Shown here: positions 1-32,000 of the stretch, piece after piece
Numbering within the stretch: position 1 is the stretch's first letter
Layout of the letters: the number at the start of each line of letters is the position of its first letter
NCBI GenBank assembly: GCA_045605425.1
Contig: JAZUQA010000002.1
Span: forward strand, 358,715-390,714
Length of the DNA stretch: 32,000 nucleotides
Origin: Acutalibacteraceae bacterium
GTDB lineage: Bacteria > Bacillota > Clostridia > Oscillospirales > Acutalibacteraceae
Direction of reading: 5' to 3'
Position numbers and translations under genes: made by a program
The notes under the pieces: generated by a model
Databases searched by the model: none
The model's input: only the letters and a program-made list of their open reading frames with translations
What the model was told of the DNA's origin: nothing

Positions 1-899
1 CAATTCTGCGAGCAATGGGCGACACAATGCGTCCGCTCTATTTCCTTACCATATCGGGTATTATCAACGTGCTTCTCAACCTGTTTTTCGTGTGCGTATT
101 CCATATGGATGTTGCAGGTGTTGCGCTGGCAACGATTATTTCGCAGTATGTTTCCGCCGTGCTTGTCGTAATCTGTCTTTCAAAGCTGGAAAACTGCTGT
201 CACCTGAATTTCAAAGAAATTAAACTGCACAAAAAAGACGTTGGCGAAATGCTGCGTGTCGGTTTACCGGCAGGAATTCAGAGCTCAATGTTCTCGGTTT
301 CAAACGTGCTTATTCAGTCGTCAATCAATTCCTTCGGTTCAACGGTTATGGCGGCAAACGCCGCAGCCGCCAATATCGAAGGCTTCACCTACACGGCAAT
401 GAACTCGATTTATCAGGCTTCAATCACCTTTACCAGCCAGAATGTCGGCGCAAAGAAGCCCGAAAGAATAGGCAAGGTCTGTACGGTCTGCCTGCTGACG
501 GTAACGGCAATCGGCATTGTTATGGGCTGCGGCTCATATCTTCTGGGCGAAAGCCTGCTGAAAATCTACTCCAATGACCCCACTATCATTCCCTACGGAA
601 TGATAAGGCTCAGATACGTCTGCCTGCCCTATTTTATGTGCGGCGTAATGGAGGTTTTTGTAGGACTGCTCAGAGGTATGAACTGTTCAGCCGCTCCGAT
701 GATTGTTTCGATTTTCGGCTCGTGTGTTTTCAGAGTCGCCTGGGTATATACCGCCTTCCGTGTGAGCCCCACACTTGAAACGCTGTACATCGCATATATT
801 ATCTCGTGGACAATCTGCTCGCTTATCCAGTTTGCGTGCTATCTGTTTGTGAAGAAAAGAACAACTAGAAGGCTCACGCAAGCAATGAATAATGAATAA
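1..899 (+). CDS. MATE-family efflux transporter, C-terminal part (5' end outside window)
   Basis: The open frame enters from the window edge (ORF track 15..899). The translation is strongly hydrophobic and multi-TM, with MATE-like stretches (GLPAGIQSSMFSVSNVLIQSSINSFG, AANAAAANIEGF). Stop at 897-899 is followed by a hairpin terminator. Confidence 0.75.
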   Translation, partial: ILRAMGDTMRPLYFLTISGIINVLLNLFFVCVFHMDVAGVALATIISQYVSAVLVVICLSKLENCCHLNFKEIKLHKKDVGEMLRVGLPAGIQSSMFSVSNVLIQSSINSFGSTVMAANAAAANIEGFTYTAMNSIYQASITFTSQNVGAKKPERIGKVCTVCLLTVTAIGIVMGCGSYLLGESLLKIYSNDPTIIPYGMIRLRYVCLPYFMCGVMEVFVGLLRGMNCSAAPMIVSIFGSCVFRVAWVYTAFRVSPTLETLYIAYIISWTICSLIQFACYLFVKKRTTRRLTQAMNNE

Positions 900-948
900 T
901 GAATAGTGAACAATTGTGGGCGGGACACCCGCACCCGAATAAAAAGCG

Positions 949-975
949 AGGAAGGGCTGTGCCCTTCCTTTATTG
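949..975 (+). terminator. Rho-independent terminator after the MATE gene
   Basis: 9-bp stem AGGAAGGGC (949-957) / GCCCTTCCT (961-969) with a 3-nt loop, followed by T-rich TTATTGTT. Confidence 0.6.
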
Positions 976-1089
976 TTCATTATTCATCAGCTTAAGCGAC
1001 TTCATCATTCATTATTCATTAACAGCTTATCTGCGATAAGCTGTTATACGTCCGCAAGTGCTGCTTGACATTAATCAAGCAATCTGTGC

Positions 1090-1118
1090 TTGGCTTGAAG
1101 AGGTGTTTATGCTATAAT
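1090..1118 (+). promoter_or_regulatory. Sigma-A type promoter for the 1168 gene
   Basis: TTGGCT (1090-1095), 17-nt spacer, TATAAT (1113-1118) preceded by TGC, about 50 nt upstream of the ATG. Confidence 0.5.
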
Positions 1119-1167
1119 CGGGTTGTAGCTACGAAACAACCTTACCGCATACACAGGAGGCGGAAAA

Positions 1168-3369
1168 ATGACTACAGGCGAAAAAATACAATACTACCGC
1201 AAAAAGCTCTCGCTTTCGCAGGAGGAGCTCGGACAAAAGCTGCTCGTCAGCCGACAGACCGTAAGCCTCTGGGAAAACGGGCAGACCGCACCGACAATAG
1301 ATAACCTTGTAAGGCTCAAAGAAATCTTCGGCGTATCGGTAGACGAGCTGTTGGGCTGTGAAACCGCAGCCGCAGAGGAAAGCCCCGAAGGCAACTCCGA
1401 CACCCCCGTACCGAGTGAGAGCTACAGTGTAAGCTTTTATAAAAACGAGCTTGATAATATATATAAATATATTTTGAAGCTCTCCTTCAAAAAACCGTTG
1501 ATTTCAATAATCATCCTTGCGGCAATGCTTGCCATTTATATATCAATAGATGTGCAAGATGTTATGATCGGCGTTTTTGCCGGCGTCCTGTTCATTTTCG
1601 TTGTTTCCGTTTTTAAGCAGTTTCTGTCCCACAGAAAAATTTGGCGTGAAAGCTTGAAAAAGGTTACAAGCAGCCGATATGAATATCGGGTTTATGACGA
1701 TTATTTTACGGTTGACATAATCAGAAACAATGAGCTGATGAGGTCGGAAAAAATCAAGTTCACTGACATTAAAAACGCTCACGGTTCAGATGATGAAAAA
1801 TACGTTCTGTTAAACATTAATAATCAGTTGTACATTTTAAGAAAAAACGATCTTGTCTCAAACTCCGCATTTTATAAAGCACTTTATAATTCTTCAAAGC
1901 AGCCCGACAAAAAAGACGCAAAAAAACTGATAGCTGCAGCAAATGTTTTCTTTGTCCTTTCCCTTGTTGCTGTATTGCTTTTAAGTGCTGTTCAGTATGA
2001 AGCTTTTATGCTTGAAAACCCGTGGCTTTATGCACTGTCGCTGCCTATACCCGTTATATGTACAATACTCGGGTTTGCGCTGAAGGCAAAGGGCTTCAGC
2101 CACAAGAAAAACGTTGCCGTCGGACTTATCGTAACAGTTTTTTTGTGTATTGCTTTTTCATTCAATTATTTTCTTTCGGATATAGGATATGACCCTGTTG
2201 CATCTTTTACCGAAGAAACAAGAATTGCCCTGCCCGAAGAGGTAATTGACGAATACACCGTAGAATTTACCGACGATACTCAACCCAGCGATAACGGATA
2301 TATCTATTCAATGTCAAGAGTTATATTTGAGGAATATTCCGCAGAAGCCTTTGAAAACAGCCTTGACCATGACCCTCGCTGGCTGAATGAATTTCCCGAA
2401 GAATTTGACAGTATACTTTTACCTTTGGACTTTGACGAGGGACATAAAACAGCCAACAAAATGATGCTTTACAGCCATTACAGCGGCGAATACAACACCA
2501 TACCCTACCACGAAGAACCGTATTACCTTATGGCTGTTTTCTACTACAACGACACAAATATGCTTGAAATTTTTGAGTACGACTACATTGGTCCTAATAA
2601 ACAAAACGATGAAAACGCAAAGGAGAAAATTATGAAAATTAGAATTAGTGAAGTCGTCACTTGGATTGAATGGGACAGTGAGGACGAAGATGACAATATT
2701 TACGAAGTGGTAAATTGGTTTGAGAAAAGCAGTTATCAATTCTTTTCTACAGAATGGTTGCTTGAAAAATTCGGCTACGGTAATTATCAGGAAATTGTCG
2801 ATTCGGGCTTTTTTATCCCTGTTTCAAAAACCGATACGGTTGCCATTATGAAGCAATTTGTCGCCTCTCATAACGAAGGCGAAGAGATTGACAAAGAAAT
2901 TGACAACATCATAAAAAATGATAATTACGGCTATAATTCAGGTTATGCTGTTGCGTTCAGAATTCTTATGGAAGTTAACGAAGATATTTTGGATGAATAC
3001 GTACAGTTTGAAAAAGAACGTCTGACAAAAGACGCTGTTAAATGGTGCGAAGAAAACGGAATAGCGTATTATTTTGAAAACAGCGAATACAGAAAAATTG
3101 ATATAAACGCTATTGCGGATTACGGTATATATTATAGCGATGACGAAGATGCTAATGGAACTGTTTTGTTCGATGTCAAAAAATTTGAAACTATTTCTTT
3201 TGATGAAGCCAAGGAAAATTTAGGTGCTGGCAAAGTATCTGAATTATTATATTCTGGTCGTTTCATAGAGTTATTCCGTACAGATGTAACGGTATTACAG
3301 AAAGACTATGTATCAGCATATAAAAACGGAAAGTATCTTGCAAAAATCGAAAAGACAATGGCTAAATAA
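1168..3369 (+). CDS. XRE-family HTH membrane protein with a large C-terminal region (733 aa)
   Basis: AGGAGG RBS before ATG 1168. N-terminal HTH (LSLSQEELGQKLLVSRQTVSLWENGQTAPTIDNLVRLKEIFGVSVDELL). Several hydrophobic TM segments lie at about aa 110-160 and 250-335. An in-frame AAGGAG+ATG at 2632 suggests a modular C-terminal part. Confidence 0.8.
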   Translation: MTTGEKIQYYRKKLSLSQEELGQKLLVSRQTVSLWENGQTAPTIDNLVRLKEIFGVSVDELLGCETAAAEESPEGNSDTPVPSESYSVSFYKNELDNIYKYILKLSFKKPLISIIILAAMLAIYISIDVQDVMIGVFAGVLFIFVVSVFKQFLSHRKIWRESLKKVTSSRYEYRVYDDYFTVDIIRNNELMRSEKIKFTDIKNAHGSDDEKYVLLNINNQLYILRKNDLVSNSAFYKALYNSSKQPDKKDAKKLIAAANVFFVLSLVAVLLLSAVQYEAFMLENPWLYALSLPIPVICTILGFALKAKGFSHKKNVAVGLIVTVFLCIAFSFNYFLSDIGYDPVASFTEETRIALPEEVIDEYTVEFTDDTQPSDNGYIYSMSRVIFEEYSAEAFENSLDHDPRWLNEFPEEFDSILLPLDFDEGHKTANKMMLYSHYSGEYNTIPYHEEPYYLMAVFYYNDTNMLEIFEYDYIGPNKQNDENAKEKIMKIRISEVVTWIEWDSEDEDDNIYEVVNWFEKSSYQFFSTEWLLEKFGYGNYQEIVDSGFFIPVSKTDTVAIMKQFVASHNEGEEIDKEIDNIIKNDNYGYNSGYAVAFRILMEVNEDILDEYVQFEKERLTKDAVKWCEENGIAYYFENSEYRKIDINAIADYGIYYSDDEDANGTVLFDVKKFETISFDEAKENLGAGKVSELLYSGRFIELFRTDVTVLQKDYVSAYKNGKYLAKIEKTMAK

Positions 3370-3563
3370 GACTGTCCTTTTTCCGAAGCTTTTGAAATAG
3401 TGTTTGGCGACGGAAACCTTTATACTGAATGGGATAGTTTTATAAATAAGAAATTAATGAGTGATGCTATAGAATGGTGCAACAAACACAATATTGATTT
3501 CTTCATTTCCAAAGACCAACCCGACCATTTGGGGAGTAATTTTTAAAATTGCAGGCTCATACC

Positions 3564-3677
3564 CTGTAGGGGCGATTCACGAATCGACCGAAATTTACTG
3601 ACATATCGTTTTTGAAACGGACAATTCGTGAATTGTCCCTACAACTCACTGTCATTCTGAACGAAAGTGAAGAATTC
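3564..3677. repeat. REP/MITE-like hairpin repeats (two families)
   Basis: CTGTAGGGGCGATTCACGAATCGACC (3564-3589) and its imperfect inverted copy CGGACAATTCGTGAATTGTCCCTACAA (3618-3644). Also TGTCATTCTGAACGAAAGTGAAGAATTC (3649-3677), which recurs at 4123-4151 and inverted at 4166-4195. Confidence 0.65.
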
Positions 3678-3703
3678 TACAAACAGAACGCAAGGAGATA
3701 ATT

Positions 3704-4111
3704 ATGAGAACAATCGAACTGTTACACTCAATTGCACGGCTTTTTGATTTCAAGGTTATTAAGGATACCGAGGACACCGAATACGTTGTTTACAAACACA
3801 GCCATATGGACAGCGTCGGTACTCCGCCCGAGGACAAGACGGCTTTTGAGGCGCTTGAAAACCACGAACATATTTCCGTAAGGCAGAAAATGTCCGATTT
3901 TGACAACGCCTGTTTTATTGCACAAAGCCTCGGAAACGCCCAGCTTGCCGCACTCAAACAAGCCTTCCCCGACAAAAAATTTATCGTTTTTGTCAGCGTT
4001 CACAAAGACGAAATAATTATCCGTTTTCATCAGAAATGGGAAAACGAACCCGTTTACTATGACGTAAACGCCAAATACGAAGACTGCTCAAAGCTCTTTG
4101 CGTTTGAATAA
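3704..4111 (+). CDS. hypothetical protein (135 aa)
   Basis: AAGGAG RBS 7 nt before the ATG and a clean ORF. No recognisable motif. Flanked by inverted copies of the TGTCATTCTGAACG..GTGAAGAAT repeat. Confidence 0.6.
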   Translation: MRTIELLHSIARLFDFKVIKDTEDTEYVVYKHSHMDSVGTPPEDKTAFEALENHEHISVRQKMSDFDNACFIAQSLGNAQLAALKQAFPDKKFIVFVSVHKDEIIIRFHQKWENEPVYYDVNAKYEDCSKLFAFE

Positions 4112-4122
4112 GCATAAAAGCG

Positions 4123-4331
4123 ATGTCATCCTGAGCATGTGCGAAGGATCTTTTACGCACAGTCTAAGATTCTTCACTTGCGTTCAGAATGACATATTTT
4201 TTTGTTGGATAACAGCCGTAAAAAATGTTTCACGCAAAGGGACGTCGAGGACGCCGTCCCCTACGGTTTACTCATAATTCACATTTCCCATCAAACCATA
4301 CCGTGTAGGGGCAATTCACGAATTGCCCGCC
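4123..4331. repeat. Cluster of REP/MITE-like hairpin repeats upstream of smpB
   Basis: ATGTCATCCTGAGCATGTGCGAAGGATCT (4123-4151) pairs with AAGATTCTTCACTTGCGTTCAGAATGACAT (4166-4195). GGGACGTCGAGGACGCCGTCCCCTAC lies at 4239-4264. A third copy of GTAGGGGCAATTCACGAATTGCCC lies at 4302-4331. Confidence 0.65.
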
Positions 4332-4403
4332 ACAAAAAAGATATAATAATAAACAAGACAACTCAAAGGCGTCCTTACGCCGAAAATTGTCAATGTGTTT
4401 CAC

Positions 4404-4431
4404 TTGACAAAGCCGTAATATGTGTTAAAAT
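4404..4431 (+). promoter_or_regulatory. Candidate promoter for smpB
   Basis: TTGACA (4404-4409), 16-nt spacer, TAAAAT (4426-4431), about 50 nt upstream of the smpB start. Confidence 0.4.
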
Positions 4432-4481
4432 AATCTTTGCGAAAGCCATAGGTGACGAGAATAAAGTGAGGTGAGAGGCTT

Positions 4482-4946
4482 TTGGAAAATCAGAACGGCA
4501 AAACAGTTGCACAGAATAAGAAAGCCTATCACGACTACTTCGTCATTGAAGAGGCAGAGGCAGGCATTGAGCTTTTCGGCACGGAGGTCAAGTCCATCCG
4601 CCAGGGCAGAGTCAATCTCAAGGACTCGTGGTGCTCAATCAAGGAGGGCGAGATTTTCGTAAACGGTATGCACATCAGCCCCTACGAACACGGCAACATC
4701 TTCAACCGTGACCCGCTTCGTGTGCGCAGGCTGCTTATGCACAAGCGTGAAATCAACCGCCTTTTCGGTCTGACGAAGCAGCAGGGCTACGCAATCGTTC
4801 CCCTTTCGCTCTATTTTGTAAAGGGAAAAGCTAAACTCAAAATCGGTCTATGTAAAGGCAAGAAACTTTACGACAAGCGTGAGGTTGCAGCTAAAAAAGA
4901 TGCCCAGCGTGATATTGAGAGAAACTTATCAATTCGTAATTCGTAA
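4482..4946 (+). CDS. smpB: SsrA-binding protein SmpB
   Basis: The translation matches the SmpB pattern ([38 protein letters not shown]....[24 protein letters not shown]). TTG start follows a GAGGTGAGAGG RBS. The gene lies near ssrA. Confidence 0.95.
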
Positions 4947-5092
4947 ATCAACCAAAGGTTGTGCCTGTTTTTCGGCAATATCAACCTATGGTTAAGCAAA
5001 AATATACGATTTCAACCTTTGTTCGCTTCAAAAAAACGCTATTCTCCGATAGAATAAAGGCACAAATTCATTTGCCGAAAGGAGAACACGAA

Positions 5093-5659
5093 ATGTCATT
5101 ATTCAGCAGAAAACAAAACGAGGCCCCCCAAGAAGAGCAAGTTATCCAAGAAGAAAAGGTTGCAGAAACTCTCGGTGCAAAAATTGCAAGGCTGAGGAAA
5201 GAAAAGGGTTACACTCAGGAAGAGTTCTCACAGCTGCTTGATGTAACGGCACAGGCTGTATCAAAATGGGAAAACGACATCTCCTGCCCCGATATTATGC
5301 TGCTTCCTAAAATTTCACAGTTGCTCGGAGTAAGCATTGACGAAATGCTCGGCAACTCCGCACCGAAAGCCGAAACGGCAGAGGAAACAAAGCCCAAGGT
5401 CGATATAAACAAACTCAACCTTAGAATCAGAGTTACGGGCGAGGGCAAAAAGCCTGTAAATGTCGCTTTTCCGATGGCAATGGTAAAAAAATTCACCAAG
5501 CTCGGAACTGGTATTTCAAATATTGTAAATGTCAATTCTCCGTCAATCGACAGCAAAAAAATCGAACAGATTTTTGACCTTGTTGACGAAGGCGTAACAG
5601 GCGAAGTGCTGAATATAACAGACGAAAACGGACAAAATATAATCATTGAAATAAGTTGA
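5093..5659 (+). CDS. XRE-family HTH protein (188 aa)
   Basis: AAAGGAG RBS before ATG 5093; the ORF-track start at 4961 lacks an RBS. HTH segment: LGAKIARLRKEKGYTQEEFSQLLDVTAQAVSKWENDISCPDIMLLPKISQLLGVSIDEML. Confidence 0.8.
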   Translation: MSLFSRKQNEAPQEEQVIQEEKVAETLGAKIARLRKEKGYTQEEFSQLLDVTAQAVSKWENDISCPDIMLLPKISQLLGVSIDEMLGNSAPKAETAEETKPKVDINKLNLRIRVTGEGKKPVNVAFPMAMVKKFTKLGTGISNIVNVNSPSIDSKKIEQIFDLVDEGVTGEVLNITDENGQNIIIEIS

Positions 5660-5744
5660 AACATAACTTGCTTTTGAGTGAAACGGGTAAATACTTCTTC
5701 ACTGTTCACCTTTACCTGTTCGCTCACACGCAAGTGTGATATAC

Positions 5745-6098
5745 GGGGATGAAAGGATTTCGACGGGGATTCAGAGTCACGATAAGCGAGTAGCAGTGCG
5801 GATACTGCTTTAAAAGCCGCAGTTTATTAAAAATAAACGACAACAATACAGTTCTTAAAGCTGCTTAACTTTTAGCAGCCGTCGTTACCGGGAGTACCGC
5901 GGCCCGGATAACGGCGTCGATTAGCGGTGAACGTGCGTGTCAGATTAGCCTTGTATGACACCATGAACTAAAGGCTACCGTAGGGTAAAGCCTGCCGGTC
6001 GGCGCTACCCGAGGGGAATCCTAAAAGAGCGGATACACTCGTAGAAAGTTGTGGTAATGGGTTTTCGGACGCGGTTTCGATTACCGCCATCTCCACCA
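5745..6098 (+). ncRNA. ssrA: tmRNA (transfer-messenger RNA)
   Basis: The 5' end GGGGATGAAAGGATTTCGACGGGG and the 3' end GGACGCGGTTTCGATTACCGCCATCTCCACCA form the tRNA-like domain. The internal tag frame ends AAC GAC AAC AAT ACA GTT CTT AAA GCT GCT TAA (..NDNNTVLKAA-stop), with the stop in the loop of hairpin GCTGCT-TAACTTTT-AGCAGC. The resume codon is uncertain. Confidence 0.95.
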
Positions 6099-6172
6099 AA
6101 CACAAGTCAGACGAACACCTACTACTTCTTCACAGGCGGCTTCGCCGTGAGAGTGGAACTCTGACAAAACAG

Positions 6173-6207
6173 AAAAAACCAAGGTTAGAAATAGCCTTGG
6201 TTTTTTT
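6173..6207 (+). terminator. Rho-independent terminator downstream of ssrA
   Basis: AAAAAACCAAGG (6173-6184) pairs with CCTTGGTTTTTT (6195-6206) across a 10-nt loop, followed by a T7 run. Confidence 0.8.
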
Positions 6208-6509
6208 GTTTGTGTAGTGATAAAATAATAAGAAAGAGCATCTTATAGAAGTAACTCGGCAAATATTGCAAATAGTGGGCAATAAGTGATTATTTCAACG
6301 TCGCTCAGTTCACATTAACAGTTGAGACTGCAAAGGAATATCCCTATTCCAAATCTGGAAAAAGATGTGTACACACTTGGAATGATACTGAAGTAAAACT
6401 GTATGTCTAACATAAATCTCCGACTCATCCAAGCTGAGGATTTATGCAACCAATCACATAGATTCTATTGAGCCAATTAAAACACTGTATGATACAGAAT
6501 TGAAATAAC

Positions 6510-6538
6510 TTGAAAAATAAGAAAAATTATGATATACT
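6510..6538 (+). promoter_or_regulatory. Near-consensus sigma-A promoter
   Basis: TTGAAA (6510-6515), exactly 17-nt spacer, TATACT (6533-6538). The predicted start is about 6545, at the 5' end of the tRNA-like leader. Confidence 0.65.
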
Positions 6539-6544
6539 ATTTTT

Positions 6545-6690
6545 ACCGGTGATGGTGTAATTGGTATAACACAGTCTGATAGCGGATGTACCAGCAACGG
6601 GAAGTCTTCTATTGGAAAATCACGCAGGTTCGAACCCTGCCGCCGAAAGAAATTGCAATGTGTGATTTTTTTCGGGGGCAGAGTTTTTTT
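6545..6690 (+). ncRNA. Structured tRNA-like leader RNA ending in an intrinsic terminator (candidate attenuator or antitoxin-like RNA)
   Basis: D-arm-like GTGT-AATTGGTATA-ACAC (6555-6572). T-arm-like GCAGG-TTCGAAC-CCTGC (6624-6640). 5-bp acceptor-like pairing of CGGTG (6547-6551) with CGCCG (6641-6645). Terminator CTGCCGCCGAAA (6637-6648) / TTTCGGGGGCAG (6670-6681) plus T7 (6684-6690). The terminator's 5' arm overlaps the T-arm and acceptor 3' strand. Confidence 0.5.
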
Positions 6691-6704
6691 ACGGAGTTGA
6701 GCAC

Positions 6705-7520
6705 ATGGACAGAAAAGACTACTACGAACATTATCAGTCCAATCTCCAATTGTTGGATTGTGAGATGGAGCAAGTGAAGAGCGCAGCACAGCAGGCAATC
6801 GGTGAAAAAGCTTGGCTAGAAAAAATGCATCGTGATGAAAATCAGATTGCAACAATTGACAATAATATTAAAGCATGTACGAGATTGTACACTTTCTTGC
6901 TGTGTTCTTGGTTTGAAGCGCGGCTACTAAAGATGCTTTATGAGAATTCATCTGTTGCATTTACGGATCAGGAAATCGTCACCATTAGAAGCAATCGACC
7001 AAATTATAAGAAAATGAACCAAAAGTGGACAGAGAGCTTCTCCATAGCAGTATGCCGAAGTTATGGCTTTTCATATATTCCAAACACAGATTATACCTCT
7101 CAGTTTGTTAACGGGAGTATTGATCAAAGGAACTACTCTACTGTGTGTAGTTTTTTTTCTGATATCGACGACGCAATTACCATTCGCAACAGATTAGGAC
7201 ACGGACAATGGGACGTTCAATTCAATGGTAATAATACCAATGTGGCTAACTATTCTTTTTTTACGAAATACGACAATATTCAGAAACTCAACATGTTAAA
7301 ACAGGCATTCAATGAAATTGCCGAAATTATCAATTCCTATGTTACATATAAAGATAAACACAACCCAAACTTTAATACGCTTATTGAAAAGAAGATTAAC
7401 AATGTGTCTCAAATAAAAACCAGAATTCAAAACTCAGATTTTGAAAAATATGCACGTCAATTTGAGAAACTGCATGCACGAAAAGTTGAAATCTCCAAGC
7501 AAAATAAAACTTCTAATTAA
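6705..7520 (+). CDS. HEPN-like (Rx4H) domain protein, abortive-infection-like (271 aa)
   Basis: GGAG RBS right after the leader terminator. AITIRNRLGHGQW contains the R-x4-H HEPN motif in a mostly helical protein. Located in AT-rich accessory DNA. Confidence 0.6.
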   Translation: MDRKDYYEHYQSNLQLLDCEMEQVKSAAQQAIGEKAWLEKMHRDENQIATIDNNIKACTRLYTFLLCSWFEARLLKMLYENSSVAFTDQEIVTIRSNRPNYKKMNQKWTESFSIAVCRSYGFSYIPNTDYTSQFVNGSIDQRNYSTVCSFFSDIDDAITIRNRLGHGQWDVQFNGNNTNVANYSFFTKYDNIQKLNMLKQAFNEIAEIINSYVTYKDKHNPNFNTLIEKKINNVSQIKTRIQNSDFEKYARQFEKLHARKVEISKQNKTSN

Positions 7521-7537
7521 TTTTGCTCCACGGTTCT

Positions 7538-7584
7538 TTGGACTGTTCCAATTTGTGCGGATAGTACAAATTGGAACAGTCCAA
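7538..7584 (+). terminator. Long hairpin terminator after the HEPN gene
   Basis: Perfect 19-bp stem TTGGACTGTTCCAATTTGT (7538-7556) / ACAAATTGGAACAGTCCAA (7566-7584), followed by TATTTCTATT. Confidence 0.7.
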
Positions 7585-7688
7585 TATTTCTATTCTACCA
7601 TAGGAAGGTGCGTTTTCTATTGTCCGTTTACGGACTTGTGCAATTGTTAGAGCCTGATATTATTTATATAAAAACAGAGGTGATAATT

Positions 7689-8966
7689 GTGAAATGTATA
7701 TATTGCAATTCTGAAGATTTAACTGTATCAGATATTATTCCTTATGCATTAACAGGCGCAAAATTAAGGCGAGAATTTGTCTGTAAAAAGCATAATGCTT
7801 TCACTAACGACAATTATGAAAAAATAATGATAAACAAACTTGCAATGTATAGAAATCTGCTTGGATTAGCTACAAGAAGTGGAAAACCGGTGTCTTTTTC
7901 TGCAGATTTAGAAATTGATGGTTATAAAATTGAAAACGAAAGTATTTCGGATAAGGCTTCAATAATGAGTGGTAAACGTGTATTTAGTACTGTGAATGAA
8001 AAAGGTCAAAAAGTTGTTCTTGGTGATAAAACAAAATTGTTGAAAATTAATGGTGCTACTGAGGAACAAATTAAAGATATTAGTTTAGGGAATATTTCTA
8101 TTAGTAGAATCGATGACCTTAGAGATTTGTTTATTTCCAATGAAGCGTTGCATTCTGTTGCAAAGATTGCATATGAATGGCATTGCTTTATGAATAACAT
8201 TGAAGAGTACAACGAAAAAGAATATAGTGAAATAGTTGATTATATTTTATCACCAGAGAGCAGTGCTGACTTGGTAGAAGTGGTAGTTGATGCTGGTATG
8301 TGGGCGGTATATGATAATTATTCAACAACAGGCGCCAATTTTCTTTTTGAATATGATGATACTGATGGTAAAACTTATGTAATATTTGGACTTTGGAATA
8401 TTATGTTATATAAGGTGAAAATATGTGAAGCCACAACAAAAAAAGAAACTGAATATACTTTGAGAACAGCATTTTTATATCATATAGATGGTAGAAAAAC
8501 TCAAGATGTTTTTATAACGCCAAAATCACTTCATATAGTTGGTGTTGAACCATTAACAGGTATTACACATCTATTATCTGATATTAAGATAAGGATGTCA
8601 AAAATTGGAGAAAGAGATCTTTCACGTGAATATTTGAAAATAAATATAGAAAAAATCAAGAAATTGTTAAGCCGTTACAAATCTGGTCAGATTACCATTT
8701 CTGAATTGCTTGACTATGAAGCAGATGATAGGATAACAACATTTTATATTTTAGAATTAATTTGGACAAACAAGTCTGAATACTTAACAAATGAAACATT
8801 TACAGCGAATATGATAAAGTTGCTCAATACAAACGACAGATTTATAGTAACTCAAGAAAAAAGAAAAGAAATAATTGAACATTATGTAAAAATGGATAAC
8901 GACTCTACATTCATTAATCTAATAGAAAAATCTATCAAATTTTTTGAAGAAAATTGCCAAAATTAG
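7689..8966 (+). CDS. Degenerate HNH-like (Cys-rich N-terminus) protein, 425 aa
   Basis: GAGGTG RBS then GTG at 7689. The N-terminus CIYCNSEDLTVSDIIPYALTGAKLRREFVCKKHN resembles the HNH_5-type pattern C.YC....T.EHIIP.ALGG...VC..CN, but with His replaced by Asp and the second CxxC degraded. The rest is unrecognised. Confidence 0.55.
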   Translation: MKCIYCNSEDLTVSDIIPYALTGAKLRREFVCKKHNAFTNDNYEKIMINKLAMYRNLLGLATRSGKPVSFSADLEIDGYKIENESISDKASIMSGKRVFSTVNEKGQKVVLGDKTKLLKINGATEEQIKDISLGNISISRIDDLRDLFISNEALHSVAKIAYEWHCFMNNIEEYNEKEYSEIVDYILSPESSADLVEVVVDAGMWAVYDNYSTTGANFLFEYDDTDGKTYVIFGLWNIMLYKVKICEATTKKETEYTLRTAFLYHIDGRKTQDVFITPKSLHIVGVEPLTGITHLLSDIKIRMSKIGERDLSREYLKINIEKIKKLLSRYKSGQITISELLDYEADDRITTFYILELIWTNKSEYLTNETFTANMIKLLNTNDRFIVTQEKRKEIIEHYVKMDNDSTFINLIEKSIKFFEENCQN

Positions 8967-9050
8967 TTTTTGTTAATAAGTTTTCACACATTCGACAAAA
9001 TACAAACCTCTTTGTAAAATGGTATTACCAAATACAAGGAGGTCATTTTT

Positions 9051-9209
9051 ATGTTTAATAAGAAAACCAAACTGAAGCTCACGGATTTTGAGTGTAACCT
9101 GTTAATCAACGGAATGAATGAGTTCCGAAATATGCTTCTCTCGGACGGTATCCCCACAGAAGATGTTGACGAACTGCTCATTAAAATTATCAATAAATCT
9201 GAAAGATAA
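9051..9209 (+). CDS. small hypothetical protein (52 aa, not in ORF track)
   Basis: AAGGAGG RBS 8 nt before ATG 9051. Translation: MFNKKTKLKLTDFECNLLINGMNEFRNMLLSDGIPTEDVDELLIKIINKSER. Stop at 9207-9209, 11 nt before the next gene. Confidence 0.5.
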   Translation: MFNKKTKLKLTDFECNLLINGMNEFRNMLLSDGIPTEDVDELLIKIINKSER

Positions 9210-9220
9210 GGAGTGATAAT

Positions 9221-9499
9221 ATGTCTGACTTTATTGAAGATTTTTATTACGGAAACATAGAGCCGCAGGAGTGCACAACTGGTCTGACGGCAAAAGTTAA
9301 AAAGAGCCTGGGTGAGCTTGCCGGCAAAGAGGAGCATCTGACATCAATCCTCGCTGACAAAGAGCAGGAGCTTTTCACCGACTATGTAGCGACCTACATC
9401 AAATTTTCAAGTCTCTGCAACGCAGACAGCTTCACAGTCGGATTCAGACTCGGAGCAAGATTCACATATGACACTTTTATCGAAAACAAGAAAGGATGA
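9221..9499 (+). CDS. hypothetical protein of the kind found next to TnpV in clostridial mobile elements (92 aa)
   Basis: AAGGAG RBS. The stop overlaps the next gene. From memory, this protein type accompanies TnpV-like genes. Confidence 0.55.
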   Translation: MSDFIEDFYYGNIEPQECTTGLTAKVKKSLGELAGKEEHLTSILADKEQELFTDYVATYIKFSSLCNADSFTVGFRLGARFTYDTFIENKKG

Positions 9500-9504
9500 A
9501 ATTT

Positions 9505-9861
9505 ATGGCAAACGTTACCTACAGACAAGTCAATGATTATATGATACCCAATCTCACACTCCCGCCCGAAGAATCAGCTGTCCGCCTCGGCAAATGGGGT
9601 ATGCTGTATAAGGACTACTTACAAAAACATAACCCCGTCCTTTTCGCAACTCTCCTTACCCAAGGTAAACTCTACCAGTGCTGTGCCGAGGTAGAAAATC
9701 AAGCAAAAGATATGTTTGATACTCTCGTTGAGCAGATGAAGGAAAGCGAAGGTGTCACAGAAGTATTAAAAGAACAAAACCAATGGGAGTGGGTACAAAG
9801 AATGAATAACATTCAACAAAGAGCTAGAGCCATAGTTGAACATATTATAATTTTTAGTTAA
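9505..9861 (+). CDS. TnpV-like transposon accessory protein
   Basis: MANVTYRQVNDYMIPNLTLPPEE...GKWGMLYKDYLQKHNPVLF...EGVTEVLKEQNQWEWVQRMNNIQQRA resembles the Tn4451 TnpV family (recalled, not searched). Start chosen at the second ATG. Confidence 0.55.
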   Translation: MANVTYRQVNDYMIPNLTLPPEESAVRLGKWGMLYKDYLQKHNPVLFATLLTQGKLYQCCAEVENQAKDMFDTLVEQMKESEGVTEVLKEQNQWEWVQRMNNIQQRARAIVEHIIIFS

Positions 9862-9863
9862 AC

Positions 9864-9900
9864 AAAAATCAAGGGCAAAAATTCACTGCCCTTGATTTTT
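9864..9900. terminator. Bidirectional terminator between convergent genes
   Basis: AAAAATCAAGGGCA (9864-9877) / TGCCCTTGATTTTT (9887-9900), with an A-run on one side and a T-run on the other. Confidence 0.75.
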
Positions 9901-10781
9901 TAATACGCATAATATTCCGCACCTAAATTTTGGAGCTTTGCTACTCTATCATCACTGTTTGGATGTGTTGAATATAAAGCCTTGAGTAAGCCATTTTCCG
10001 GTTTTGAACACATATGTCTATCCAATACACTTTCTAGAGTTTCCCCGTAACCAATTTGATATGCATACTTATCAGCTATGAATTCATTCTGACGCATAGA
10101 CCACATAAGAAATAACATACAAAATTTTGTCCATAACCAAATGGATACAGTAGACAACCCGCCAAAGATTGTCATAAGAATTGTACCCCAAACACTTTTA
10201 GTACCAATTCCCATTATTGTAAAGAAGCCTGTTATTAACCAGCAAACAACCTTTATTATCAAAAGAATACCGGAAATCATCAGATTCCCACCGCCAATTA
10301 ATAATTGAATTGTTGAATGATGGTATGCGATGTGTCCGAGCTCGTGTGCAAAAACCGCCATAATTTCATTATCTGACAGTTTTAAAAGTCCATCTGTGAC
10401 ACATATGGTTTTTCTTCCTATAGCAAATGCATTTGGTGATTCATCATGTATTATTTTCAAATGTATTTCATCTACCATTGATGGTGTTCTTTTTTTTGCT
10501 TTTTCAAACACTATTTCCAACAAAGGGATTAGTCTAATTTTTATATCTTTACGTTTTATCTCTCTGGCACCGGACATAGCCGCAAGAGTCCATTCTCCCA
10601 CAGGAGACAGGCTAATTAATACTGTTGATAGATAACAACCAACAAGCGGAAGTGCGGTTTCCAATGTTAAACTATACGGATAAAACAAAGCTAATATCAA
10701 AGAAATATTTAAAAGAAAAAATATTAAAGTTCCCAAATTAGATATTCTAAAAATTCTTCCAAGCCTGTGCCAAATATCCAC
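9900..10781 (-). CDS. M48-family (HtpX-like) membrane zinc metallopeptidase
   Basis: HELGHIAYHH (HExxH) plus STHPNSDDRVAKL. Multiple TM helices. GGAGG RBS then a GTG start. Confidence 0.8.
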   Translation of the reverse strand: MDIWHRLGRIFRISNLGTLIFFLLNISLILALFYPYSLTLETALPLVGCYLSTVLISLSPVGEWTLAAMSGAREIKRKDIKIRLIPLLEIVFEKAKKRTPSMVDEIHLKIIHDESPNAFAIGRKTICVTDGLLKLSDNEIMAVFAHELGHIAYHHSTIQLLIGGGNLMISGILLIIKVVCWLITGFFTIMGIGTKSVWGTILMTIFGGLSTVSIWLWTKFCMLFLMWSMRQNEFIADKYAYQIGYGETLESVLDRHMCSKPENGLLKALYSTHPNSDDRVAKLQNLGAEYYAY

Positions 10782-10803
10782 AAAACAGCCTCCTTTTTAG
10801 CCA

Positions 10804-11070
10804 CTAATCAATGAAGTTAAATACATCTTTAAACTTTTCTTTAAAGATTTCAAACACAACTTGCAGAGTTGCTTCATTATCAACACTGATATAACTCTCT
10901 GTTTCATCAGCTACTTCTTCAAGTTGTAGGATAACAACCTCATCAGTTTTATCGGAAACCGGAAGCAAAACCACATATTCTTTGCCACGATAAGGAATGA
11001 GATCAAGGAATTCAAACTCCGCTTCATTACCCTCGTCATCATTTAAAACTATTATATTTTCGTTTTCCAT
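10804..11070 (-). CDS. DUF1292-family small acidic protein
   Basis: The pattern DDEGNEAEFEFLDLIPYRGKEYVVLLPVSD..DEVVILQLEE is characteristic of DUF1292. Confidence 0.7.
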   Translation of the reverse strand: MENENIIVLNDDEGNEAEFEFLDLIPYRGKEYVVLLPVSDKTDEVVILQLEEVADETESYISVDNEATLQVVFEIFKEKFKDVFNFID

Positions 11071-11081
11071 TTTTCCACCTT

Positions 11082-11336
11082 TTAATACAGATACTCATCA
11101 TTCAGCTCAACACCGAGCAATTCAAGTAGAGTATCTTTTTTGTTTTCAATACAAGTTTTCATAGCGGATTTGATACTGTCCATAGAAATGCTGTCAGGCA
11201 GCATAGCTCTCGGAACAGTATGACCGAACATTGCCTTGTATTGTTCTTCGATTTGATAGTATTCTTGATCTATTACAGGTTCGGGAGTATCAAGAAAAGC
11301 ATTCATAAAATCTGAAACCTTTTTATCTATACTCAT
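11082..11336 (-). CDS. putative immunity protein for the HExxH toxin (84 aa)
   Basis: Starts 4 nt after the toxin stop with an AAAGGAG RBS. Small, acidic and helical. The call is positional only. Confidence 0.45.
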   Translation of the reverse strand: MSIDKKVSDFMNAFLDTPEPVIDQEYYQIEEQYKAMFGHTVPRAMLPDSISMDSIKSAMKTCIENKKDTLLELLGVELNDEYLY

Positions 11337-11339
11337 AAG

Positions 11340-12392
11340 TTATCTGCTCCTTTCTAATACCCGAACATATTGGTCGGGTTGGATTGATTCAATAAGTGTT
11401 GAAAACACGCCAAACGCAGTTGGGAAGAAGTTAGCAAGCATTTCAAGTTTTTCCTCACTACCCATAGATGCCTCAAAAAAGTGTGCAAACGCTTCAGCTT
11501 GAAGATTTCCGGAACGAGTCCAATATTCTCTTGAATGCCCGTAACTTCCGTGTAATTGCCCATTAGTGGTTGCATCTATTAAGTCTGAAAAAGAATGTGC
11601 TGAGTCAGACCGTATGCGTGTTAAAAAAGCGTTCTGCCGTTCAGGGGGGAGATTGTTATATAATTGCAATATCCGTTGACCGTCTCGCATTAACGCATTT
11701 CCAAATTCAGGTGTATTTGACAAGTTTCCTTGATAACCCGTTGATGCGTGGTCGATCATATGTGCAAGCTCGTGAAAATATGTAGTACCTGCACCTCTCG
11801 GATTAGACATATCCAATGTCGCATTGTAATAAACACCTCTCCGGTGTCCCTCATAGTTCATCGGTGAGTAATGTGCCGTTTGATTTGACGGATAGTTCGC
11901 ATCTTGTATCAACATTTGATTTGTAAAATGGTCAAATACTCTGCGAACTCTCGTTTCACCGTTTTGGTGTCTTTCAGATATTACATTGAGATAACCTTCA
12001 GGGATATTACCCCTCGTCAACACACCAAGACAATACTGATAGGAAGGTGTTTCACCTGCGGAATATGTCATATTTCTCAGGTTTCGAACAAAGGCATTGT
12101 CTGCGCCCATACTTCCATCTAAGTTAACATTATCATATTCCTGCAAACTTTTTGCAAGCGAACCTATGAATTGTTCGCCCTTGGATAAGATCTTCAAGAT
12201 TTCATTTAAGGCTTTGCTACATTCTTGAACGACATCGCCTAATTCCTTATACTTTTTATCTTTCCATTCGCCATTAAGTTGCTGATACTTTCTCGTCATT
12301 GACGATCTTGTCGTTTCGATGCTTGTAATTGCTGTCTTGATATTATTCCAAGATTGCAATAGCTCAGTTAGATCGGCATTTACCATTCCCAA
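11340..12392 (-). CDS. Polymorphic toxin: WXG100/LXG-like N-terminal domain + HExxH zinc-metallopeptidase C-terminal domain
   Basis: The N-terminal 90 aa are about 60% identical to the N-terminus of the 12630..13496 protein (W-K-D-K-K-Y, QEYDNVNL). The C-terminus has TTYFHELAHMIDH and a downstream EAFAHFFE (gluzincin-like third ligand). Likely TTG start. Confidence 0.75.
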   Translation of the reverse strand: MGMVNADLTELLQSWNNIKTAITSIETTRSSMTRKYQQLNGEWKDKKYKELGDVVQECSKALNEILKILSKGEQFIGSLAKSLQEYDNVNLDGSMGADNAFVRNLRNMTYSAGETPSYQYCLGVLTRGNIPEGYLNVISERHQNGETRVRRVFDHFTNQMLIQDANYPSNQTAHYSPMNYEGHRRGVYYNATLDMSNPRGAGTTYFHELAHMIDHASTGYQGNLSNTPEFGNALMRDGQRILQLYNNLPPERQNAFLTRIRSDSAHSFSDLIDATTNGQLHGSYGHSREYWTRSGNLQAEAFAHFFEASMGSEEKLEMLANFFPTAFGVFSTLIESIQPDQYVRVLERSR

Positions 12393-12434
12393 TATTATCC
12401 TTCCCTTGCGTTATAAGTTTGTAAAGGTCAAGAT

Positions 12435-12617
12435 TTATAATTTAATTCTTCCTTTTCTACTAAAGCAAGGACATTTAATGGTATTTGAAAGAACTTCTGT
12501 GGGTTTGCTTTCATATTTAGCACAACTATCTTTGCATTTTGGAGTTTGAAATTCGCATAAGTCACATTGTGATTTTGCGATAACTACCTCATTTTCTTTC
12601 CAACAAAACTTATCCAT
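12435..12617 (-). CDS. Cys-rich small protein (60 aa), putative immunity or zinc-ribbon protein
   Basis: GGAGGA RBS. Contains C-x2-C-x6-C-x3-C (CDLCEFQTPKCKDSC) plus C5 and CPC. Lies directly downstream of the ART toxin. Confidence 0.5.
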   Translation of the reverse strand: MDKFCWKENEVVIAKSQCDLCEFQTPKCKDSCAKYESKPTEVLSNTIKCPCFSRKGRIKL

Positions 12618-12629
12618 AATATTCCTCCG

Positions 12630-13496
12630 TTACACAAGCATTCTTGCAATAATCGTTCTGTTTCCAAACATGTCTCGTCTTACATCAGTTATTTGTAGCA
12701 TCTGTCCACAATCGAATAATACTTCACTTTCGTAGTGTTGTGCGTGACTTAAATAACCAACATAAGCACCATTCGCTCCTTCAGGAACTGATATTTCATA
12801 TCTGATTTCTCCACCAAACGCATCCTCTCTATTCAGGCTTGTACTCATAAAACCATCATCGCTTATAATGTTACCTATTAGTTCCTCATCGGTTGCATTC
12901 GCATAATTGCCAAGCGAACTACGCGAAGCACCTCTATATACGGTACAAGACTGAGGGATACTGCTTTGACTTAAAGCACTATGTATTAAAGATGCTCTCT
13001 CGTGATTTCCGGCATCAAAATCAGATTCCAATCCTCTTAAAACAGCGTTAATATTAACATATGAAGTGCCTGTATAATCTCTTATGGCTGATCGTTCAGA
13101 AGGCGATAGATTGTCCGACCATTCTTTACCCGCCAATTTTACTGTTGCATTATTATCATTTCCTGACAAGGAATTAGTTGTGTTTGATGCAGGATTAGAA
13201 GTTGGTGGTGGAGTTCCACCGGCAAAATTAACATTCTCATATTCTTGCAAACTTTTCACAAGGAGTGCAACATATTTTTCTCCTTGTAAAAGCGTTTTTA
13301 AGATTGTATTTAACGACTTTGAGCAATCGTTTACTACATCGCCTAAGTCCTTATACTTTTTATCATTCCAACCGTTTCCAAGTTGCTGATATTTTGTAGA
13401 TATTGAAGCTTTTGTTGTTTCGATACTATCTATTGCAGTTTGCATATTCTTTACAGTGTACAATAAAGTATTCAAATCAGAATTAACTACACTCAA
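12630..13496 (-). CDS. Polymorphic toxin: WXG100/LXG-like N-terminal domain + R-S-E ADP-ribosyltransferase domain
   Basis: The C-terminus carries the C3/VIP2-type motifs AIRDYTGTSYVNINAVLRG, TVYRG (Arg), GFMSTSL (S-T-S) and HYESEVLF (E-x-E). The N-terminus has GWNDKKY and QEYENVNF, then a Pro/Thr linker. TTG start after GAGGTGA. Confidence 0.85.
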   Translation of the reverse strand: MSVVNSDLNTLLYTVKNMQTAIDSIETTKASISTKYQQLGNGWNDKKYKDLGDVVNDCSKSLNTILKTLLQGEKYVALLVKSLQEYENVNFAGGTPPPTSNPASNTTNSLSGNDNNATVKLAGKEWSDNLSPSERSAIRDYTGTSYVNINAVLRGLESDFDAGNHERASLIHSALSQSSIPQSCTVYRGASRSSLGNYANATDEELIGNIISDDGFMSTSLNREDAFGGEIRYEISVPEGANGAYVGYLSHAQHYESEVLFDCGQMLQITDVRRDMFGNRTIIARMLV

Positions 13497-13554
13497 AATA
13501 TCACCTCGGATTCATCCATCAATCATAATTCCTTGTTCGTTCTTTTGGGAATTA

Positions 13555-13592
13555 GCCATATACACAAAGGTGTGAACCTCTGTGTATATGGC
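13555..13592 (-). promoter_or_regulatory. Perfect 12-bp hairpin between the ATPase and toxin genes (processing or attenuation element?)
   Basis: GCCATATACACA (13555-13566) / TGTGTATATGGC (13581-13592) with a 14-nt loop. No U-tract follows on the transcribed (minus) strand. Confidence 0.4.
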
Positions 13593-13604
13593 ATATCCAC
13601 ACAT

Positions 13605-16600
13605 TTAATCAAATAGTTTCTTCACTTCATTTGCAGACGGTGTAATATACGGTTTCATTTGGAATGTGTTTTTAACTCCATCCGTGAAGTAAACCGTATT
13701 ATCTCTTAAGCCTGCAACTGAAACATTTTCAATAAGGTTATCAGCATCGTTAGCGCCAAGGGAGAATATGATACGTTCGGGGAATTTGTTAAGAATATTC
13801 TCGCCATAATACATACATTCTCTTACCGTTTGATACTCGAGCGATGTAACAACGAAATGAATACCGAATCCTGAACCATCTGCAATCATCTTAAGAAGCT
13901 TTTCACCAACTGACATATTATCGTCATTACCTCTACTTGATGAGAAGTTGGCGATAGCATTCATTGCTGCAATAGGATCAACTGCAATATCCTTTTCAGG
14001 TTCTTCACTGATAAACTCACTTTCATCAATGTAGTCACCTTTAAACATTGATTTGACAATATCCAAGAACTGTAGATTTTTAATAATAACAAAAATTACA
14101 TCATCGCTATTTTGCTTTTTCCATGCTTGATAGTTTTGATACACTTCATTTATAAAGTTGATAATATCTCCTCTGTTACTTGCAATTTTAAAATTATCAC
14201 TACAATTTGAAATCGCATCATAAAAATCTGCAGAACTATCGTCACCAACAAGAGAATCACCATCTATGCAATATACTGTTGCATTCTGATTAAGCAAAGC
14301 TGATATCATATAGTTGTTTGACACAGTATTTGCCATTCGCTCATTTGAACCGCAAATTAGCAAGTTGTGTTTCTTCTTTTTGTCGATTGTAATTGAAAAC
14401 GGTGGTGCAACTTTGATAAGAGTACCCATATGTATTTTTGCTGGCAATTCTGATGTGCGAGTAATAGAATTCTCAGTGAAATAATCAGACAATTGTGTTG
14501 TTCTTCCGCCTTCAAATGTTTGCAGTTTATACGGAGATTCTGAGTATGTTTCGCTTATCAACTTCAGATATTCTCGTTGCGTATTATCATCACAATATGC
14601 AGCTCTGAATCCTATATTGGATTGCTCTGTATAATCCAAATTCATTACTGCTGTTCCTATAGGTCCTTTCATCATTGCAAGAGCCTTAGAATCGTTTTCA
14701 TCTGAGAATAGATACCTCGCATCGTTTTCACCACATTTCAAACCTATACGAATTCGCATCTGTTCAATAGTACCGTGTGATAACGTAAGGTCAGAAATAA
14801 CTTTTGTGGACTGTGTTGCCATTAACAAATGAATACCAAAAGCACGACCCTCTGTAACAATTCTCTTTGTAAGTTCCGCACAATTCATTGCAACTTTACG
14901 ATTTGTAGAGTCATTAAATAAGATTTGGAATTCATCCATAATCACTAAAATTCTTGGCAAAGCTTGTCCTGTTACCTGTGTATACCCTTTAAGACTAGTT
15001 TGTCCGGCATCTTTAAAAAGAGAACCTCTATGTTCCATTTCAGCAACCAGATTTTCAAGAATGCTTTCGCCGAATTCCTGCATCGCATCCAAAGCAAGAA
15101 GCTGAATATGCGGCAGCTTAACAGATTCATAAACTTTAAACTCTGTACCACTCTTAAAGTCCATAAGATACAAATGTAGTTGTTCAGGACTGTAGTGAAG
15201 CATACTACTCATAATAAGAGTATGTAGCAATGTTGATTTACCAGAACCAGTAGCACCAGCAATAAGACCATGATGAGATGAGCCCTCTCCGATAGTAATA
15301 TTGATAATGCTATCACCATCACCAACACCAACCGGTATTTTCAAAGATTTCGACGATTCAAATGAGAATAAATCTTCAGCTATGATATCTTTAAAAGACA
15401 ATCCTTGTTTTTTGATAGTTTCGCTCTTTTCGACATATTCTTTGACAAAGCTATCAATTGTGTTGAAGGATAACGAAGCAGGAGTATTAATTTGCAGATT
15501 ATATGGAAGTAATCCATAATGTCCGTCTTTATAATCAATTGACGCACAATATTTTGAAATCTGCTCCAAGCGTTCATCAATACTTTCATAGCGAGAGAAG
15601 GTAATGTTGGGATTGTAACAAATTATAGTGAAAACACCACATTTGTTTCCGTTTCTTAGAATATTGGTCAGTAAATCCAAGCATCTTCCATCCATACCAC
15701 TTGGGAAATCATATAAAAGCAATAAAGTAATAGGTTCTGCTCGATTTGGGGTGTTTAAATTATAATCAAGGATATCCTTATATCTATTGCCTAGTTTTTC
15801 CTGTATAAACTCATCAATTTGAGCGTTAATTTTTTGAAGCCTGTCATAAATCTGTTCTTGACTTGTATATATCTTTTGGTCAAAGGTTTCAGATGAGCGT
15901 TTTCTGAAATCTAAAAACGGAATTATGCTATTACCCCTTTGTTCGCAATCAGCAATACATACATTTACTTTCGTTATAGGCATAAATGAGAGAAAACTCC
16001 AAATTACATGGTGTGTAAAATCAAGCATGCCTTTATTATTTTCTTCCGGACAGTTTAATAATAAATTAAACGAATTTCTCAAATCGAAAGTTAGCGGCAA
16101 TTCAACAAAAGAAGAATTTTCTGTTTCTGATTTCTTCTCTGCACCAAACCTATCCACTATAGTTTGATAGCCAATACTATCTGAGAAAATATCAGATGGA
16201 TACATTACATTTCCAAGTGTAACAAGAGATGGGAACAAAGTGTTTATTTCGGGAACCTGTGCATATGCTTTTTCATAGCTTTTCATCATTTCACATATTT
16301 GCTCAATATGGGCATCAAGTTCCATTGAATCTCGAGCGTCAACAAGTTTTCTGATTAACGGAGAGAAAGCAATACCTCTATTTTTAATTCCTTCAAATAT
16401 AAGCATGTATTTACTGAAAAATTTAGCAAACTCAACTTTTTCAGGCATAGAATGATATAAAATTGGCAGACCTCTCAAAGAGAAATTTTCTCCGTTTTGG
16501 GTTATTACCGTTGATAAATCAACAACTGACTGTAGTGCTTGTTCATATTCTCTTGAACGAGAACCATCAAAATTAGGCAAGTAAGATATCAAAGTATATA

Positions 16601-17990
16601 TTCCGCATTTACTTCCGTTTCTTAAGATGTTTCTTAATTCACTGAGGGTTCTTTCATCAAAGCCTTTAGGAAAGTCAAATAATACAACCAGTTCAACATT
16701 AAGAGTGTAATCAGGAGTATTTCGTGCATAATCAAATATGTTCTCATACTGGTTACCTAATTTATCTTGCAAAATATTTTCAATTTTCTCATTAAGTTTT
16801 CTTACTTTTTCTACCACTTCATCTTTACTAATATATATTTTTTCTCCGAATAACTCGGGGAGTTTTTTCTTAGCATCAAAAAAAGGAGAAATACTATTGC
16901 CTCTATTTTCTGGGTCAACAATGGTATATGTTAGTTTCTCTACAGGACATGATGATAGAAAGCTATACATCATAGAATGAAGTAAGCTTTGAACTACAGA
17001 ATTATTACTGTTATCATTTTTTATCATCCAAACAGGTGCATTGCGAGTGGATGTCATTATTGGGAATCTTATTGCACCATCATAAATAAGTCTTGAGCAT
17101 TTTTCTTTAATTATCGAGGCTACAATTTTTGACTGAACAAAATATTCAACTGGATACTCAACATAGTACATATTCATAACTTCATCTAAAATTTCGTTAG
17201 ATGAGTTTACTTTGTACACGGATTTTGAGTAGTTTGACATTATTGCAGCTAAATAGTCAACAAACTCATCCGGTAACACATCATCAAGTGATGTGCATAT
17301 TCTATCAGCTACTTTATCAAGAGTTGCGAGATGGTTATTCTCAAAATTGGATATCTCTGTTTTATGTCTTTCTACCATGATTCCGCGCTGCGTGAAGTAT
17401 GTTTCTTTTAATGAGGCAAGATTCTCCTCGGTTATCGGTGGTAAAACTTCTTCAATTTCCTTAACAAAAGCAGCAACTGTATTGCGAAGCACAATTAGTT
17501 CTTCATAATCTTTTTTTCTCTGACTGGAAAAAAGATAATTCAAACCATTTATTAAACCAGGGAGAATATCTTCCGAATACTTTTTGAAAAGCGAATTAAA
17601 AGAAGTCTTGATTTCATCCAATGCAGAGAAATAATCAGAAGTATCTGTATACTTCTCACTTGTAGTGTCAGCTAACAATTCCTCTTTCTTTTTCTTTGTT
17701 TTCACATAATACTTATCAACTTTCGACAATTTCTCATCCAGCTTGTCTATTTCGGAAAGTATTCTTTTTGCATCAGCTATAGTCTGTCTTGATTTTTTCT
17801 GCACATTAGAGCAATTATTCTTGTATGTGCTGTCTAAGCTTGATAAAGCATTACTGTGTTTGTTTAACAGCAGTCTTTTGTCCTTATCATAATTTGTTTG
17901 AGTTGTATTTATCAGTGTTTCAGAAGAATCTGCAAACTTATTCAAATCAGAAACAAGTGCAATTATTTCGCTTTGTGCTAACGCTTTCAT
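13605..17990 (-). CDS. FtsK/SpoIIIE-family (EssC/EccC-like) multi-domain ATPase, apparently soluble (1461 aa)
   Basis: One canonical module: Walker A GATGSGKST, Walker B ILVIMDEFQ, and FGIHLLMATQ. Two upstream paralogous degenerate modules (VDPENRGNSISPFFD..LRNILRNGSKCGIYTLISY and ADCEQRGNSIIPFLD..LTNILRNGNKCGVFTIICY). One downstream degenerate module (LLICGSNERMA, FGIHFVVTS). The N-terminal ~300 aa are coiled-coil-like. No hydrophobic TM stretch or FHA-like region is visible. Confidence 0.85.
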   Translation of the reverse strand: MKALAQSEIIALVSDLNKFADSSETLINTTQTNYDKDKRLLLNKHSNALSSLDSTYKNNCSNVQKKSRQTIADAKRILSEIDKLDEKLSKVDKYYVKTKKKKEELLADTTSEKYTDTSDYFSALDEIKTSFNSLFKKYSEDILPGLINGLNYLFSSQRKKDYEELIVLRNTVAAFVKEIEEVLPPITEENLASLKETYFTQRGIMVERHKTEISNFENNHLATLDKVADRICTSLDDVLPDEFVDYLAAIMSNYSKSVYKVNSSNEILDEVMNMYYVEYPVEYFVQSKIVASIIKEKCSRLIYDGAIRFPIMTSTRNAPVWMIKNDNSNNSVVQSLLHSMMYSFLSSCPVEKLTYTIVDPENRGNSISPFFDAKKKLPELFGEKIYISKDEVVEKVRKLNEKIENILQDKLGNQYENIFDYARNTPDYTLNVELVVLFDFPKGFDERTLSELRNILRNGSKCGIYTLISYLPNFDGSRSREYEQALQSVVDLSTVITQNGENFSLRGLPILYHSMPEKVEFAKFFSKYMLIFEGIKNRGIAFSPLIRKLVDARDSMELDAHIEQICEMMKSYEKAYAQVPEINTLFPSLVTLGNVMYPSDIFSDSIGYQTIVDRFGAEKKSETENSSFVELPLTFDLRNSFNLLLNCPEENNKGMLDFTHHVIWSFLSFMPITKVNVCIADCEQRGNSIIPFLDFRKRSSETFDQKIYTSQEQIYDRLQKINAQIDEFIQEKLGNRYKDILDYNLNTPNRAEPITLLLLYDFPSGMDGRCLDLLTNILRNGNKCGVFTIICYNPNITFSRYESIDERLEQISKYCASIDYKDGHYGLLPYNLQINTPASLSFNTIDSFVKEYVEKSETIKKQGLSFKDIIAEDLFSFESSKSLKIPVGVGDGDSIINITIGEGSSHHGLIAGATGSGKSTLLHTLIMSSMLHYSPEQLHLYLMDFKSGTEFKVYESVKLPHIQLLALDAMQEFGESILENLVAEMEHRGSLFKDAGQTSLKGYTQVTGQALPRILVIMDEFQILFNDSTNRKVAMNCAELTKRIVTEGRAFGIHLLMATQSTKVISDLTLSHGTIEQMRIRIGLKCGENDARYLFSDENDSKALAMMKGPIGTAVMNLDYTEQSNIGFRAAYCDDNTQREYLKLISETYSESPYKLQTFEGGRTTQLSDYFTENSITRTSELPAKIHMGTLIKVAPPFSITIDKKKKHNLLICGSNERMANTVSNNYMISALLNQNATVYCIDGDSLVGDDSSADFYDAISNCSDNFKIASNRGDIINFINEVYQNYQAWKKQNSDDVIFVIIKNLQFLDIVKSMFKGDYIDESEFISEEPEKDIAVDPIAAMNAIANFSSSRGNDDNMSVGEKLLKMIADGSGFGIHFVVTSLEYQTVRECMYYGENILNKFPERIIFSLGANDADNLIENVSVAGLRDNTVYFTDGVKNTFQMKPYITPSANEVKKLFD

Positions 17991-18024
17991 GGTTGTCTTC
18001 CTTTCTTAGGAATTTTTAATTGAA

Positions 18025-19179
18025 TTATTTTTCTTCTAATTCAAAATTACATTTACCTTCACAATCTTTCCCAAACCCAACAACTAATGAAGTGGTAACC
18101 TGTAACGGATAACTGAAAATTTCTACCATTTCACCGCCTATGGCAGGGTCACTTGTATTGCAAATAAGTGTATATTGTTTAAGATTGTTTAACAGACGAG
18201 GAATATACTCTTCGTTGTTAGAATTTAAAATGTCAATAATAAGTTTTATTCCTATACTTGTTATAAAGTTAATATCAACGGAAATACCAGGTTCAAATTT
18301 TACGCTCTCAACATTTTCTTGATTTGAATATACGTGATGATTTGCTTCAACACGACCTGAAAGGTCACCACTACCCAATGCACACTTATAACAAGGCATG
18401 TTTTTGTTGGGAAGGTGATAAAAAATTTCTCCAGCATACGCTCTTTCCCAAAATCCGATAGATATAAAAGCTGCGTCAAAATAAATTGCGATTTTATTTG
18501 CATAAACATCAGCTGTTCTGTTATCTCCACAACCGACAAATATTGTCTCAAAAGGAACGCACATCTTATCAAGAATATCCTTGGGAATATTCTGAATAAT
18601 TCCGCCAAAAGTCTTAATATTTGCTTTTGGATTAATATTCAAAATCTTTCTTTTAAGTGCATTTACCTTTAAATCTCCAACATCTTCAATGCCACATTGA
18701 TGGCGACATACATTGTGGTACTCAAGAGTGTCTGCATCACATAAAACATACTTTTCAACACCTGCTCGGGCCAATTCCATAGCAACTAAACTGCCAACAG
18801 AACCACAACCGATAATTACAGCACATTTTTTCTTCATAATATCTGTTTCAAGAATACCTTTATTTCTTGAAAAAATGCTCTGATATAAACCATACGATTC
18901 GGTTATTACTTTCTCTCCACACCAAAAGAATTCGATACTTTCATTAGTAATTACACCACAGAAACCATCAATGACAGGGGCACTATCTTCAGGAAGAATA
19001 TCACCAAGATACTCACCTTTGTCGGATAATTCATTGGGAAACACATTGAAAATTCCAGTATCTTCAAAGTATTTACCATATAATTTCATACACTGTTTAT
19101 TGTGCAGTTGTTCTTCGGAAATAAAAACGGTAAGAGGGATATCTTCACCAAAGAAATTTTTAGGGCGCTTAATATTCAT
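18025..19179 (-). CDS. E1-like (ThiF/MoeB/UBA-type) adenylyltransferase
   Basis: Rossmann motif AVIIGCGSVGSLVAMELARAGV, then LCDADTLEYHNVCRHQ (the D.D....N..RQ signature) and PCYKC. ATG at 19179 lies 4 nt after the JAB stop. An extra domain of about 110 aa sits at the N-terminus. Confidence 0.8.
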   Translation of the reverse strand: MNIKRPKNFFGEDIPLTVFISEEQLHNKQCMKLYGKYFEDTGIFNVFPNELSDKGEYLGDILPEDSAPVIDGFCGVITNESIEFFWCGEKVITESYGLYQSIFSRNKGILETDIMKKKCAVIIGCGSVGSLVAMELARAGVEKYVLCDADTLEYHNVCRHQCGIEDVGDLKVNALKRKILNINPKANIKTFGGIIQNIPKDILDKMCVPFETIFVGCGDNRTADVYANKIAIYFDAAFISIGFWERAYAGEIFYHLPNKNMPCYKCALGSGDLSGRVEANHHVYSNQENVESVKFEPGISVDINFITSIGIKLIIDILNSNNEEYIPRLLNNLKQYTLICNTSDPAIGGEMVEIFSYPLQVTTSLVVGFGKDCEGKCNFELEEK

Positions 19180-19183
19180 ATAA

Positions 19184-20188
19184 TCAGTCCTCGTTTCTGT
19201 TAAATCTAATAATTTTAATAACAGAGTCAACAACTCCGGATTGCTTTCTTGCTTTTATTTTTATACCGCTGTCTTTTTCACGTTCAGCTTTTGCTCTACC
19301 ATATGCTTCGGTAAAAAGACCTCTTTGATACTTATAGCATTTATTATCATAGGAAAGCGTAATACTTTCATCATCAACAATTAACATAAAGTACAACTTT
19401 GTTGTTTTATCAATAGTTTCTTGATAAACTGTAAGATAGTTGTTTTCAAGTGAAATAGCAGTTTCAATGTTAAGTGTCTCTGCCATAAAGGTTAAATCAT
19501 CTACGATTTCATCAATTAAGTCTTCTTGGATCTCCTCATTAACAGGTGACTCACTTGTTTGTATTTCTGAACACTCATAATCTTTTAATTTCGGTAAGAT
19601 GAATTTCATAAATGATTCCAAACTTACTGATTTATGGTATCCATCATTAATATTTCTGGTTCTATTCGATGAACCAAGAAGATTCTCCATAATAGTGCCA
19701 AAACGTTCTTGTGTTTTAAATTTCAGTAGATCATCTGGAATTAAATTATCTCCAACATCATATTCGATTTTTTTATACCTACAGGGGTAAGCAACATGAT
19801 ACATTGTGATTCTAAAGTTAGGGTCAATATTTACCAATGCGGAAATCGCACCTTCATTTCGCATAGAAGCATATTTGAAGTTTGTACCATCATCAGTTGA
19901 TGAGAACTGGTCAAAAGACCCCGGGTGACGATGCCACAAGCCTATCAATGTAAGTTGCTTGTCATACAAATTAGCTATTTTGTTTATCAAATGTTGCGTA
20001 TATTTTTGATCATATTCAAAATAAGCAACCTCAAAAACTGATTTTGGGCCGGGGTCTATAGCTTCAATTATGTACCACGTATCATCTTGCACGGTTCCTA
20101 AAAACAAACCACCGGTTTCTGTTTTAATTTTTTCAGTTGTTTCTGCCAAAACAGAGGTGTATGCTCTATTTGAAAAAACTACTCTCAT
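19184..20188 (-). CDS. JAB/MPN+ (JAMM) metalloisopeptidase with an unknown C-terminal domain
   Basis: ETGGLFLG (Glu) plus LWHRHPGSFDQFSSTD, which equals H-x-H-x7-S-x2-D. GGAGG RBS before ATG 20188; the upstream alternative start in the ORF track is unlikely. Confidence 0.85.
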   Translation of the reverse strand: MRVVFSNRAYTSVLAETTEKIKTETGGLFLGTVQDDTWYIIEAIDPGPKSVFEVAYFEYDQKYTQHLINKIANLYDKQLTLIGLWHRHPGSFDQFSSTDDGTNFKYASMRNEGAISALVNIDPNFRITMYHVAYPCRYKKIEYDVGDNLIPDDLLKFKTQERFGTIMENLLGSSNRTRNINDGYHKSVSLESFMKFILPKLKDYECSEIQTSESPVNEEIQEDLIDEIVDDLTFMAETLNIETAISLENNYLTVYQETIDKTTKLYFMLIVDDESITLSYDNKCYKYQRGLFTEAYGRAKAEREKDSGIKIKARKQSGVVDSVIKIIRFNRNED

Positions 20189-20266
20189 ATTATTAAACCT
20201 CCAGCCTAAAAGTAAAACCTCCAAACTCTCATATACTTAGCAAGAGAGTTTGAAGGTTTAGTAATT

Positions 20267-20821
20267 TTAATAATTACCTTCCATTGCGACATCGTCGCCG
20301 ATTTCACCGTTTAACCACATCTCGCAAAGAATAATCCACTTGCAAGCCCAACTCAATGCTGAAGCAGCAGAAGTAGACTGTGTCTTATCTCCTTTAAAAT
20401 ACTTCGGGTCAGCGGTACAAATAAAATATTCTTCATTACGCCCGAAATGATCTTTATAGATGTGTGGAAGACCAAGTCCAAATCCTCTGCGACAAACTTC
20501 ATCATAGTTATTGTTATAAGTATCCATAACAATAGGCATCATTTTGTCAGCTACATCTTTAAGTCTTGGACTAAGTGGAAGGATTTGGACAGTTCCACCA
20601 TACTCATATTCACTGCCAACATGAGGATGTGAATTTTTATAAATAAGCATTATATCCCACACCATGCCACCAGCTCCGGTAGGCTGAACCTTTCCTCTCC
20701 AATATAATCTACCAGAACCATCCTGCAACTGGTTTATGGTAAATGAAGGGAAGAATTTTTTCATTGCGGCAACTTCCATCTGATAAAGTTGAGGGTCACT
20801 TTGATACCAATAATAAGCCAT
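20267..20821 (-). CDS. E2-like (UBC-fold) protein, prokaryotic type
   Basis: N-terminal helix, then RLYWRGKVQP...VWDIMLIYKNSHP (E2-like beta-meander). LPHIYKDHFGRNEEYFIC resembles an HPN-type loop followed by the catalytic Cys. The gene sits directly before JAB and E1. Confidence 0.55.
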   Translation of the reverse strand: MAYYWYQSDPQLYQMEVAAMKKFFPSFTINQLQDGSGRLYWRGKVQPTGAGGMVWDIMLIYKNSHPHVGSEYEYGGTVQILPLSPRLKDVADKMMPIVMDTYNNNYDEVCRRGFGLGLPHIYKDHFGRNEEYFICTADPKYFKGDKTQSTSAASALSWACKWIILCEMWLNGEIGDDVAMEGNY

Positions 20822-20832
20822 CGTGTGCCTCC

Positions 20833-21006
20833 TTATGCCAATTTTCCATCAGGAACCTGAATTCCTGAAAGTCCCTGGTCCATAGCATCATCTTTCTTTT
20901 CGACTTCACCACTTGCTGTAACCACAACAGGTTCACCTGTACGTAAAGCTTCAGCCAATGCTCTTCTTCTTGCAGCAACAGCATCATTGTTTACATTGTT
21001 ATCCAT
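20833..21006 (-). CDS. small protein (57 aa, below ORF-track cutoff) in the position a Ubl gene occupies in Bil-type operons
   Basis: GGAGGT RBS 9 nt before ATG 21006. Translation: MDNNVNNDAVAARRRALAEALRTGEPVVVTASGEVEKKDDAMDQGLSGIQVPDGKLA. Stop TAA at 20835-20833, 11 nt before the E2-like start. Confidence 0.55.
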   Translation of the reverse strand: MDNNVNNDAVAARRRALAEALRTGEPVVVTASGEVEKKDDAMDQGLSGIQVPDGKLA

Positions 21007-21030
21007 TTTTATATACCTCCAACACGAATA

Positions 21031-21918
21031 TTATGCAGCGTTATTTCCTGTAGCTGAAAAGCTTCTAATAATTTCACCGTTTTCATTAATTGAAGCAACA
21101 CAGCCTCTAAGAACAGCTTCTGCTCCTTCTTCGCCCTTTTCCTGAACCATACGGGCATAAGAGTTATCAGCAAGTTCGCTCTTCTGATTAAGAAGTGTTT
21201 CAAGATCAACACCTCTGTTCTGATTACGAATCATTGTGTATTCCATATAGTCAGCCATCTGCTGGAGAGCAGCTTGGTCTGATTCAATAAAGCCGGAAGT
21301 TCTCTTAATATAAATAATGTATTCAATTGTATTCTTTACAGTATAGTAGAAGCTCTGAACTATAAGTTTTAAAATTCCCCAAATGATTGAGAGAACTGTG
21401 AGGAATCCGAACTGACCAGAAATAGCGATTTTGATTACGTCCCAAAGTAATGAGAAGAAATATTTTGCTGCGCTTAAGAATACGCCACCAATACCGGCAC
21501 CAACAAGGCCCATCATTGCAGCACTACCTGCATCTCCGCTTTCTGCTCCGAGGATTATACCTATAATCAATCCGGTAACTATACCAACAAGAGATACAAT
21601 AAACTGGAACATAATTTTCGCTTTATTTTTCTTAAGGTCTTCAACGTTTGCTGCAACTAATTGCTGACAGCAGTCATAACAAATGGCTTTATTCTTATAC
21701 TGGTCATCATTTACACCATAGTTATCAAAACAATCTTGACATATGTATTTGCCACATCTTGCACATTTAGCTACTGCAGGTTCATCTTTGTGATAGTAAC
21801 ATGCAGGGCCATTGAATGACGGTTTTGCATTTGCAGGCGGAGTGAATGTGGGTGTTGGGGGTGTAAAGGTAGGAACAGCATCAGTTCCTGCATTAGTTTT
21901 CATTTGCTCGTTATCCAT
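21031..21918 (-). CDS. Membrane protein: Pro-rich N-terminus, B-box/zinc-ribbon Cys cluster, about 3 TM helices, cytoplasmic tail
   Basis: CYYHKDEPAVAKCARCGKYICQDCF...AICYDCC. Hydrophobic helices IMFQFIVSLVGIVTGLIIGIILGA, MMGLVGAGIGGVFLSAA and FLTVLSIIWGILKLIV. AGGAGG RBS. Besides the distal M48 peptidase, this is the only polytopic membrane protein of the operon. Confidence 0.7.
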   Translation of the reverse strand: MDNEQMKTNAGTDAVPTFTPPTPTFTPPANAKPSFNGPACYYHKDEPAVAKCARCGKYICQDCFDNYGVNDDQYKNKAICYDCCQQLVAANVEDLKKNKAKIMFQFIVSLVGIVTGLIIGIILGAESGDAGSAAMMGLVGAGIGGVFLSAAKYFFSLLWDVIKIAISGQFGFLTVLSIIWGILKLIVQSFYYTVKNTIEYIIYIKRTSGFIESDQAALQQMADYMEYTMIRNQNRGVDLETLLNQKSELADNSYARMVQEKGEEGAEAVLRGCVASINENGEIIRSFSATGNNAA

Positions 21919-21955
21919 GTTTTTATCCTCCTAATTAATTAACCTTAGTTACAGG

Positions 21956-22225
21956 TTAAAATTTAACTTTGTTGTACTGGTCTAAAGATTGAGCCAGTTT
22001 TTCTAATTTAGGCAAAGCTGCATTTAAAGTATCAATAGGTGTTGCTGTTAATCTAGCTATTTGCTGCATTAACATATTGAACTGAGCAGCTTTAGCATCA
22101 TCCCAATTAGATGTTGCAGACATTCCCGATTTGATACCACTACTTATTCTTTCAATATCACGAATGGTATTGGAAATATCTTTTTTCATTTCCCTGATTG
22201 TTTCAGGAGAGGCTTTTACTGCCAT
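21956..22225 (-). CDS. WXG100-like small helical protein (89 aa)
   Basis: AAGGAGG RBS. Central NWDDAKAAQF (W-x-D) and C-terminal DQYNKVKF-stop. Paralogous to the other W-x-D proteins in the operon. Confidence 0.7.
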   Translation of the reverse strand: MAVKASPETIREMKKDISNTIRDIERISSGIKSGMSATSNWDDAKAAQFNMLMQQIARLTATPIDTLNAALPKLEKLAQSLDQYNKVKF

Positions 22226-22238
22226 TTAAATACCTCCT

Positions 22239-22520
22239 TTAAAAATTAACATTTTCGTATTCGCCTACAGCCTGTAGTAAATCGTTAAGTTTTACCATAC
22301 ATTCCTGAAGTTCGGAAATCGGTTTTGTTAATGCACTACAGCATTCTTCAACGATACCACCTAAAGCAGCGTATTTTTGGTCTTTCCAACCACCAGAACC
22401 TGCTTGTTGATAACTTCGCTGTAAACTACGTGATGCTGATTCCAACTCGTGAATTGATGTTTTGCAACAACCAATGCCACCTTGTATAGCAGCGCTTTCA
22501 ACAGATACACCACTTGCCAT
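22239..22520 (-). CDS. WXG100-like small helical protein (93 aa), stand-alone copy of the toxin N-terminal domain
   Basis: AGGAGG RBS before ATG 22520; the ORF track extends to 22574. GGWKDQKYAALGGIVEECCSAL and a C-terminal GEYENVNF-stop align with the toxin N-domains. Confidence 0.7.
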   Translation of the reverse strand: MASGVSVESAAIQGGIGCCKTSIHELESASRSLQRSYQQAGSGGWKDQKYAALGGIVEECCSALTKPISELQECMVKLNDLLQAVGEYENVNF

Positions 22521-22574
22521 TTTTGGAAACCTCCTGACTTGATTTTTATATTGCAAGGCTTTCGCCCAAAACAA

Positions 22575-23321
22575 TTACAAAGACGTACTCAAATACTCTT
22601 CAATACTTGAGATGCAATTATCTATAGCACTCTTGTTGCCCTGTGCTTTTTCTGATGAATTGCTCTCAAATTTTTTTGTCGCAGCTGTATATGCAGACAA
22701 ATCGCTCTCAACTCTATTGAAAGTTGATTTCATTCTTTCTAGTTTAACCTTAATTTTATTGCATCTGTTTTTTTGTATAGCTCGTTCATTTTCGCATTGT
22801 GATTTTTTTGACTTACAGTCTGATATTTCTTTTTGTAGTTGTTGTTTCTTTTCCTCTGAATGTCTGACTTCATCTTCCAATTGTTCACACCGCATTTCAC
22901 ACTGAGATACCTGTTGCTCCAATGCATTTATTTGCTCTTGAATTGCTTGTCTCGTTTCATCGTCTTCTGTTTCCGCAAGACGAGCACGTAAAGAAGCTAT
23001 CTGTGAATTCAAAGAAATTATTTGTTGTCTTAAAGTGGCAATATTATTTTTGATTTGGGGTATCCTTTTTATTAAAGAATTATATTCATTAGTTGCTTGA
23101 TTTGCTTTTAATTCGAGTTGCTCGATTTGCTTGCTTAATTCTTCTATTTCACGCTCTAATTGTGTGATTTCTCCTTTTGTTCTATTAATTTGTATCTTAC
23201 ACTCCGACGTTACACTGTCAGCCTGATTAGTTGCTCTTAATGAGATGCCGTTTATATCTGTTTGAAAAGTAGATAACGCATCTTTAACTGTCTTTAATGC
23301 TTCTGTTGATACATCTACCAT
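22575..23321 (-). CDS. Cys-rich coiled-coil protein (248 aa)
   Basis: Long heptad-like Q/E/L-rich sequence. The N-terminal helix VDVSTEALKTVKDALSTFQTDINGI resembles the toxin N-termini. Nine Cys residues are scattered in the coil. Confidence 0.65.
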   Translation of the reverse strand: MVDVSTEALKTVKDALSTFQTDINGISLRATNQADSVTSECKIQINRTKGEITQLEREIEELSKQIEQLELKANQATNEYNSLIKRIPQIKNNIATLRQQIISLNSQIASLRARLAETEDDETRQAIQEQINALEQQVSQCEMRCEQLEDEVRHSEEKKQQLQKEISDCKSKKSQCENERAIQKNRCNKIKVKLERMKSTFNRVESDLSAYTAATKKFESNSSEKAQGNKSAIDNCISSIEEYLSTSL

Positions 23322-23331
23322 AGTAAAGCTC

Positions 23332-23559
23332 CTAATATTTTTCTGATGCTATTTTCTCAAACTTTTCGATTGAAGAACAACATCTGTCCGCAGTGACCAT
23401 AACATCTTTTGATTGATTTGCAATCTCAGTTATAGAAGAGGATAATTCAGCATATTTTTCATCCTTCCATATAGCCGAAGCCTTTGAAATTCCTGTACTT
23501 AGCTTTTTTATTGAAGATTGAAAAACATGCATTTCTTTTCTGATATTTGCGTATCCCAT
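23332..23559 (-). CDS. WXG100-like small helical protein (75 aa; alternative GTG start at 23571)
   Basis: GGTGAG RBS before ATG 23559. Contains IWKDEKYAEL (W-x-D-x-K-Y), a vicinal CC, and ends ...KIASEKY. Confidence 0.65.
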   Translation of the reverse strand: MGYANIRKEMHVFQSSIKKLSTGISKASAIWKDEKYAELSSSITEIANQSKDVMVTADRCCSSIEKFEKIASEKY

Positions 23560-23560
23560 A

Positions 23561-23905
23561 TTACTCACCACTCACTTGATCCATTTTTCCATTTAACCAA
23601 CATTCATCTAATTGATACGGAAAAACATCTAATTGTCTTATCGTATAGTGTGTATTAGGGTTATAGTCGAAAAATAAAATTAAAGACATATAGGTATTCC
23701 AAGACATTACTCTTTTTAAACTTTCAATAGAGTTATATGTTTGTCTCGACACACCAATCGCATTAGCAACTTCGTCTTGTGTAGCATTTGCAGCACCCCT
23801 CAATGCGGGTAACGCTTTTGTCAAACTGTTAATTAAACGATCTTTGTCTTCTTTGCTAAAATGCCAATAGTCCATATAATCTTTTCTTTTTCTTATCTGG
23901 TTCAT
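23561..23905 (-). CDS. XRE-type HTH regulator, first gene of the operon (114 aa)
   Basis: ATQDEVANAIGVSRQTYNSIESLKR is a helix-turn-helix. The start lies 25 nt from the left inverted repeat of the recombinase segment. Confidence 0.7.
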   Translation of the reverse strand: MNQIRKRKDYMDYWHFSKEDKDRLINSLTKALPALRGAANATQDEVANAIGVSRQTYNSIESLKRVMSWNTYMSLILFFDYNPNTHYTIRQLDVFPYQLDECWLNGKMDQVSGE

Positions 23906-23930
23906 TTATATATCCTTCAACCAACGTATA

Positions 23931-23959
23931 ATTTTCGTAGAGTATTCTCCTTGACGAAA
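23931..23959. repeat. Left 29-bp inverted repeat (IR-L)
   Basis: ATTTTCGTAGAGTATTCTCCTTGACGAAA is the exact reverse complement of 25358-25386. Confidence 0.9.
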
Positions 23960-23963
23960 ATTC

Positions 23964-24000
23964 AAAGACACAACCCTTTATACTTAGAGTTGTGTCTTTT
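23964..24000 (-). terminator. Hairpin terminator after the recombinase gene
   Basis: AAGACACAAC (23965-23974) / GTTGTGTCTT (23989-23998). On the minus strand it is followed by TTTGAATTTT. It sits just inside IR-L. Confidence 0.6.
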
Positions 24001-24032
24001 TATTGACCATATTTTTGACGGGAAATAGAAAT

Positions 24033-25157
24033 TTAAATTGCTATTGAATTTAGTTTTTCCATAGACATTCTTTTGAGTTGCATAGAGGAGTGCACATATT
24101 TATCAAGCGTGATTTTCACACTGGAATGACCTAATATTTCACTAAGTGTTTTTACATCAAAGCCAACTTCAACACATCGGGTTGCAAAAGTGTGTCGTAA
24201 CGAATGAAAATTCGCATCAGAAATCATGCCTTGTTTCAAATAAGATTTAAATCGATTTTGCATCGTTCGCGGTTCTACAATGTCAATAGAATTACCCGAT
24301 AAAAGATAGGCGTTGGGTATTGTAATAAAGGGTATCATTTTTTCTAACAAAAAATCAGGTAATGGTATTACTCTGACAGAATTATAAGTTTTAGGGTCTG
24401 TAATTATAATTTTAGTTTTTGATGTGCAATTAAAATCATCACATTGTAACCTTTGCATAGTTGCCTCAATTTTTAACGTTTTATCAGCTATAGAAATATT
24501 TTTGCATTTTAGAGCACACAATTCTCCAATGCGTATTCCTGTATACAAACAAATTAAAATACCTAATTTACATCTATCAATATCGTTTGATATCACTGAT
24601 ATTAGTTTTTGTTCTTCAGAAATACTTAAAACTCGCATTTCATTAGTAGCTTTTCTGATGGGAAGTCTGCTAAAAGTACAGTTTATTATCTCTCCATGAC
24701 TTTGAGCAAATTTGAAAGTTTCTTTTATAATAACCATAATATCTGACATACTTTTGCTTGATAATCCACCACCAAATTTTTTACCATTTTGCATTTTGTT
24801 GGCGATAAAACTTTCAACTAATTCAGTACTGATTTTATTGATTGGATATTTACCGAGCTTGGGTTTTATATGATTTTCAATAATGTTTTTATATCTTATA
24901 TAGGTAGACTCTTTAACAATAAGTTTTTTACTAATAAGCCAATCATCAAGCCACTTACTATATATGGTATTTGATTTAGAGGTAACAAAATTTACAGTTT
25001 GTGTTTGCTCATTAAATAATTTGTTTTTTACTTCGGCATATGTTTTTGCATATAAGTATCGATATTTTGCTTTACCATTTTCATCGTAAAATAAAATATA
25101 TCTTGCTTCCCATCGACCGTCTTTTCTCTTGTAAATGTTTTCACCTGTACGTGGCAT
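24033..25157 (-). CDS. Tyrosine site-specific recombinase / integrase (374 aa)
   Basis: Arm-type N-terminus (ENIYKRKDGRWEARY). Catalytic-domain motifs TGIRIGELCAL (Arg), HSLRHTFAT (H-x-x-R) and LGHSSVKITLDKYVH (His...Tyr). Confidence 0.9.
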   Translation of the reverse strand: MPRTGENIYKRKDGRWEARYILFYDENGKAKYRYLYAKTYAEVKNKLFNEQTQTVNFVTSKSNTIYSKWLDDWLISKKLIVKESTYIRYKNIIENHIKPKLGKYPINKISTELVESFIANKMQNGKKFGGGLSSKSMSDIMVIIKETFKFAQSHGEIINCTFSRLPIRKATNEMRVLSISEEQKLISVISNDIDRCKLGILICLYTGIRIGELCALKCKNISIADKTLKIEATMQRLQCDDFNCTSKTKIIITDPKTYNSVRVIPLPDFLLEKMIPFITIPNAYLLSGNSIDIVEPRTMQNRFKSYLKQGMISDANFHSLRHTFATRCVEVGFDVKTLSEILGHSSVKITLDKYVHSSMQLKRMSMEKLNSIAI

Positions 25158-25301
25158 TATAAAGTTCCTCCGTTTCTTTACATTGACGGATTAATGACCA
25201 TAAATGCAACTTAAATTCGTCAAAACAACTAATTTGTTCATTGTTGTTTTGCTTATAATGAATAAAAATTGTATTTTTATTCAACAAAATAATTGCACAT
25301 A

Positions 25302-25330
25302 TTGACAAATCCGACAACATTATGTATACT
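25302..25330 (+). promoter_or_regulatory. Strong outward-facing promoter inside the invertible segment
   Basis: TTGACA (25302-25307), 17-nt spacer, TATACT (25325-25330). It points toward IR-R, 28 nt away. Confidence 0.65.
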
Positions 25331-25357
25331 TATTTTAACTAATTATTGGAATTTTTC

Positions 25358-25386
25358 TTTCGTCAAGGAGAATACTCTACGAAAAT
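25358..25386. repeat. Right 29-bp inverted repeat (IR-R)
   Basis: TTTCGTCAAGGAGAATACTCTACGAAAAT is the exact reverse complement of 23931-23959. Confidence 0.9.
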
Positions 25387-25399
25387 AATTATTAATTTC

Positions 25400-25423
25400 G
25401 AAGCCGATACAGGCTTCTTTTTT
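25400..25423 (+). terminator. Small intrinsic terminator just outside IR-R
   Basis: GAAGCC (25400-25405) / GGCTTC (25412-25417) followed by T6. It would stop transcripts from the 25302 promoter in the present orientation. Confidence 0.55.
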
Positions 25424-25474
25424 ATTGTACCGAATCCTGAAAATTTTATCGAATGTGTGGATTTTGAGCACTAC

Positions 25475-25523
25475 AAAAGCCCCGTTGAGATTGCAGTAAC
25501 TCTGCTTTCCAAACGGGGCTTTT
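25475..25523. terminator. Hairpin downstream of the 25735..26577 gene
   Basis: AAAAGCCCCGTT (25475-25486) / AACGGGGCTTTT (25512-25523) with a large 25-nt loop. Confidence 0.45.
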
Positions 25524-25734
25524 GTTTTATCTGATAATGTGATATTAAGTTTTCACCTCTATAAATTGCAACCTTGTAATACACATAAATAGACATTAAG
25601 ATAATTCGATAGAAATATTTGAAATATACAGTACATCATTAAGACAATTCCTATTTACCAATCAGTGCATTCCGCACATAGTAGTAAGGGTAAAAACACA
25701 CCAAAAACAGCCCTATTGAAAAAATAAATATTTT

Positions 25735-26577
25735 TTAAGTAAACACTTCATTTAATCTATACCTGCTCACATTGTAGCTATTCTCACGCTCAATGGCACC
25801 GGATTTGACGAGTTCGGTTAATCGCTTCTTTGAAAATGATGTTGAACCGAAATATGCATCAAAATTTGCAACAGGAAGAACAACCCAATCTGTATCCTCT
25901 TGTCGGTTGGCATAGTAATATTTTACGAGAGTTTCAAGTGCATAAGCTGTGCTCGGTGCTGTTGTAAAATTAGTTATCTTTGCTTTCGTTTCTTGGGTCA
26001 GTTCATAATCCTTGTTTTTGAGTTCACCAAGTTCTAAAGCAGATGAAAGTATATCATCAAATCGCAGAATCCAAGCACCTTTGGTTTTGAGATAATAAGT
26101 GTTGAAATGCATACGGGCAACCTTGTCACGCCAAGCAGTATCAAAGTTTTTATCCATAAGAGTATATTTTTCAACCTCTTTTGCCGTAAACTTATCGGGA
26201 TTGCTTATGGCAAATCTCATAGCATTATGGAAATGTCTGTAAAACCAACCTTCACCGTTTTCTGTAACAAGCCCAGGAAACTCGTTGTGGTACTCTCTGA
26301 AATCTGTACTGAACCGCCATTCTTCTTTTTCTTTTGATTTATCCTTATCGGGAATACTGCACCAAGCAGAGATTGCCCGTCTTGCATATTCAATGTCAGC
26401 AGTACCGTTCTTGAACATATATCCTCTTGCAATTATGGTCAGCACCCTCGGAAATCCCTCAAAGCCTTGTATTCCCTCACAGGTAAATCTGCTGAAAAAA
26501 GAGTTATCATTTCTGTTATCACGCTTGTATATCGGTGCTTCCGTGTAAGCCTTAAATTCGGCTATCTCGTTCAGCAT
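25735..26577 (-). CDS. hypothetical protein co-transcribed with the YonO-like polymerase (280 aa)
   Basis: AGGAG RBS 8 nt before ATG 26577; the ORF-track TTG at 26595 is less likely. It overlaps the upstream gene's 3' end. No recognised motif. The C-terminal segment (KKRLTELVKSGAIERENSYNVSRYRL) could be a winged helix. Confidence 0.6.
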   Translation of the reverse strand: MLNEIAEFKAYTEAPIYKRDNRNDNSFFSRFTCEGIQGFEGFPRVLTIIARGYMFKNGTADIEYARRAISAWCSIPDKDKSKEKEEWRFSTDFREYHNEFPGLVTENGEGWFYRHFHNAMRFAISNPDKFTAKEVEKYTLMDKNFDTAWRDKVARMHFNTYYLKTKGAWILRFDDILSSALELGELKNKDYELTQETKAKITNFTTAPSTAYALETLVKYYYANRQEDTDWVVLPVANFDAYFGSTSFSKKRLTELVKSGAIERENSYNVSRYRLNEVFT

Positions 26578-29500
26578 AAGACTTGCTCCTGTCAATAATA
26601 TATTTCTCTGTTTCGGTCAGCAAAATATCAAAGATATATCTTCTGTAGCCTGCCGCAACAACATAGGGTACCGCATCATTCAGCCTGATGATTTTTGAAA
26701 GCAGTTTTCTGCATTCTTCTGTTACAGCTTCTTTGTAATCATAGGTCTTTGATTTGTTTCTGTATGCCAACATCATAGCCGTCATTTCTTCACTGTCATT
26801 TTCAAAATGAAGTGAAGTAAGGTTACGCAATTTGTTCTCGGCATATCTGTCACAGATAATATCAGAAAACACTCTGTCACCGTTGTGTCTGAAATCACAG
26901 AATAAATCAATATAACTTTCAAAATGCTCACCGACAAGATAAGTTTTCAAAAATTGTTCTCTTTCTTCGGGCAGCATAAACTGCCATTTGCACTTTTGCA
27001 TCTGAGTATAGATTTCTTCAATTTCTTCGGGTGTGAAATCGGTAAAGAGTGCATAAAGCTCGTCTGTGTCATAATCATTTTCCTGACCACGCATAAAGAG
27101 AATACGCTCAATATCAGATTTTCTTTCCGGTATATCCGACCTGTTTCTGTTATTACGGATTCTTTTTAAGCAATGCTCATAATCATCCAACAGTGTAGTA
27201 ACTCTGTTTAACTTCTTTTTATCAAGACCTGATTTCCAATCAGGATTCTGAGCAAAAGTGAAAATTTCACTGTCAGGTGCAGTCGGTTCCTTGGCTTTTG
27301 GTGTGTTCCTTTTCAGCTCATAAGCATAAAATGGTAACCTTTCAAGGTTTGAGCTGACTTTCGACCAATCTGTATTTTTGAAAAACTCCTTGAACTGCTC
27401 GTCATAAGTCTTCTCGTACCAAGACCTGCGTTCGTTCTGCTTTTCAATAAGGGACTTGTATTTAAGGAACAGACTTTTCGGTGCTCTGTTGGTTACAAGA
27501 TATTCCGAAAGGTCAGGCTTAACACCGCTTTTTGCTGAGTCAATTTCCAAGCCTGTAAGAATGGCCAGAGTTTCTGTTTCTTTCCTGTACTGTGCTTTTT
27601 TACCTTTTGCATTCTCATCATAAGCTAAAATACTTCTGTTAAGTGCCGCATTGGAAATTTGTCCCACACGGGAAGAAAAAGTATTTTTAACAGTTTCAAA
27701 TCTTGCTTCCCAATCCTGTGCATCGGATACTATTGGTTCCTCTGTGGGTATGAATAACAAAGGTAACGGATTATCACTTTTGCCGTAATACTCAGGCTCC
27801 GTTTCTTTTGTGTAAAGATATGAAATGATAATTCTGTCTGCAATTGTCTTTACCATATCACCGTCAAAATCTGCACCGCCAAGTCTCATAGGTATATCAG
27901 AGCTATCCGATACCATAATGACATCGGTTAAATGGCTGAAATATTTATCTCTGTAATATCCGACATCTTTTAAAGGTCGCACCTGAACACTTTCGTTTTT
28001 AGATATATGCGGATTGCGAAGAAGTGAATATTTGTAATCTGTTCCATAGCTGTTACCGGGAGCATAAACATAATTTCCGGACAATTCTTCATCAATAATA
28101 TCTGCAAATTTTCTGCTGCCATCAGCAAGAAAAGCAAAAAGCGACATTAAGTCAGCAGATAAATATCTGTTGTCACCCTGAACAAAAAGCTGTCCTATTG
28201 CATATTTCCTTAAAATATTCTCTGCAATATCGTCTATGTCTTTAGAGAAGAAAGGCTCATCAATGAGCAATGAGTTTTTGCTAATCAGCCTTGCTTTGAT
28301 TTTTAAATCCTCATCAGCATCATCCAAATGCTTTGCGTAATAATCTATTCTGTATTTTCTGTTGTTGCAGTAATCGTAATATGCCTGCTCCGTTGCTTTT
28401 GTCAGCCACTCTCTTTTATCACGTGACGGACTTTCTTTCCAGCCTGAAGGCAAATCTTTAGGTCTGAATTTTTCTTCAGGTATTGCAACGGTATTTAAAA
28501 ACTGAAAGTTAAGTTCAGTTAAATTTTCATTTTCACCCTTACCTACATTTGAAATATATAACGAGTGTCTGTACTTTTTACAGCGTTCAAGATAATCGTT
28601 AAAGCTCAATCCATTTTCTTTAAGCCAACCTTTACCCTTGAACATTGTATCGGTAAGAATAAGGTTAATCTTATCAACAGGATGCTCAACACCCCACATA
28701 TCTTTAACGGAATATATACCTAAACTTTTAAGAAATGATTTGAAATCAACCTCGTGTACCATACCTTTTATGTAAGGTAAACGAATCTGAAAAGAAAAAT
28801 GAATATGCTTACCGCAGAACTGTTTATCAATTTCTTTTGCAAATGCAGGAGAGATAAAACCTTCACCGTCGAATGCATCGCAAGTAAATTCAACTTCCTT
28901 TTCGGCACGGTTGTATTTTTTTACTGCCGTATTTTTATCTTTTGATGTAACTGTTACGGCGTGAGTTTTAATAAATCTTTCCCAAGTTTTTATGATAACA
29001 ATGCTGTCTTCATCAAAAAGATGTTTGCTTTCAATTCTTGTACCGCCCGAAAACATAAGTCCGTTGTAAGCGTAAAGCTTACTTAACTGACACAAACCGA
29101 TATTCATATCAAGCTGTATTCTTGATTTAACTTTTTCATAAACATCACTTCTTATGAAAGACAAGCGAGCGTTTCTGCTCATACTTGCAGAGCGTTCAAA
29201 GGCAACAAAGTTTTTCATACCTGTTCCTAAATCAATATTTATTCCCTCGGGACGGAACATTGATTTTGCTTTTAACTGTCTTAAACGGATACGTTCGCTC
29301 TTTGCATCTCTGTCAAAAATTCCACCGAAGTCAATGTAAACTATCACATCAGAGAGGTTAGAAATTTTTGTATCGCTCTTCGGCTGAGTAAATTTATCAG
29401 AAGTTAAAACACTCATTAACTGATAAAACATTGCACAGTCTTCCTGCAAACTGTTTTCTTTATTCATCAAGCACTTTGCAGTTGCACTGTTATTAAGATT

Positions 29501-29590
29501 AAAAATATATGTTTCTTCATTTTGCTTTTCGGCATAAGAGATAATTCCTCTCGCCGAAAGCATCGGTATTTCATAAGTAATATGTGCCAT
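26552..29590 (-). CDS. YonO / cellular-RdRP-like two-barrel RNA polymerase homologue (1012 aa)
   Basis: MRLGGADFDGDMV matches the (G)GxDxDGD catalytic loop of the eukaryote-type RdRP / phage SPbeta YonO family and the NADFDGD loop of RNAP beta-prime. Large size. GAGGTG RBS. Confidence 0.65.
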   Translation of the reverse strand: MAHITYEIPMLSARGIISYAEKQNEETYIFNLNNSATAKCLMNKENSLQEDCAMFYQLMSVLTSDKFTQPKSDTKISNLSDVIVYIDFGGIFDRDAKSERIRLRQLKAKSMFRPEGINIDLGTGMKNFVAFERSASMSRNARLSFIRSDVYEKVKSRIQLDMNIGLCQLSKLYAYNGLMFSGGTRIESKHLFDEDSIVIIKTWERFIKTHAVTVTSKDKNTAVKKYNRAEKEVEFTCDAFDGEGFISPAFAKEIDKQFCGKHIHFSFQIRLPYIKGMVHEVDFKSFLKSLGIYSVKDMWGVEHPVDKINLILTDTMFKGKGWLKENGLSFNDYLERCKKYRHSLYISNVGKGENENLTELNFQFLNTVAIPEEKFRPKDLPSGWKESPSRDKREWLTKATEQAYYDYCNNRKYRIDYYAKHLDDADEDLKIKARLISKNSLLIDEPFFSKDIDDIAENILRKYAIGQLFVQGDNRYLSADLMSLFAFLADGSRKFADIIDEELSGNYVYAPGNSYGTDYKYSLLRNPHISKNESVQVRPLKDVGYYRDKYFSHLTDVIMVSDSSDIPMRLGGADFDGDMVKTIADRIIISYLYTKETEPEYYGKSDNPLPLLFIPTEEPIVSDAQDWEARFETVKNTFSSRVGQISNAALNRSILAYDENAKGKKAQYRKETETLAILTGLEIDSAKSGVKPDLSEYLVTNRAPKSLFLKYKSLIEKQNERRSWYEKTYDEQFKEFFKNTDWSKVSSNLERLPFYAYELKRNTPKAKEPTAPDSEIFTFAQNPDWKSGLDKKKLNRVTTLLDDYEHCLKRIRNNRNRSDIPERKSDIERILFMRGQENDYDTDELYALFTDFTPEEIEEIYTQMQKCKWQFMLPEEREQFLKTYLVGEHFESYIDLFCDFRHNGDRVFSDIICDRYAENKLRNLTSLHFENDSEEMTAMMLAYRNKSKTYDYKEAVTEECRKLLSKIIRLNDAVPYVVAAGYRRYIFDILLTETEKYIIDRSKSYAERDSRI

Positions 29591-29659
29591 TGTTTCACCT
29601 CAAATGCACTTGTTCTGTATAAAGGATACTACAGCCACCCCTGTAATGTCAACTCTTTT

Positions 29660-29765
29660 GCACCCGAATAATCGGGTGCTTTTTTCATTTAAAACAGCGG
29701 TATTACTTTAACGAGCATTGGATTTTGGTACCACAAAATCCCTTTCGGGTGCAGTTGCCCCGAAA
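29660..29765 (+). promoter_or_regulatory. Candidate oriT / divergent control region
   Basis: Hairpin GCACCCGA-ATAA-TCGGGTGC followed by T6 (29660-29685). Second hairpin TTCGGG-TGCAGTTGC-CCCGAA (about 29735-29755). Both share TCGGGTGC. Located upstream of mobC and the relaxase gene. Confidence 0.35.
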
Positions 29766-29792
29766 ATCAAAACAGAAAAGAGGTGAATATTT

Positions 29793-30137
29793 TTGAAAGA
29801 AAACAAAAAGACGAAACTTGTAAAGGCATATTTTACTGAAGAAGATTACGAAAGACTTAATTATTTTTGCAGCATAATGAAGATTTCAAAATCAAAAATG
29901 ATTCGGTTTCTGCTTTATTACAAGAACATTAAAGAAGCTCCGCCTGTTGATTACACAGTTTTAATCAGAGAAATGCGTGCAGTCGGTAACAATTTAAATC
30001 AGCTTGCGAGAGTTGCAAATGCAAAAGGTTGGATTAATGAAAAGGAATTGCGAGTCGCTATTCTTTCTCTTCGTGAACTTGAAAAGAAAATATCGGCTGA
30101 GTTTCAGTTAAGCAAGGAGGATGAATATTGGCAGTAA
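29793..30137 (+). CDS. mobC: MobC-type relaxosome accessory protein
   Basis: RHH-like N-terminus and the characteristic VGNNLNQLARVAN motif. TTG start after AGAGGTGA. Overlaps the relaxase start. Confidence 0.8.
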   Translation: MKENKKTKLVKAYFTEEDYERLNYFCSIMKISKSKMIRFLLYYKNIKEAPPVDYTVLIREMRAVGNNLNQLARVANAKGWINEKELRVAILSLRELEKKISAEFQLSKEDEYWQ

Positions 30138-31513
30138 CAAAAATATGGTCGGTCAAAGGAAAACTGAAAGGTGTTGTTGATTACGCAATGAATCCCGATA
30201 AAACTCTTAATGACTATTACAGTAATTCTGAATTGCAATCACTTAAGGATGTAATTGATTACGCAGTTGAAAGTGAAAAAACGGAAATGCAATATTTTGT
30301 AAGCGGAATAAATTGCAATCCCGAGTTTGCCCGTGACCAGATGACGGAAACAAAAAAGCTGTTTCATAAGCAAGACGGAATAATTGCCTTTCACGGTTAT
30401 CAGAGTTTTAAACCCGGTGAAGTTACACCTGAGCTTGCTCACGAAATCGGAAAAGAGCTTGCACAGAAATTATGGGGAGACAGACACGAGGTTATTGTAG
30501 CAACACATCTTGACCGAGGTCACATTCACAATCACTTTGTTGTGAACAGTGTTTCAATGGTTGACGGAAAAAAGTTCAATGCCTGCAAGCAAAGTTATGC
30601 ACTTATGAGAAAGGTTTCTGATGAACTTTGCATCAAATACGGATTATCAATAGTTGAAAAGCCGCATAAGGCTCCGAGAAGGATGACCTATTTTGCAGAG
30701 AGAAACGGAGAAAATCATCAGTATGATTTACTGAAGTTTCATATTGATGATTGCTTATCACGAAGTTCAAATATCAGAACTTTCATTTGGCTGATGGAAA
30801 AGAAGGGATATACTTTTGATTTCAATCGTCCCGAGCCGACTGTTTATCACAAAAGATTTAACCGTCCCGTATGGCTTTGCGACCTTGGTGACGGTTATGC
30901 AATTAACGATATTGAAGAAGTAATACTGACAAAAAGACATTACACGAGAAGAGTAACTCACGATTCGATTACTTTCAAAACCTTATTCTTTGACGGCAAC
31001 CCTTACAATTACAAAAGCGGAATCAGCAGCTCTTACACTTGCTTGTGTAAAGGGCTGTTAATGTTTAAAGAGCATCCCCATTGCAATGAGGTTGAAATTT
31101 ATCTTGAACAGGAGCTTTTGAAATTTGACCAACTTTGTGAAGAACAGAACTTATTGCTTGATAATGATGTTGAAAGTTACGAAGACCTTGAAGCACTAAT
31201 TTTAAACACCGAAAAAGAATTGCAGGAAATGGACGAAGCAAGAAATGTGTTCAGAAACAAACTGAAGTGTGCTGTCCGTGCAGGTGATGAAAGCTTACAG
31301 AAAGAAATCCGTGAGGATATTGCAAATCTCACTGCCGCTATGAGAGTTGCAAGAAAGAATATAAGGATTTTAAACAGAGTTAAGTACAGGGCTGAGGGTG
31401 TAGTAAACAGAATGGATAGCATCAACGAGTATTCGAGAATGTATGAGCGTTACGCACGTGATGATTTCCGAACCAAAACAAATACAAACAAAATTCAGGA
31501 AAGGAGCCGATAA
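30128..31513 (+). CDS. Relaxase / mobilisation nuclease (MobA/VirD2 family)
   Basis: THLDRGHIHNHFVVNSV is the HxDxxxHxH 3-His motif. The N-terminal relaxase fold region ends with a coiled-coil C-terminus. AAGGAGG RBS before the TTG start. Confidence 0.85.
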   Translation: MAVTKIWSVKGKLKGVVDYAMNPDKTLNDYYSNSELQSLKDVIDYAVESEKTEMQYFVSGINCNPEFARDQMTETKKLFHKQDGIIAFHGYQSFKPGEVTPELAHEIGKELAQKLWGDRHEVIVATHLDRGHIHNHFVVNSVSMVDGKKFNACKQSYALMRKVSDELCIKYGLSIVEKPHKAPRRMTYFAERNGENHQYDLLKFHIDDCLSRSSNIRTFIWLMEKKGYTFDFNRPEPTVYHKRFNRPVWLCDLGDGYAINDIEEVILTKRHYTRRVTHDSITFKTLFFDGNPYNYKSGISSSYTCLCKGLLMFKEHPHCNEVEIYLEQELLKFDQLCEEQNLLLDNDVESYEDLEALILNTEKELQEMDEARNVFRNKLKCAVRAGDESLQKEIREDIANLTAAMRVARKNIRILNRVKYRAEGVVNRMDSINEYSRMYERYARDDFRTKTNTNKIQERSR

Positions 31514-31514
31514 A

Positions 31515-32000
31515 ATGGCTAGTAATAATTTAAAAGTACCGGTGAATATTCTGGTAGAAAAAATCCGTCCCTTTGAGGGACATCCGTATAAGGTGCTTGA
31601 TAATGAAGAGATGAATAATCTTATCTGCAGTATTCAGGAGCAAGGTATTTTGTCTCCGATACTTTTACGCCCTATTGAAAATACAGATGAATATGAGGTG
31701 ATAAGCGGTCACAGACGCTTGCACGCAGCAGTCAAGGCAGGGATGAAAGAAGTCCCTGCCTTTATTTATGCAATTTCCCGTGCTGAAGCGGCAGTAATGC
31801 TCGTTGACAGCAATCTGCACCGTGAGCATATTCTTCCGAGTGAACGAGCCTTTGCCTATAAACTCAAATCAGAGGCTTTGAAGCACCAAGGTAAACGTAC
31901 AGACTTAACTTCGGTGCAAGTTGCACCGAAGTTATCAACAGAACAGATAGCTGCAACAGAAAATATCAGTAAAGATACAGTTAAAAGGTATATCCGTCTG
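31515..32000 (+). CDS. ParB-like N-terminal domain protein (3' end outside window)
   Basis: AAGGAG RBS, ATG 31515, frame open to the window end. Motifs IRPFEGHPYKV...GILSPILLRP...YEVISGHRRLHAA are typical of the ParB/Srx domain. Confidence 0.8.
   Translation, partial: MASNNLKVPVNILVEKIRPFEGHPYKVLDNEEMNNLICSIQEQGILSPILLRPIENTDEYEVISGHRRLHAAVKAGMKEVPAFIYAISRAEAAVMLVDSNLHREHILPSERAFAYKLKSEALKHQGKRTDLTSVQVAPKLSTEQIAATENISKDTVKRYIRL

Follow-up and report, generated by a model that had tools for sequence, protein, structure and literature searches.

How does a complete set of ubiquitin-type enzymes come to lie between small WXG100-like proteins and the ATPase of what appears to be a type VII-like toxin locus, and do these parts constitute one system? 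The question is raised by a stretch of 32,000 nucleotides from an Acutalibacteraceae bacterium (hereinafter the window; GenBank assembly GCA_045605425.1, contig JAZUQA010000002.1, positions 358,715 to 390,714), in which a sequence-only reading had described a 17-gene operon at positions 9900-23905. All 17 open reading frames are indeed present, all on the minus strand, and run from 23905 to 9900 as one operon-like cluster behind an invertible switch.

Organization of the locus

23928..25389, no strand assigned: invertible switch between 32-nt inverted repeats (23928-23959 and 25358-25389)
25302-25330, plus strand: outward-facing promoter-like site within the switch
24033-25157, minus strand: tyrosine recombinase gene within the switch
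23964-23999, minus strand: terminator within the switch
23561..23905, minus strand: XRE-family HTH regulator, 114 aa, first operon gene (Pfam HTH_3 2.5e-5, HTH_31 1.6e-5)
23332..23559, minus strand: W75, W-x-D helical hairpin, 75 aa, divergent WXG100 protein (W-domain HMM 2.4e-22)
22575..23321, minus strand: CC248, coiled coil, 248 aa, 8 Cys (coiled-coil Pfam/NCBIfam matches only)
22239..22520, minus strand: W93, W-x-D protein, 93 aa, C-terminal YENVNF (W-domain match)
21956..22225, minus strand: W89, WXG100-like W-x-D protein, 89 aa, C-terminal YNKVKF (Pfam WXG100 4e-6)
21031..21918, minus strand: BboxTM, 295 aa (Pfam zf-B_box 1.1e-4, below cut-off)
20833..21006, minus strand: s57, candidate ubiquitin-like modifier, 57 aa, invariant C-terminal VP-x-GKLA
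20267..20821, minus strand: E2-like conjugating enzyme, 184 aa (PADLOC E2 1.9e-9)
19184..20188, minus strand: JAB/JAMM metallopeptidase, 334 aa (Pfam Prok-JAB 1.4e-7; PADLOC JAB 6e-13)
18025..19179, minus strand: E1-like adenylating enzyme, 384 aa (Pfam ThiF 7.8e-24; PADLOC E1-E2 8.8e-25)
13605..17990, minus strand: soluble EccC/EssC-type ATPase, 1461 aa (Pfam FtsK_SpoIIIE 2.5e-30, residues 880-1062 only)
12630..13496, minus strand: polymorphic toxin 1, with N-terminal W-x-D domain, S/T/N-rich linker and C-terminal ADP-ribosyltransferase (ART) domain (Pfam ADPrib_exo_Tox 2.6e-32)
12435..12617, minus strand: Cys-rich open reading frame, 60 aa, after the ART toxin (position only)
11340..12392, minus strand: polymorphic toxin 2, W-x-D domain and HExxH metallopeptidase (Pfam WXG100 7.9e-6; Peptidase_M91 0.034, weak)
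11082..11336, minus strand: 84-aa protein after toxin 2
10804..11070, minus strand: DUF1292 protein, accessory, 88 aa (Pfam DUF1292 1.7e-15)
9900..10781, minus strand: M48 (HtpX-like) zinc peptidase, last gene (Pfam Peptidase_M48 4e-24)

The short, RBS-led spacing reported earlier is confirmed: with RBS-supported starts (which yield 75, 93, 334 and 384 aa for W75, W93, JAB and E1), the gaps measure 0-45 nt, the exceptions being 108 nt before the ART toxin gene and an 11-nt overlap that turns into a 1-nt gap if W75 begins at its own ATG. A ribosome-binding site of the GGAGG/AGGAG type precedes most starts, and the coding strand shows no convincing intrinsic terminator within the operon.

In the window the switch is in the OFF orientation; once inverted, its promoter-like site would read into the operon. 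Comparison of loci shows that the switch inverts in nature, with L005 and L006 being 99% identical except for one inverted segment of 1468 bp. A recombinase homologue is found upstream in 29/70 loci, in either orientation, and XRE homologues occupy the equivalent position in 15 genome-scan loci.

A soluble ATPase and small WXG100-like proteins

The ATPase consists of a helical N-terminal region (residues 1-290), two duplicated domains (291-600 and 601-875; internal duplication at hhalign E 2.4e-46), a single P-loop domain that is active (880-1100, GATGSGKST) and a C-terminal domain whose counterpart in the EssC model is the stretch beyond the matched ATPase domain. By profile comparison, it is closest to the EccC/EssC secretion ATPases, not to defence ATPases: the best matches, namely EccC (PDB 4NH0, 3.8e-34), EccC5 (2e-27), YukB (5e-21) and the NCBIfam models EssC (6.5e-35) and EccCa (2e-34), the latter two both far under the family cut-offs, stand about 20 orders of magnitude over FtsK, which is matched only at 5e-12. 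Hydropathy reveals no transmembrane segment and Pfam no FHA match, in agreement with what had been read from the sequence.

The small W-x-D proteins are, by the same kind of comparison, divergent WXG100 proteins with W-x-D in place of W-x-G. Pfam WXG100 is matched by W89 (27.4 bits, the cut-off being 27.3) and by toxin N-domains, W89 aligns end to end with EsxA (2VS0, E 0.015), and the best solved-structure matches of the W profile are EsxA and EsxB, end to end and W on W. Both the W and the D are invariant across the family. A W-x-D-x-K lysine, a possible conjugation target, occurs in just 94/148 W domains, a count that speaks against tagged export. The coiled coil keeps its position in 37 loci, with variants of 463-594 aa.

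The putative tagging module

In E1, E2 and JAB the catalytic motifs are, as far as alignments tell, retained. The E1 carries an N-terminal domain of ~105 aa followed by a ThiF fold with a CxxC zinc site, and its solved-structure profile matches are UBA5 (5e-16), MccB (6e-15), Cap2 (1e-11) and MoeB (3.5e-11). The JAB motif, E...HxH...SxxD, is intact in 46/46 homologues, and NCBIfam matches are to 6A-MBL cap2_3 (1.3e-14) and Cap3 (7e-4); its C-terminal domain of ~200 aa is missing from several relatives. The E2 was not matched in the Pfam scan; its homologues bear the precomputed Pfam assignment PF26395 E2-CBASS, and the alignment shows invariant His120 and Cys135 in a PH-x-Y ... I-C-T motif. 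Its AlphaFold model, a helix with a four-strand meander, has UBC/UEV/RWD proteins as top Foldseek matches, only at E >= 0.3, which is not significant and counts against tagged export.

So what would be the tag? The likely answer, on the evidence of its sequence relatives, is s57, a 57-aa product that the sequence-only reading listed and overlooked as the probable modifier. It is present in 76/76 E2-anchored loci. Its C-terminal architecture is, at the level of alignment, ubiquitin-like. Single-copy s57-E2 fusions occur within bona fide operons, in some proteins the E2 is fused to s57 units repeated two or three times, every one of them closing with PGKLA, and wherever an extra domain is joined on its N-terminal side, s57 stays C-terminal. 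Furthermore, 2-4 extra variable residues follow GKLA in ~12/40 genome-scan orthologues and 28/78 metagenome copies, tails that make little sense if GKLA is not a processed, reactive terminus. The AlphaFold model of s57 (pLDDT 78) is not a beta-grasp fold and found no match in Foldseek.

The membrane protein between W89 and s57 had been credited with a zinc ribbon, a label that has to be replaced: its N-terminus is a binuclear B-box/RING-like Zn finger whose eight ligands (C40, H43, C52, C55, C60, C63, C80 and C83) are all invariant. There follow about three transmembrane helices by hydropathy and a C-terminal domain in which an NGEIIR motif is invariant; in most relatives the end is F-A-A. It has no significant match among solved structures, is present in 43 genome-scan loci and 66/66 E2-anchored loci, and is a candidate membrane anchor or E3-like adaptor. 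That its B-box match falls short of the Pfam cut-off counts against tagged export. The M48 peptidase, an integral membrane protein with an HELGH motif and four hydrophobic helices, occurs in 27 genome-scan loci and in 36/47 metagenome loci with room for it; in minimal loci its gene directly follows that of the ATPase.

Toxins as probable cargo

The C-domains of the W-toxins include ART, colicin-DNase/WHH, glutamine deamidase, C39-like peptidase and HExxH peptidase, all headed by one W-x-D domain of ~94 aa and a low-complexity linker. Toxin 2 has orthologues in at least 10 loci. The 84-aa protein is probably its cognate immunity protein, to judge from gene neighbourhoods: in 10/10 genome-scan loci the gene stands directly behind a 339-353-aa W-toxin of this type. 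The 60-aa Cys-rich product, with no homologue in genome-scan loci L001-L052, is a possible immunity protein by position alone. The DUF1292 protein recurs in 8 genome-scan loci. Five chromosomal loci have no in-cis toxin, which speaks against export.

Conservation of the cluster

The order W75, CC, W93, W89, BboxTM, s57, E2, JAB, E1, ATPase, (toxins), M48 holds in 45/47 informative species-level loci of an ATPase-anchored genome scan (loci with room), across ATPase identities of 95-34% and locus GC of 22-50%, and gene order is shared over 132 loci. In the E2-anchored metagenome scan, counting loci with room for the respective gene, the ATPase is present in 59/59 and E1 in 60/60, and the gene order is kept in all of the loci with room. 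The joint retention of E1/E2/JAB, the ATPase and W-x-D proteins, on which the sequence-only reading staked its claim, is thus borne out almost without exception. Every E2 homologue whose context was examined sits in this operon. In a single locus, L041, the W genes and the ATPase occur without BboxTM, s57, E2, JAB, E1 and M48; jointly missing here, these six behave as one module. The core of the system is 11 genes on a mobile island. The toxins are optional cargo, and both the M48 peptidase and BboxTM belong to the core; neither point had been noticed in the earlier reading, which also missed relatives of the ATPase and WXG proteins that lack the module.

The cluster is carried by gut Clostridia. 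Of 2.9 million viral contigs, no more than 2 contain the system, and there is no evident phage link. One locus belongs to a MAG labelled Phycisphaerales, with GC uniform over the system and its flanks; if the label is right, the host envelope differs, which argues against export.

A possible mechanism and its rivals

We consider it somewhat better than an even bet that the locus encodes a type VII-like system for toxin export, phase-variable and under s57 conjugation control, where export, conjugation and the target are what we infer. Under this hypothesis, a type VII-like export motor would have gained a ubiquitin-like conjugation cascade of its own. With the switch ON, its promoter would drive the XRE gene and the operon; W75, W93, W89 and the coiled coil would pair with one another and with the toxin W-domain, in a manner resembling EsxA dimers and LXG-helper bundles. 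JAB would cut s57 behind GKLA, E1 would adenylate Ala57, and s57 would pass to Cys135 of E2 and from there to a lysine in some component or substrate of the system, with BboxTM, RING-like, as anchor or E3-like adaptor and JAB also removing the mark. The mark might control whether the soluble ATPase assembles at the membrane, or it might pick substrates, and the M48 peptidase might process a membrane-bound component or cargo. The toxins would hit competing bacteria, and the downstream immunity genes would shield kin.

Could the system instead work entirely inside the cell, an option that the sequence-only reading had left open beside export, as an anti-phage abortive infection or addiction module that exports nothing? 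The ATPase would then sense or remodel an invader component, s57 would license the system or mark invader proteins, as in CBASS/Bil, and the W-domain toxins would be effectors acting within the producer. The resemblance of E1 and JAB to Cap2/Cap3 and '6A-MBL anti-phage' proteins, closest among their relatives, favours this, as do the solubility of the ATPase, the mobile island location and phase switch control, the absence of toxin from minimal loci, an s57-like unit in a vWA ... TIR-like protein, and the proteobacterial plasmid relatives, whose neighbours are CARF, vWA, PP2C and kinase genes, a context typical of intracellular conflict systems; the last two also weigh against export, as do the missing membrane anchor of the ATPase, the lack of any EssA, EssB, EsaA or YukD family in a Pfam scan of 27 window ORFs, in line with the reported absence of EsaA/EssA/EssB, and the lack of an identified channel-forming component at the locus. 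However, swappable toxin C-domains on a constant WXG100-like N-domain, with at least one cognate downstream gene, are the signature of exported interbacterial toxins, the ATPase groups with secretion ATPases, and the viral contigs hardly feature, so that we regard this reading as unlikely, if worth serious attention. Nor does the cluster look like an accidental pairing, in which a CBASS-like cassette for tagging or defence landed in a T7SS-like toxin locus unrelated to it and each works independently. L041 and the proteobacterial relatives, which lack the module, speak for such an origin; the constant order over wide divergence, the mere 63 clusters returned by a full-library search with s57 and the confinement of all E2 homologues with examined context to this operon refute it, making chance juxtaposition exceedingly improbable and the cluster, on comparative grounds, a single conserved system.

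Two further alternatives concern the chemistry. A microcin C-like pathway, in which an MccB-like E1 nucleotidylates the s57 C-terminus and the remaining locus exports the resulting antibiotic, would fit the MccB match, the ~105 residues that both enzymes have ahead of the adenylation domain, and a small ribosomal product; yet MccB chemistry requires a terminal Asn, whereas s57 ends in Ala, E2 with its invariant Cys and His and the JAB peptidase are always there, s57 is fused to E2 in some lineages, and MccC/MccE-type genes are absent from the Pfam scan of window ORFs. We give it next to no credence. The alternative that s57 is an adaptor or regulator, the modifier being the C-terminus of a larger protein such as the F-A-A end of BboxTM, CBASS-like, seems to us quite improbable. 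It draws on the NGEIIR-x-F-A-A end conserved in most of the main clade, on the fold of s57 and on Cap2, whose substrate is a non-ubiquitin-fold protein (bioRxiv 10.1101/2022.03.31.486616). Against it stand the exact GKLA boundaries in tandem repeats and E2 fusions, the variable tails, and the distant clade L050-L052, which keeps the GKLA of s57 and not the BboxTM tail.

Relation to known systems

Profile and literature searches place the set in no described system, as had been surmised, and full-text searches returned nothing on a type VII-like motor combined with a tagging set. T7SSc-j have no ThiF and no JAB, unlike the present locus, and operon families 6a-6e have no FtsK and no WXG. The nearest prior description is a one-line footnote in Zhang et al. 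2012 (PMC3482391) on a 'mobile T7SS' whose ATPases are soluble and which lacks the tagging module; the module-free ATPase and WXG relatives on proteobacterial plasmids fit it. What the present locus appears to add is a type VII-like toxin secretion motor joined to a complete ubiquitin-style tagging set with a new 57-residue tag.

Operon organization

All 17 ORFs of the operon at 9900-23905 lie on the minus strand and are read from 23905 to 9900, in the order listed in the sequence-only reading. The close spacing of the genes that this reading described holds, with starts derived from the RBSs, for gaps of 0-45 nt; it fails at a short overlap, where taking ATG as the start of W75 would leave a 1-nt gap instead, and at a spacing of 108 nt ahead of the first toxin gene. 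With the re-called starts, the first small protein (W75) has 75 aa, the third (W93) 93 aa, JAB 334 aa and E1 384 aa, and no convincing intrinsic terminator was found on the coding strand inside 9900-23905. Profile searches upheld the labels XRE HTH, WXG100, Prok-JAB, ThiF, FtsK_SpoIIIE, ADP-ribosyltransferase, DUF1292 and M48; the HExxH protein has a WXG100-like N-terminal domain by Pfam, and the E2-like protein, for which the Pfam scan gave no match, hit eight PADLOC E2 models (best 1.9e-9). The protein presented as a zinc ribbon with three membrane segments does have about three hydrophobic helices, but its finger is B-box-like, with eight ligands. No NCBIfam model was matched by W75, W93, the B-box protein, the 57-aa protein s57 or E2, and for the third W-x-D protein (W89) and the coiled-coil protein the only matches were spurious or of a generic coiled-coil kind.

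Conservation of the system

So could the tagging genes (those for the B-box protein, s57, E2, JAB, E1 and M48) have been inserted by chance next to a secretion-type ATPase? Homologs of the ATPase were aligned and one genome per species was scanned, which yielded 50 species-level loci from gut and rumen Clostridia and a few MAGs otherwise labelled, with ATPase identities to the window copy from 95% down to 34%. In nearly all of these loci, iterated HMMs built from the window proteins recover one order: W75, coiled-coil protein, W93, W89, B-box membrane protein, the 57-aa ORF, E2, JAB, E1, ATPase, toxins, M48, where the slot between ATPase and M48 is variable and holds zero to three W-domain toxins with their small downstream genes. 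Gene order was counted over 52 loci, from which 5 cut by contig ends were left out, and E2 was found in 45 of the 47 that were counted. The two exceptions are a decayed locus (L046) and a locus (L041:7744-13681) in which the four upstream genes abut the ATPase gene and the genes for the B-box protein, s57, E2, JAB, E1 and M48 are all missing together; the latter is the sole intact locus that has the W genes next to the ATPase without the tagging genes. In the reverse test, metagenomes were queried with E2; none of the E2s recovered falls below 74% identity to the query, which gives this test a shorter reach than that of the ATPase scan.

Genes recovered in the E2-anchored metagenome test (denominators are loci whose contig leaves room for the gene)
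s57: 76/76
B-box protein: 66/66
JAB: 63/63
E1: 60/60
ATPase: 59/59
W proteins: 60/60
Coiled-coil protein: 58/58
M48: 36/47

The conserved order, the two anchored scans and the GC content of the loci, which spans 22% to 50%, exclude a chance insertion. The E1, E2 and JAB genes are thus kept together with the ATPase and W-x-D genes across genomes, and we have little doubt that a type VII-like motor and a ubiquitin-like cascade are joined here in a single conserved system. Full-text literature searches for the combination returned nothing, in agreement with the sequence-only reading, which knew of no described system of this composition. The earlier observation is confirmed and the interpretation that accompanied it is supported.

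A minimal, toxin-free copy (L039) is present in a termite-gut MAG labelled Phycisphaerales, with a uniform GC content of about 50% over the system and its flanks; this is either a real transfer beyond Bacillota or a case of mis-binning. Two IMG/VR contigs classed as viral (L139 and L140) also carry the system, and upstream of s57 in L139 the W, coiled-coil and B-box genes were not detected. A phage origin was considered and rejected: a scan of viral contigs with the ATPase found nothing, and with E2 it found two contigs.

The motor ATPase

Among structures in the PDB, the profile of the window ATPase matches EccC of Thermomonospora (3.8e-34), EccC5 (2e-27) and B. subtilis YukB (5e-21), and FtsK only at 5e-12. 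The NCBIfam matches, to EssC (6.5e-35) and EccCa (2e-34), reach about 120 bits, far below the equivalog cut-offs of 509-778, and the protein is thus a relative rather than an ortholog. As the sequence-only reading had stated, there is no transmembrane segment (no 19-residue window reaches a hydropathy of 1.6) and no Pfam match to an FHA domain; EssA, EssB and EsaA are likewise absent from the 27 window ORFs scanned with Pfam. The single Walker A motif lies at residue 912 of 1461, within the sole recognizable P-loop domain (880-1100), and what lies beyond the matched ATPase domain in the EssC model aligns with the C-terminal third of the protein. Residues 291-600 and 601-875 represent an internal duplication (hhalign E 2.4e-46). 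Given that hhalign does not link these duplicates to the P-loop domain and that they match no solved structure, a degenerate-ATPase fold cannot be claimed for residues 291-875; profile searches of solved structures with residues 1-870 and 1100-1461 gave no usable match. The exact sequence of the window ATPase is found on no contig on record. A variant of 1767 aa, enlarged by an AAA+ domain that is inserted behind residue 405 or so, is encoded at L137:4780-10083, in a locus that also has a fusion of s57 to E2.

W-domain proteins and toxins

The three small proteins and the N-terminal domains of the toxins form one W family, in which the Trp is conserved in 147 of 148 domains and the Asp in 146 of 148, giving the motif W-x-D. 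W89 scores 27.4 bits against Pfam WXG100 (cut-off 27.3), and the best matches of the family among solved structures, EsxA and EsxB, run end to end with W on W but are marginal (E 0.015-0.09). The toxins consist of a W domain of about 94 aa, a linker rich in Ser, Gly and Asn, and a variable C-terminal domain, which can be an ADP-ribosyltransferase, a colicin-DNase/WHH nuclease, a papain-fold glutamine deamidase, a C39-like peptidase or an HExxH peptidase, with several more unassigned. The 84-aa gene directly follows the HExxH toxin gene in 10/10 genome-scan loci that have it. Such a set follows the polymorphic-toxin pattern. In five chromosomal loci M48 comes right after the ATPase gene, and other genes, including housekeeping ones, lie beyond it; the toxins are thus optional cargo between two core genes. 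The notion that the Lys of W-x-D-x-K is a universal acceptor is weakened by the Gln that stands there throughout the W89 class.

The predicted tagging cascade

The solved structures that best match the E1 profile are UBA5 (5e-16), MccB (6e-15), Cap2 (1e-11) and MoeB, and an N-terminal domain of about 105 aa precedes the adenylation fold. In PADLOC, E1 matches the E1-E2 model (8.8e-25) and JAB a JAB model (6e-13); JAB is closest to the '6A-MBL cap2_3' and Cap3 models and keeps the motif E...HxH...SxxD in 46/46 homologs. The E2 family has as invariants P-H-x-Y and, 14 residues on, I-C-T, with H120 and C135. In the AlphaFold model of E2 (pLDDT 72), a helix leads into a four-strand meander; the Foldseek list is topped by UBC, UEV and RWD proteins, only at E >= 0.3 and so not significant, and the E2 profile has no meaningful match among solved structures.

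The B-box protein has eight invariant Cys/His residues in cross-brace spacing (C-x2-H-x8-C-x2-C-x4-C-x2-C-x16-C-x2-C) and an invariant NGEIIR, and most members of the main clade end in F-A-A. Its assignment to the B-box family is tentative, since the zf-B_box score of 22.7 bits is below the Pfam cut-off of 24.1; the B-boxes of TRIM28 and TRIM21 are matched only at E 0.15-0.3, and the profile search of solved structures gave no usable match. Given the RING-like finger and the gain and loss of the gene together with s57, E2, JAB, E1 and M48, we propose the B-box protein as a putative membrane anchor or E3-like adaptor. In the M48 peptidase the HELGH motif is intact, and four helices of the protein are hydrophobic.

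A candidate modifier

A candidate for the protein that this cascade would conjugate is s57, encoded on the minus strand at 20833-21006. Across loci, its alignment shows the near-invariant A-R-R-R-A-L-A-E-A-L-R-x-G-E-x-V-V-V-T and the C-terminal I-Q-V-P-D-G-K-L-A. GKLA is invariant; most orthologs end exactly there, and about 12/40 genome-scan copies and 28/78 metagenome copies carry 2-4 extra residues, which are not conserved (KED, RED, SSEV and others). One lineage has an in-frame fusion of s57 to E2 ('...VPDGKLA' followed directly by 'SGFYWYQ...') inside otherwise standard operons. The s57 HMM, run over 1.84 billion representatives, found only 63 clusters; among them are proteins (P0403, P0410, P0436) that have two or three tandem s57 units, each with a PGKLA end, and an E2 domain directly after, and in others s57 forms the extreme C-terminus behind an additional N-terminal domain. 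One s57 variant occurs on at least 1000 contigs. The conserved and presumably reactive end, the variable tails, the head-to-tail repeats and the E2 fusion are the genetic hallmarks of ubiquitin-like modifiers that need release by a peptidase, and s57 is probably the modifier that is conjugated.

The AlphaFold model of s57 (pLDDT 78) runs helix, strand, strand, helix, strand, with a small three-stranded sheet and a free tail, and is not a beta-grasp. Foldseek gave no significant match to this model and none to ubiquitin, ThiS or MoaD; hhalign gave a probability of 0.2% against ubiquitin and nothing against Pup. With a tandem s57-E2 protein as query, tblastn found nothing in plasmids.

Four distant orthologs (L030, L050-L052) have a second h-x-V-P-x-G-x-h-A motif at the N-terminus of s57, followed by acidic residues, which may be a remnant of a tandem-repeat ancestor. 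P0416 (634 aa) has an s57-like unit, with the end 'VPDGKLA' followed by 'GGG', between a vWA domain and a zinc ribbon, and its C-terminus is TIR-like by reading of the sequence; the s57 unit may thus also serve other conflict systems.

The mobile island and its switch

The operon lies on a mobile island that begins right after the tmRNA gene (5745-6098, tag DNNTVLKAA), a classic integration site, and carries TnpV and a relaxase, so that the island looks mobilizable. The SmpB gene (4482-4946) is ahead of the tmRNA gene, and the other end of the island is beyond the window. The neighbors of the operon are the following.

7608-8966, plus: 452-aa ORF, no Pfam match, located where the window is richest in AT (28.6% GC)
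9221-9861 and 30128-31513: DUF6809 and TnpV genes and a gene for a MobA/VirD2-type relaxase
23928-25389, upstream of the operon: invertible switch with 32-nt inverted repeats around a tyrosine recombinase gene, a terminator and a near-consensus promoter
25735-29590, minus: 1012-aa RNA-dependent RNA polymerase family protein (Pfam PF05183, 1.9e-15), followed by an overlapping 286-aa ORF without family match

Within the switch, the terminator faces the operon and the promoter faces away; since inversion would point the promoter at the XRE gene, the switch is OFF in the window. Two MAG loci (L005 and L006) differ solely in the orientation of the equivalent 1468-bp segment, and 29 of 70 loci have a recombinase homolog upstream, oriented one way or the other. 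A eukaryote-type RNA-dependent RNA polymerase is unusual in bacteria, and its gene may belong to a system of its own on this island.

Proposed function

What could such a combination of a motor, toxins and a tagging cascade do? In the model that we consider moderately probable, the system is one of conjugation-controlled toxin export; what we infer covers export, conjugation and its target, and the parts that the B-box protein and M48 would play. The main rival is a role in intracellular conflict or defense. Homologous E1, E2 and JAB proteins occur in type II CBASS and 6A-MBL, and P0416 combines an s57-like unit with a TIR-like C-terminus; on the other side, interchangeable toxin domains follow a constant WXG100-like N-terminal domain. 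We regard this rival as unlikely. For conjugation-controlled export, a specific version can be offered, albeit tentatively and with considerable doubt: s57 would represent an unrecognized modifier family (57 aa, non-beta-grasp, GKLA end), conjugated by E1, E2 and JAB, perhaps with the B-box protein as E3, and the tag would license type VII-like substrates or the motor.

If true, protein export would here depend on a tag, which is not known of any secretion system, and ubiquitin-type conjugation would for the first time be built into a secretion machine, which could bear on why most type VII systems retain an unconjugated ubiquitin-fold protein. Likewise, s57 would be a ubiquitin-like modifier without the ubiquitin fold, its poly-repeat and E2-fusion forms paralleling polyubiquitin and bearing on the evolution of such modifier systems. 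Among Clostridia of the human and animal gut the system is common (MAG labels include Faecalibacterium, Lachnospiraceae, Oscillospiraceae, Ruminococcus and Butyricicoccus), and, if it does export toxins, it would be a major unstudied weapon in gut community competition, turned on and off by DNA inversion. The proposal can be put directly to the test, because a cultured host exists (Faecalibacterium prausnitzii ATCC 27768 is among the species-level loci) and trypsin is expected to leave a Leu-Ala scar on modified lysines.

Comparison with known systems

Work by Burroughs and colleagues from 2011 reportedly connects YukD-like proteins with E1/E2 operons and B-box domains with peptidases of the membrane. 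The E1/E2/JAB operon families 6a-6e include none with FtsK or WXG genes (Iyer et al., 2006), and literature searches on gut taxa and '6A-MBL' returned nothing relevant. With type II CBASS (Cap2/Cap3) and the related 6A-MBL, the system shares homologous E1, E2 and JAB proteins, a substrate, putative here, that is not of the ubiquitin fold, and a JAB that would both process and reverse the mark. It differs in that E1 and E2 are separate, in that a metallo-beta-lactamase is absent and no operon protein matched a CD-NTase or a nucleotide-activated effector in Pfam or PADLOC, and in that the substrate would be a dedicated 57-aa protein, which also occurs as polyubiquitin-like tandem repeats. The Bil/Bub systems (families 6c-6e) have the same complete modifier/E1/E2/JAB logic and multi-copy modifiers, and in type II BilA the conserved residue near the C-terminus has variable residues after it that need trimming (PMC10557695). 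However, their modifiers are beta-grasp proteins with a Gly end, whereas s57 is a helix plus small sheet with an Ala end and no detectable similarity to them, and they have no link to a secretion-type ATPase. The Pup-proteasome system offers an analogy only, a small non-beta-grasp tag and a large ATPase with a helical N-region that could read the tag; its enzymes, the glutamine-synthetase-like PafA and Dop, are not homologous, and the profile comparison of s57 with Pup was null.

On the secretion side, the type VIIb (Ess) and T7SSc-j systems share with the window an EssC/EccC P-loop ATPase, WXG100-like small proteins first in the locus, and polymorphic toxins with a helical N-terminal targeting domain and at least one putative downstream immunity gene. 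The type VIIb ATPase is anchored by two transmembrane helices and has N-terminal FHA domains; that of the window has no FHA domains and no transmembrane helices, and the motif is W-x-D, not W-x-G; a YukD/EsaB ubiquitin-fold protein was not detected by Pfam, and the s57 model is not a beta-grasp. The T7SSc-j variants of Bacillota are without ThiF and JAB genes, and the ATPases described for them are membrane-bound (Garrett et al., 2024, PMC11217815).

The closest relatives of the motor are in 'mobile versions of T7SS', mentioned in a table footnote as having solo WXG genes and an ATPase with an active middle domain only (Zhang et al., 2012, PMC3482391). We located such loci on Caballeronia and Helicobacter plasmids. 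To our knowledge, they have never been studied experimentally. Homology between the ATPases shows in the matches with the Caballeronia pSBC2-5 protein (tblastn 3e-60, HMM 6e-104); those of the plasmids have no membrane segment by hydropathy, the Helicobacter copy being borderline, and one mid-protein Walker A; and the plasmid WXG neighbors match the W-domain HMM at 3e-11 and 5e-7. On the Helicobacter plasmid, genes for an HNH endonuclease and a SUKH (SMI1/KNR4) protein adjoin the ATPase gene. In place of s57, E2, JAB, E1, the B-box protein and M48, these loci have vWA, PP2C, kinase and CARF genes, and the window-type ATPase differs by an additional helical N-region and the duplicated domain. 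The window system has the traits noted for this family, which was never formally defined: a soluble multi-domain YueA-like ATPase with one active domain beside solo WXG genes. Thus, the homologous plasmid pairs place the ATPase and the W proteins in a noticed but unstudied lineage; that s57, E2, JAB, E1, the B-box protein and M48 were recruited to it appears undescribed, as does s57 itself.

Follow-up and report, generated by a model that had tools for sequence, protein, structure and literature searches.

The window, i.e., the whole 32,000-nucleotide stretch of DNA that was analysed, carries on its minus strand between positions 18025 and 21006 a cassette of four genes in the order p57 (a small protein), E2-like enzyme, JAB metallopeptidase and E1-like enzyme. 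The four open reading frames lie exactly where the initial annotation had placed them, and the strings it quoted (HRHPGSFDQFSSTD, GCGSVGS, DADTLEYHNVCRHQ, EEYFIC, ...QGLSGIQVPDGKLA and the tails EYENVNF and QYNKVKF) are all found. Two of the frames can be extended upstream; since their homologues are 333 and 385 amino acids long, the likely true starts are 20188 (Met13) for JAB and 19179 (Met19) for E1. The cassette is located between a zinc-ribbon membrane protein and an EssC/EccC-type ATPase, and the features around it are listed in Table 1.

Table 1. Features of the locus, from the invertible segment and the operon head to the operon end.
Feature	Coordinates	Strand	Description
Invertible segment	23928-25389	.	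32-nt inverted repeats around a tyrosine recombinase gene (24033-25157)
HTH (Xre-type) regulator	23561-23905	-	Operon head; HTH_31 / HTH_3; synteny conserved
Small helical WXG-like protein	23332-23571	-	75-79 aa; W-x-D-x-K turn motif; synteny conserved
Coiled-coil protein	22575-23321	-	248 aa, ends ...EEYLSTSL; synteny conserved
WXG-like protein	22239-22520	-	93 aa, ends ...EYENVNF; same domain as toxin N-termini
WXG100-like protein	21956-22225	-	89 aa, ends ...QYNKVKF; Pfam WXG100 4e-6; synteny and tail conserved
Zn-ribbon / B-box membrane protein	21031-21918	-	295 aa; zf-B_box 1.1e-4
p57	20833-21006	-	57 aa; candidate modifier: RRRALAEAL helix / VVVTxSGEV hairpin / ...VPDGKLA-COOH
E2-like conjugating enzyme	20267-20821	-	184 aa; candidate catalytic Cys135 (EEYFIC), His120
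JAB/JAMM metallopeptidase (Cap3-like)	19184-20188	-	ORF extendable to 20224 (346 aa)
E1-like adenylating enzyme (ThiF fold)	18025-19179	-	ORF extendable to 19233 (402 aa)
FtsK-family ATPase, EssC/EccC-type	13605-17990	-	1461 aa; FtsK_SpoIIIE 2.5e-30
Polymorphic toxin 1	12630-13496	-	WXG-like N-domain (internal EYENVNF) + ADP-ribosyltransferase; ADPrib_exo_Tox 2.6e-32
Cys-rich 60-aa ORF after toxin 1	12435-12617		Probable immunity protein
Polymorphic toxin 2	11340-12392	-	WXG-like N-domain (internal EYDNVNL) + HExxH domain
84-aa ORF after toxin 2	11082-11336		Probable immunity protein
DUF1292 protein	10804-11070	-	DUF1292 1.7e-15
M48 Zn-protease	9900-10781	-	Membrane protease, operon end; Peptidase_M48 4e-24

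The gene order p57-E2-JAB-E1 does not vary among the complete genome loci of gut and rumen Clostridia (47/47) and was seen altogether in 49 genome loci and five metagenome places, a recurrence far beyond chance. The E2/JAB/E1 cassette with Bil-like order that had been proposed from the letters of the window is thus real, its enzymes being assigned to the Cap2/Cap3 lineage by profile matches. The E1-like protein matches Pfam ThiF (7.8e-24) and the PADLOC Cap2-type E1-E2 model (8.8e-25), and its closest PDB sequences are MccB (6e-13), an enzyme that acts on a peptide C-terminus, and Cap2 (1.2e-9). The adenylation signature, already clear in the single sequence, is at least 95% conserved over 92 sequences in its nucleotide-binding and Arg-finger motifs (GxGSVGS, D166/D168, the Arg finger R177, K189 and D237). 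Cys176, Cys180 and Cys358 are conserved to the same degree (at least 95%) at unusual positions, while no conserved Cys was found in the crossover loop beyond a partly conserved CxxC. The N-terminal domain of about 115 residues is of a type not assigned to a family.

JAB matches Pfam Prok-JAB (1.4e-7), the PADLOC JAB model (6.2e-13), and the NCBIfam models ICE_VC0181 (6.5e-11) and Cap3 (4.2e-4). The JAMM motif pointed out in the initial annotation is intact, with conservation of 95% or more over 96 sequences for each of E36, H98, H100, S108 and D111. The protein's C-terminal extension of about 200 residues is uncharacterised, and this half of the protein has no Pfam match. E2 has no match in the local copy of Pfam, and a precomputed Pfam match to PF26395 (E2-CBASS) is marked weak; the PADLOC CBASS E2 models match it at 1.9e-9 and match 16/16 close and distant members of the family, the best at 2.2e-15. 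The candidate catalytic Cys in EEYFIC holds up well, for Cys135 is invariant, together with His120, in homologues down to 27% identity. The E2 call had been based in part on a UBC-like layout. The AlphaFold 2 (AF2) model (pLDDT 76.8) has a helix, four strands and helices in UBC-like element order, with Cys135 on a hairpin (E120-123/E131-136) where the confidence is low (pLDDT about 59-67). Its best Foldseek E-value is 0.57, which is not significant, with UBC, UEV and RWD entries among the weak matches only, and a profile search with E2 against PDB sequences gave no relevant match. Judged from their residues, E1, E2 and JAB all carry intact catalytic motifs.

p57 directly precedes the E2 gene in every locus and has a GGAGG Shine-Dalgarno sequence 9 nt upstream of its ATG. 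Over 45 loci, its codon changes are 949 synonymous versus 416 amino-acid-changing, and the nucleotide differences at codon positions 3, 1 and 2 number 1246, 410 and 229, respectively; by these patterns p57 is a real gene under purifying selection. All 53 p57 homologues carry the motif ...VPxGKLA, which is otherwise absent from the cassette proteins save one ORF scored as E2. The Ala of GKLA is the exact stop in 41 of 62 unique standalone copies, and 14 of the 62 extend 1-6 residues further. In the window the terminal Ala is already free, so trimming is not needed here. The AF2 model of p57 is of moderate confidence (pLDDT 69.9, pTM 0.38; H4-23, E27-29, E35-37, H38-43, E49-51 and a free tail) and is without the N-terminal hairpin of a beta-grasp topology; no beta-grasp match to this model was found by Foldseek, and no similarity of p57 to ubiquitin or ThiS by hhalign. 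Structure prediction, which the initial annotation had called for, thus yields a moderate model that suggests a small domain made of a helix, a hairpin and a strand, with a free tail and no recognisable beta-grasp.

The initial annotation had left open which protein is conjugated. No canonical GG-ended beta-grasp ubiquitin-like protein turned up in conserved versions of the locus, where the C-termini of all conserved genes were checked and none belongs to a GG-ended small protein. The small ORF offered there as one option is, on the combined evidence of purifying selection, the GKLA motif and tandem E2 fusions, the best candidate for the conjugated moiety. Its suggested trimming by JAB at LSG does not stand, and LSG was rejected as a processing site: the stretch varies among homologues (GLSG, TRPG, DTPA, GQTA), and the conserved site is the extreme C-terminus ...PxGKLA. 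Cap2 substrates terminate in Gly or Ala, Ala being the one used in E. cloacae (PMC10097602); Cap2-type enzymes accept a terminal Ala, the residue on which p57 ends. Cap3 cleaves exactly behind the last residue of its substrate (10.1101/2022.03.31.486616).

In distant relatives, one to four tandem p57 units, each ending in GKLA, are joined directly to the N-terminus of E2. About 45 distinct precursors have one to three units by count, with four in L069, each unit closing with ...PxGKLA. The last unit ends 0-3 residues ahead of the E2 start FYWYE, and a cut at the Ala would leave an E2 N-terminus equal to that of the stand-alone E2 of the window. This precursor architecture is polyubiquitin-like. 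The p57-E2 fusions parallel the Ubl-E2 fusion BubAB, which the JAB domain of BubC cuts (PMC11601596). The fusions were not part of the initial annotation. One distant E2 relative (P0181) carries a TIR domain fusion instead of p57 units.

The conjugation module is embedded in a type VII-like export operon over wide sequence divergence; the initial annotation did not mention the membership of the cassette in this conserved operon of ATPase, WXG100-like and toxin genes. The ATPase has one intact Walker A/B pair (Walker A at 912); its closest PDB sequences are EccC (4nh0, 7.1e-31), EccC5 and YukB, and it matches TIGR03928 (EssC) at 6.5e-35 with a score of 120, far below the cut-off of 778. It has no transmembrane or hydrophobic segment and no FHA match in Pfam and is predicted to be soluble. 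Its gene adjoins E1 in all 47 complete genome loci, and in these same 47, as in the clade L051-54 (41-45% E2 identity), the E2/JAB/E1 triad has FtsK-type ATPase and WXG-like genes on its flanks. Among 16 distant metagenome loci with full flanks, 12 have the ATPase together with the triad, with ATPase/WXG flanking in several differing gene orders, and four have no detectable FtsK or WXG neighbour; in one locus with shorter flanks outside the 16 (L071), a TraG/VirD4 coupling protein is located between JAB and E1. Because of these four loci and L071, the link of the cassette to export is strong, not obligatory. The zinc-ribbon membrane protein, whose gene is always directly upstream of p57, has three hydrophobic segments within residues 106-179 and the C-terminus ...NENGEIIRxF(0-8 aa)AA. 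The coiled-coil protein has coiled-coil family matches only (Pfam) and a Y-x-x-[VT]-x-[LF]-like tail, and the M48 protease was detected at the operon end in 26/54 loci; in several of the rest the contig stops short.

Both downstream toxins contain the EYENVNF-type tail motif internally (EYENVNF, EYDNVNL), where it closes their N-terminal WXG-like domain; toxin 2 in addition matches WXG100 at its N-terminus (7.9e-6) and has a HELAH motif with a weak Peptidase_M91 match (0.027). The small ORFs behind the two toxins are probable immunity genes. The EYENVNF-type motif resembles a signal for type VII-style export. The tails of the WXG-like proteins had been put forward as another possible conjugated moiety; this idea is disfavoured, the motif being internal in the toxins and ending in a bulky F or L.

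The operon resides on an integrative mobilisable element of gut Clostridia. The inverted repeats of the segment upstream are 97% complementary; two loci (L001 and L002) are the same outside the segment and inverted inside it, and the orientation of the tyrosine recombinase is flipped in L002, L007, L013 and L043. The segment is a probable phase switch, placed ahead of the operon. In L001-L003, BREX-like and PAPS-reductase genes adjoin the cassette, i.e., some elements carry anti-phage cargo.

Several known systems resemble parts of this locus. Type II CBASS shares the enzyme lineages (PADLOC E1-E2, E2 and JAB profiles), a substrate that need not be beta-grasp, the Gly/Ala end and a JAB cut exactly past the last residue. 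It differs in that Cap2 is an E2-E1 fusion, whereas here separate E2 and E1 genes lie on either side of JAB, and in that its substrate is a signalling enzyme, whereas here it would be a dedicated peptide of 50 residues, frequently arrayed in tandem, within a type VII-like export operon; no CD-NTase or cyclic-nucleotide effector was found among the operon ORFs (Pfam, PADLOC, NCBIfam). Bil has the same order of separate genes, BilA (Ubl), BilB (E2), BilC (JAB) and BilD (E1) (PMC11601603), and its JAB enzyme is a precedent for pre-processing of the modifier. However, BilA has one or more beta-grasp domains and p57 none that is recognisable, and the models matched by the cassette enzymes are of the CBASS type, not the Bil type, with no known phage-tail target. 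Type I Bub (BubAB Ubl-E2, BubCD JAB-E1, BubE) likewise has a modifier fused upstream to E2 and released by JAB, as in the distant relatives here. It uses Ser/oxyester chemistry and a DUF6527 (BubE) protease, in contrast to the invariant E2 Cys135 and a modifier that is not beta-grasp; DUF6527 has no match among the window cassette proteins or the called genes of L001-L005, the window's own proteins being the only queries used on the other genome loci.

Type VIIb secretion is similar in its EssC/EccC-type ATPase and its WXG100-like small proteins (here 4e-6 and 7.9e-6). Its toxins (cf. LXG toxins) likewise have a helical targeting domain at the N-terminus and probable immunity genes behind them, and its loci, too, include a small accessory gene related to ubiquitin. 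Unlike EssC, which has N-terminal FHA domains and two transmembrane helices, the ATPase here has neither; the turn motif is W-x-D, not W-x-G; and YukD is a non-conjugated beta-grasp protein, whereas this locus has a full E1/E2/JAB set. EsaA, EssA, EssB and YukD/EsaB were not recognisable among the operon proteins (Pfam, NCBIfam), a search that highly divergent analogues could escape. Like p57 as proposed here, the protein tag Pup is small, is not a beta-grasp and has a C-terminus that is critical, but it is ligated through its terminal Glu side chain by PafA, a glutamine-synthetase-type enzyme, without E1 and E2. We have not found an E1/E2/JAB set with a probable peptide tag inside a type VII-like toxin-export operon described in the literature.

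We consider it rather probable that the four genes form a ubiquitination-like module of the Cap2/Cap3 lineage in which p57 is a dedicated modifier and its conjugation regulates or licenses type VII-like export. Briefly, the JAMM peptidase would cut right after the terminal Ala in extended p57 or in tandem p57-E2 precursors, E1 would adenylate the Ala57 carboxylate, and p57 would be handed as a thioester to Cys135 of E2 and joined to an amine on a target protein, from which the JAMM peptidase could remove it again. The putative acceptor would be a substrate or a component of the export machine (ATPase, membrane protein), which the conjugation would regulate or license.

The E1 and E2 could instead, as in CBASS, activate the C-terminus of a larger operon protein, i.e., the zinc-ribbon membrane protein or a WXG-like protein, with p57 as an accessory or adaptor. 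In type II CBASS a complete enzyme that terminates in Gly or Ala serves as substrate, the membrane protein in the main clade ends in AA behind the variable spacer of 0-8 residues, and the TIR-E2 fusion implies that the E2 family can take other cargo. We regard this account as quite unlikely, for the AA end is missing in L051-54 and L035/36, where GKLA is kept as it is everywhere, the tail motif of the WXG proteins closes with F or L and lies inside the toxins, and the C-terminal extensions and E2-fused arrays of p57 are hard to reconcile with an adaptor. A Bil-like anti-phage or conflict module that tags invader proteins and merely co-travels with export genes in mobile-element cargo would fit the characterised bacterial relatives (type II CBASS, Bil, Bub), all tied to phage defence or stress, as well as the BREX-like and PAPS-reductase neighbours, the existence of a TIR-E2 fusion and the triads in other contexts. 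Yet the adjacency of EssC-type ATPase and WXG genes outlasts gene-order rearrangement and divergence to about 40% E2 identity, PADLOC matched no system-specific component beyond E1, E2 and JAB, and the downstream toxins resemble exported polymorphic toxins, each with its small probable immunity ORF; we hold this account to be unlikely.

MccB is the best solved sequence relative of the E1 and the substrate is a short peptide, so that a MccB/PaaA-like E1 might make from it a small natural product, adenylated or modified in some other way, without any protein conjugation. MccB chemistry needs a peptide ending in Asn. The microcin C precursor is short and comes without E2 and JAB, whereas p57 ends in Ala and is always accompanied by an E2 whose Cys is invariant and by a JAMM peptidase whose motif is intact. 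RiPP precursors, moreover, do not resemble tandem arrays of a folded 50-residue unit, and we hold this account to be very improbable. To a sulfur-carrier system of the ThiS/MoaD-ThiF/MoeB kind we give next to no credence: ThiF and MoeB models do match the E1, but the NCBIfam scores are all far below the family cut-offs, the locus has no rhodanese domain, GG terminus or cofactor-biosynthesis neighbour, and E2 and JAB are present.

Returning to p57 as the dedicated modifier of the export operon, a bolder version of this reading is possible, which we propose tentatively and hold to be less probable than not. In this version, p57 is a new non-beta-grasp modifier of about 50 residues, made singly or in polyubiquitin-like arrays and handled by Cap2-lineage E1 and E2; its attachment would license or signal to a soluble EssC-type ring ATPase that exports WXG-tagged toxins, and at this machine the JAMM peptidase would take the tag off. 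If true, proteasome-like logic, i.e., a tag, a ring ATPase and an Rpn11-type peptidase, would be applied to secretion in abundant gut Firmicutes.

The initial annotation had read a small ORF followed by E2-like, JAB and E1-like genes as a Bil/Cap2-Cap3-like cassette, and every motif that it cited is present. The fourth gene encodes a ThiF-fold E1 (Pfam, 7.8e-24) that also matches the PADLOC Cap2-type "E1-E2" models at 8.8e-25, the alignment running over the E1 half of the models, and the third encodes a JAB/JAMM peptidase (Prok-JAB 1.4e-7; PADLOC JAB 6.2e-13) with NCBIfam matches to ICE_VC0181 (6.5e-11) and Cap3 (4.2e-4). Homologues are 333 aa (JAB) and 385 aa (E1) long, from which we place the true starts at internal methionines (see table). 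Alignments of E1 (n = 92) and JAB (n = 96) sequences drawn from related loci gave at least 95% conservation for each of the JAMM residues E36, H98, H100, S108 and D111, and for the E1 GxGSVGS motif, D166/D168, the Arg finger R177, K189 and D237. The 184-aa protein matches the PADLOC CBASS E2 models at 1.9e-9, as do 16 of 16 close and distant members of the E2 family (best 2.2e-15), and its protein database entry lists a weak precomputed match to PF26395 ("E2-CBASS"); searched against the local Pfam, neither it nor the 16 family members matched an E2 family. The Cys in EEYFIC, proposed earlier as catalytic, is Cys135 and proved invariant among homologues down to 27% identity, as did His120 (LPH). 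AlphaFold gave a model of moderate confidence (mean pLDDT 76.8, pTM 0.73) with a four-stranded sheet, a helix at the N-terminus and further helices; in it Cys135 lies at the end of a hairpin (E120-123/E131-136), where model confidence is low. An identical Cys placement was reported by Ledvina et al. in the non-canonical ATG3/ATG10-like E2 domain of Cap2 (10.1101/2022.03.31.486616). Foldseek of this model against the PDB returned nothing significant (best E 0.57, with UBC/UEV/RWD folds as weak matches only), and profile searches with the E2 family against PDB sequences gave nothing relevant. Because the Cys region is weakly modeled and Foldseek was null, we assign E2 membership by the profiles and the invariant Cys and not by structure. 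So far as sequence can tell, the catalytic motifs of E1, E2 and JAB are all intact.

Features of the cassette, the surrounding operon and the mobile element
Feature	Length	Coordinates	Strand	Remarks
Operon gene 1, Xre-type HTH regulator				
Operon gene 2, helical protein	75-79 aa			
Operon gene 3, coiled-coil protein	248 aa			
Operon gene 4, WXG-like protein	93 aa	22239-22520		
Operon gene 5, WXG100 protein	89 aa			4e-6
Operon gene 6, Zn-ribbon/B-box membrane protein		21031-21918	minus	three hydrophobic segments
Operon gene 7, p57	57 aa	20833-21006	minus	
Operon gene 8, E2-like	184 aa	20267-20821	minus	
Operon gene 9, JAB	346 aa	19184-20224	minus	likely start Met13 (20188)
Operon gene 10, E1	402 aa	18025-19233	minus	likely start Met19 (19179)
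Operon gene 11, FtsK-family ATPase	1461 aa			single intact Walker A/B
Toxin 1, WXG-like N-domain + ADP-ribosyltransferase		12630-13496		2.6e-32; then a small ORF
Toxin 2, WXG-like N-domain + HExxH protein		11340-12392		then a small ORF
Operon end, DUF1292 protein, then membrane M48 protease				
SmpB gene		4482-4946		left of element
tmRNA gene		5745-6098		left of element; tag DNNTVLKAA
TnpV, MobC, MobA/VirD2 relaxase		9496-9861, 29793-31513		within element
Probable phase-variable switch		23928-25389		
Inverted repeats	32 nt	23928-23959/25358-25389		97% complementary
Tyrosine recombinase gene		24033-25157		between the repeats
ORF without family match	286 aa	25735-26595	minus	adjoins the next gene
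RNA-dependent RNA polymerase domain protein	1012 aa	26552-29590	minus	eukaryote-type, PF05183, 1.9e-15

The 57-aa candidate modifier encoded upstream of E2 (p57) is a real gene, with a GGAGG ribosome-binding site 9 nt 5' of its ATG, and it holds the position immediately 5' of E2 in all related loci. Across 45 loci, 949 of its changed codons are synonymous vs 416 non-synonymous, and nucleotide differences fall on third positions 1246 times vs 410 and 229 elsewhere; the design is common, with one p57 variant found on at least 1000 contigs. The consensus reads RRRALAEAL..GEPVVVTPSGEV....I.VP.GKLA, and the strict motif is present in 53/53 p57 homologues and, among the several hundred proteins of the other cassette families, in one E2-scoring ORF only. 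The Ala of G-K-L-A is the last residue in 41 of 62 unique stand-alone homologues, 14 carry variable extras of 1-6 residues after GKLA (KED, RRG, GEA, TTEV and others), and four have longer extensions. Trimming at LSG, as first suggested, does not agree with the homologues, in which this segment varies (GLSG, TRPG, DTPA, GQTA). The AlphaFold model of p57 (28 sequences, pLDDT 69.9) is of moderate confidence; residues 4-23 form a helix, 27-29 and 35-37 two strands, 38-43 a short helix and 49-51 a further strand, with 52-57 as a free tail. These elements follow the ubiquitin order beginning at helix 1, and ubiquitin's N-terminal hairpin has no counterpart. Foldseek with this model gave noise only and no beta-grasp fold, and hhalign of the p57 profile with ubiquitin and ThiS gave no similarity. 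Given the missing hairpin and these two null results, we treat p57 as a modifier and not as a demonstrable ubiquitin-like protein.

Distant relatives were collected by an E2-family profile search of 1.84 billion representatives and a metagenome contig scan; here the p57 unit is fused straight onto the N-terminus of E2, which is 36-67% identical to the query E2s. Each precursor holds one to three units by motif count, with four in L069 (a related locus) by profile search, and all units terminate in ...PxGKLA, the last one 0-3 residues ahead of FYWYE at the start of the E2 domain. If cut after the Ala, such a precursor would yield an E2 whose N-terminus is equivalent to the one that the window's free E2 has (MAYYWYQ). 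A short leader itself terminating in the motif, e.g., MFQKMITVPKGKLA|ADAAAEE, opens many of the precursors and also many stand-alone copies of the fusion clades. Read at the protein sequence level, these architectures require cleavage after Ala. Precedents exist in related systems: Cap2 substrates end in Gly or Ala, the E. cloacae enzyme taking Ala (PMC10097602); Cap3 cleaves fusion proteins precisely past the last substrate residue (10.1101/2022.03.31.486616); and in type I Bub the Ubl-E2 fusion BubAB is cut by the JAB domain after a conserved terminal Gly (PMC11601596). Among solved proteins, the nearest to this E1 by sequence is MccB (6e-13), followed by Cap2 (1.2e-9); MccB adenylates a short peptide at its C-terminus. 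The C-terminus statistics, the E2-fused units and these precedents together point to the C-terminal carboxylate as the functional end of p57. In the distant family we also observed a TIR domain N-terminal to the E2 domain (P0181, a fusion protein), a DnaJ-type CxxCxGxG zinc finger past the GKLA of a p57 (L113:9623-9985) and a Hint-like domain ahead of a p57 unit (L097:1097-1789).

The cassette sits midway along a lengthy operon whose genes all run in one direction. Its FtsK-family ATPase is best matched by EccC (4nh0, 7.1e-31), EccC5, YukB and an EssC model, and scanning it revealed neither a transmembrane segment nor an FHA match. The small ORF after each polymorphic toxin is probably an immunity gene. 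The C-terminal tails of the two WXG proteins (EYENVNF, QYNKVKF), offered in the initial annotation as a possible conjugated end, are conserved, yet internal in both toxins, where the motif closes the WXG-like N-domain before the linker (...SLQEYENVNF/AGGTPPP..., ...SLQEYDNVNL/DGSMG...); its last residue is bulky. The tail has the appearance of a type VII-style targeting signal, not of an E1 substrate. In the WXG-like proteins and both toxin N-domains, W-x-D-x-K-Y replaces the canonical W-x-G at the helical turn, and a C-terminal Y-x-x-[VT]-x-[LF] motif is common to three proteins. The turn Lys is 60-90% conserved in the WXG-like domains, and at that conservation it is a weak lead as an acceptor. 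In the main clade the membrane protein encoded directly upstream of p57 ends in ...NENGEIIRxF, 0-8 variable residues and AA; this end may serve as an AA degron of the ssrA kind, or as another substrate for E1. The final ~35 residues of the membrane protein aligned repeatedly with the p57 HMM at a non-significant 1-2 bits, with a loose helix and hairpin likeness, and in one distant homologue the N-terminus is a leader terminating in ISVPEGALA.

The operon order recurs at five places in metagenomes and at 49 loci in genomes, the genomes being MAGs and isolates of Faecalibacterium (including F. prausnitzii ATCC 27768), Oscillospiraceae, Lachnospiraceae, Butyricicoccus, Christensenellaceae and others. 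A clade with 41-45% E2 identity (L051-54) retains the membrane protein, p57, E2, JAB, E1 and the ATPase, followed by WXG-like genes. Among 16 more distant metagenome loci whose flanks reach 5 kb or more on each side, FtsK-type and WXG-like genes adjoin the E2-JAB-E1 triad in 12, in several gene orders; the remaining four gave no such neighbors by HMMs built from the close clade, which divergent members may escape. Please note that the longest ORF was taken in fetched loci, hence some N-termini are over-extended. The module's linkage to an EssC-type ATPase, to WXG-like proteins and to polymorphic toxins is conserved. Other distant loci carry DedA/VTT and SH3 membrane proteins, or a primase-polymerase. 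With 12 of 16 loci linked and other contexts also seen, we regard the triad as a portable module, partnered most commonly by the type VII-like apparatus. One locus with shorter flanks, outside the 16, has a TraG/VirD4-type coupling protein (L071:3974-7165; PF02534, 6.9e-58), another FtsK/HerA-superfamily translocase, between JAB and E1; it occupies the usual position of the EssC-like ATPase.

Just upstream of the operon is what is probably a phase-variable switch, a recombinase gene between inverted repeats; the related loci L001 and L002 agree fully beyond the repeats and are inverted within them, and orientation also differs between L007 and L008. The gene for the protein with the RNA-dependent RNA polymerase domain, together with the adjoining 286-aa ORF, lies in the cargo region of the element. 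The whole looks like an integrative mobilizable element inserted beside ssrA. Plasmid and phage collections held no megablast match to the operon, plasmids gave no tblastn match to E2, and PHROGs yielded nothing informative.

We propose that JAB would expose and recycle the Ala terminus of p57, which E1 would adenylate, and that p57 would then be carried on E2 Cys135 and joined to an amine of a target within the export system. One of the two main rivals is a CBASS-like activation of another operon protein, for which the -AA end of the membrane protein is the best candidate; this end is missing in one clade. The other is a Bil-like defense role for the module. Anti-phage cargo (BREX-like and PAPS-reductase genes) neighbors the module in some elements. 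Cap2/Cap3 is nearest to the module by enzyme lineage, Bil by gene order and type I Bub by precursor logic; the module misses at least one defining feature of each of the three systems. A sulfur-carrier role and an MccB-type role for the cassette were both rejected. Returning to tagging within the export system, we may speculate on a proteasome-like logic, i.e., a tag, a JAMM peptidase for its removal and a ring ATPase whose N-terminal region is long and helical.

To our knowledge, the ubiquitination-like pathways described to date in bacteria (type II CBASS, Bil and Bub) conjugate a beta-grasp modifier or the signaling enzyme itself, and all are linked to phage defense or stress. The operon resembles type VIIb secretion in its ATPase clade, WXG100-like proteins and toxin logic, and differs from it in lacking the FHA and transmembrane parts of EssC and any recognizable EsaA, EssA, EssB or YukD. 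Iyer et al. 2006 described five E1/E2/JAB operon types and handled YukD of ESAT-6 loci apart, as a non-conjugated Ubl. The full-text literature, with subscription journals mostly outside its scope, gave besides Iyer et al. only unrelated papers, and none joining a type VII-like system with E1/E2/JAB genes. Our computational analysis suggests a fourth design, in which a dedicated mini-modifier of no detectable relation to ubiquitin is made from polyprotein precursors within a type VII-like toxin-export operon, one without the usual type VII membrane core. The terminal G-K-L-A offers a proteomic handle, i.e., after trypsin digestion, modified lysines would bear a Leu-Ala remnant of +184.12 Da (+184.121). 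Type VII systems contain ubiquitin-fold parts, namely YukD and the N-terminal domain of EccD. If the export link is true, covalent protein tagging in the human gut would be tied to secretion and to antagonism between bacteria, and this would be one possible reason why type VII systems contain such parts.

Follow-up and report, generated by a model that had tools for sequence, protein, structure and literature searches.

Type VII secretion systems have a long-unexplained ubiquitin-fold component, which is not conjugated. The known tail motifs of WXG100/Esx proteins are YxxxD/E and HxxxD/ExxhxxxH, and polymorphic toxin systems with WXG/LDXD N-terminal trafficking domains were reportedly described by Zhang et al. 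in 2012. According to the survey of Garrett, Higginson & Palmer (2024, PMC11217815), the ATPase is membrane-bound in all described subtypes (T7SSa, T7SSb and T7SSc-j), and all but T7SSd possess a non-conjugating ubiquitin-fold protein that resembles YukD/EsaB. Toxins of the WXG/LDXD type are found in Firmicutes, where they are linked to an ATPase of the YueA/EssC clade (Iyer et al. 2011, PMC3239186).

The operon analysed here resembles the type VII subtypes of that survey (PMC11217815) in having a WXG100-type protein and an FtsK-related ATPase in Bacillota including Clostridia, and in encoding toxin substrates beside small WXG100-like partners. It differs from them in its ATPase without transmembrane (TM) segments, in a complete E1/E2/JAB set accompanied by a small protein, p57, and in the absence of EssA, EssB, EsaA and YukD. 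The survey mentions neither ThiF nor JAB and does not contain the operon. The searchable text of the polymorphic-toxin literature (including PMC3239186) does not describe the clade presented below with its E1/E2/JAB operon, and a search for WXG100 or type VII systems with ThiF/E1, E2 and JAB found nothing specific. The operon lies on the minus strand of the window, the stretch of 32,000 nucleotides that was analysed, and contains the following genes.

24033-25157, minus strand: tyrosine integrase, at the operon head
23561-23905, minus strand: HTH regulator, at the operon head
23332..23559, minus strand: hairpin protein A, 75 aa from ATG 23559 (alternative start GTG 23571)
22575..23321, minus strand: coiled-coil protein, 248 aa, between A and B
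22239..22520, minus strand: hairpin protein B, 93 aa from ATG 22520
21956..22225, minus strand: hairpin protein C, 89 aa
21031..21918, minus strand: membrane protein, 295 aa, present in every complete locus
20833..21006, minus strand: p57, 57 aa, ending V-P-D-G-K-L-A-COOH, directly upstream of E2
20267..20821, minus strand: E2-like protein, 184 aa (PF26395 E2-CBASS, precomputed; PADLOC E2 1.9e-9)
19184..20188, minus strand: JAB/JAMM peptidase, about 334 aa from a conserved MRVVF start (ORF to 20224)
18025..19179, minus strand: E1-like ThiF-family protein, about 384 aa from a conserved MNIKRPKNFF start (ORF to 19233)
13605..17990, minus strand: FtsK/SpoIIIE-family ATPase, 1461 aa (FtsK_SpoIIIE 2.5e-30)
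12630..13496, minus strand: polymorphic toxin 1 (ART), 288 aa (ADPrib_exo_Tox 2.6e-32)
12435-12617, minus strand: small ORF after toxin 1, 60 aa
11340..12392, minus strand: polymorphic toxin 2 (HExxH), 350 aa (WXG100 7.9e-6; weak Peptidase_M91)
11082-11336, minus strand: small ORF after toxin 2, 84 aa
10804-11070, minus strand: small ORF after toxin 2 (DUF1292)
9900-10781, minus strand: M48 peptidase, multi-TM, closing the operon in most loci

The gene order is conserved in about 25 loci: integrase, HTH regulator, A, coiled-coil protein, B, C, Zn-ribbon membrane protein, p57, E2, JAB, E1, EssC/EccC-like ATPase, toxins and M48 peptidase. Linkage of the hairpin genes to the operon is strict, being found in all informative contexts, whether these were reached via the ATPase or via domain matches. 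The operon is mobile-element cargo. It is always accompanied by an integrase or recombinase, integrase and HTH regulator are kept upstream in many loci, and one relative was found on a faecal ‘Bacteriophage sp.’ contig; a direct-repeat search for the element ends gave two short chance-level pairs only. The hosts are Clostridia of the human and animal gut (Faecalibacterium, Ruminococcus, Oscillospiraceae, Lachnospiraceae and others). Single sequences can be widespread: one sequence of C was found on 388 contigs and one p57 sequence on at least 1000. PADLOC identified no known defence system in the operon beyond generic E1/E2/JAB and P-loop matches. The only membrane proteins of the operon are the M48 peptidase and the 295-residue protein, which has an N-terminal Cys-rich Zn-ribbon/B-box-like module, about three TM segments (residues 100–191) and a C-terminal soluble tail. 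The latter is the only candidate for a membrane partner adjoining the hairpin genes.

A first-pass annotation of the window, made from its letters and open reading frames, had pointed out five paralogous helical domains: A, B, C and the N-termini of both toxins. All five were recovered at the positions listed, with their motifs; the hairpins are 75–93 residues long. The turn of A is IWKDEKYAEL (W-K-D-E-K-Y), followed by a Cys pair at W+29/30 (RCCSS) and the terminus ASEKY-COOH, where Tyr is the invariant residue of the family. A is the most divergent paralogue and is missing the first 13 or so residues of the domain. B has the turn GWKDQKYAALGGIVEECCSAL (G-G-W-K-D-Q-K-Y), five conserved Cys residues (GCCK, ECCS, QEC) and the terminus GEYENVNF-COOH (E-Y-E-N-V-N-F). 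In C, the turn is NWDDAKAAQF (N-W-D-D-A-K/Q), Cys is absent and the protein ends with DQYNKVKF-COOH (Q-Y-N-K-V-K-F). The hairpin of the ART toxin has the turn GWNDKKYKDLGDVVNDCSKSL and ends at QEYENVNF, after which AGGTPPPT follows; that of the HExxH toxin has the turn EWKDKKYKELGDVVQECSKAL and ends at QEYDNVNL, followed by DGS.

The segments were compared pairwise with phmmer (Z=1000). The two toxin N-domains matched each other with E=5e-34. B, which among the stand-alone proteins is nearest to them, matched them with E of about 1e-12, B and C gave E=5e-5, and A and B gave 5e-4 to 9e-4. Judged by these values, A, B, C and the N-termini of the two toxins are homologous paralogues with a similarity far above chance, as had been proposed from inspection.

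A profile built from the hairpin segments was used for an exhaustive search of public data, as the first-pass annotation had suggested for genomes and metagenomes. At E<=1e-3 it identified 513 cluster representatives (50% identity), of which 216 reach E<=1e-10, and in nearly all full-length matches the domain begins at the protein N-terminus. The exhaustive search was needed to reveal the family: a word-indexed search started from the ART N-domain gave no more than seven homologues, all near-identical. Among 110 representatives clustered at 50% identity, Trp of the turn is conserved in 97–100% and both Asp and Y86 in 100%, and Gly is found at W-3 and W-1. The family signature comprises the turn G-x-G-W-x-D-x-K-Y and, where helix 2 ends, [E]-Y-[E]-x-Φ-x-Φ. 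W-x-D and Y-E-x-Φ are kept even in the most distant relative, the ATPase of which is 44% identical.

Some details noted by eye required correction. In the motif W-x-D-x-K, Trp and Asp are conserved as described, but Lys is not invariant: it is present in 86–90% of the family and replaced by Gln in most C orthologues. The conserved Cys is real (94% of toxins); its position is W+15 rather than about W+14. The vicinal Cys pairs reported for two small proteins are conserved, with GCCK and ECCS in B, RCCSS in A and none in C; from the register, Cys W-26/27 and Cys W+29 would lie close together across the hairpin. The stand-alone proteins were said to stop exactly where the toxin N-domains end. This holds for B and C, but A stops five residues earlier, at the invariant Tyr, and its orthologues in 12 loci all terminate with E-x-Y. 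Stand-alone and fused members share this end point more generally: 29 stand-alone representatives terminate at Y-E-x-Φ-x-Φ-COOH, while 81 fused ones run on into a linker rich in Gly, Ser or Asn. The terminal residues are bulky and variable (F, L, I, V or W; Tyr in A), and some members end with YESL or YEEA.

The family is related to the WXG100 proteins. C reaches the gathering score of the Pfam family (PF06013) with 27.4 bits (E 4e-6; cutoff 27.3), and the HExxH toxin scores 26.5 bits (E 7.9e-6, residues 5–87). PF06013 was matched by 16 of 37 small members (best 1.1e-8) and 16 of 71 toxins, and no other family recurred; A and B alone are below every Pfam WXG100 threshold, and the NCBIfam T7SS-target models (TIGR WXG100-target) were matched by no family member. 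In the PDB, the family profile matched EsxA (2vs0) at 1.5e-4 over residues 1–87 of both; HP0062, EsxB, SAG1039 and gbs1074 were likewise matched end to end. The profile alignment with Staphylococcus aureus EsxA is gapless, with W-x-D in register with W-x-G (W-E-G in EsxA). The proposal that W-x-D occupies the place of W-x-G, with Asp for Gly, is thus borne out by the EsxA alignment and the Pfam matches. The literal W-x-G motif is not present: all 110 representatives (100%) carry Asp in place of its Gly. The absence of a WXG100 relation or of motif conservation had been named as what would refute the idea; the relation and the conservation both hold.

The AlphaFold2 model of B (pLDDT 90) is a helical hairpin consisting of helix 6–42, loop 43–47 (GGWKD) and helix 48–91, and in this model the Asp of the turn stands at the start of helix 2, probably as its N-cap. 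Superposition on EsxB and EsxA chains by Foldseek gave TM scores of 0.73–0.84 and rmsd values of 1.4–1.9 Å, with E-values that are not significant. All Foldseek E-values were 0.2 or higher, and WXG100 structures shared their rank with other hairpins such as CHMP3, so the fold search does not discriminate. The profile comparisons place the five segments within the WXG100 (EsxA/EsxB) family of helix-turn-helix hairpins, in a clade that has diverged from the known members. Common features are a helix-turn-helix of about 90–100 residues with a Trp in the turn, several paralogues per locus, a conserved C-terminal end and a gene that adjoins an EccC/EssC-like FtsK ATPase. The clade differs from WXG100 proteins in its turn G-x-G-W-x-D-x-K-Y, with Asp for the eponymous Gly, in its tail Y-E-x-Φ-x-Φ-COOH in place of YxxxD/E or HxxxD/ExxhxxxH, and in its Cys at W+15 (in B-type members also at W-25 and W+29). 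Further, most members score too low for the Pfam and NCBIfam thresholds, and the ATPase encoded with them lacks a membrane anchor.

A relation to LXG proteins, which had also been considered, was not found. Pfam scans of toxins, small proteins and operon gave no match to LXG (PF04740) or Lap families, the carrier has 91 rather than about 200 residues with no L-x-G profile match, and Lap structures appeared only among non-significant Foldseek matches. There is a likeness in architecture to LXG toxins and their Lap partners (TelA-LapA3-LapA4, 8gmh; LapD2, 7uh4): an N-terminal helical carrier is followed by a variable C-terminal toxin, a candidate immunity gene lies downstream and small helical proteins are encoded nearby.

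Both toxins of the window begin with the hairpin (residues 1–91; 13224-13496 in toxin 1 and 12120-12392 in toxin 2). In toxin 1, an AGG and Pro/Thr linker leads to a C-terminal ADP-ribosyltransferase domain; in toxin 2, a DGS linker leads to a metallopeptidase-like domain with an HExxH motif (HELAH). Among 71 fused members, the tails recognised by Pfam are ART (7), C39-like (8), Gln_amidase (5), Endonuclease_NS_2 (3), Colicin-DNase (3), WHH (3) and LHH (1). As is typical of polymorphic toxins, the N-domain is constant and the C-terminal domains vary between close relatives; the toxins differ between loci whose ATPases are 84% identical. The WXG/LDXD systems share this arrangement of a constant WXG-superfamily domain with interchangeable C-terminal toxins drawn from the same pool of nucleases, ART and deamidase-type domains. 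Pfam recognises fewer than half of the fused tails, so that the N-domain profile provides a hook for toxin discovery. Each toxin is followed by small ORFs whose position makes them candidates for immunity proteins.

The ATPase has one intact Walker A motif (GATGSGKS at 912), a Walker B motif and a helical N-terminus. By eye, two tandem degenerate P-loop-like domains appear to precede the intact one and another to follow it. A PDB search showed that the protein is closest to the type VII ATPases EccC and EssC (Thermomonospora curvata EccC 4nh0, 7e-31; also EccC5 and YukB). Its score with the NCBIfam EssC/EccC models is 120 bits, where the cutoffs are 509–778 (778 for the EssC equivalog). A canonical T7SSb apparatus comprises an anchored, FHA-bearing EssC with two TM helices together with EssA, EssB, EsaA and YukD/EsaB. 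Here, the 1461 residues of the ATPase contain no hydrophobic or TM segment and no FHA match. EssA, EssB, EsaA and YukD gave no Pfam or NCBIfam match in the operon, which thus shows no obvious channel for export.

The catalytic motifs of E1, E2 and JAB are all retained and invariant. E2 has the motif YKN.HP and an invariant Cys in EEYFIC.ADP. JAB has an intact H-x-H-x7-S-x2-D and a C-terminal extension of about 200 residues without a recognised fold; it matches Prok-JAB in Pfam (1.4e-7), JAB in PADLOC (6.2e-13) and the Cap3-like and 6A-MBL cap2_3 models of NCBIfam. E1 (Pfam ThiF 7.8e-24; PADLOC CBASS E1-E2 8.8e-25) has an N-terminal extension of about 130 residues, GCGSVGS and Cys-x-x-Cys. The best matches of the three are thus CBASS accessory models of the Cap2/Cap3 type. 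The operon shares E1, E2 and JAB enzymes with Type II CBASS; it differs in that E1 and E2 are separate proteins, in its dedicated p57 and in its association with an EccC-like ATPase and WXG100-like proteins. Neither a CD-NTase nor a cyclic-nucleotide-activated effector was detected in any operon protein by Pfam or PADLOC.

p57 is a candidate ubiquitin-like modifier for the adjacent E2, JAB and E1. Its homologues form 398 clusters, and 115 of 120 terminate with G-K-L-A; a few bear extensions of three to four residues past this end (KED, RED, KEG, RES, REA, KGGT), as ubiquitin precursors do. It has no family match, and its AlphaFold2 model (pLDDT 69) is alpha-beta-beta-alpha-beta with a free tail, not a clear beta-grasp.

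By analogy with type VII secretion, the hairpins would most likely be substrates and targeting partners of the EccC/EssC-like ATPase. We consider it probable, though well short of certain, that this W-x-D clade of WXG100 proteins, present as A, B, C and toxin carriers in one mobile operon, serves ATPase-driven, type VII-like toxin export. The hairpin makes up three small proteins of its own and also occurs as N-terminal carrier in toxins whose C-termini are swapped between loci. Two hairpins at a time would form a four-helix bundle, B joining C and a small partner joining the N-domain of a toxin, and the ATPase may recognise the bundle including its conserved C-terminal tail, as suggested by analogy with EsxB and EccC. 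Export driven by the ATPase would then serve interbacterial antagonism, with the downstream small ORFs shielding the producer. E1, E2 and JAB would most likely act on p57 rather than on the hairpin tails.

A much more speculative extension, which we regard as improbable, is that the operon delivers toxins by a type VII-like machine of a class not yet described, in which real conjugation replaces the non-conjugating YukD/EsaB. p57 would be attached by E1 and E2, and removed by JAB, at the hairpins (for example at the conserved Lys W+4), the ATPase or the membrane protein. This would license recognition or export by an anchor-less EccC-like ATPase docked on the Zn-ribbon protein.

That the resemblance is merely compositional, a coiled-coil or helical bias with coincidental motifs, has next to no probability. 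Helical hairpins do match many unrelated coiled coils weakly; spike HR1 and designed bundles head the PDB list of the profile search and CHMP3 heads the Foldseek list. However, pairwise E-values reach 1e-34 and 1e-12 where the adjacent true coiled-coil protein gives noise, Trp, Asp and Tyr are 97–100% invariant in representatives clustered at 50% identity, and operon position is kept in about 25 loci. Pairwise scores, profile search and motif conservation together rule this reading out. Quite improbable, too, is the idea that the hairpin itself is the ubiquitin-like modifier, E1 adenylating the Φ-x-Φ-COOH of A, B or C and JAB cutting the toxins, as modifier-cargo fusions, after NVNF/AGG. The coincidence of stand-alone ends with toxin-domain ends, next to a flexible linker, and the retained catalytic motifs of the enzymes would fit it. 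In addition, CBASS-type E1-E2 accept a non-beta-grasp substrate via its C-terminal tail (cGAS, ending in Gly), and Cap3 cuts a linear cGAS-GFP fusion exactly after the final cGAS residue. The hairpin termini are bulky and variable, unlike the Gly end of cGAS, and removal of the toxin from its carrier before delivery would defeat the targeting role. The operon encodes a better candidate in p57, which adjoins E2 and has the G-K-L-A end and, in some homologues, precursor-like extensions; the suggestion that the hairpin tail might be a signal for E1 is therefore disfavoured.

The E1/E2/JAB type is otherwise known from anti-phage CBASS, which leaves room for an intracellular role. The operon would then be a conflict or defence module of the mobile element, in which a soluble FtsK-like ATPase and a CBASS-like switch control toxins acting inside their own producer, by abortive infection or addiction, and the hairpins serve as assembly, regulatory or inhibitory modules. 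The TM-less ATPase, the CBASS-type best matches of the enzymes, the constant company of an integrase or recombinase, the phage contig and the missing type VII membrane components are consistent with this. Nevertheless, we judge it unlikely. The PADLOC matches are limited to generic domains, and both the toxin repertoire (Colicin-DNase, WHH/LHH, Endonuclease_NS_2, Gln_amidase, ART) and its cassette-like swapping behind a constant N-domain are hallmarks of exported polymorphic toxins. Moreover, the pairing of an ATPase nearest to EccC/EssC with a WXG100-related carrier has until now been known from type VII secretion alone.

In the operon, a full set of E1, E2 and JAB enzymes and the tiny G-K-L-A protein stand together with an EccC-like ATPase and a substrate of the WXG100 type. 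A relative of type VII systems with real conjugation enzymes makes the role of ubiquitin-like chemistry in such export directly testable. The module may shape strain competition in the gut, since it is carried on integrase-bearing mobile elements. A family common in human and animal gut Clostridia, annotated like the rest of the operon only as ‘hypothetical protein’, gains a name and a searchable profile.

The coiled-coil protein between A and B was considered as a sixth paralogue, an idea that the statistics do not bear out. Pairwise phmmer comparison with the hairpins gave noise (E>0.5), and the hairpin profile matched at noise level, out of register and with scores usual for coiled coils. 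The idea rests on its termini as compared by eye and on a fused form. Its N-terminus looks like those of the hairpins, and its C-terminus, IEEYLSTSL-COOH, lies exactly five residues past the conserved Tyr, as in B. In three loci (L006–L008), the orthologue runs on after EQYLSANV with GIGS and a domain of about 215 residues, for which a Pfam scan gave no match. The protein may be an elongated relative or carrier with an LXG-like carrier role.

The first-pass annotation had described five paralogous helical domains, namely three small stand-alone hairpin proteins (A, B and C) and the N-terminal domains of two toxins, and every motif quoted for them is present in the window. In pairwise phmmer comparisons (E-values scaled to 1000 targets), the toxin N-domains match each other at 5e-34, B matches either of them at about 1e-12, C at 5e-5 and A at 5e-4 to 9e-4, while the coiled-coil protein CC reaches only a noise-level score against the hairpins. 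Because of these values, we regard the paralogy as real and not as an artefact of helical composition; a chance likeness is hardly credible. All five are encoded in a single long operon on the minus strand, running from an HTH regulator to an M48 peptidase. Public annotation of all its proteins is 'hypothetical'.

Genes of the operon, in operon order
23561–23905, minus: HTH regulator
23332–23559, minus: small protein A
22575–23321, minus: coiled-coil protein CC, 248 residues
22239–22520, minus: small protein B
21956–22225, minus: small protein C
21031–21918, minus: Zn-ribbon membrane protein, 3-TM
20833–21006, minus: p57, 57-residue ORF
20267–20821, minus: E2-like protein
19184–20188, minus: JAB peptidase
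18025–19179, minus: ThiF/E1
13605–17990, minus: FtsK/SpoIIIE ATPase, 1461 residues
12630–13496, minus: ADP-ribosyltransferase (ART) toxin
between the two toxin genes, minus: 60-residue ORF
11340–12392, minus: HExxH toxin
between HExxH toxin and M48 peptidase, minus: two small ORFs
9900–10781, minus: M48 (HExxH) peptidase, multi-TM

A word-indexed search found only seven close relatives. The HMM search proposed in the first-pass annotation was run exhaustively against 1.84 billion cluster representatives, with a profile from the five window copies and three of these relatives, and yielded 513 family proteins at E ≤ 1e-3 (216 at E ≤ 1e-10). In nearly all full-length matches the domain begins within the first few residues. 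Among 116 complete-domain matches, 29 are stand-alone proteins which terminate within [E]-Y-[E]-x-Φ-x-Φ-COOH (Φ, hydrophobic), 81 are fused, with a linker rich in Gly, Ser and Asn and then a longer tail behind the same motif, and six are short-tailed.

Over 110 representatives (the 81 fused and 29 stand-alone proteins), the proposed motifs proved conserved: the turn Trp (W) is present in 100% of the toxins and 97% of the stand-alones, and Asp at W+2 and the near-terminal Tyr in 100% of both. Lys at W+4 occurs in 90% of toxins and 86% of stand-alones, Cys at W+15 in 94% and 76% respectively. W and D of the W-x-D-x-K turn hold for the family, Lys is less constant, being Gln in most C orthologues, and the conserved Cys is confirmed at W+15 instead of about 14 residues after the Trp. 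B and C stop where the toxin N-domains end, as had been stated for all stand-alones, but A ends five residues earlier, on the invariant Tyr. These three amendments are minor. The vicinal Cys pairs noticed in two small proteins (two in B, one in A) are kept across orthologues. B has five conserved Cys in all, and C has none; in B-type stand-alones, Cys is also conserved at W-25 and W+29, and one Pro is invariant. By hairpin register, the Cys of B at W-26/27 and W+29 should oppose each other and could form a metal site or a disulfide staple.

The hairpins form a divergent branch within the WXG100 superfamily, with Asp at the Gly position of the literal W-x-G. In the window, C (27.4 bits, cutoff 27.3) and the HExxH toxin (26.5 bits) match Pfam WXG100. 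So do 16 of 37 small members (best 1.1e-8) and 16 of 71 toxins, and no other family recurs. A 37-sequence family profile searched against PDB sequences matched S. aureus EsxA (2vs0) at 1.5e-4, positions 1–87 on 1–87 without gaps, G-W-k-D falling on N-W-E-G. Further end-to-end matches were HP0062, B. anthracis EsxB, SAG1039, gbs1074 and Geobacillus EsxA; the WXG100 matches stand amid unrelated coiled-coil noise. AlphaFold2 models B as a hairpin (pLDDT 90) with helix 6–42, loop G-G-W-K-D and helix 48–91, and from these bounds Asp probably takes the N-cap position of helix 2. The hairpin glycines are shifted to W-3 and W-1. Foldseek with this model returned WXG100 structures at TM 0.73–0.84; with a fold as simple as this, none of the matches attained statistical significance. 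The Pfam matches and the gapless EsxA alignment bear out the suggested WXG100 relation with Asp for Gly. A relation to LXG found no support, as LXG, Lap and NCBIfam T7SS-target models gave no match to toxins or small members. WXG100 itself is known; the W-x-D clade is new as a family variant.

Pfam analysis of the 71 fused members revealed C39-like papain folds (8), ADP-ribosyltransferases (7), glutamine deamidases (5), Endonuclease_NS_2, Colicin-DNase and WHH (3 each) and LHH (1); more than half of the tails had no match. Loci with 84% identical ATPases carry different toxins. The architecture is that of classic polymorphic toxins, in which the hairpin would be the constant trafficking module. 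One related locus (L009) has an extra 92-residue hairpin ORF (16190–16468, plus strand; very divergent, profile E 2e-5) directly 5' of its second toxin gene, which may encode a partner dedicated to that toxin, much as Lap proteins are. CC shares with the hairpins its N-terminal start and the ..EEY-x-x-x-x-Φ-COOH end. In loci L006–L008 (L006:647–2038), CC continues after ..EQYLSANV with GIGS and an unassigned domain of ~215 residues. CC could thus act in this system as an elongated, LXG-like carrier, with homology to the hairpins statistically unsupported.

An ATPase-based scan (one genome per species) revealed 16 loci in MAGs of gut Clostridia, with 65–95% ATPase identity. The hosts are Faecalibacterium, Oscillospiraceae, Acutalibacteraceae, Anaerotignum, Lachnospiraceae, Acetatifactor, Marvinbryantia, Ruminococcus and Ruminiclostridium; the 'Bacteroidetes' label of one MAG is dubious. 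Six-frame HMM and phmmer mapping gave strict linkage, with identical order everywhere: integrase, HTH, A, CC, B, C, membrane protein, p57, E2, JAB, E1, ATPase, one or two toxins, small ORFs and M48. In most loci the M48 gene is the operon end, 3' of the putative toxin-immunity cassettes; the peptidase may serve in processing, immunity or export. The same operon was reached independently via domain matches (P0002, P0005, P0007, P0109, P0139, P0116, P0136). The most distant relative found, L029 (ATPase 44% identical to that of the window), lies on an unannotated 10-kb contig from human faeces deposited as phage (MT836827.1, 'Bacteriophage sp.'). Its hairpin keeps W-N-D and K-Y-E-Q-I-G and has lost Lys, Tyr at W+5 and Cys; retention of W, D and the Y-E tail there marks them as the motif core. 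This copy adjoins a serine recombinase, and its toxin carries the HExxH domain of the window's second toxin behind a much-diverged hairpin.

The best PDB matches of the ATPase are T. curvata EccC (7e-31), EccC5 and YukB, the best NCBIfam matches EssC/EccC models, though far under their cutoffs. It has one intact Walker A (GATGSGKS, residue 912) and one Walker A/B pair. No FHA domain is predicted and, as it has no hydrophobic segment, no TM helix. Read by eye, two tandem duplicated degenerate P-loop-like domains (..DPENRGNS.., ..DCEQRGNS..) appear to precede the active one and one more degenerate domain to follow it. In contrast, a survey of T7SS variants (T7SSc–j) contains only membrane-bound ATPases, with YukD-like proteins except in T7SSd, and does not mention ThiF or JAB (PMC11217815), whereas our operon has E1, E2 and JAB. 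Full-text literature searches gave no description of this ATPase/conjugation/hairpin combination. Within the literature and models searched, the system lies outside described T7SS subtypes and defence systems. It unites a TM-less ATPase of EccC type with separate E1, E2 and JAB enzymes resembling those of CBASS, a mini-protein ending in G-K-L-A, a Zn-ribbon membrane protein and M48, and this makes it of more interest than an ordinary paralogue family.

E1, E2 and JAB best match CBASS Cap2/Cap3-type models and keep their catalytic motifs in 17–18 loci. In CBASS, the target of adenylation by Cap2 is the disordered C-terminal end of cGAS, whose last residue is Gly; Cap3 cleaves linear fusions exactly behind this residue. 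It is thus conceivable that the hairpin itself is a modifier adenylated via its tail, in line with the earlier proposal that E1 reads the tail. We consider this improbable, since hairpin termini are bulky and variable and p57 is a much better candidate. Encoded directly 5' of E2, p57 ends with V-P-D-G-K-L-A-COOH in the window, and the G-K-L-A end is shared by all loci, divergent ones included, and by 115 of 120 database homologues. The family comprises 398 clusters, one sequence occurring on at least 1000 contigs. A few homologues have extensions of three to four residues (KED, RED, KEG, RES, REA, KGGT), resembling those trimmed by JAB or DUB from ubiquitin-like precursors. AlphaFold2 predicts, at medium confidence, an alpha-beta-beta-alpha-beta fold with a free C-terminal tail. 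Because of this end and these extensions, p57 is the likely modifier. With E1/JAB provisionally assigned to p57, the hairpin tail could be the structural end of helix 2, a recognition element for the ATPase or a partner, or both; the EsxB tail, recognised by EccC, is a model for such reading.

In the explanation that we favour as a whole, and hold to be rather probable, hairpins would pair into bundles, a toxin N-domain with its partner(s) would be passed to the EccC-like ATPase for export, small ORFs downstream of the toxins would confer immunity, and p57 conjugation would regulate or license some step. The data themselves establish homology, motif conservation, the fold, toxin modularity and the strict linkage of the operon; from these, pairing, export, a signal role of the tail, immunity and the p57 chemistry are deduced. 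The main rival, an intracellular conflict module, is tenable because no anchor is present in the ATPase and E1, E2 and JAB belong to a type known from defence systems. In the whole operon, only the 3-TM Zn-ribbon protein and M48 are membrane proteins. We judge an intracellular role unlikely, though less so than a hairpin modifier.

Since the window contains the following integrase, MobC, relaxase and TnpV genes, one or more mobilisable integrated elements are indicated, the ends of which were not found.

Further genes in the window
4482–4946, plus: smpB
5745–6098, plus: tmRNA gene, tag DNNTVLKAA
9496–9861: TnpV
24033–25157, minus: tyrosine integrase
25735–26595: 286-residue ORF, unassigned
26552–29590, minus: 1012-residue ORF, cellular-type RNA-dependent RNA polymerase family (PF05183, 1.9e-15, Pfam)
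29793–30137: MobC
30128–31513: relaxase

The PF05183 ORF has no PADLOC match, and its end is overlapped by the 286-residue ORF. The smpB and tmRNA genes, 5' of the island, are a classic integration hot spot.

Follow-up and report, generated by a model that had tools for sequence, protein, structure and literature searches.

A probable self-contained invertible promoter cassette with an integrase-like recombinase in gut Clostridia

A 1456-bp segment from an Acutalibacteraceae bacterium (23931-25386 of the window, the 32,000-nucleotide stretch of contig JAZUQA010000002.1 that was analysed) is very probably a self-contained invertible promoter cassette that gates the adjacent operon. Judged from its elements, the orientation in the window is OFF, given that the promoter currently fires into a terminator. 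Comparison of independent assemblies shows that related units invert naturally at their repeats, and the cassette belongs to a family in gut Clostridia that is apparently large and undescribed.

Layout of the cassette and the operon beside it

The segment is bounded by two inverted repeats, IR-L and IR-R, which are exact reverse complements of one another (29/29) and whose pairing reaches 32 nt if one mismatch is allowed. Chance pairing was ruled out using 100 dinucleotide-preserving shuffles of the window, none of which contained such an inverted repeat match, even with up to three mismatches tolerated. An assembly artefact was also considered as a reading of the cassette and was rejected. 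Within IR-L, the half-sites are TTTCGTAGAG and, as reverse complement, TTTCGTCAAG, inverted about a central spacer. The features of the locus are listed below by position in the window and strand.

9900-23560, minus: rest of the operon, putatively co-transcribed
23561-23905, minus: XRE-type HTH gene, first of the operon, with its ATG 25 nt outside IR-L
23931-23959, unstranded: IR-L, core recombination site on the terminator side, adjacent to the operon; perfect reverse complement of IR-R
23964-23999, minus: intrinsic terminator hairpin 3' of the recombinase gene, with a 14-bp stem and T runs on both strands
24004-24021, minus: candidate arm-type repeats, CCGTCA-N6-TGGTCA, just past the recombinase stop codon; putative function
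24033-25157, minus: tyrosine recombinase gene, 374 aa, three domains, Pfam PF00589 and PF14659
25184-25200, minus: candidate arm-type repeats, TGGTCA-N5-CCGTCA, 27-43 nt 5' of the recombinase ATG; putative function
25302-25330, plus: outward sigma-70/sigma-A-type promoter, TTGACA-17-TATACT, 11/12 matches, firing through IR-R
25358-25386, unstranded: IR-R, core recombination site on the promoter side; perfect reverse complement of IR-L
25400-25423, plus: OFF-side terminator 14 nt outside IR-R, stem 25400-25417 followed by a T run
25473-25525, unstranded: strong bidirectional terminator hairpin that separates the switch from a convergent gene of 286 aa

The outward promoter, with TTGACA at 25302-25307 and TATACT at 25325-25330 of the plus strand separated by 17 nt, is the top promoter-like site within 23300-25900, and transcription is predicted to start at about 25337. 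All three hairpins around it fold with significant stability: the one inside IR-L at -19.3 kcal/mol (z = -7.3), the OFF-side stem at 25400-25417 at -10.4 kcal/mol (z = -4.2), and the bidirectional hairpin at 25473-25525 at -32.8 kcal/mol (z = -7.0). On the operon side, a search of the minus strand from 23906 to 24000 gave no promoter-like site, and the predicted 5' UTR of the ON state is without significant structure. An earlier sequence-only reading of this DNA had described perfect 29-nt inverted repeats with a tyrosine recombinase gene between them, a terminator hairpin just inside IR-L, an outward TTGACA-17-TATACT promoter just inside IR-R that now faces a terminator at 25400-25423, and an operon whose start codon at 23905 lies 25 nt from IR-L with no -35/-10 pair in between; each of these elements was recovered at its position.

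The operon behind the HTH gene encodes a coiled-coil protein, WXG100, a B-box protein, E2-like, JAB and ThiF/E1 proteins, an EssC-like FtsK ATPase (1461 aa), an ADP-ribosyltransferase toxin, an LXG-type protein, DUF1292 and an M48 peptidase. A minus-strand scan of the operon revealed no strong internal promoter or terminator, weak promoters still being possible, and the cassette promoter, if active, would drive all of its approximately 14 kb. Rfam matched tmRNA alone in the window and nothing in the switch, and plasmids searched by distant blastn with 23300-25900 gave no match.

The recombinase and its candidate arm-type sites

To identify the recombinase, its sequence was compared with protein families and its AlphaFold model with solved structures. 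The protein matches PF00589 (E = 3.9e-23) and PF14659 (E = 4e-13) and comprises an N-terminal beta3-alpha domain resembling AP2/arm-binding domains, a SAM-like core-binding domain and a catalytic domain. The catalytic residues R209, H318, R321, H344 and Y354 do not vary across 31 relatives, and the HxxR and GHS...Y motifs line up with those of Tn1549 Int, which is the nearest solved structure by sequence. Tn1549 Int and full-length lambda Int are also the top fold matches of the model, the latter aligning over 367-377 columns. The modelled N-terminus consists of strands at residues 8-10, 16-24 and 30-37 and a helix at 40-57, followed by the SAM-like domain; its match to AP2 in Pfam is weak (E = 0.0012), and its likeness to an arm-binding domain is at the level of the fold only. 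On the strength of the model, the recombinase is a three-domain enzyme of the lambda/Tn1549-Int-like kind.

Other identities were ruled out. The protein scores far under the NCBIfam cut-offs for the integron integrase (49 bits vs 265) and for the Xer families (XerC 73 vs 335, XerD 59 vs 330 and XerA 92 vs 220 bits), and it has tyrosine-recombinase domains only, with no resolvase domain, so it is not a serine invertase of the Hin/Gin type. An integron was rejected on the same integrase score and on the lack of attC-like cassettes. NCBIfam and PADLOC supplied no name for the recombinase, the HTH protein, the 286-aa protein or an RdRP-like protein, and exact-protein look-ups of the recombinase and of the 286-aa flank protein returned no record.

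In most related units, the recombinase gene is flanked at either end by direct repeats of the form CCGTCA-N~6-(C/A/G)GTCA. On the 3' side, CCGTCA repeats occur 4-30 nt from the gene and on its strand in most family members; on the 5' side, CCGTCA falls between -71 and -16 of the recombinase ATG in 59 of 64 units, and this upstream cluster forms a conserved block visible in the family alignment. The N-terminal domain of the recombinase probably uses these CCGTCA/GGTCA clusters as arm-type sites.

The resemblance to Int raises the question of whether the enzyme serves an element larger than the cassette. The locus lies in an island that carries MobC, a relaxase and TnpV beside tmRNA, and the recombinase could be the integrase of this mobilisable island, with the repeats being incidental or used for integration and excision. 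This is extremely unlikely. The two sites are inverted rather than direct and bracket the recombinase gene only, neither of them sits at an end of the island (the tmRNA gene ends at 6098), and the unit is found in many unrelated contexts, where inversion and not excision is observed.

A cassette family in gut Clostridia and its inversion

To determine the conservation of the cassette, related loci were collected from public assemblies. A scan of metagenomes with the 27-nt core of the repeats identified 27 loci, and a scan with the repeat plus its HTH-side flank (34 nt) identified none. Approximately 70 of 80 related loci, with recombinases as little as 42% identical, keep the complete arrangement of repeat, recombinase, promoter and repeat, with repeats of 18-33 nt enclosing 1.41-1.49 kb. 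A related unit also occurs in the cultured Ruminococcus albus 7 (DSM 20455), on plasmid pRUMAL02 (NC_014825.1, approximately 197.9-199.2 kb), and has a 20-nt repeat, TTGACA-17-TATAAT and a terminator on the outside. The family repeats have the lox/FRT-like form TTTCGTnnAG-spacer-CTnnACGAAA; when the two copies in a unit mismatch, the inner half-site holds most of the differences and the centre is identical. An outward promoter matching the consensus at 11/12 or 12/12 positions is present in 59 of 68 units (32 of them perfect), and 58 of these 59 promoters sit 15-60 nt inside the repeat, as compared with such a promoter in 0.7% of shuffled-sequence controls. By contrast, none of the 68 units has a promoter of 11/12 or better on the recombinase strand, and no convincing candidate for the recombinase gene's own promoter was found in the window or in the family units.

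The internal terminator was assessed by folding energy, as a finder based on stem and T run detected internal hairpins in only 17 of 68 units and missed most of the imperfect ones. The 55 nt inside the terminator-side repeat have a mean folding energy of -17 kcal/mol vs -8 in control windows (p = 1e-17 across the family), showing this terminator to be preserved as structure rather than sequence. On the non-operon side, 22 of 48 loci have a terminator immediately outside the repeat, as compared with none of 50 on the operon side. Classification by the flanks assigned 35 loci to the OFF orientation and 15 to the ON orientation, with six loci having outward operons on both sides. A tblastn search placed HTH homologues next to the unit and pointing away from it in approximately 30 related loci; in 27 loci the outward genes begin with such a homologue, whose start lies 5-70 nt from a repeat, whichever side the operon occupies. 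Further cargo includes adhesins, S-layer and VWA proteins, polysaccharide enzymes and conflict systems (FtsK/HerA), and is typical of phase-variable genes.

The asymmetry of the flanks bears on what the promoter controls. Inversion could be real and its output something other than the operon, namely a short RNA, antisense transcription towards the 286-aa and RdRP-like genes, or expression of the recombinase according to orientation. In favour of this, the present orientation would give a transcript of approximately 90 nt ending at 25423, and the search noted above identified no recombinase promoter. This reading is nonetheless very unlikely, as a transcript on the non-operon side meets a terminator at once in those 22 of 48 loci, the operon side always has an outward gene within tens of nucleotides and never a terminator, and the family shows no conservation of the non-operon flank.

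Inversion itself was observed directly between assemblies. In at least five pairs of independent assemblies, the flanks are 96-100% identical and the unit is inverted exactly at the repeats. Loci L014 and L015 share flanks that are 99.2-99.9% identical and a 1468-bp unit that is 99.9% identical and inverted; the unit of L106 is inverted relative to those of both L098 and L116, with flanks 99.2-100% identical; and inversion likewise separates the near-identical loci L105 and L093, and L117 and L108. The unit is also inverted between L039 and L052 and between L062 and L074/L077, and L017/L020 and L030/L031 are more diverged inversion pairs. These full inversion pairs are relatives whose recombinases are approximately 63% identical to that of the window, and several of them carry the identical 27-nt core of the window's repeats.

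For the sequence type of the window itself, the evidence comes from contig ends. The operon occurs in five public Logan contigs with a 100% identical HTH protein, all of which start at the inner repeat edge. The first base is C in L001 and L003, which is the base of the promoter side and gives an ON junction, whereas it is T in L004, which gives an OFF junction. Logan assemblies use k = 31, and the junction-base argument for this lineage depends on that value. The single junction base in two contigs, together with the contig breaks, suggests that the ON state also occurs in the window's own sequence type. The conserved unit, the inversion pairs, the OFF-side terminators and the contig junctions all agree with the sequence-only proposal of an invertible promoter with its recombinase inside.

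Several features of the family recall a mobile element. A single recombinase gene framed by terminal inverted repeats is a layout like that of insertion sequences; many family members are alone on contigs of approximately 1.45 kb (e.g. L033 and L091); and units approximately 88% identical in DNA to that of the window adjoin different cargo, with homology stopping exactly at the outer repeat edge. The unit could on these grounds be chiefly mobile, an IS-like element or tyrosine-recombinase transposon whose outward promoter switches on neighbours wherever it inserts, but this is unlikely. No direct repeats of the kind left by target-site duplication surround the unit, the bases flanking the repeats being inverted-complementary instead, and the window holds a single pair of sites; an insertion sequence or transposon was rejected on these two counts. 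The unit also almost always has an outward operon on one side, usually with an HTH gene at its head, and a terminator on the opposite side, a placement that random insertion would not be expected to produce. Inversion in place, with the flanks identical, was observed several times, and contigs of 1.45 kb are what an assembler is expected to produce when a segment exists in both orientations. Many identical copies at unrelated sites, which the sequence-only reading had named as the sign of a transposable element, were not found.

The units of approximately 88% identity with different cargo do indicate that the cassette takes part in some rearrangement or mobility beyond a simple ON/OFF switch. 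Because the cargo differs from the exact repeat edge onward, the same core sites may mediate exchange of cargo between elements. No half-site-like sequences were found near the far cargo boundary at 9862-9900 or elsewhere in the window, so replacement of the cargo need not be site-specific at both ends.

Proposed mechanism and comparison with known switches

In the proposed mechanism of the invertible cassette, the order of elements is core site, outward promoter, arm sites, recombinase, arm sites, terminator and core site. The core sites are inverted, 27-29 bp long, and built from TTTCGTnnAG half-sites around a short asymmetric spacer, comparable to lox, FRT and att cores. The recombinase would pair both core sites and flip the 1.46-kb segment. 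The arm clusters move with the segment, such that substrate and product have the same layout, and the reaction is thus expected to be reversible without an excisionase-like factor; both this reversibility and the arm-site function are deduced from the arrangement. In the OFF state, the promoter would read into the terminator at 25400-25423 and then into the second, bidirectional one, while the operon would have no promoter of its own in reach and the internal terminator would block recombinase transcription from entering it. In the ON state, the promoter would lie approximately 81 nt 5' of the HTH ATG, counted from the end of the -10 hexamer, and would transcribe the HTH gene and the approximately 14-kb operon behind it, with a predicted leader of approximately 75 nt. 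The product would be a T7SS-like apparatus with E1/E2/JAB ubiquitin-like conjugation enzymes and ADP-ribosyltransferase/LXG toxins, whose expression would be phase-variable across the population.

The sequence-only reading had likened the locus to the Salmonella Hin/H segment. The logic of that comparison holds, as in Hin and its relatives Gin, Cin and Pin the invertible DNA contains both the recombinase gene and a promoter that faces outward, the repeats of the Hin segment are approximately 26 bp, and one orientation drives the neighbouring operon; the likeness does not extend to the enzyme. Hin is a serine recombinase with a Fis-bound enhancer, whereas the cassette has a three-domain tyrosine recombinase, probable arm-type sites in place of the enhancer, and a dedicated OFF-side terminator. 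Tyrosine recombinases that flip a promoter element to turn an adjacent operon ON or OFF are known from E. coli fimS (FimB/FimE), Proteus MrpI and UPEC ipuS. Elements of the Fim type are approximately 300 bp with 9-bp repeats, and their two-domain recombinases, of approximately 200 aa and with no N-terminal arm-binding domain, are encoded outside the element; the cassette, in contrast, is 1456 bp with 29-bp repeats and encloses a 374-aa enzyme. The RecV switches of C. difficile are, like the cassette, invertible DNA in Clostridia linked to a tyrosine recombinase, although RecV works on remote sites.

The best sequence and fold matches, lambda Int and the Int proteins of Tn916/Tn1549, resemble the cassette enzyme in their three domains and N-terminal beta3-alpha fold, and the candidate arm-type repeats of the cassette are placed away from its core sites, as arm sites are. 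These enzymes, however, integrate and excise between direct sites with directionality set by Xis, whereas the cores of the cassette are inverted around the recombinase gene only and the observed outcome is inversion. The integron platform (IntI, Pc, attI) is similar in having a tyrosine recombinase gene and a divergent outward promoter at the boundary between a conserved backbone and variable cargo, and in cargo that differs from exactly the recombination site onward; it differs in that the flip cassette has no attC-like cassettes, pairs its two sites in inverted orientation and is observed to invert.

The nearest published precedent found for a recombinase gene enclosed in a fimbrial-type switch is that of Providencia stuartii, a putative invertible segment of 844 bp with 14-bp imperfect repeats and an enclosed recombinase ORF (Sekulovic et al. 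2018, PMC5903667). It is a single gammaproteobacterial case mentioned in passing, with the recombinase type unstated; compared with the cassette it is smaller, its repeats are short and imperfect, and its report includes no analysis of a family, promoter or arm sites (PMC5903667). Among gut Clostridia, the available part of an hCom2 survey describes invertons of 'group 139' with adjacent tyrosine recombinases of 'group 35' (PMC11892184), which resemble the cassette in linking invertible DNA to tyrosine recombinase/integrase genes. As described there, the group 139 invertons are approximately 250 bp and the recombinase is near but outside, which sets them apart; of the two examples quoted, one has repeats of approximately 26 nt and the other of approximately 14 nt, and repeat sequences were not found in the supplementary text as available (PMC11892184).

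A literature search yielded no description of the cassette family. The judgement is evenly balanced as to whether this locus is the first recognised member of a widespread family of portable flip cassettes, in which a heterobivalent Int-type enzyme has turned invertase and the cargo is very different from one element to another. Standard inverton callers probably have a size window too small for a cassette of 1.4-1.5 kb: with the PhaseFinder limit of approximately 750 bp on the repeat span, the family would have been missed. Maps of phase variation in the gut microbiota mainly concern Bacteroidota and short invertons with recombinases elsewhere, and the present locus suggests that autonomous switches form a large class in Clostridia, among them Faecalibacterium, Ruminococcus, Lachnospiraceae and Oscillospiraceae. 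It also implies that T7SS-like toxin delivery and E1/E2/JAB enzymes may be expressed in only a fraction of a population, which would bear on competition between bacteria and on the interpretation of metatranscriptomes. The cassette is a natural test of an arm-binding integrase that would run a reversible reaction without a directionality factor. As a compact unit of 1.46 kb that combines a single protein and defined 27-bp sites with a consensus promoter and its own terminators, it is also a possible genetic memory or toggle part for Gram-positive anaerobes.

Because each switch carries its own site-specific enzyme, several independent switches are possible per genome. Two metagenome-assembled genomes hold two units each: those of CAVFAY01 (L021 and L080) are divergent paralogues with different spacers, and those of CAZENN01 (L016 and L019) are 93% identical and have the same repeat.

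Anatomy of the cassette and its operon

The reading of this locus as an invertible promoter, made from sequence alone, is essentially right: relatives invert at the repeats, the flanks are asymmetric, and the promoter is conserved. The locus is an integrase-type invertible promoter that is self-contained, currently OFF (pointing away from the operon) and placed to gate a T7SS-like/ubiquitin-like/toxin operon, whose transcriptional control by the cassette is predicted from the layout of the sequence; the family to which it belongs is large and conserved.

Features of the cassette and its borders
23905, minus strand: ATG of the XRE-type HTH gene, 25 nt from IR-L
23931-23959: IR-L, ATTTTCGTAGAGTATTCTCCTTGACGAAA, the exact reverse complement of 25358-25386 (IR-R)
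23964-23999: inner hairpin, 14-bp stem, T runs on both strands, -19.3 kcal/mol, z = -7.3
24004-24021 and 25184-25200: candidate arm-type repeats
24033-25157, minus strand: recombinase ORF, 374 aa, Phage_integrase and SAM-like domains
25302-25330, plus strand: outward promoter, TTGACA (25302-25307), 17 nt, TATACT (25325-25330), 11/12 match, aimed through IR-R
25400-25417 and following T run: OFF-side terminator, 14 nt past IR-R, z = -4.2
25473-25525: bidirectional hairpin, -32.8 kcal/mol, z = -7.0, much stronger than the terminator at 25400-25417

The perfect repeat pair recognized in the sequence-only reading is confirmed as the sole pair in the window, even at three mismatches, and the repeat had no match in 100 shuffles of the window; the pairing lengthens to 32 nt with one mismatch. 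The 1456-bp segment that the repeats bound contains, from IR-L, the hairpin, the recombinase ORF and the promoter. The proposed hairpin inside IR-L, outward promoter inside IR-R and terminator beyond IR-R are all present, and the promoter is the top-scoring promoter-like site of the region examined. A scan for promoter-like sites found none on the minus strand between the HTH ATG and IR-L, bearing out the reported lack of a promoter pair there.

The operon is a minus-strand string that starts with the HTH gene and extends to about 9900. It continues with a small protein, a coiled-coil protein, WXG100, a B-box protein, an E2-like protein, JAB, ThiF/E1 and a 1461-aa EssC-like FtsK ATPase, and also encodes an ADP-ribosyltransferase toxin, an LXG-type protein, DUF1292 and an M48 peptidase. 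A search of the string for strong internal promoters or terminators found none; its promoter-like matches number 52 against 58.5 expected and score at most 10/12. The T7SSb-type parts (two WXG100-like proteins, the EssC-like ATPase, and the LXG and ADP-ribosyltransferase toxins) share the operon with a ubiquitin-like conjugation set (ThiF/E1, an E2 matching CBASS-type E2 models, and JAB) and the B-box zinc-finger protein, which is an unusual pairing.

Inversion in natural populations

Two Hadza gut MAGs (L014 and L015), each with a version of the window's T7SS/ubiquitin-like operon, have flanks of 99.2% and 99.9% identity and carry 1468-bp units that are 99.9% identical and in opposite orientation, with the strand change falling exactly at the repeats. 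Scanning metagenome contigs for the exact 27-nt core of the window gave 27 stretches, among which the unit of L106 is inverted relative to L098 and L116 with flanks 99.2-100% identical, and those of L105 and L117 are likewise inverted relative to L093 and L108, respectively. The flank swap is also seen in more diverged pairs (L017/L020, L030/L031, L039/L052, and L062 against L074/L077). Since the k-mers of these assemblies (k = 77 for the Hadza ones, as stated in their record names) are longer than the repeat, we infer that each orientation is supported by repeat-spanning sequence. These pairs demonstrate inversion within the cassette family in gut populations.

An HTH protein 100% identical to the window's is encoded on five Logan contigs, each of which starts at IR-L's inner edge, 54-55 nt before the ATG. 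All relatives with this core have C as the first base inside the promoter-side repeat and T as the first base inside the terminator-side repeat. Two contigs (L001 and L003) start with C, the repeat and TATAC, an ON junction, one (L004) starts with T, the repeat and TATAC, an OFF junction, and two (L002 and L005) start at the repeat itself. If the Logan assembly k is 31, as we take it to be, a 29-nt perfect repeat alone cannot break a contig, and the breaks would therefore mark two continuations in the sample. These junctions are suggestive of the window's operon being present in both ON and OFF states in human samples.

A conserved family of cassettes

Recombinase homologues number in the thousands, strikingly many of them on unit-sized contigs of 1.43-1.47 kb. 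A profile scan of GTDB species representatives gave a family set of 80 Clostridia loci, with carriers including Oscillospiraceae, Lachnospiraceae, Ruminococcus, Eubacterium, Anaerotignum and Dorea; a few carrier MAGs bear a Bacteroidales label, for which binning errors or transfer may account. Inverted repeats of 18-33 nt surround the recombinase gene in about 70 of the 80 loci, bounding a unit of 1.41-1.49 kb. The repeats follow the pattern TTTCG(T/C)nnAG, a variable 5-7 nt, and CTnn(A/G)CGAAA, and, like the lox, FRT and att core sites, consist of two inverted half-sites around an asymmetric spacer. Spacers vary from unit to unit, and where the two copies of one unit are unequal, the centre is identical and most differences fall within the inner half-site. 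In L019, L071 and L075 the inverted repeats (52, 99 and 331 nt, respectively) reach far past the core site into the flanks, and could be flank duplications or assembly artefacts around the invertible segment.

A related unit is present in a cultured strain, on R. albus 7 pRUMAL02 (NC_014825.1; positions 3858-5154 of L092), with a 20-nt repeat (TTTCGCAAAGTCTGTGATTT), an outward TTGACA-17-TATAAT and an outside terminator (OFF). A second, paralogous integrase gene (5861-6940 of L092) lies in opposite orientation beyond a 154-aa gene, an arrangement that could be a double switch.

The top outward-strand site matches TTGACA-(16-18)-TATAAT at 11-12/12 in 59 of 68 units, 32 of them perfectly, and its -10 ends 15-60 nt from the repeat in 58 of the 59. 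On the recombinase strand, no unit (0/68) has a site of 11/12 or better, and shuffled 5' regions attain 11/12 in 0.7% of trials. In the family alignment, both hexamers and part of the promoter spacer (AATCCGACAACA) are conserved amid otherwise diverged DNA. This conservation in position and sequence indicates that the promoter belongs to the unit.

At most loci, one flank is a gene run that starts 5-160 nt past the repeat and is directed away from the unit, its first gene being a homologue of the window's HTH gene in 27 loci, and the opposite flank usually has no genes or converging ones. On the non-operon side, 22 of 48 loci have a terminator-like hairpin in the first 110 nt past the repeat, against 0 of 50 on the operon side; it typically begins at a distance of 3-15 nt, and the window's does too. 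This asymmetry, an outward operon on one side and a terminator on the other, is as an ON/OFF switch predicts. By flank classification, 35 loci are OFF, like the window, 15 are ON and 6 carry an outward operon on each side; in these six (L034, L040, L056, L060, L070 and L076) the cassette may toggle between two operons. The hairpin inside the repeat on the recombinase's 3' side is conserved in structure and not in sequence (mean -17 kcal/mol versus -8 kcal/mol in coding-region controls, p = 1e-17).

Representative outward genes encode FtsK/HerA-type ATPases, Hsp70 with FtsK, FHA-PP2C-Ser/Thr kinase sets, Prok-RING and M78 proteins, a type IV coupling protein, a P-type ATPase, a 1812-aa SpaA-type adhesin, an SLH/VWA surface protein, an F5/8-type-C protein, a polysaccharide pyruvyl transferase, and DUF6020 and DUF6056 membrane proteins. 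Phase variation classically governs surface structures and conflict systems.

The main alternative is that the unit is an IS-like mobile element, as would fit the different cargo next to units that share about 88% DNA identity with the window's (L007, L089 and L090; recombinases 91-95% identical). It is disfavoured, however, by the absence of a target duplication, by the unit's consistent position between an outward operon and a terminator, and by its inversion in place. Homology between these three loci and the window stops 0-3 nt from the outer repeat edge, which suggests cassette-like cargo replacement at the recombination site, either by inter-element exchange via the sites or with the conserved cassette serving as a homology arm. 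The points compared are 23931 (the outer edge of IR-L) in the window, 8742 in L007, about 1607 in L089 and about 1460 in L090. The adjoining cargo is entirely different (ABC transporters/kinase/PHP, HTH with TPR and YidD, and HTH with unknowns, respectively), and homology between L007 and the window returns at the TnpV/DUF6809 genes.

Recombinase, precedents and island context

R209, H318, R321, H344 and Y354 of the recombinase are invariant among 31 relatives. The nearest solved structures by sequence are those of Tn1549 Int (6EN0, 6EMY and 6EMZ), and an AlphaFold model (mean pLDDT 78.5) has an N-terminal three-stranded sheet and helix (residues 8-57) followed by SAM-like and catalytic domains, with Tn1549 Int and full-length lambda Int as top fold matches. 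NCBIfam gave Xer and IntI matches below threshold only, and readings of the recombinase as an island integrase, integron or Xer enzyme each failed specific tests.

Most units contain CCGTCA or (C/A/G)GTCA direct repeats on the same strand at a spacing of about 11-13 bp, located 30-50 nt before the recombinase ATG and 4-30 nt past its stop. By analogy with lambda and Tn916, these are putative arm-type sites for the N-terminal domain. As both candidate clusters lie inside the segment, inversion would regenerate an equivalent substrate, and the reaction would thus be reversible without a Xis-like factor. The promoter spacer (25308-25324 in the window) is conserved across the family well past promoter needs, and the -35 region overlaps a GTCAA motif common to the arm-type repeats; these elements may serve as an operator for modulation of the promoter by the recombinase or the HTH protein.

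The sequence-only comparison with Hin holds for the logic of the cassette, whereas its chemistry is that of Fim and RecV and the architecture of its recombinase that of lambda and Tn1549 Int. Among published systems, the nearest precedent found is a fimbrial switch of Providencia stuartii that encloses a recombinase ORF, mentioned in a single sentence (PMC5903667). A group of Clostridia invertons of about 250 bp has adjacent tyrosine recombinases (PMC11892184), but there the enzyme lies outside the invertible segment. A literature search, with most subscription journals outside its scope, found no published description of the cassette family.

To the right of the switch, genes for a 286-aa protein and a 1012-aa RdRP-like protein converge on it, with MobC and a relaxase beyond them; the operon is flanked on its left by TnpV, DUF6809 and two unknown proteins, after which come the tmRNA gene and SmpB. 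The switch is therefore located within a mobilizable island beside ssrA, in a genome that resembles Faecalibacterium; the closest GTDB match is an uncultured Faecalibacterium MAG. The tmRNA gene (5745-6098, plus strand; Rfam 156.7 bits) lies just downstream of smpB (4482-4946, plus strand), and since the island starts directly after it, integration probably took place at ssrA; an integrase belonging to the island itself is absent from the window. The 1012-aa protein (26552-29590, minus strand) matches PF05183, the eukaryotic-type cellular RNA-dependent RNA polymerase, at E = 1.9e-15, with no sequence match in NCBIfam, PADLOC or PDB; it may be a YonO-like single-subunit RNA polymerase. It is kept together with the switch-adjacent 286-aa protein in two other elements (L007, 3084-6107; L034, 1020-4004).
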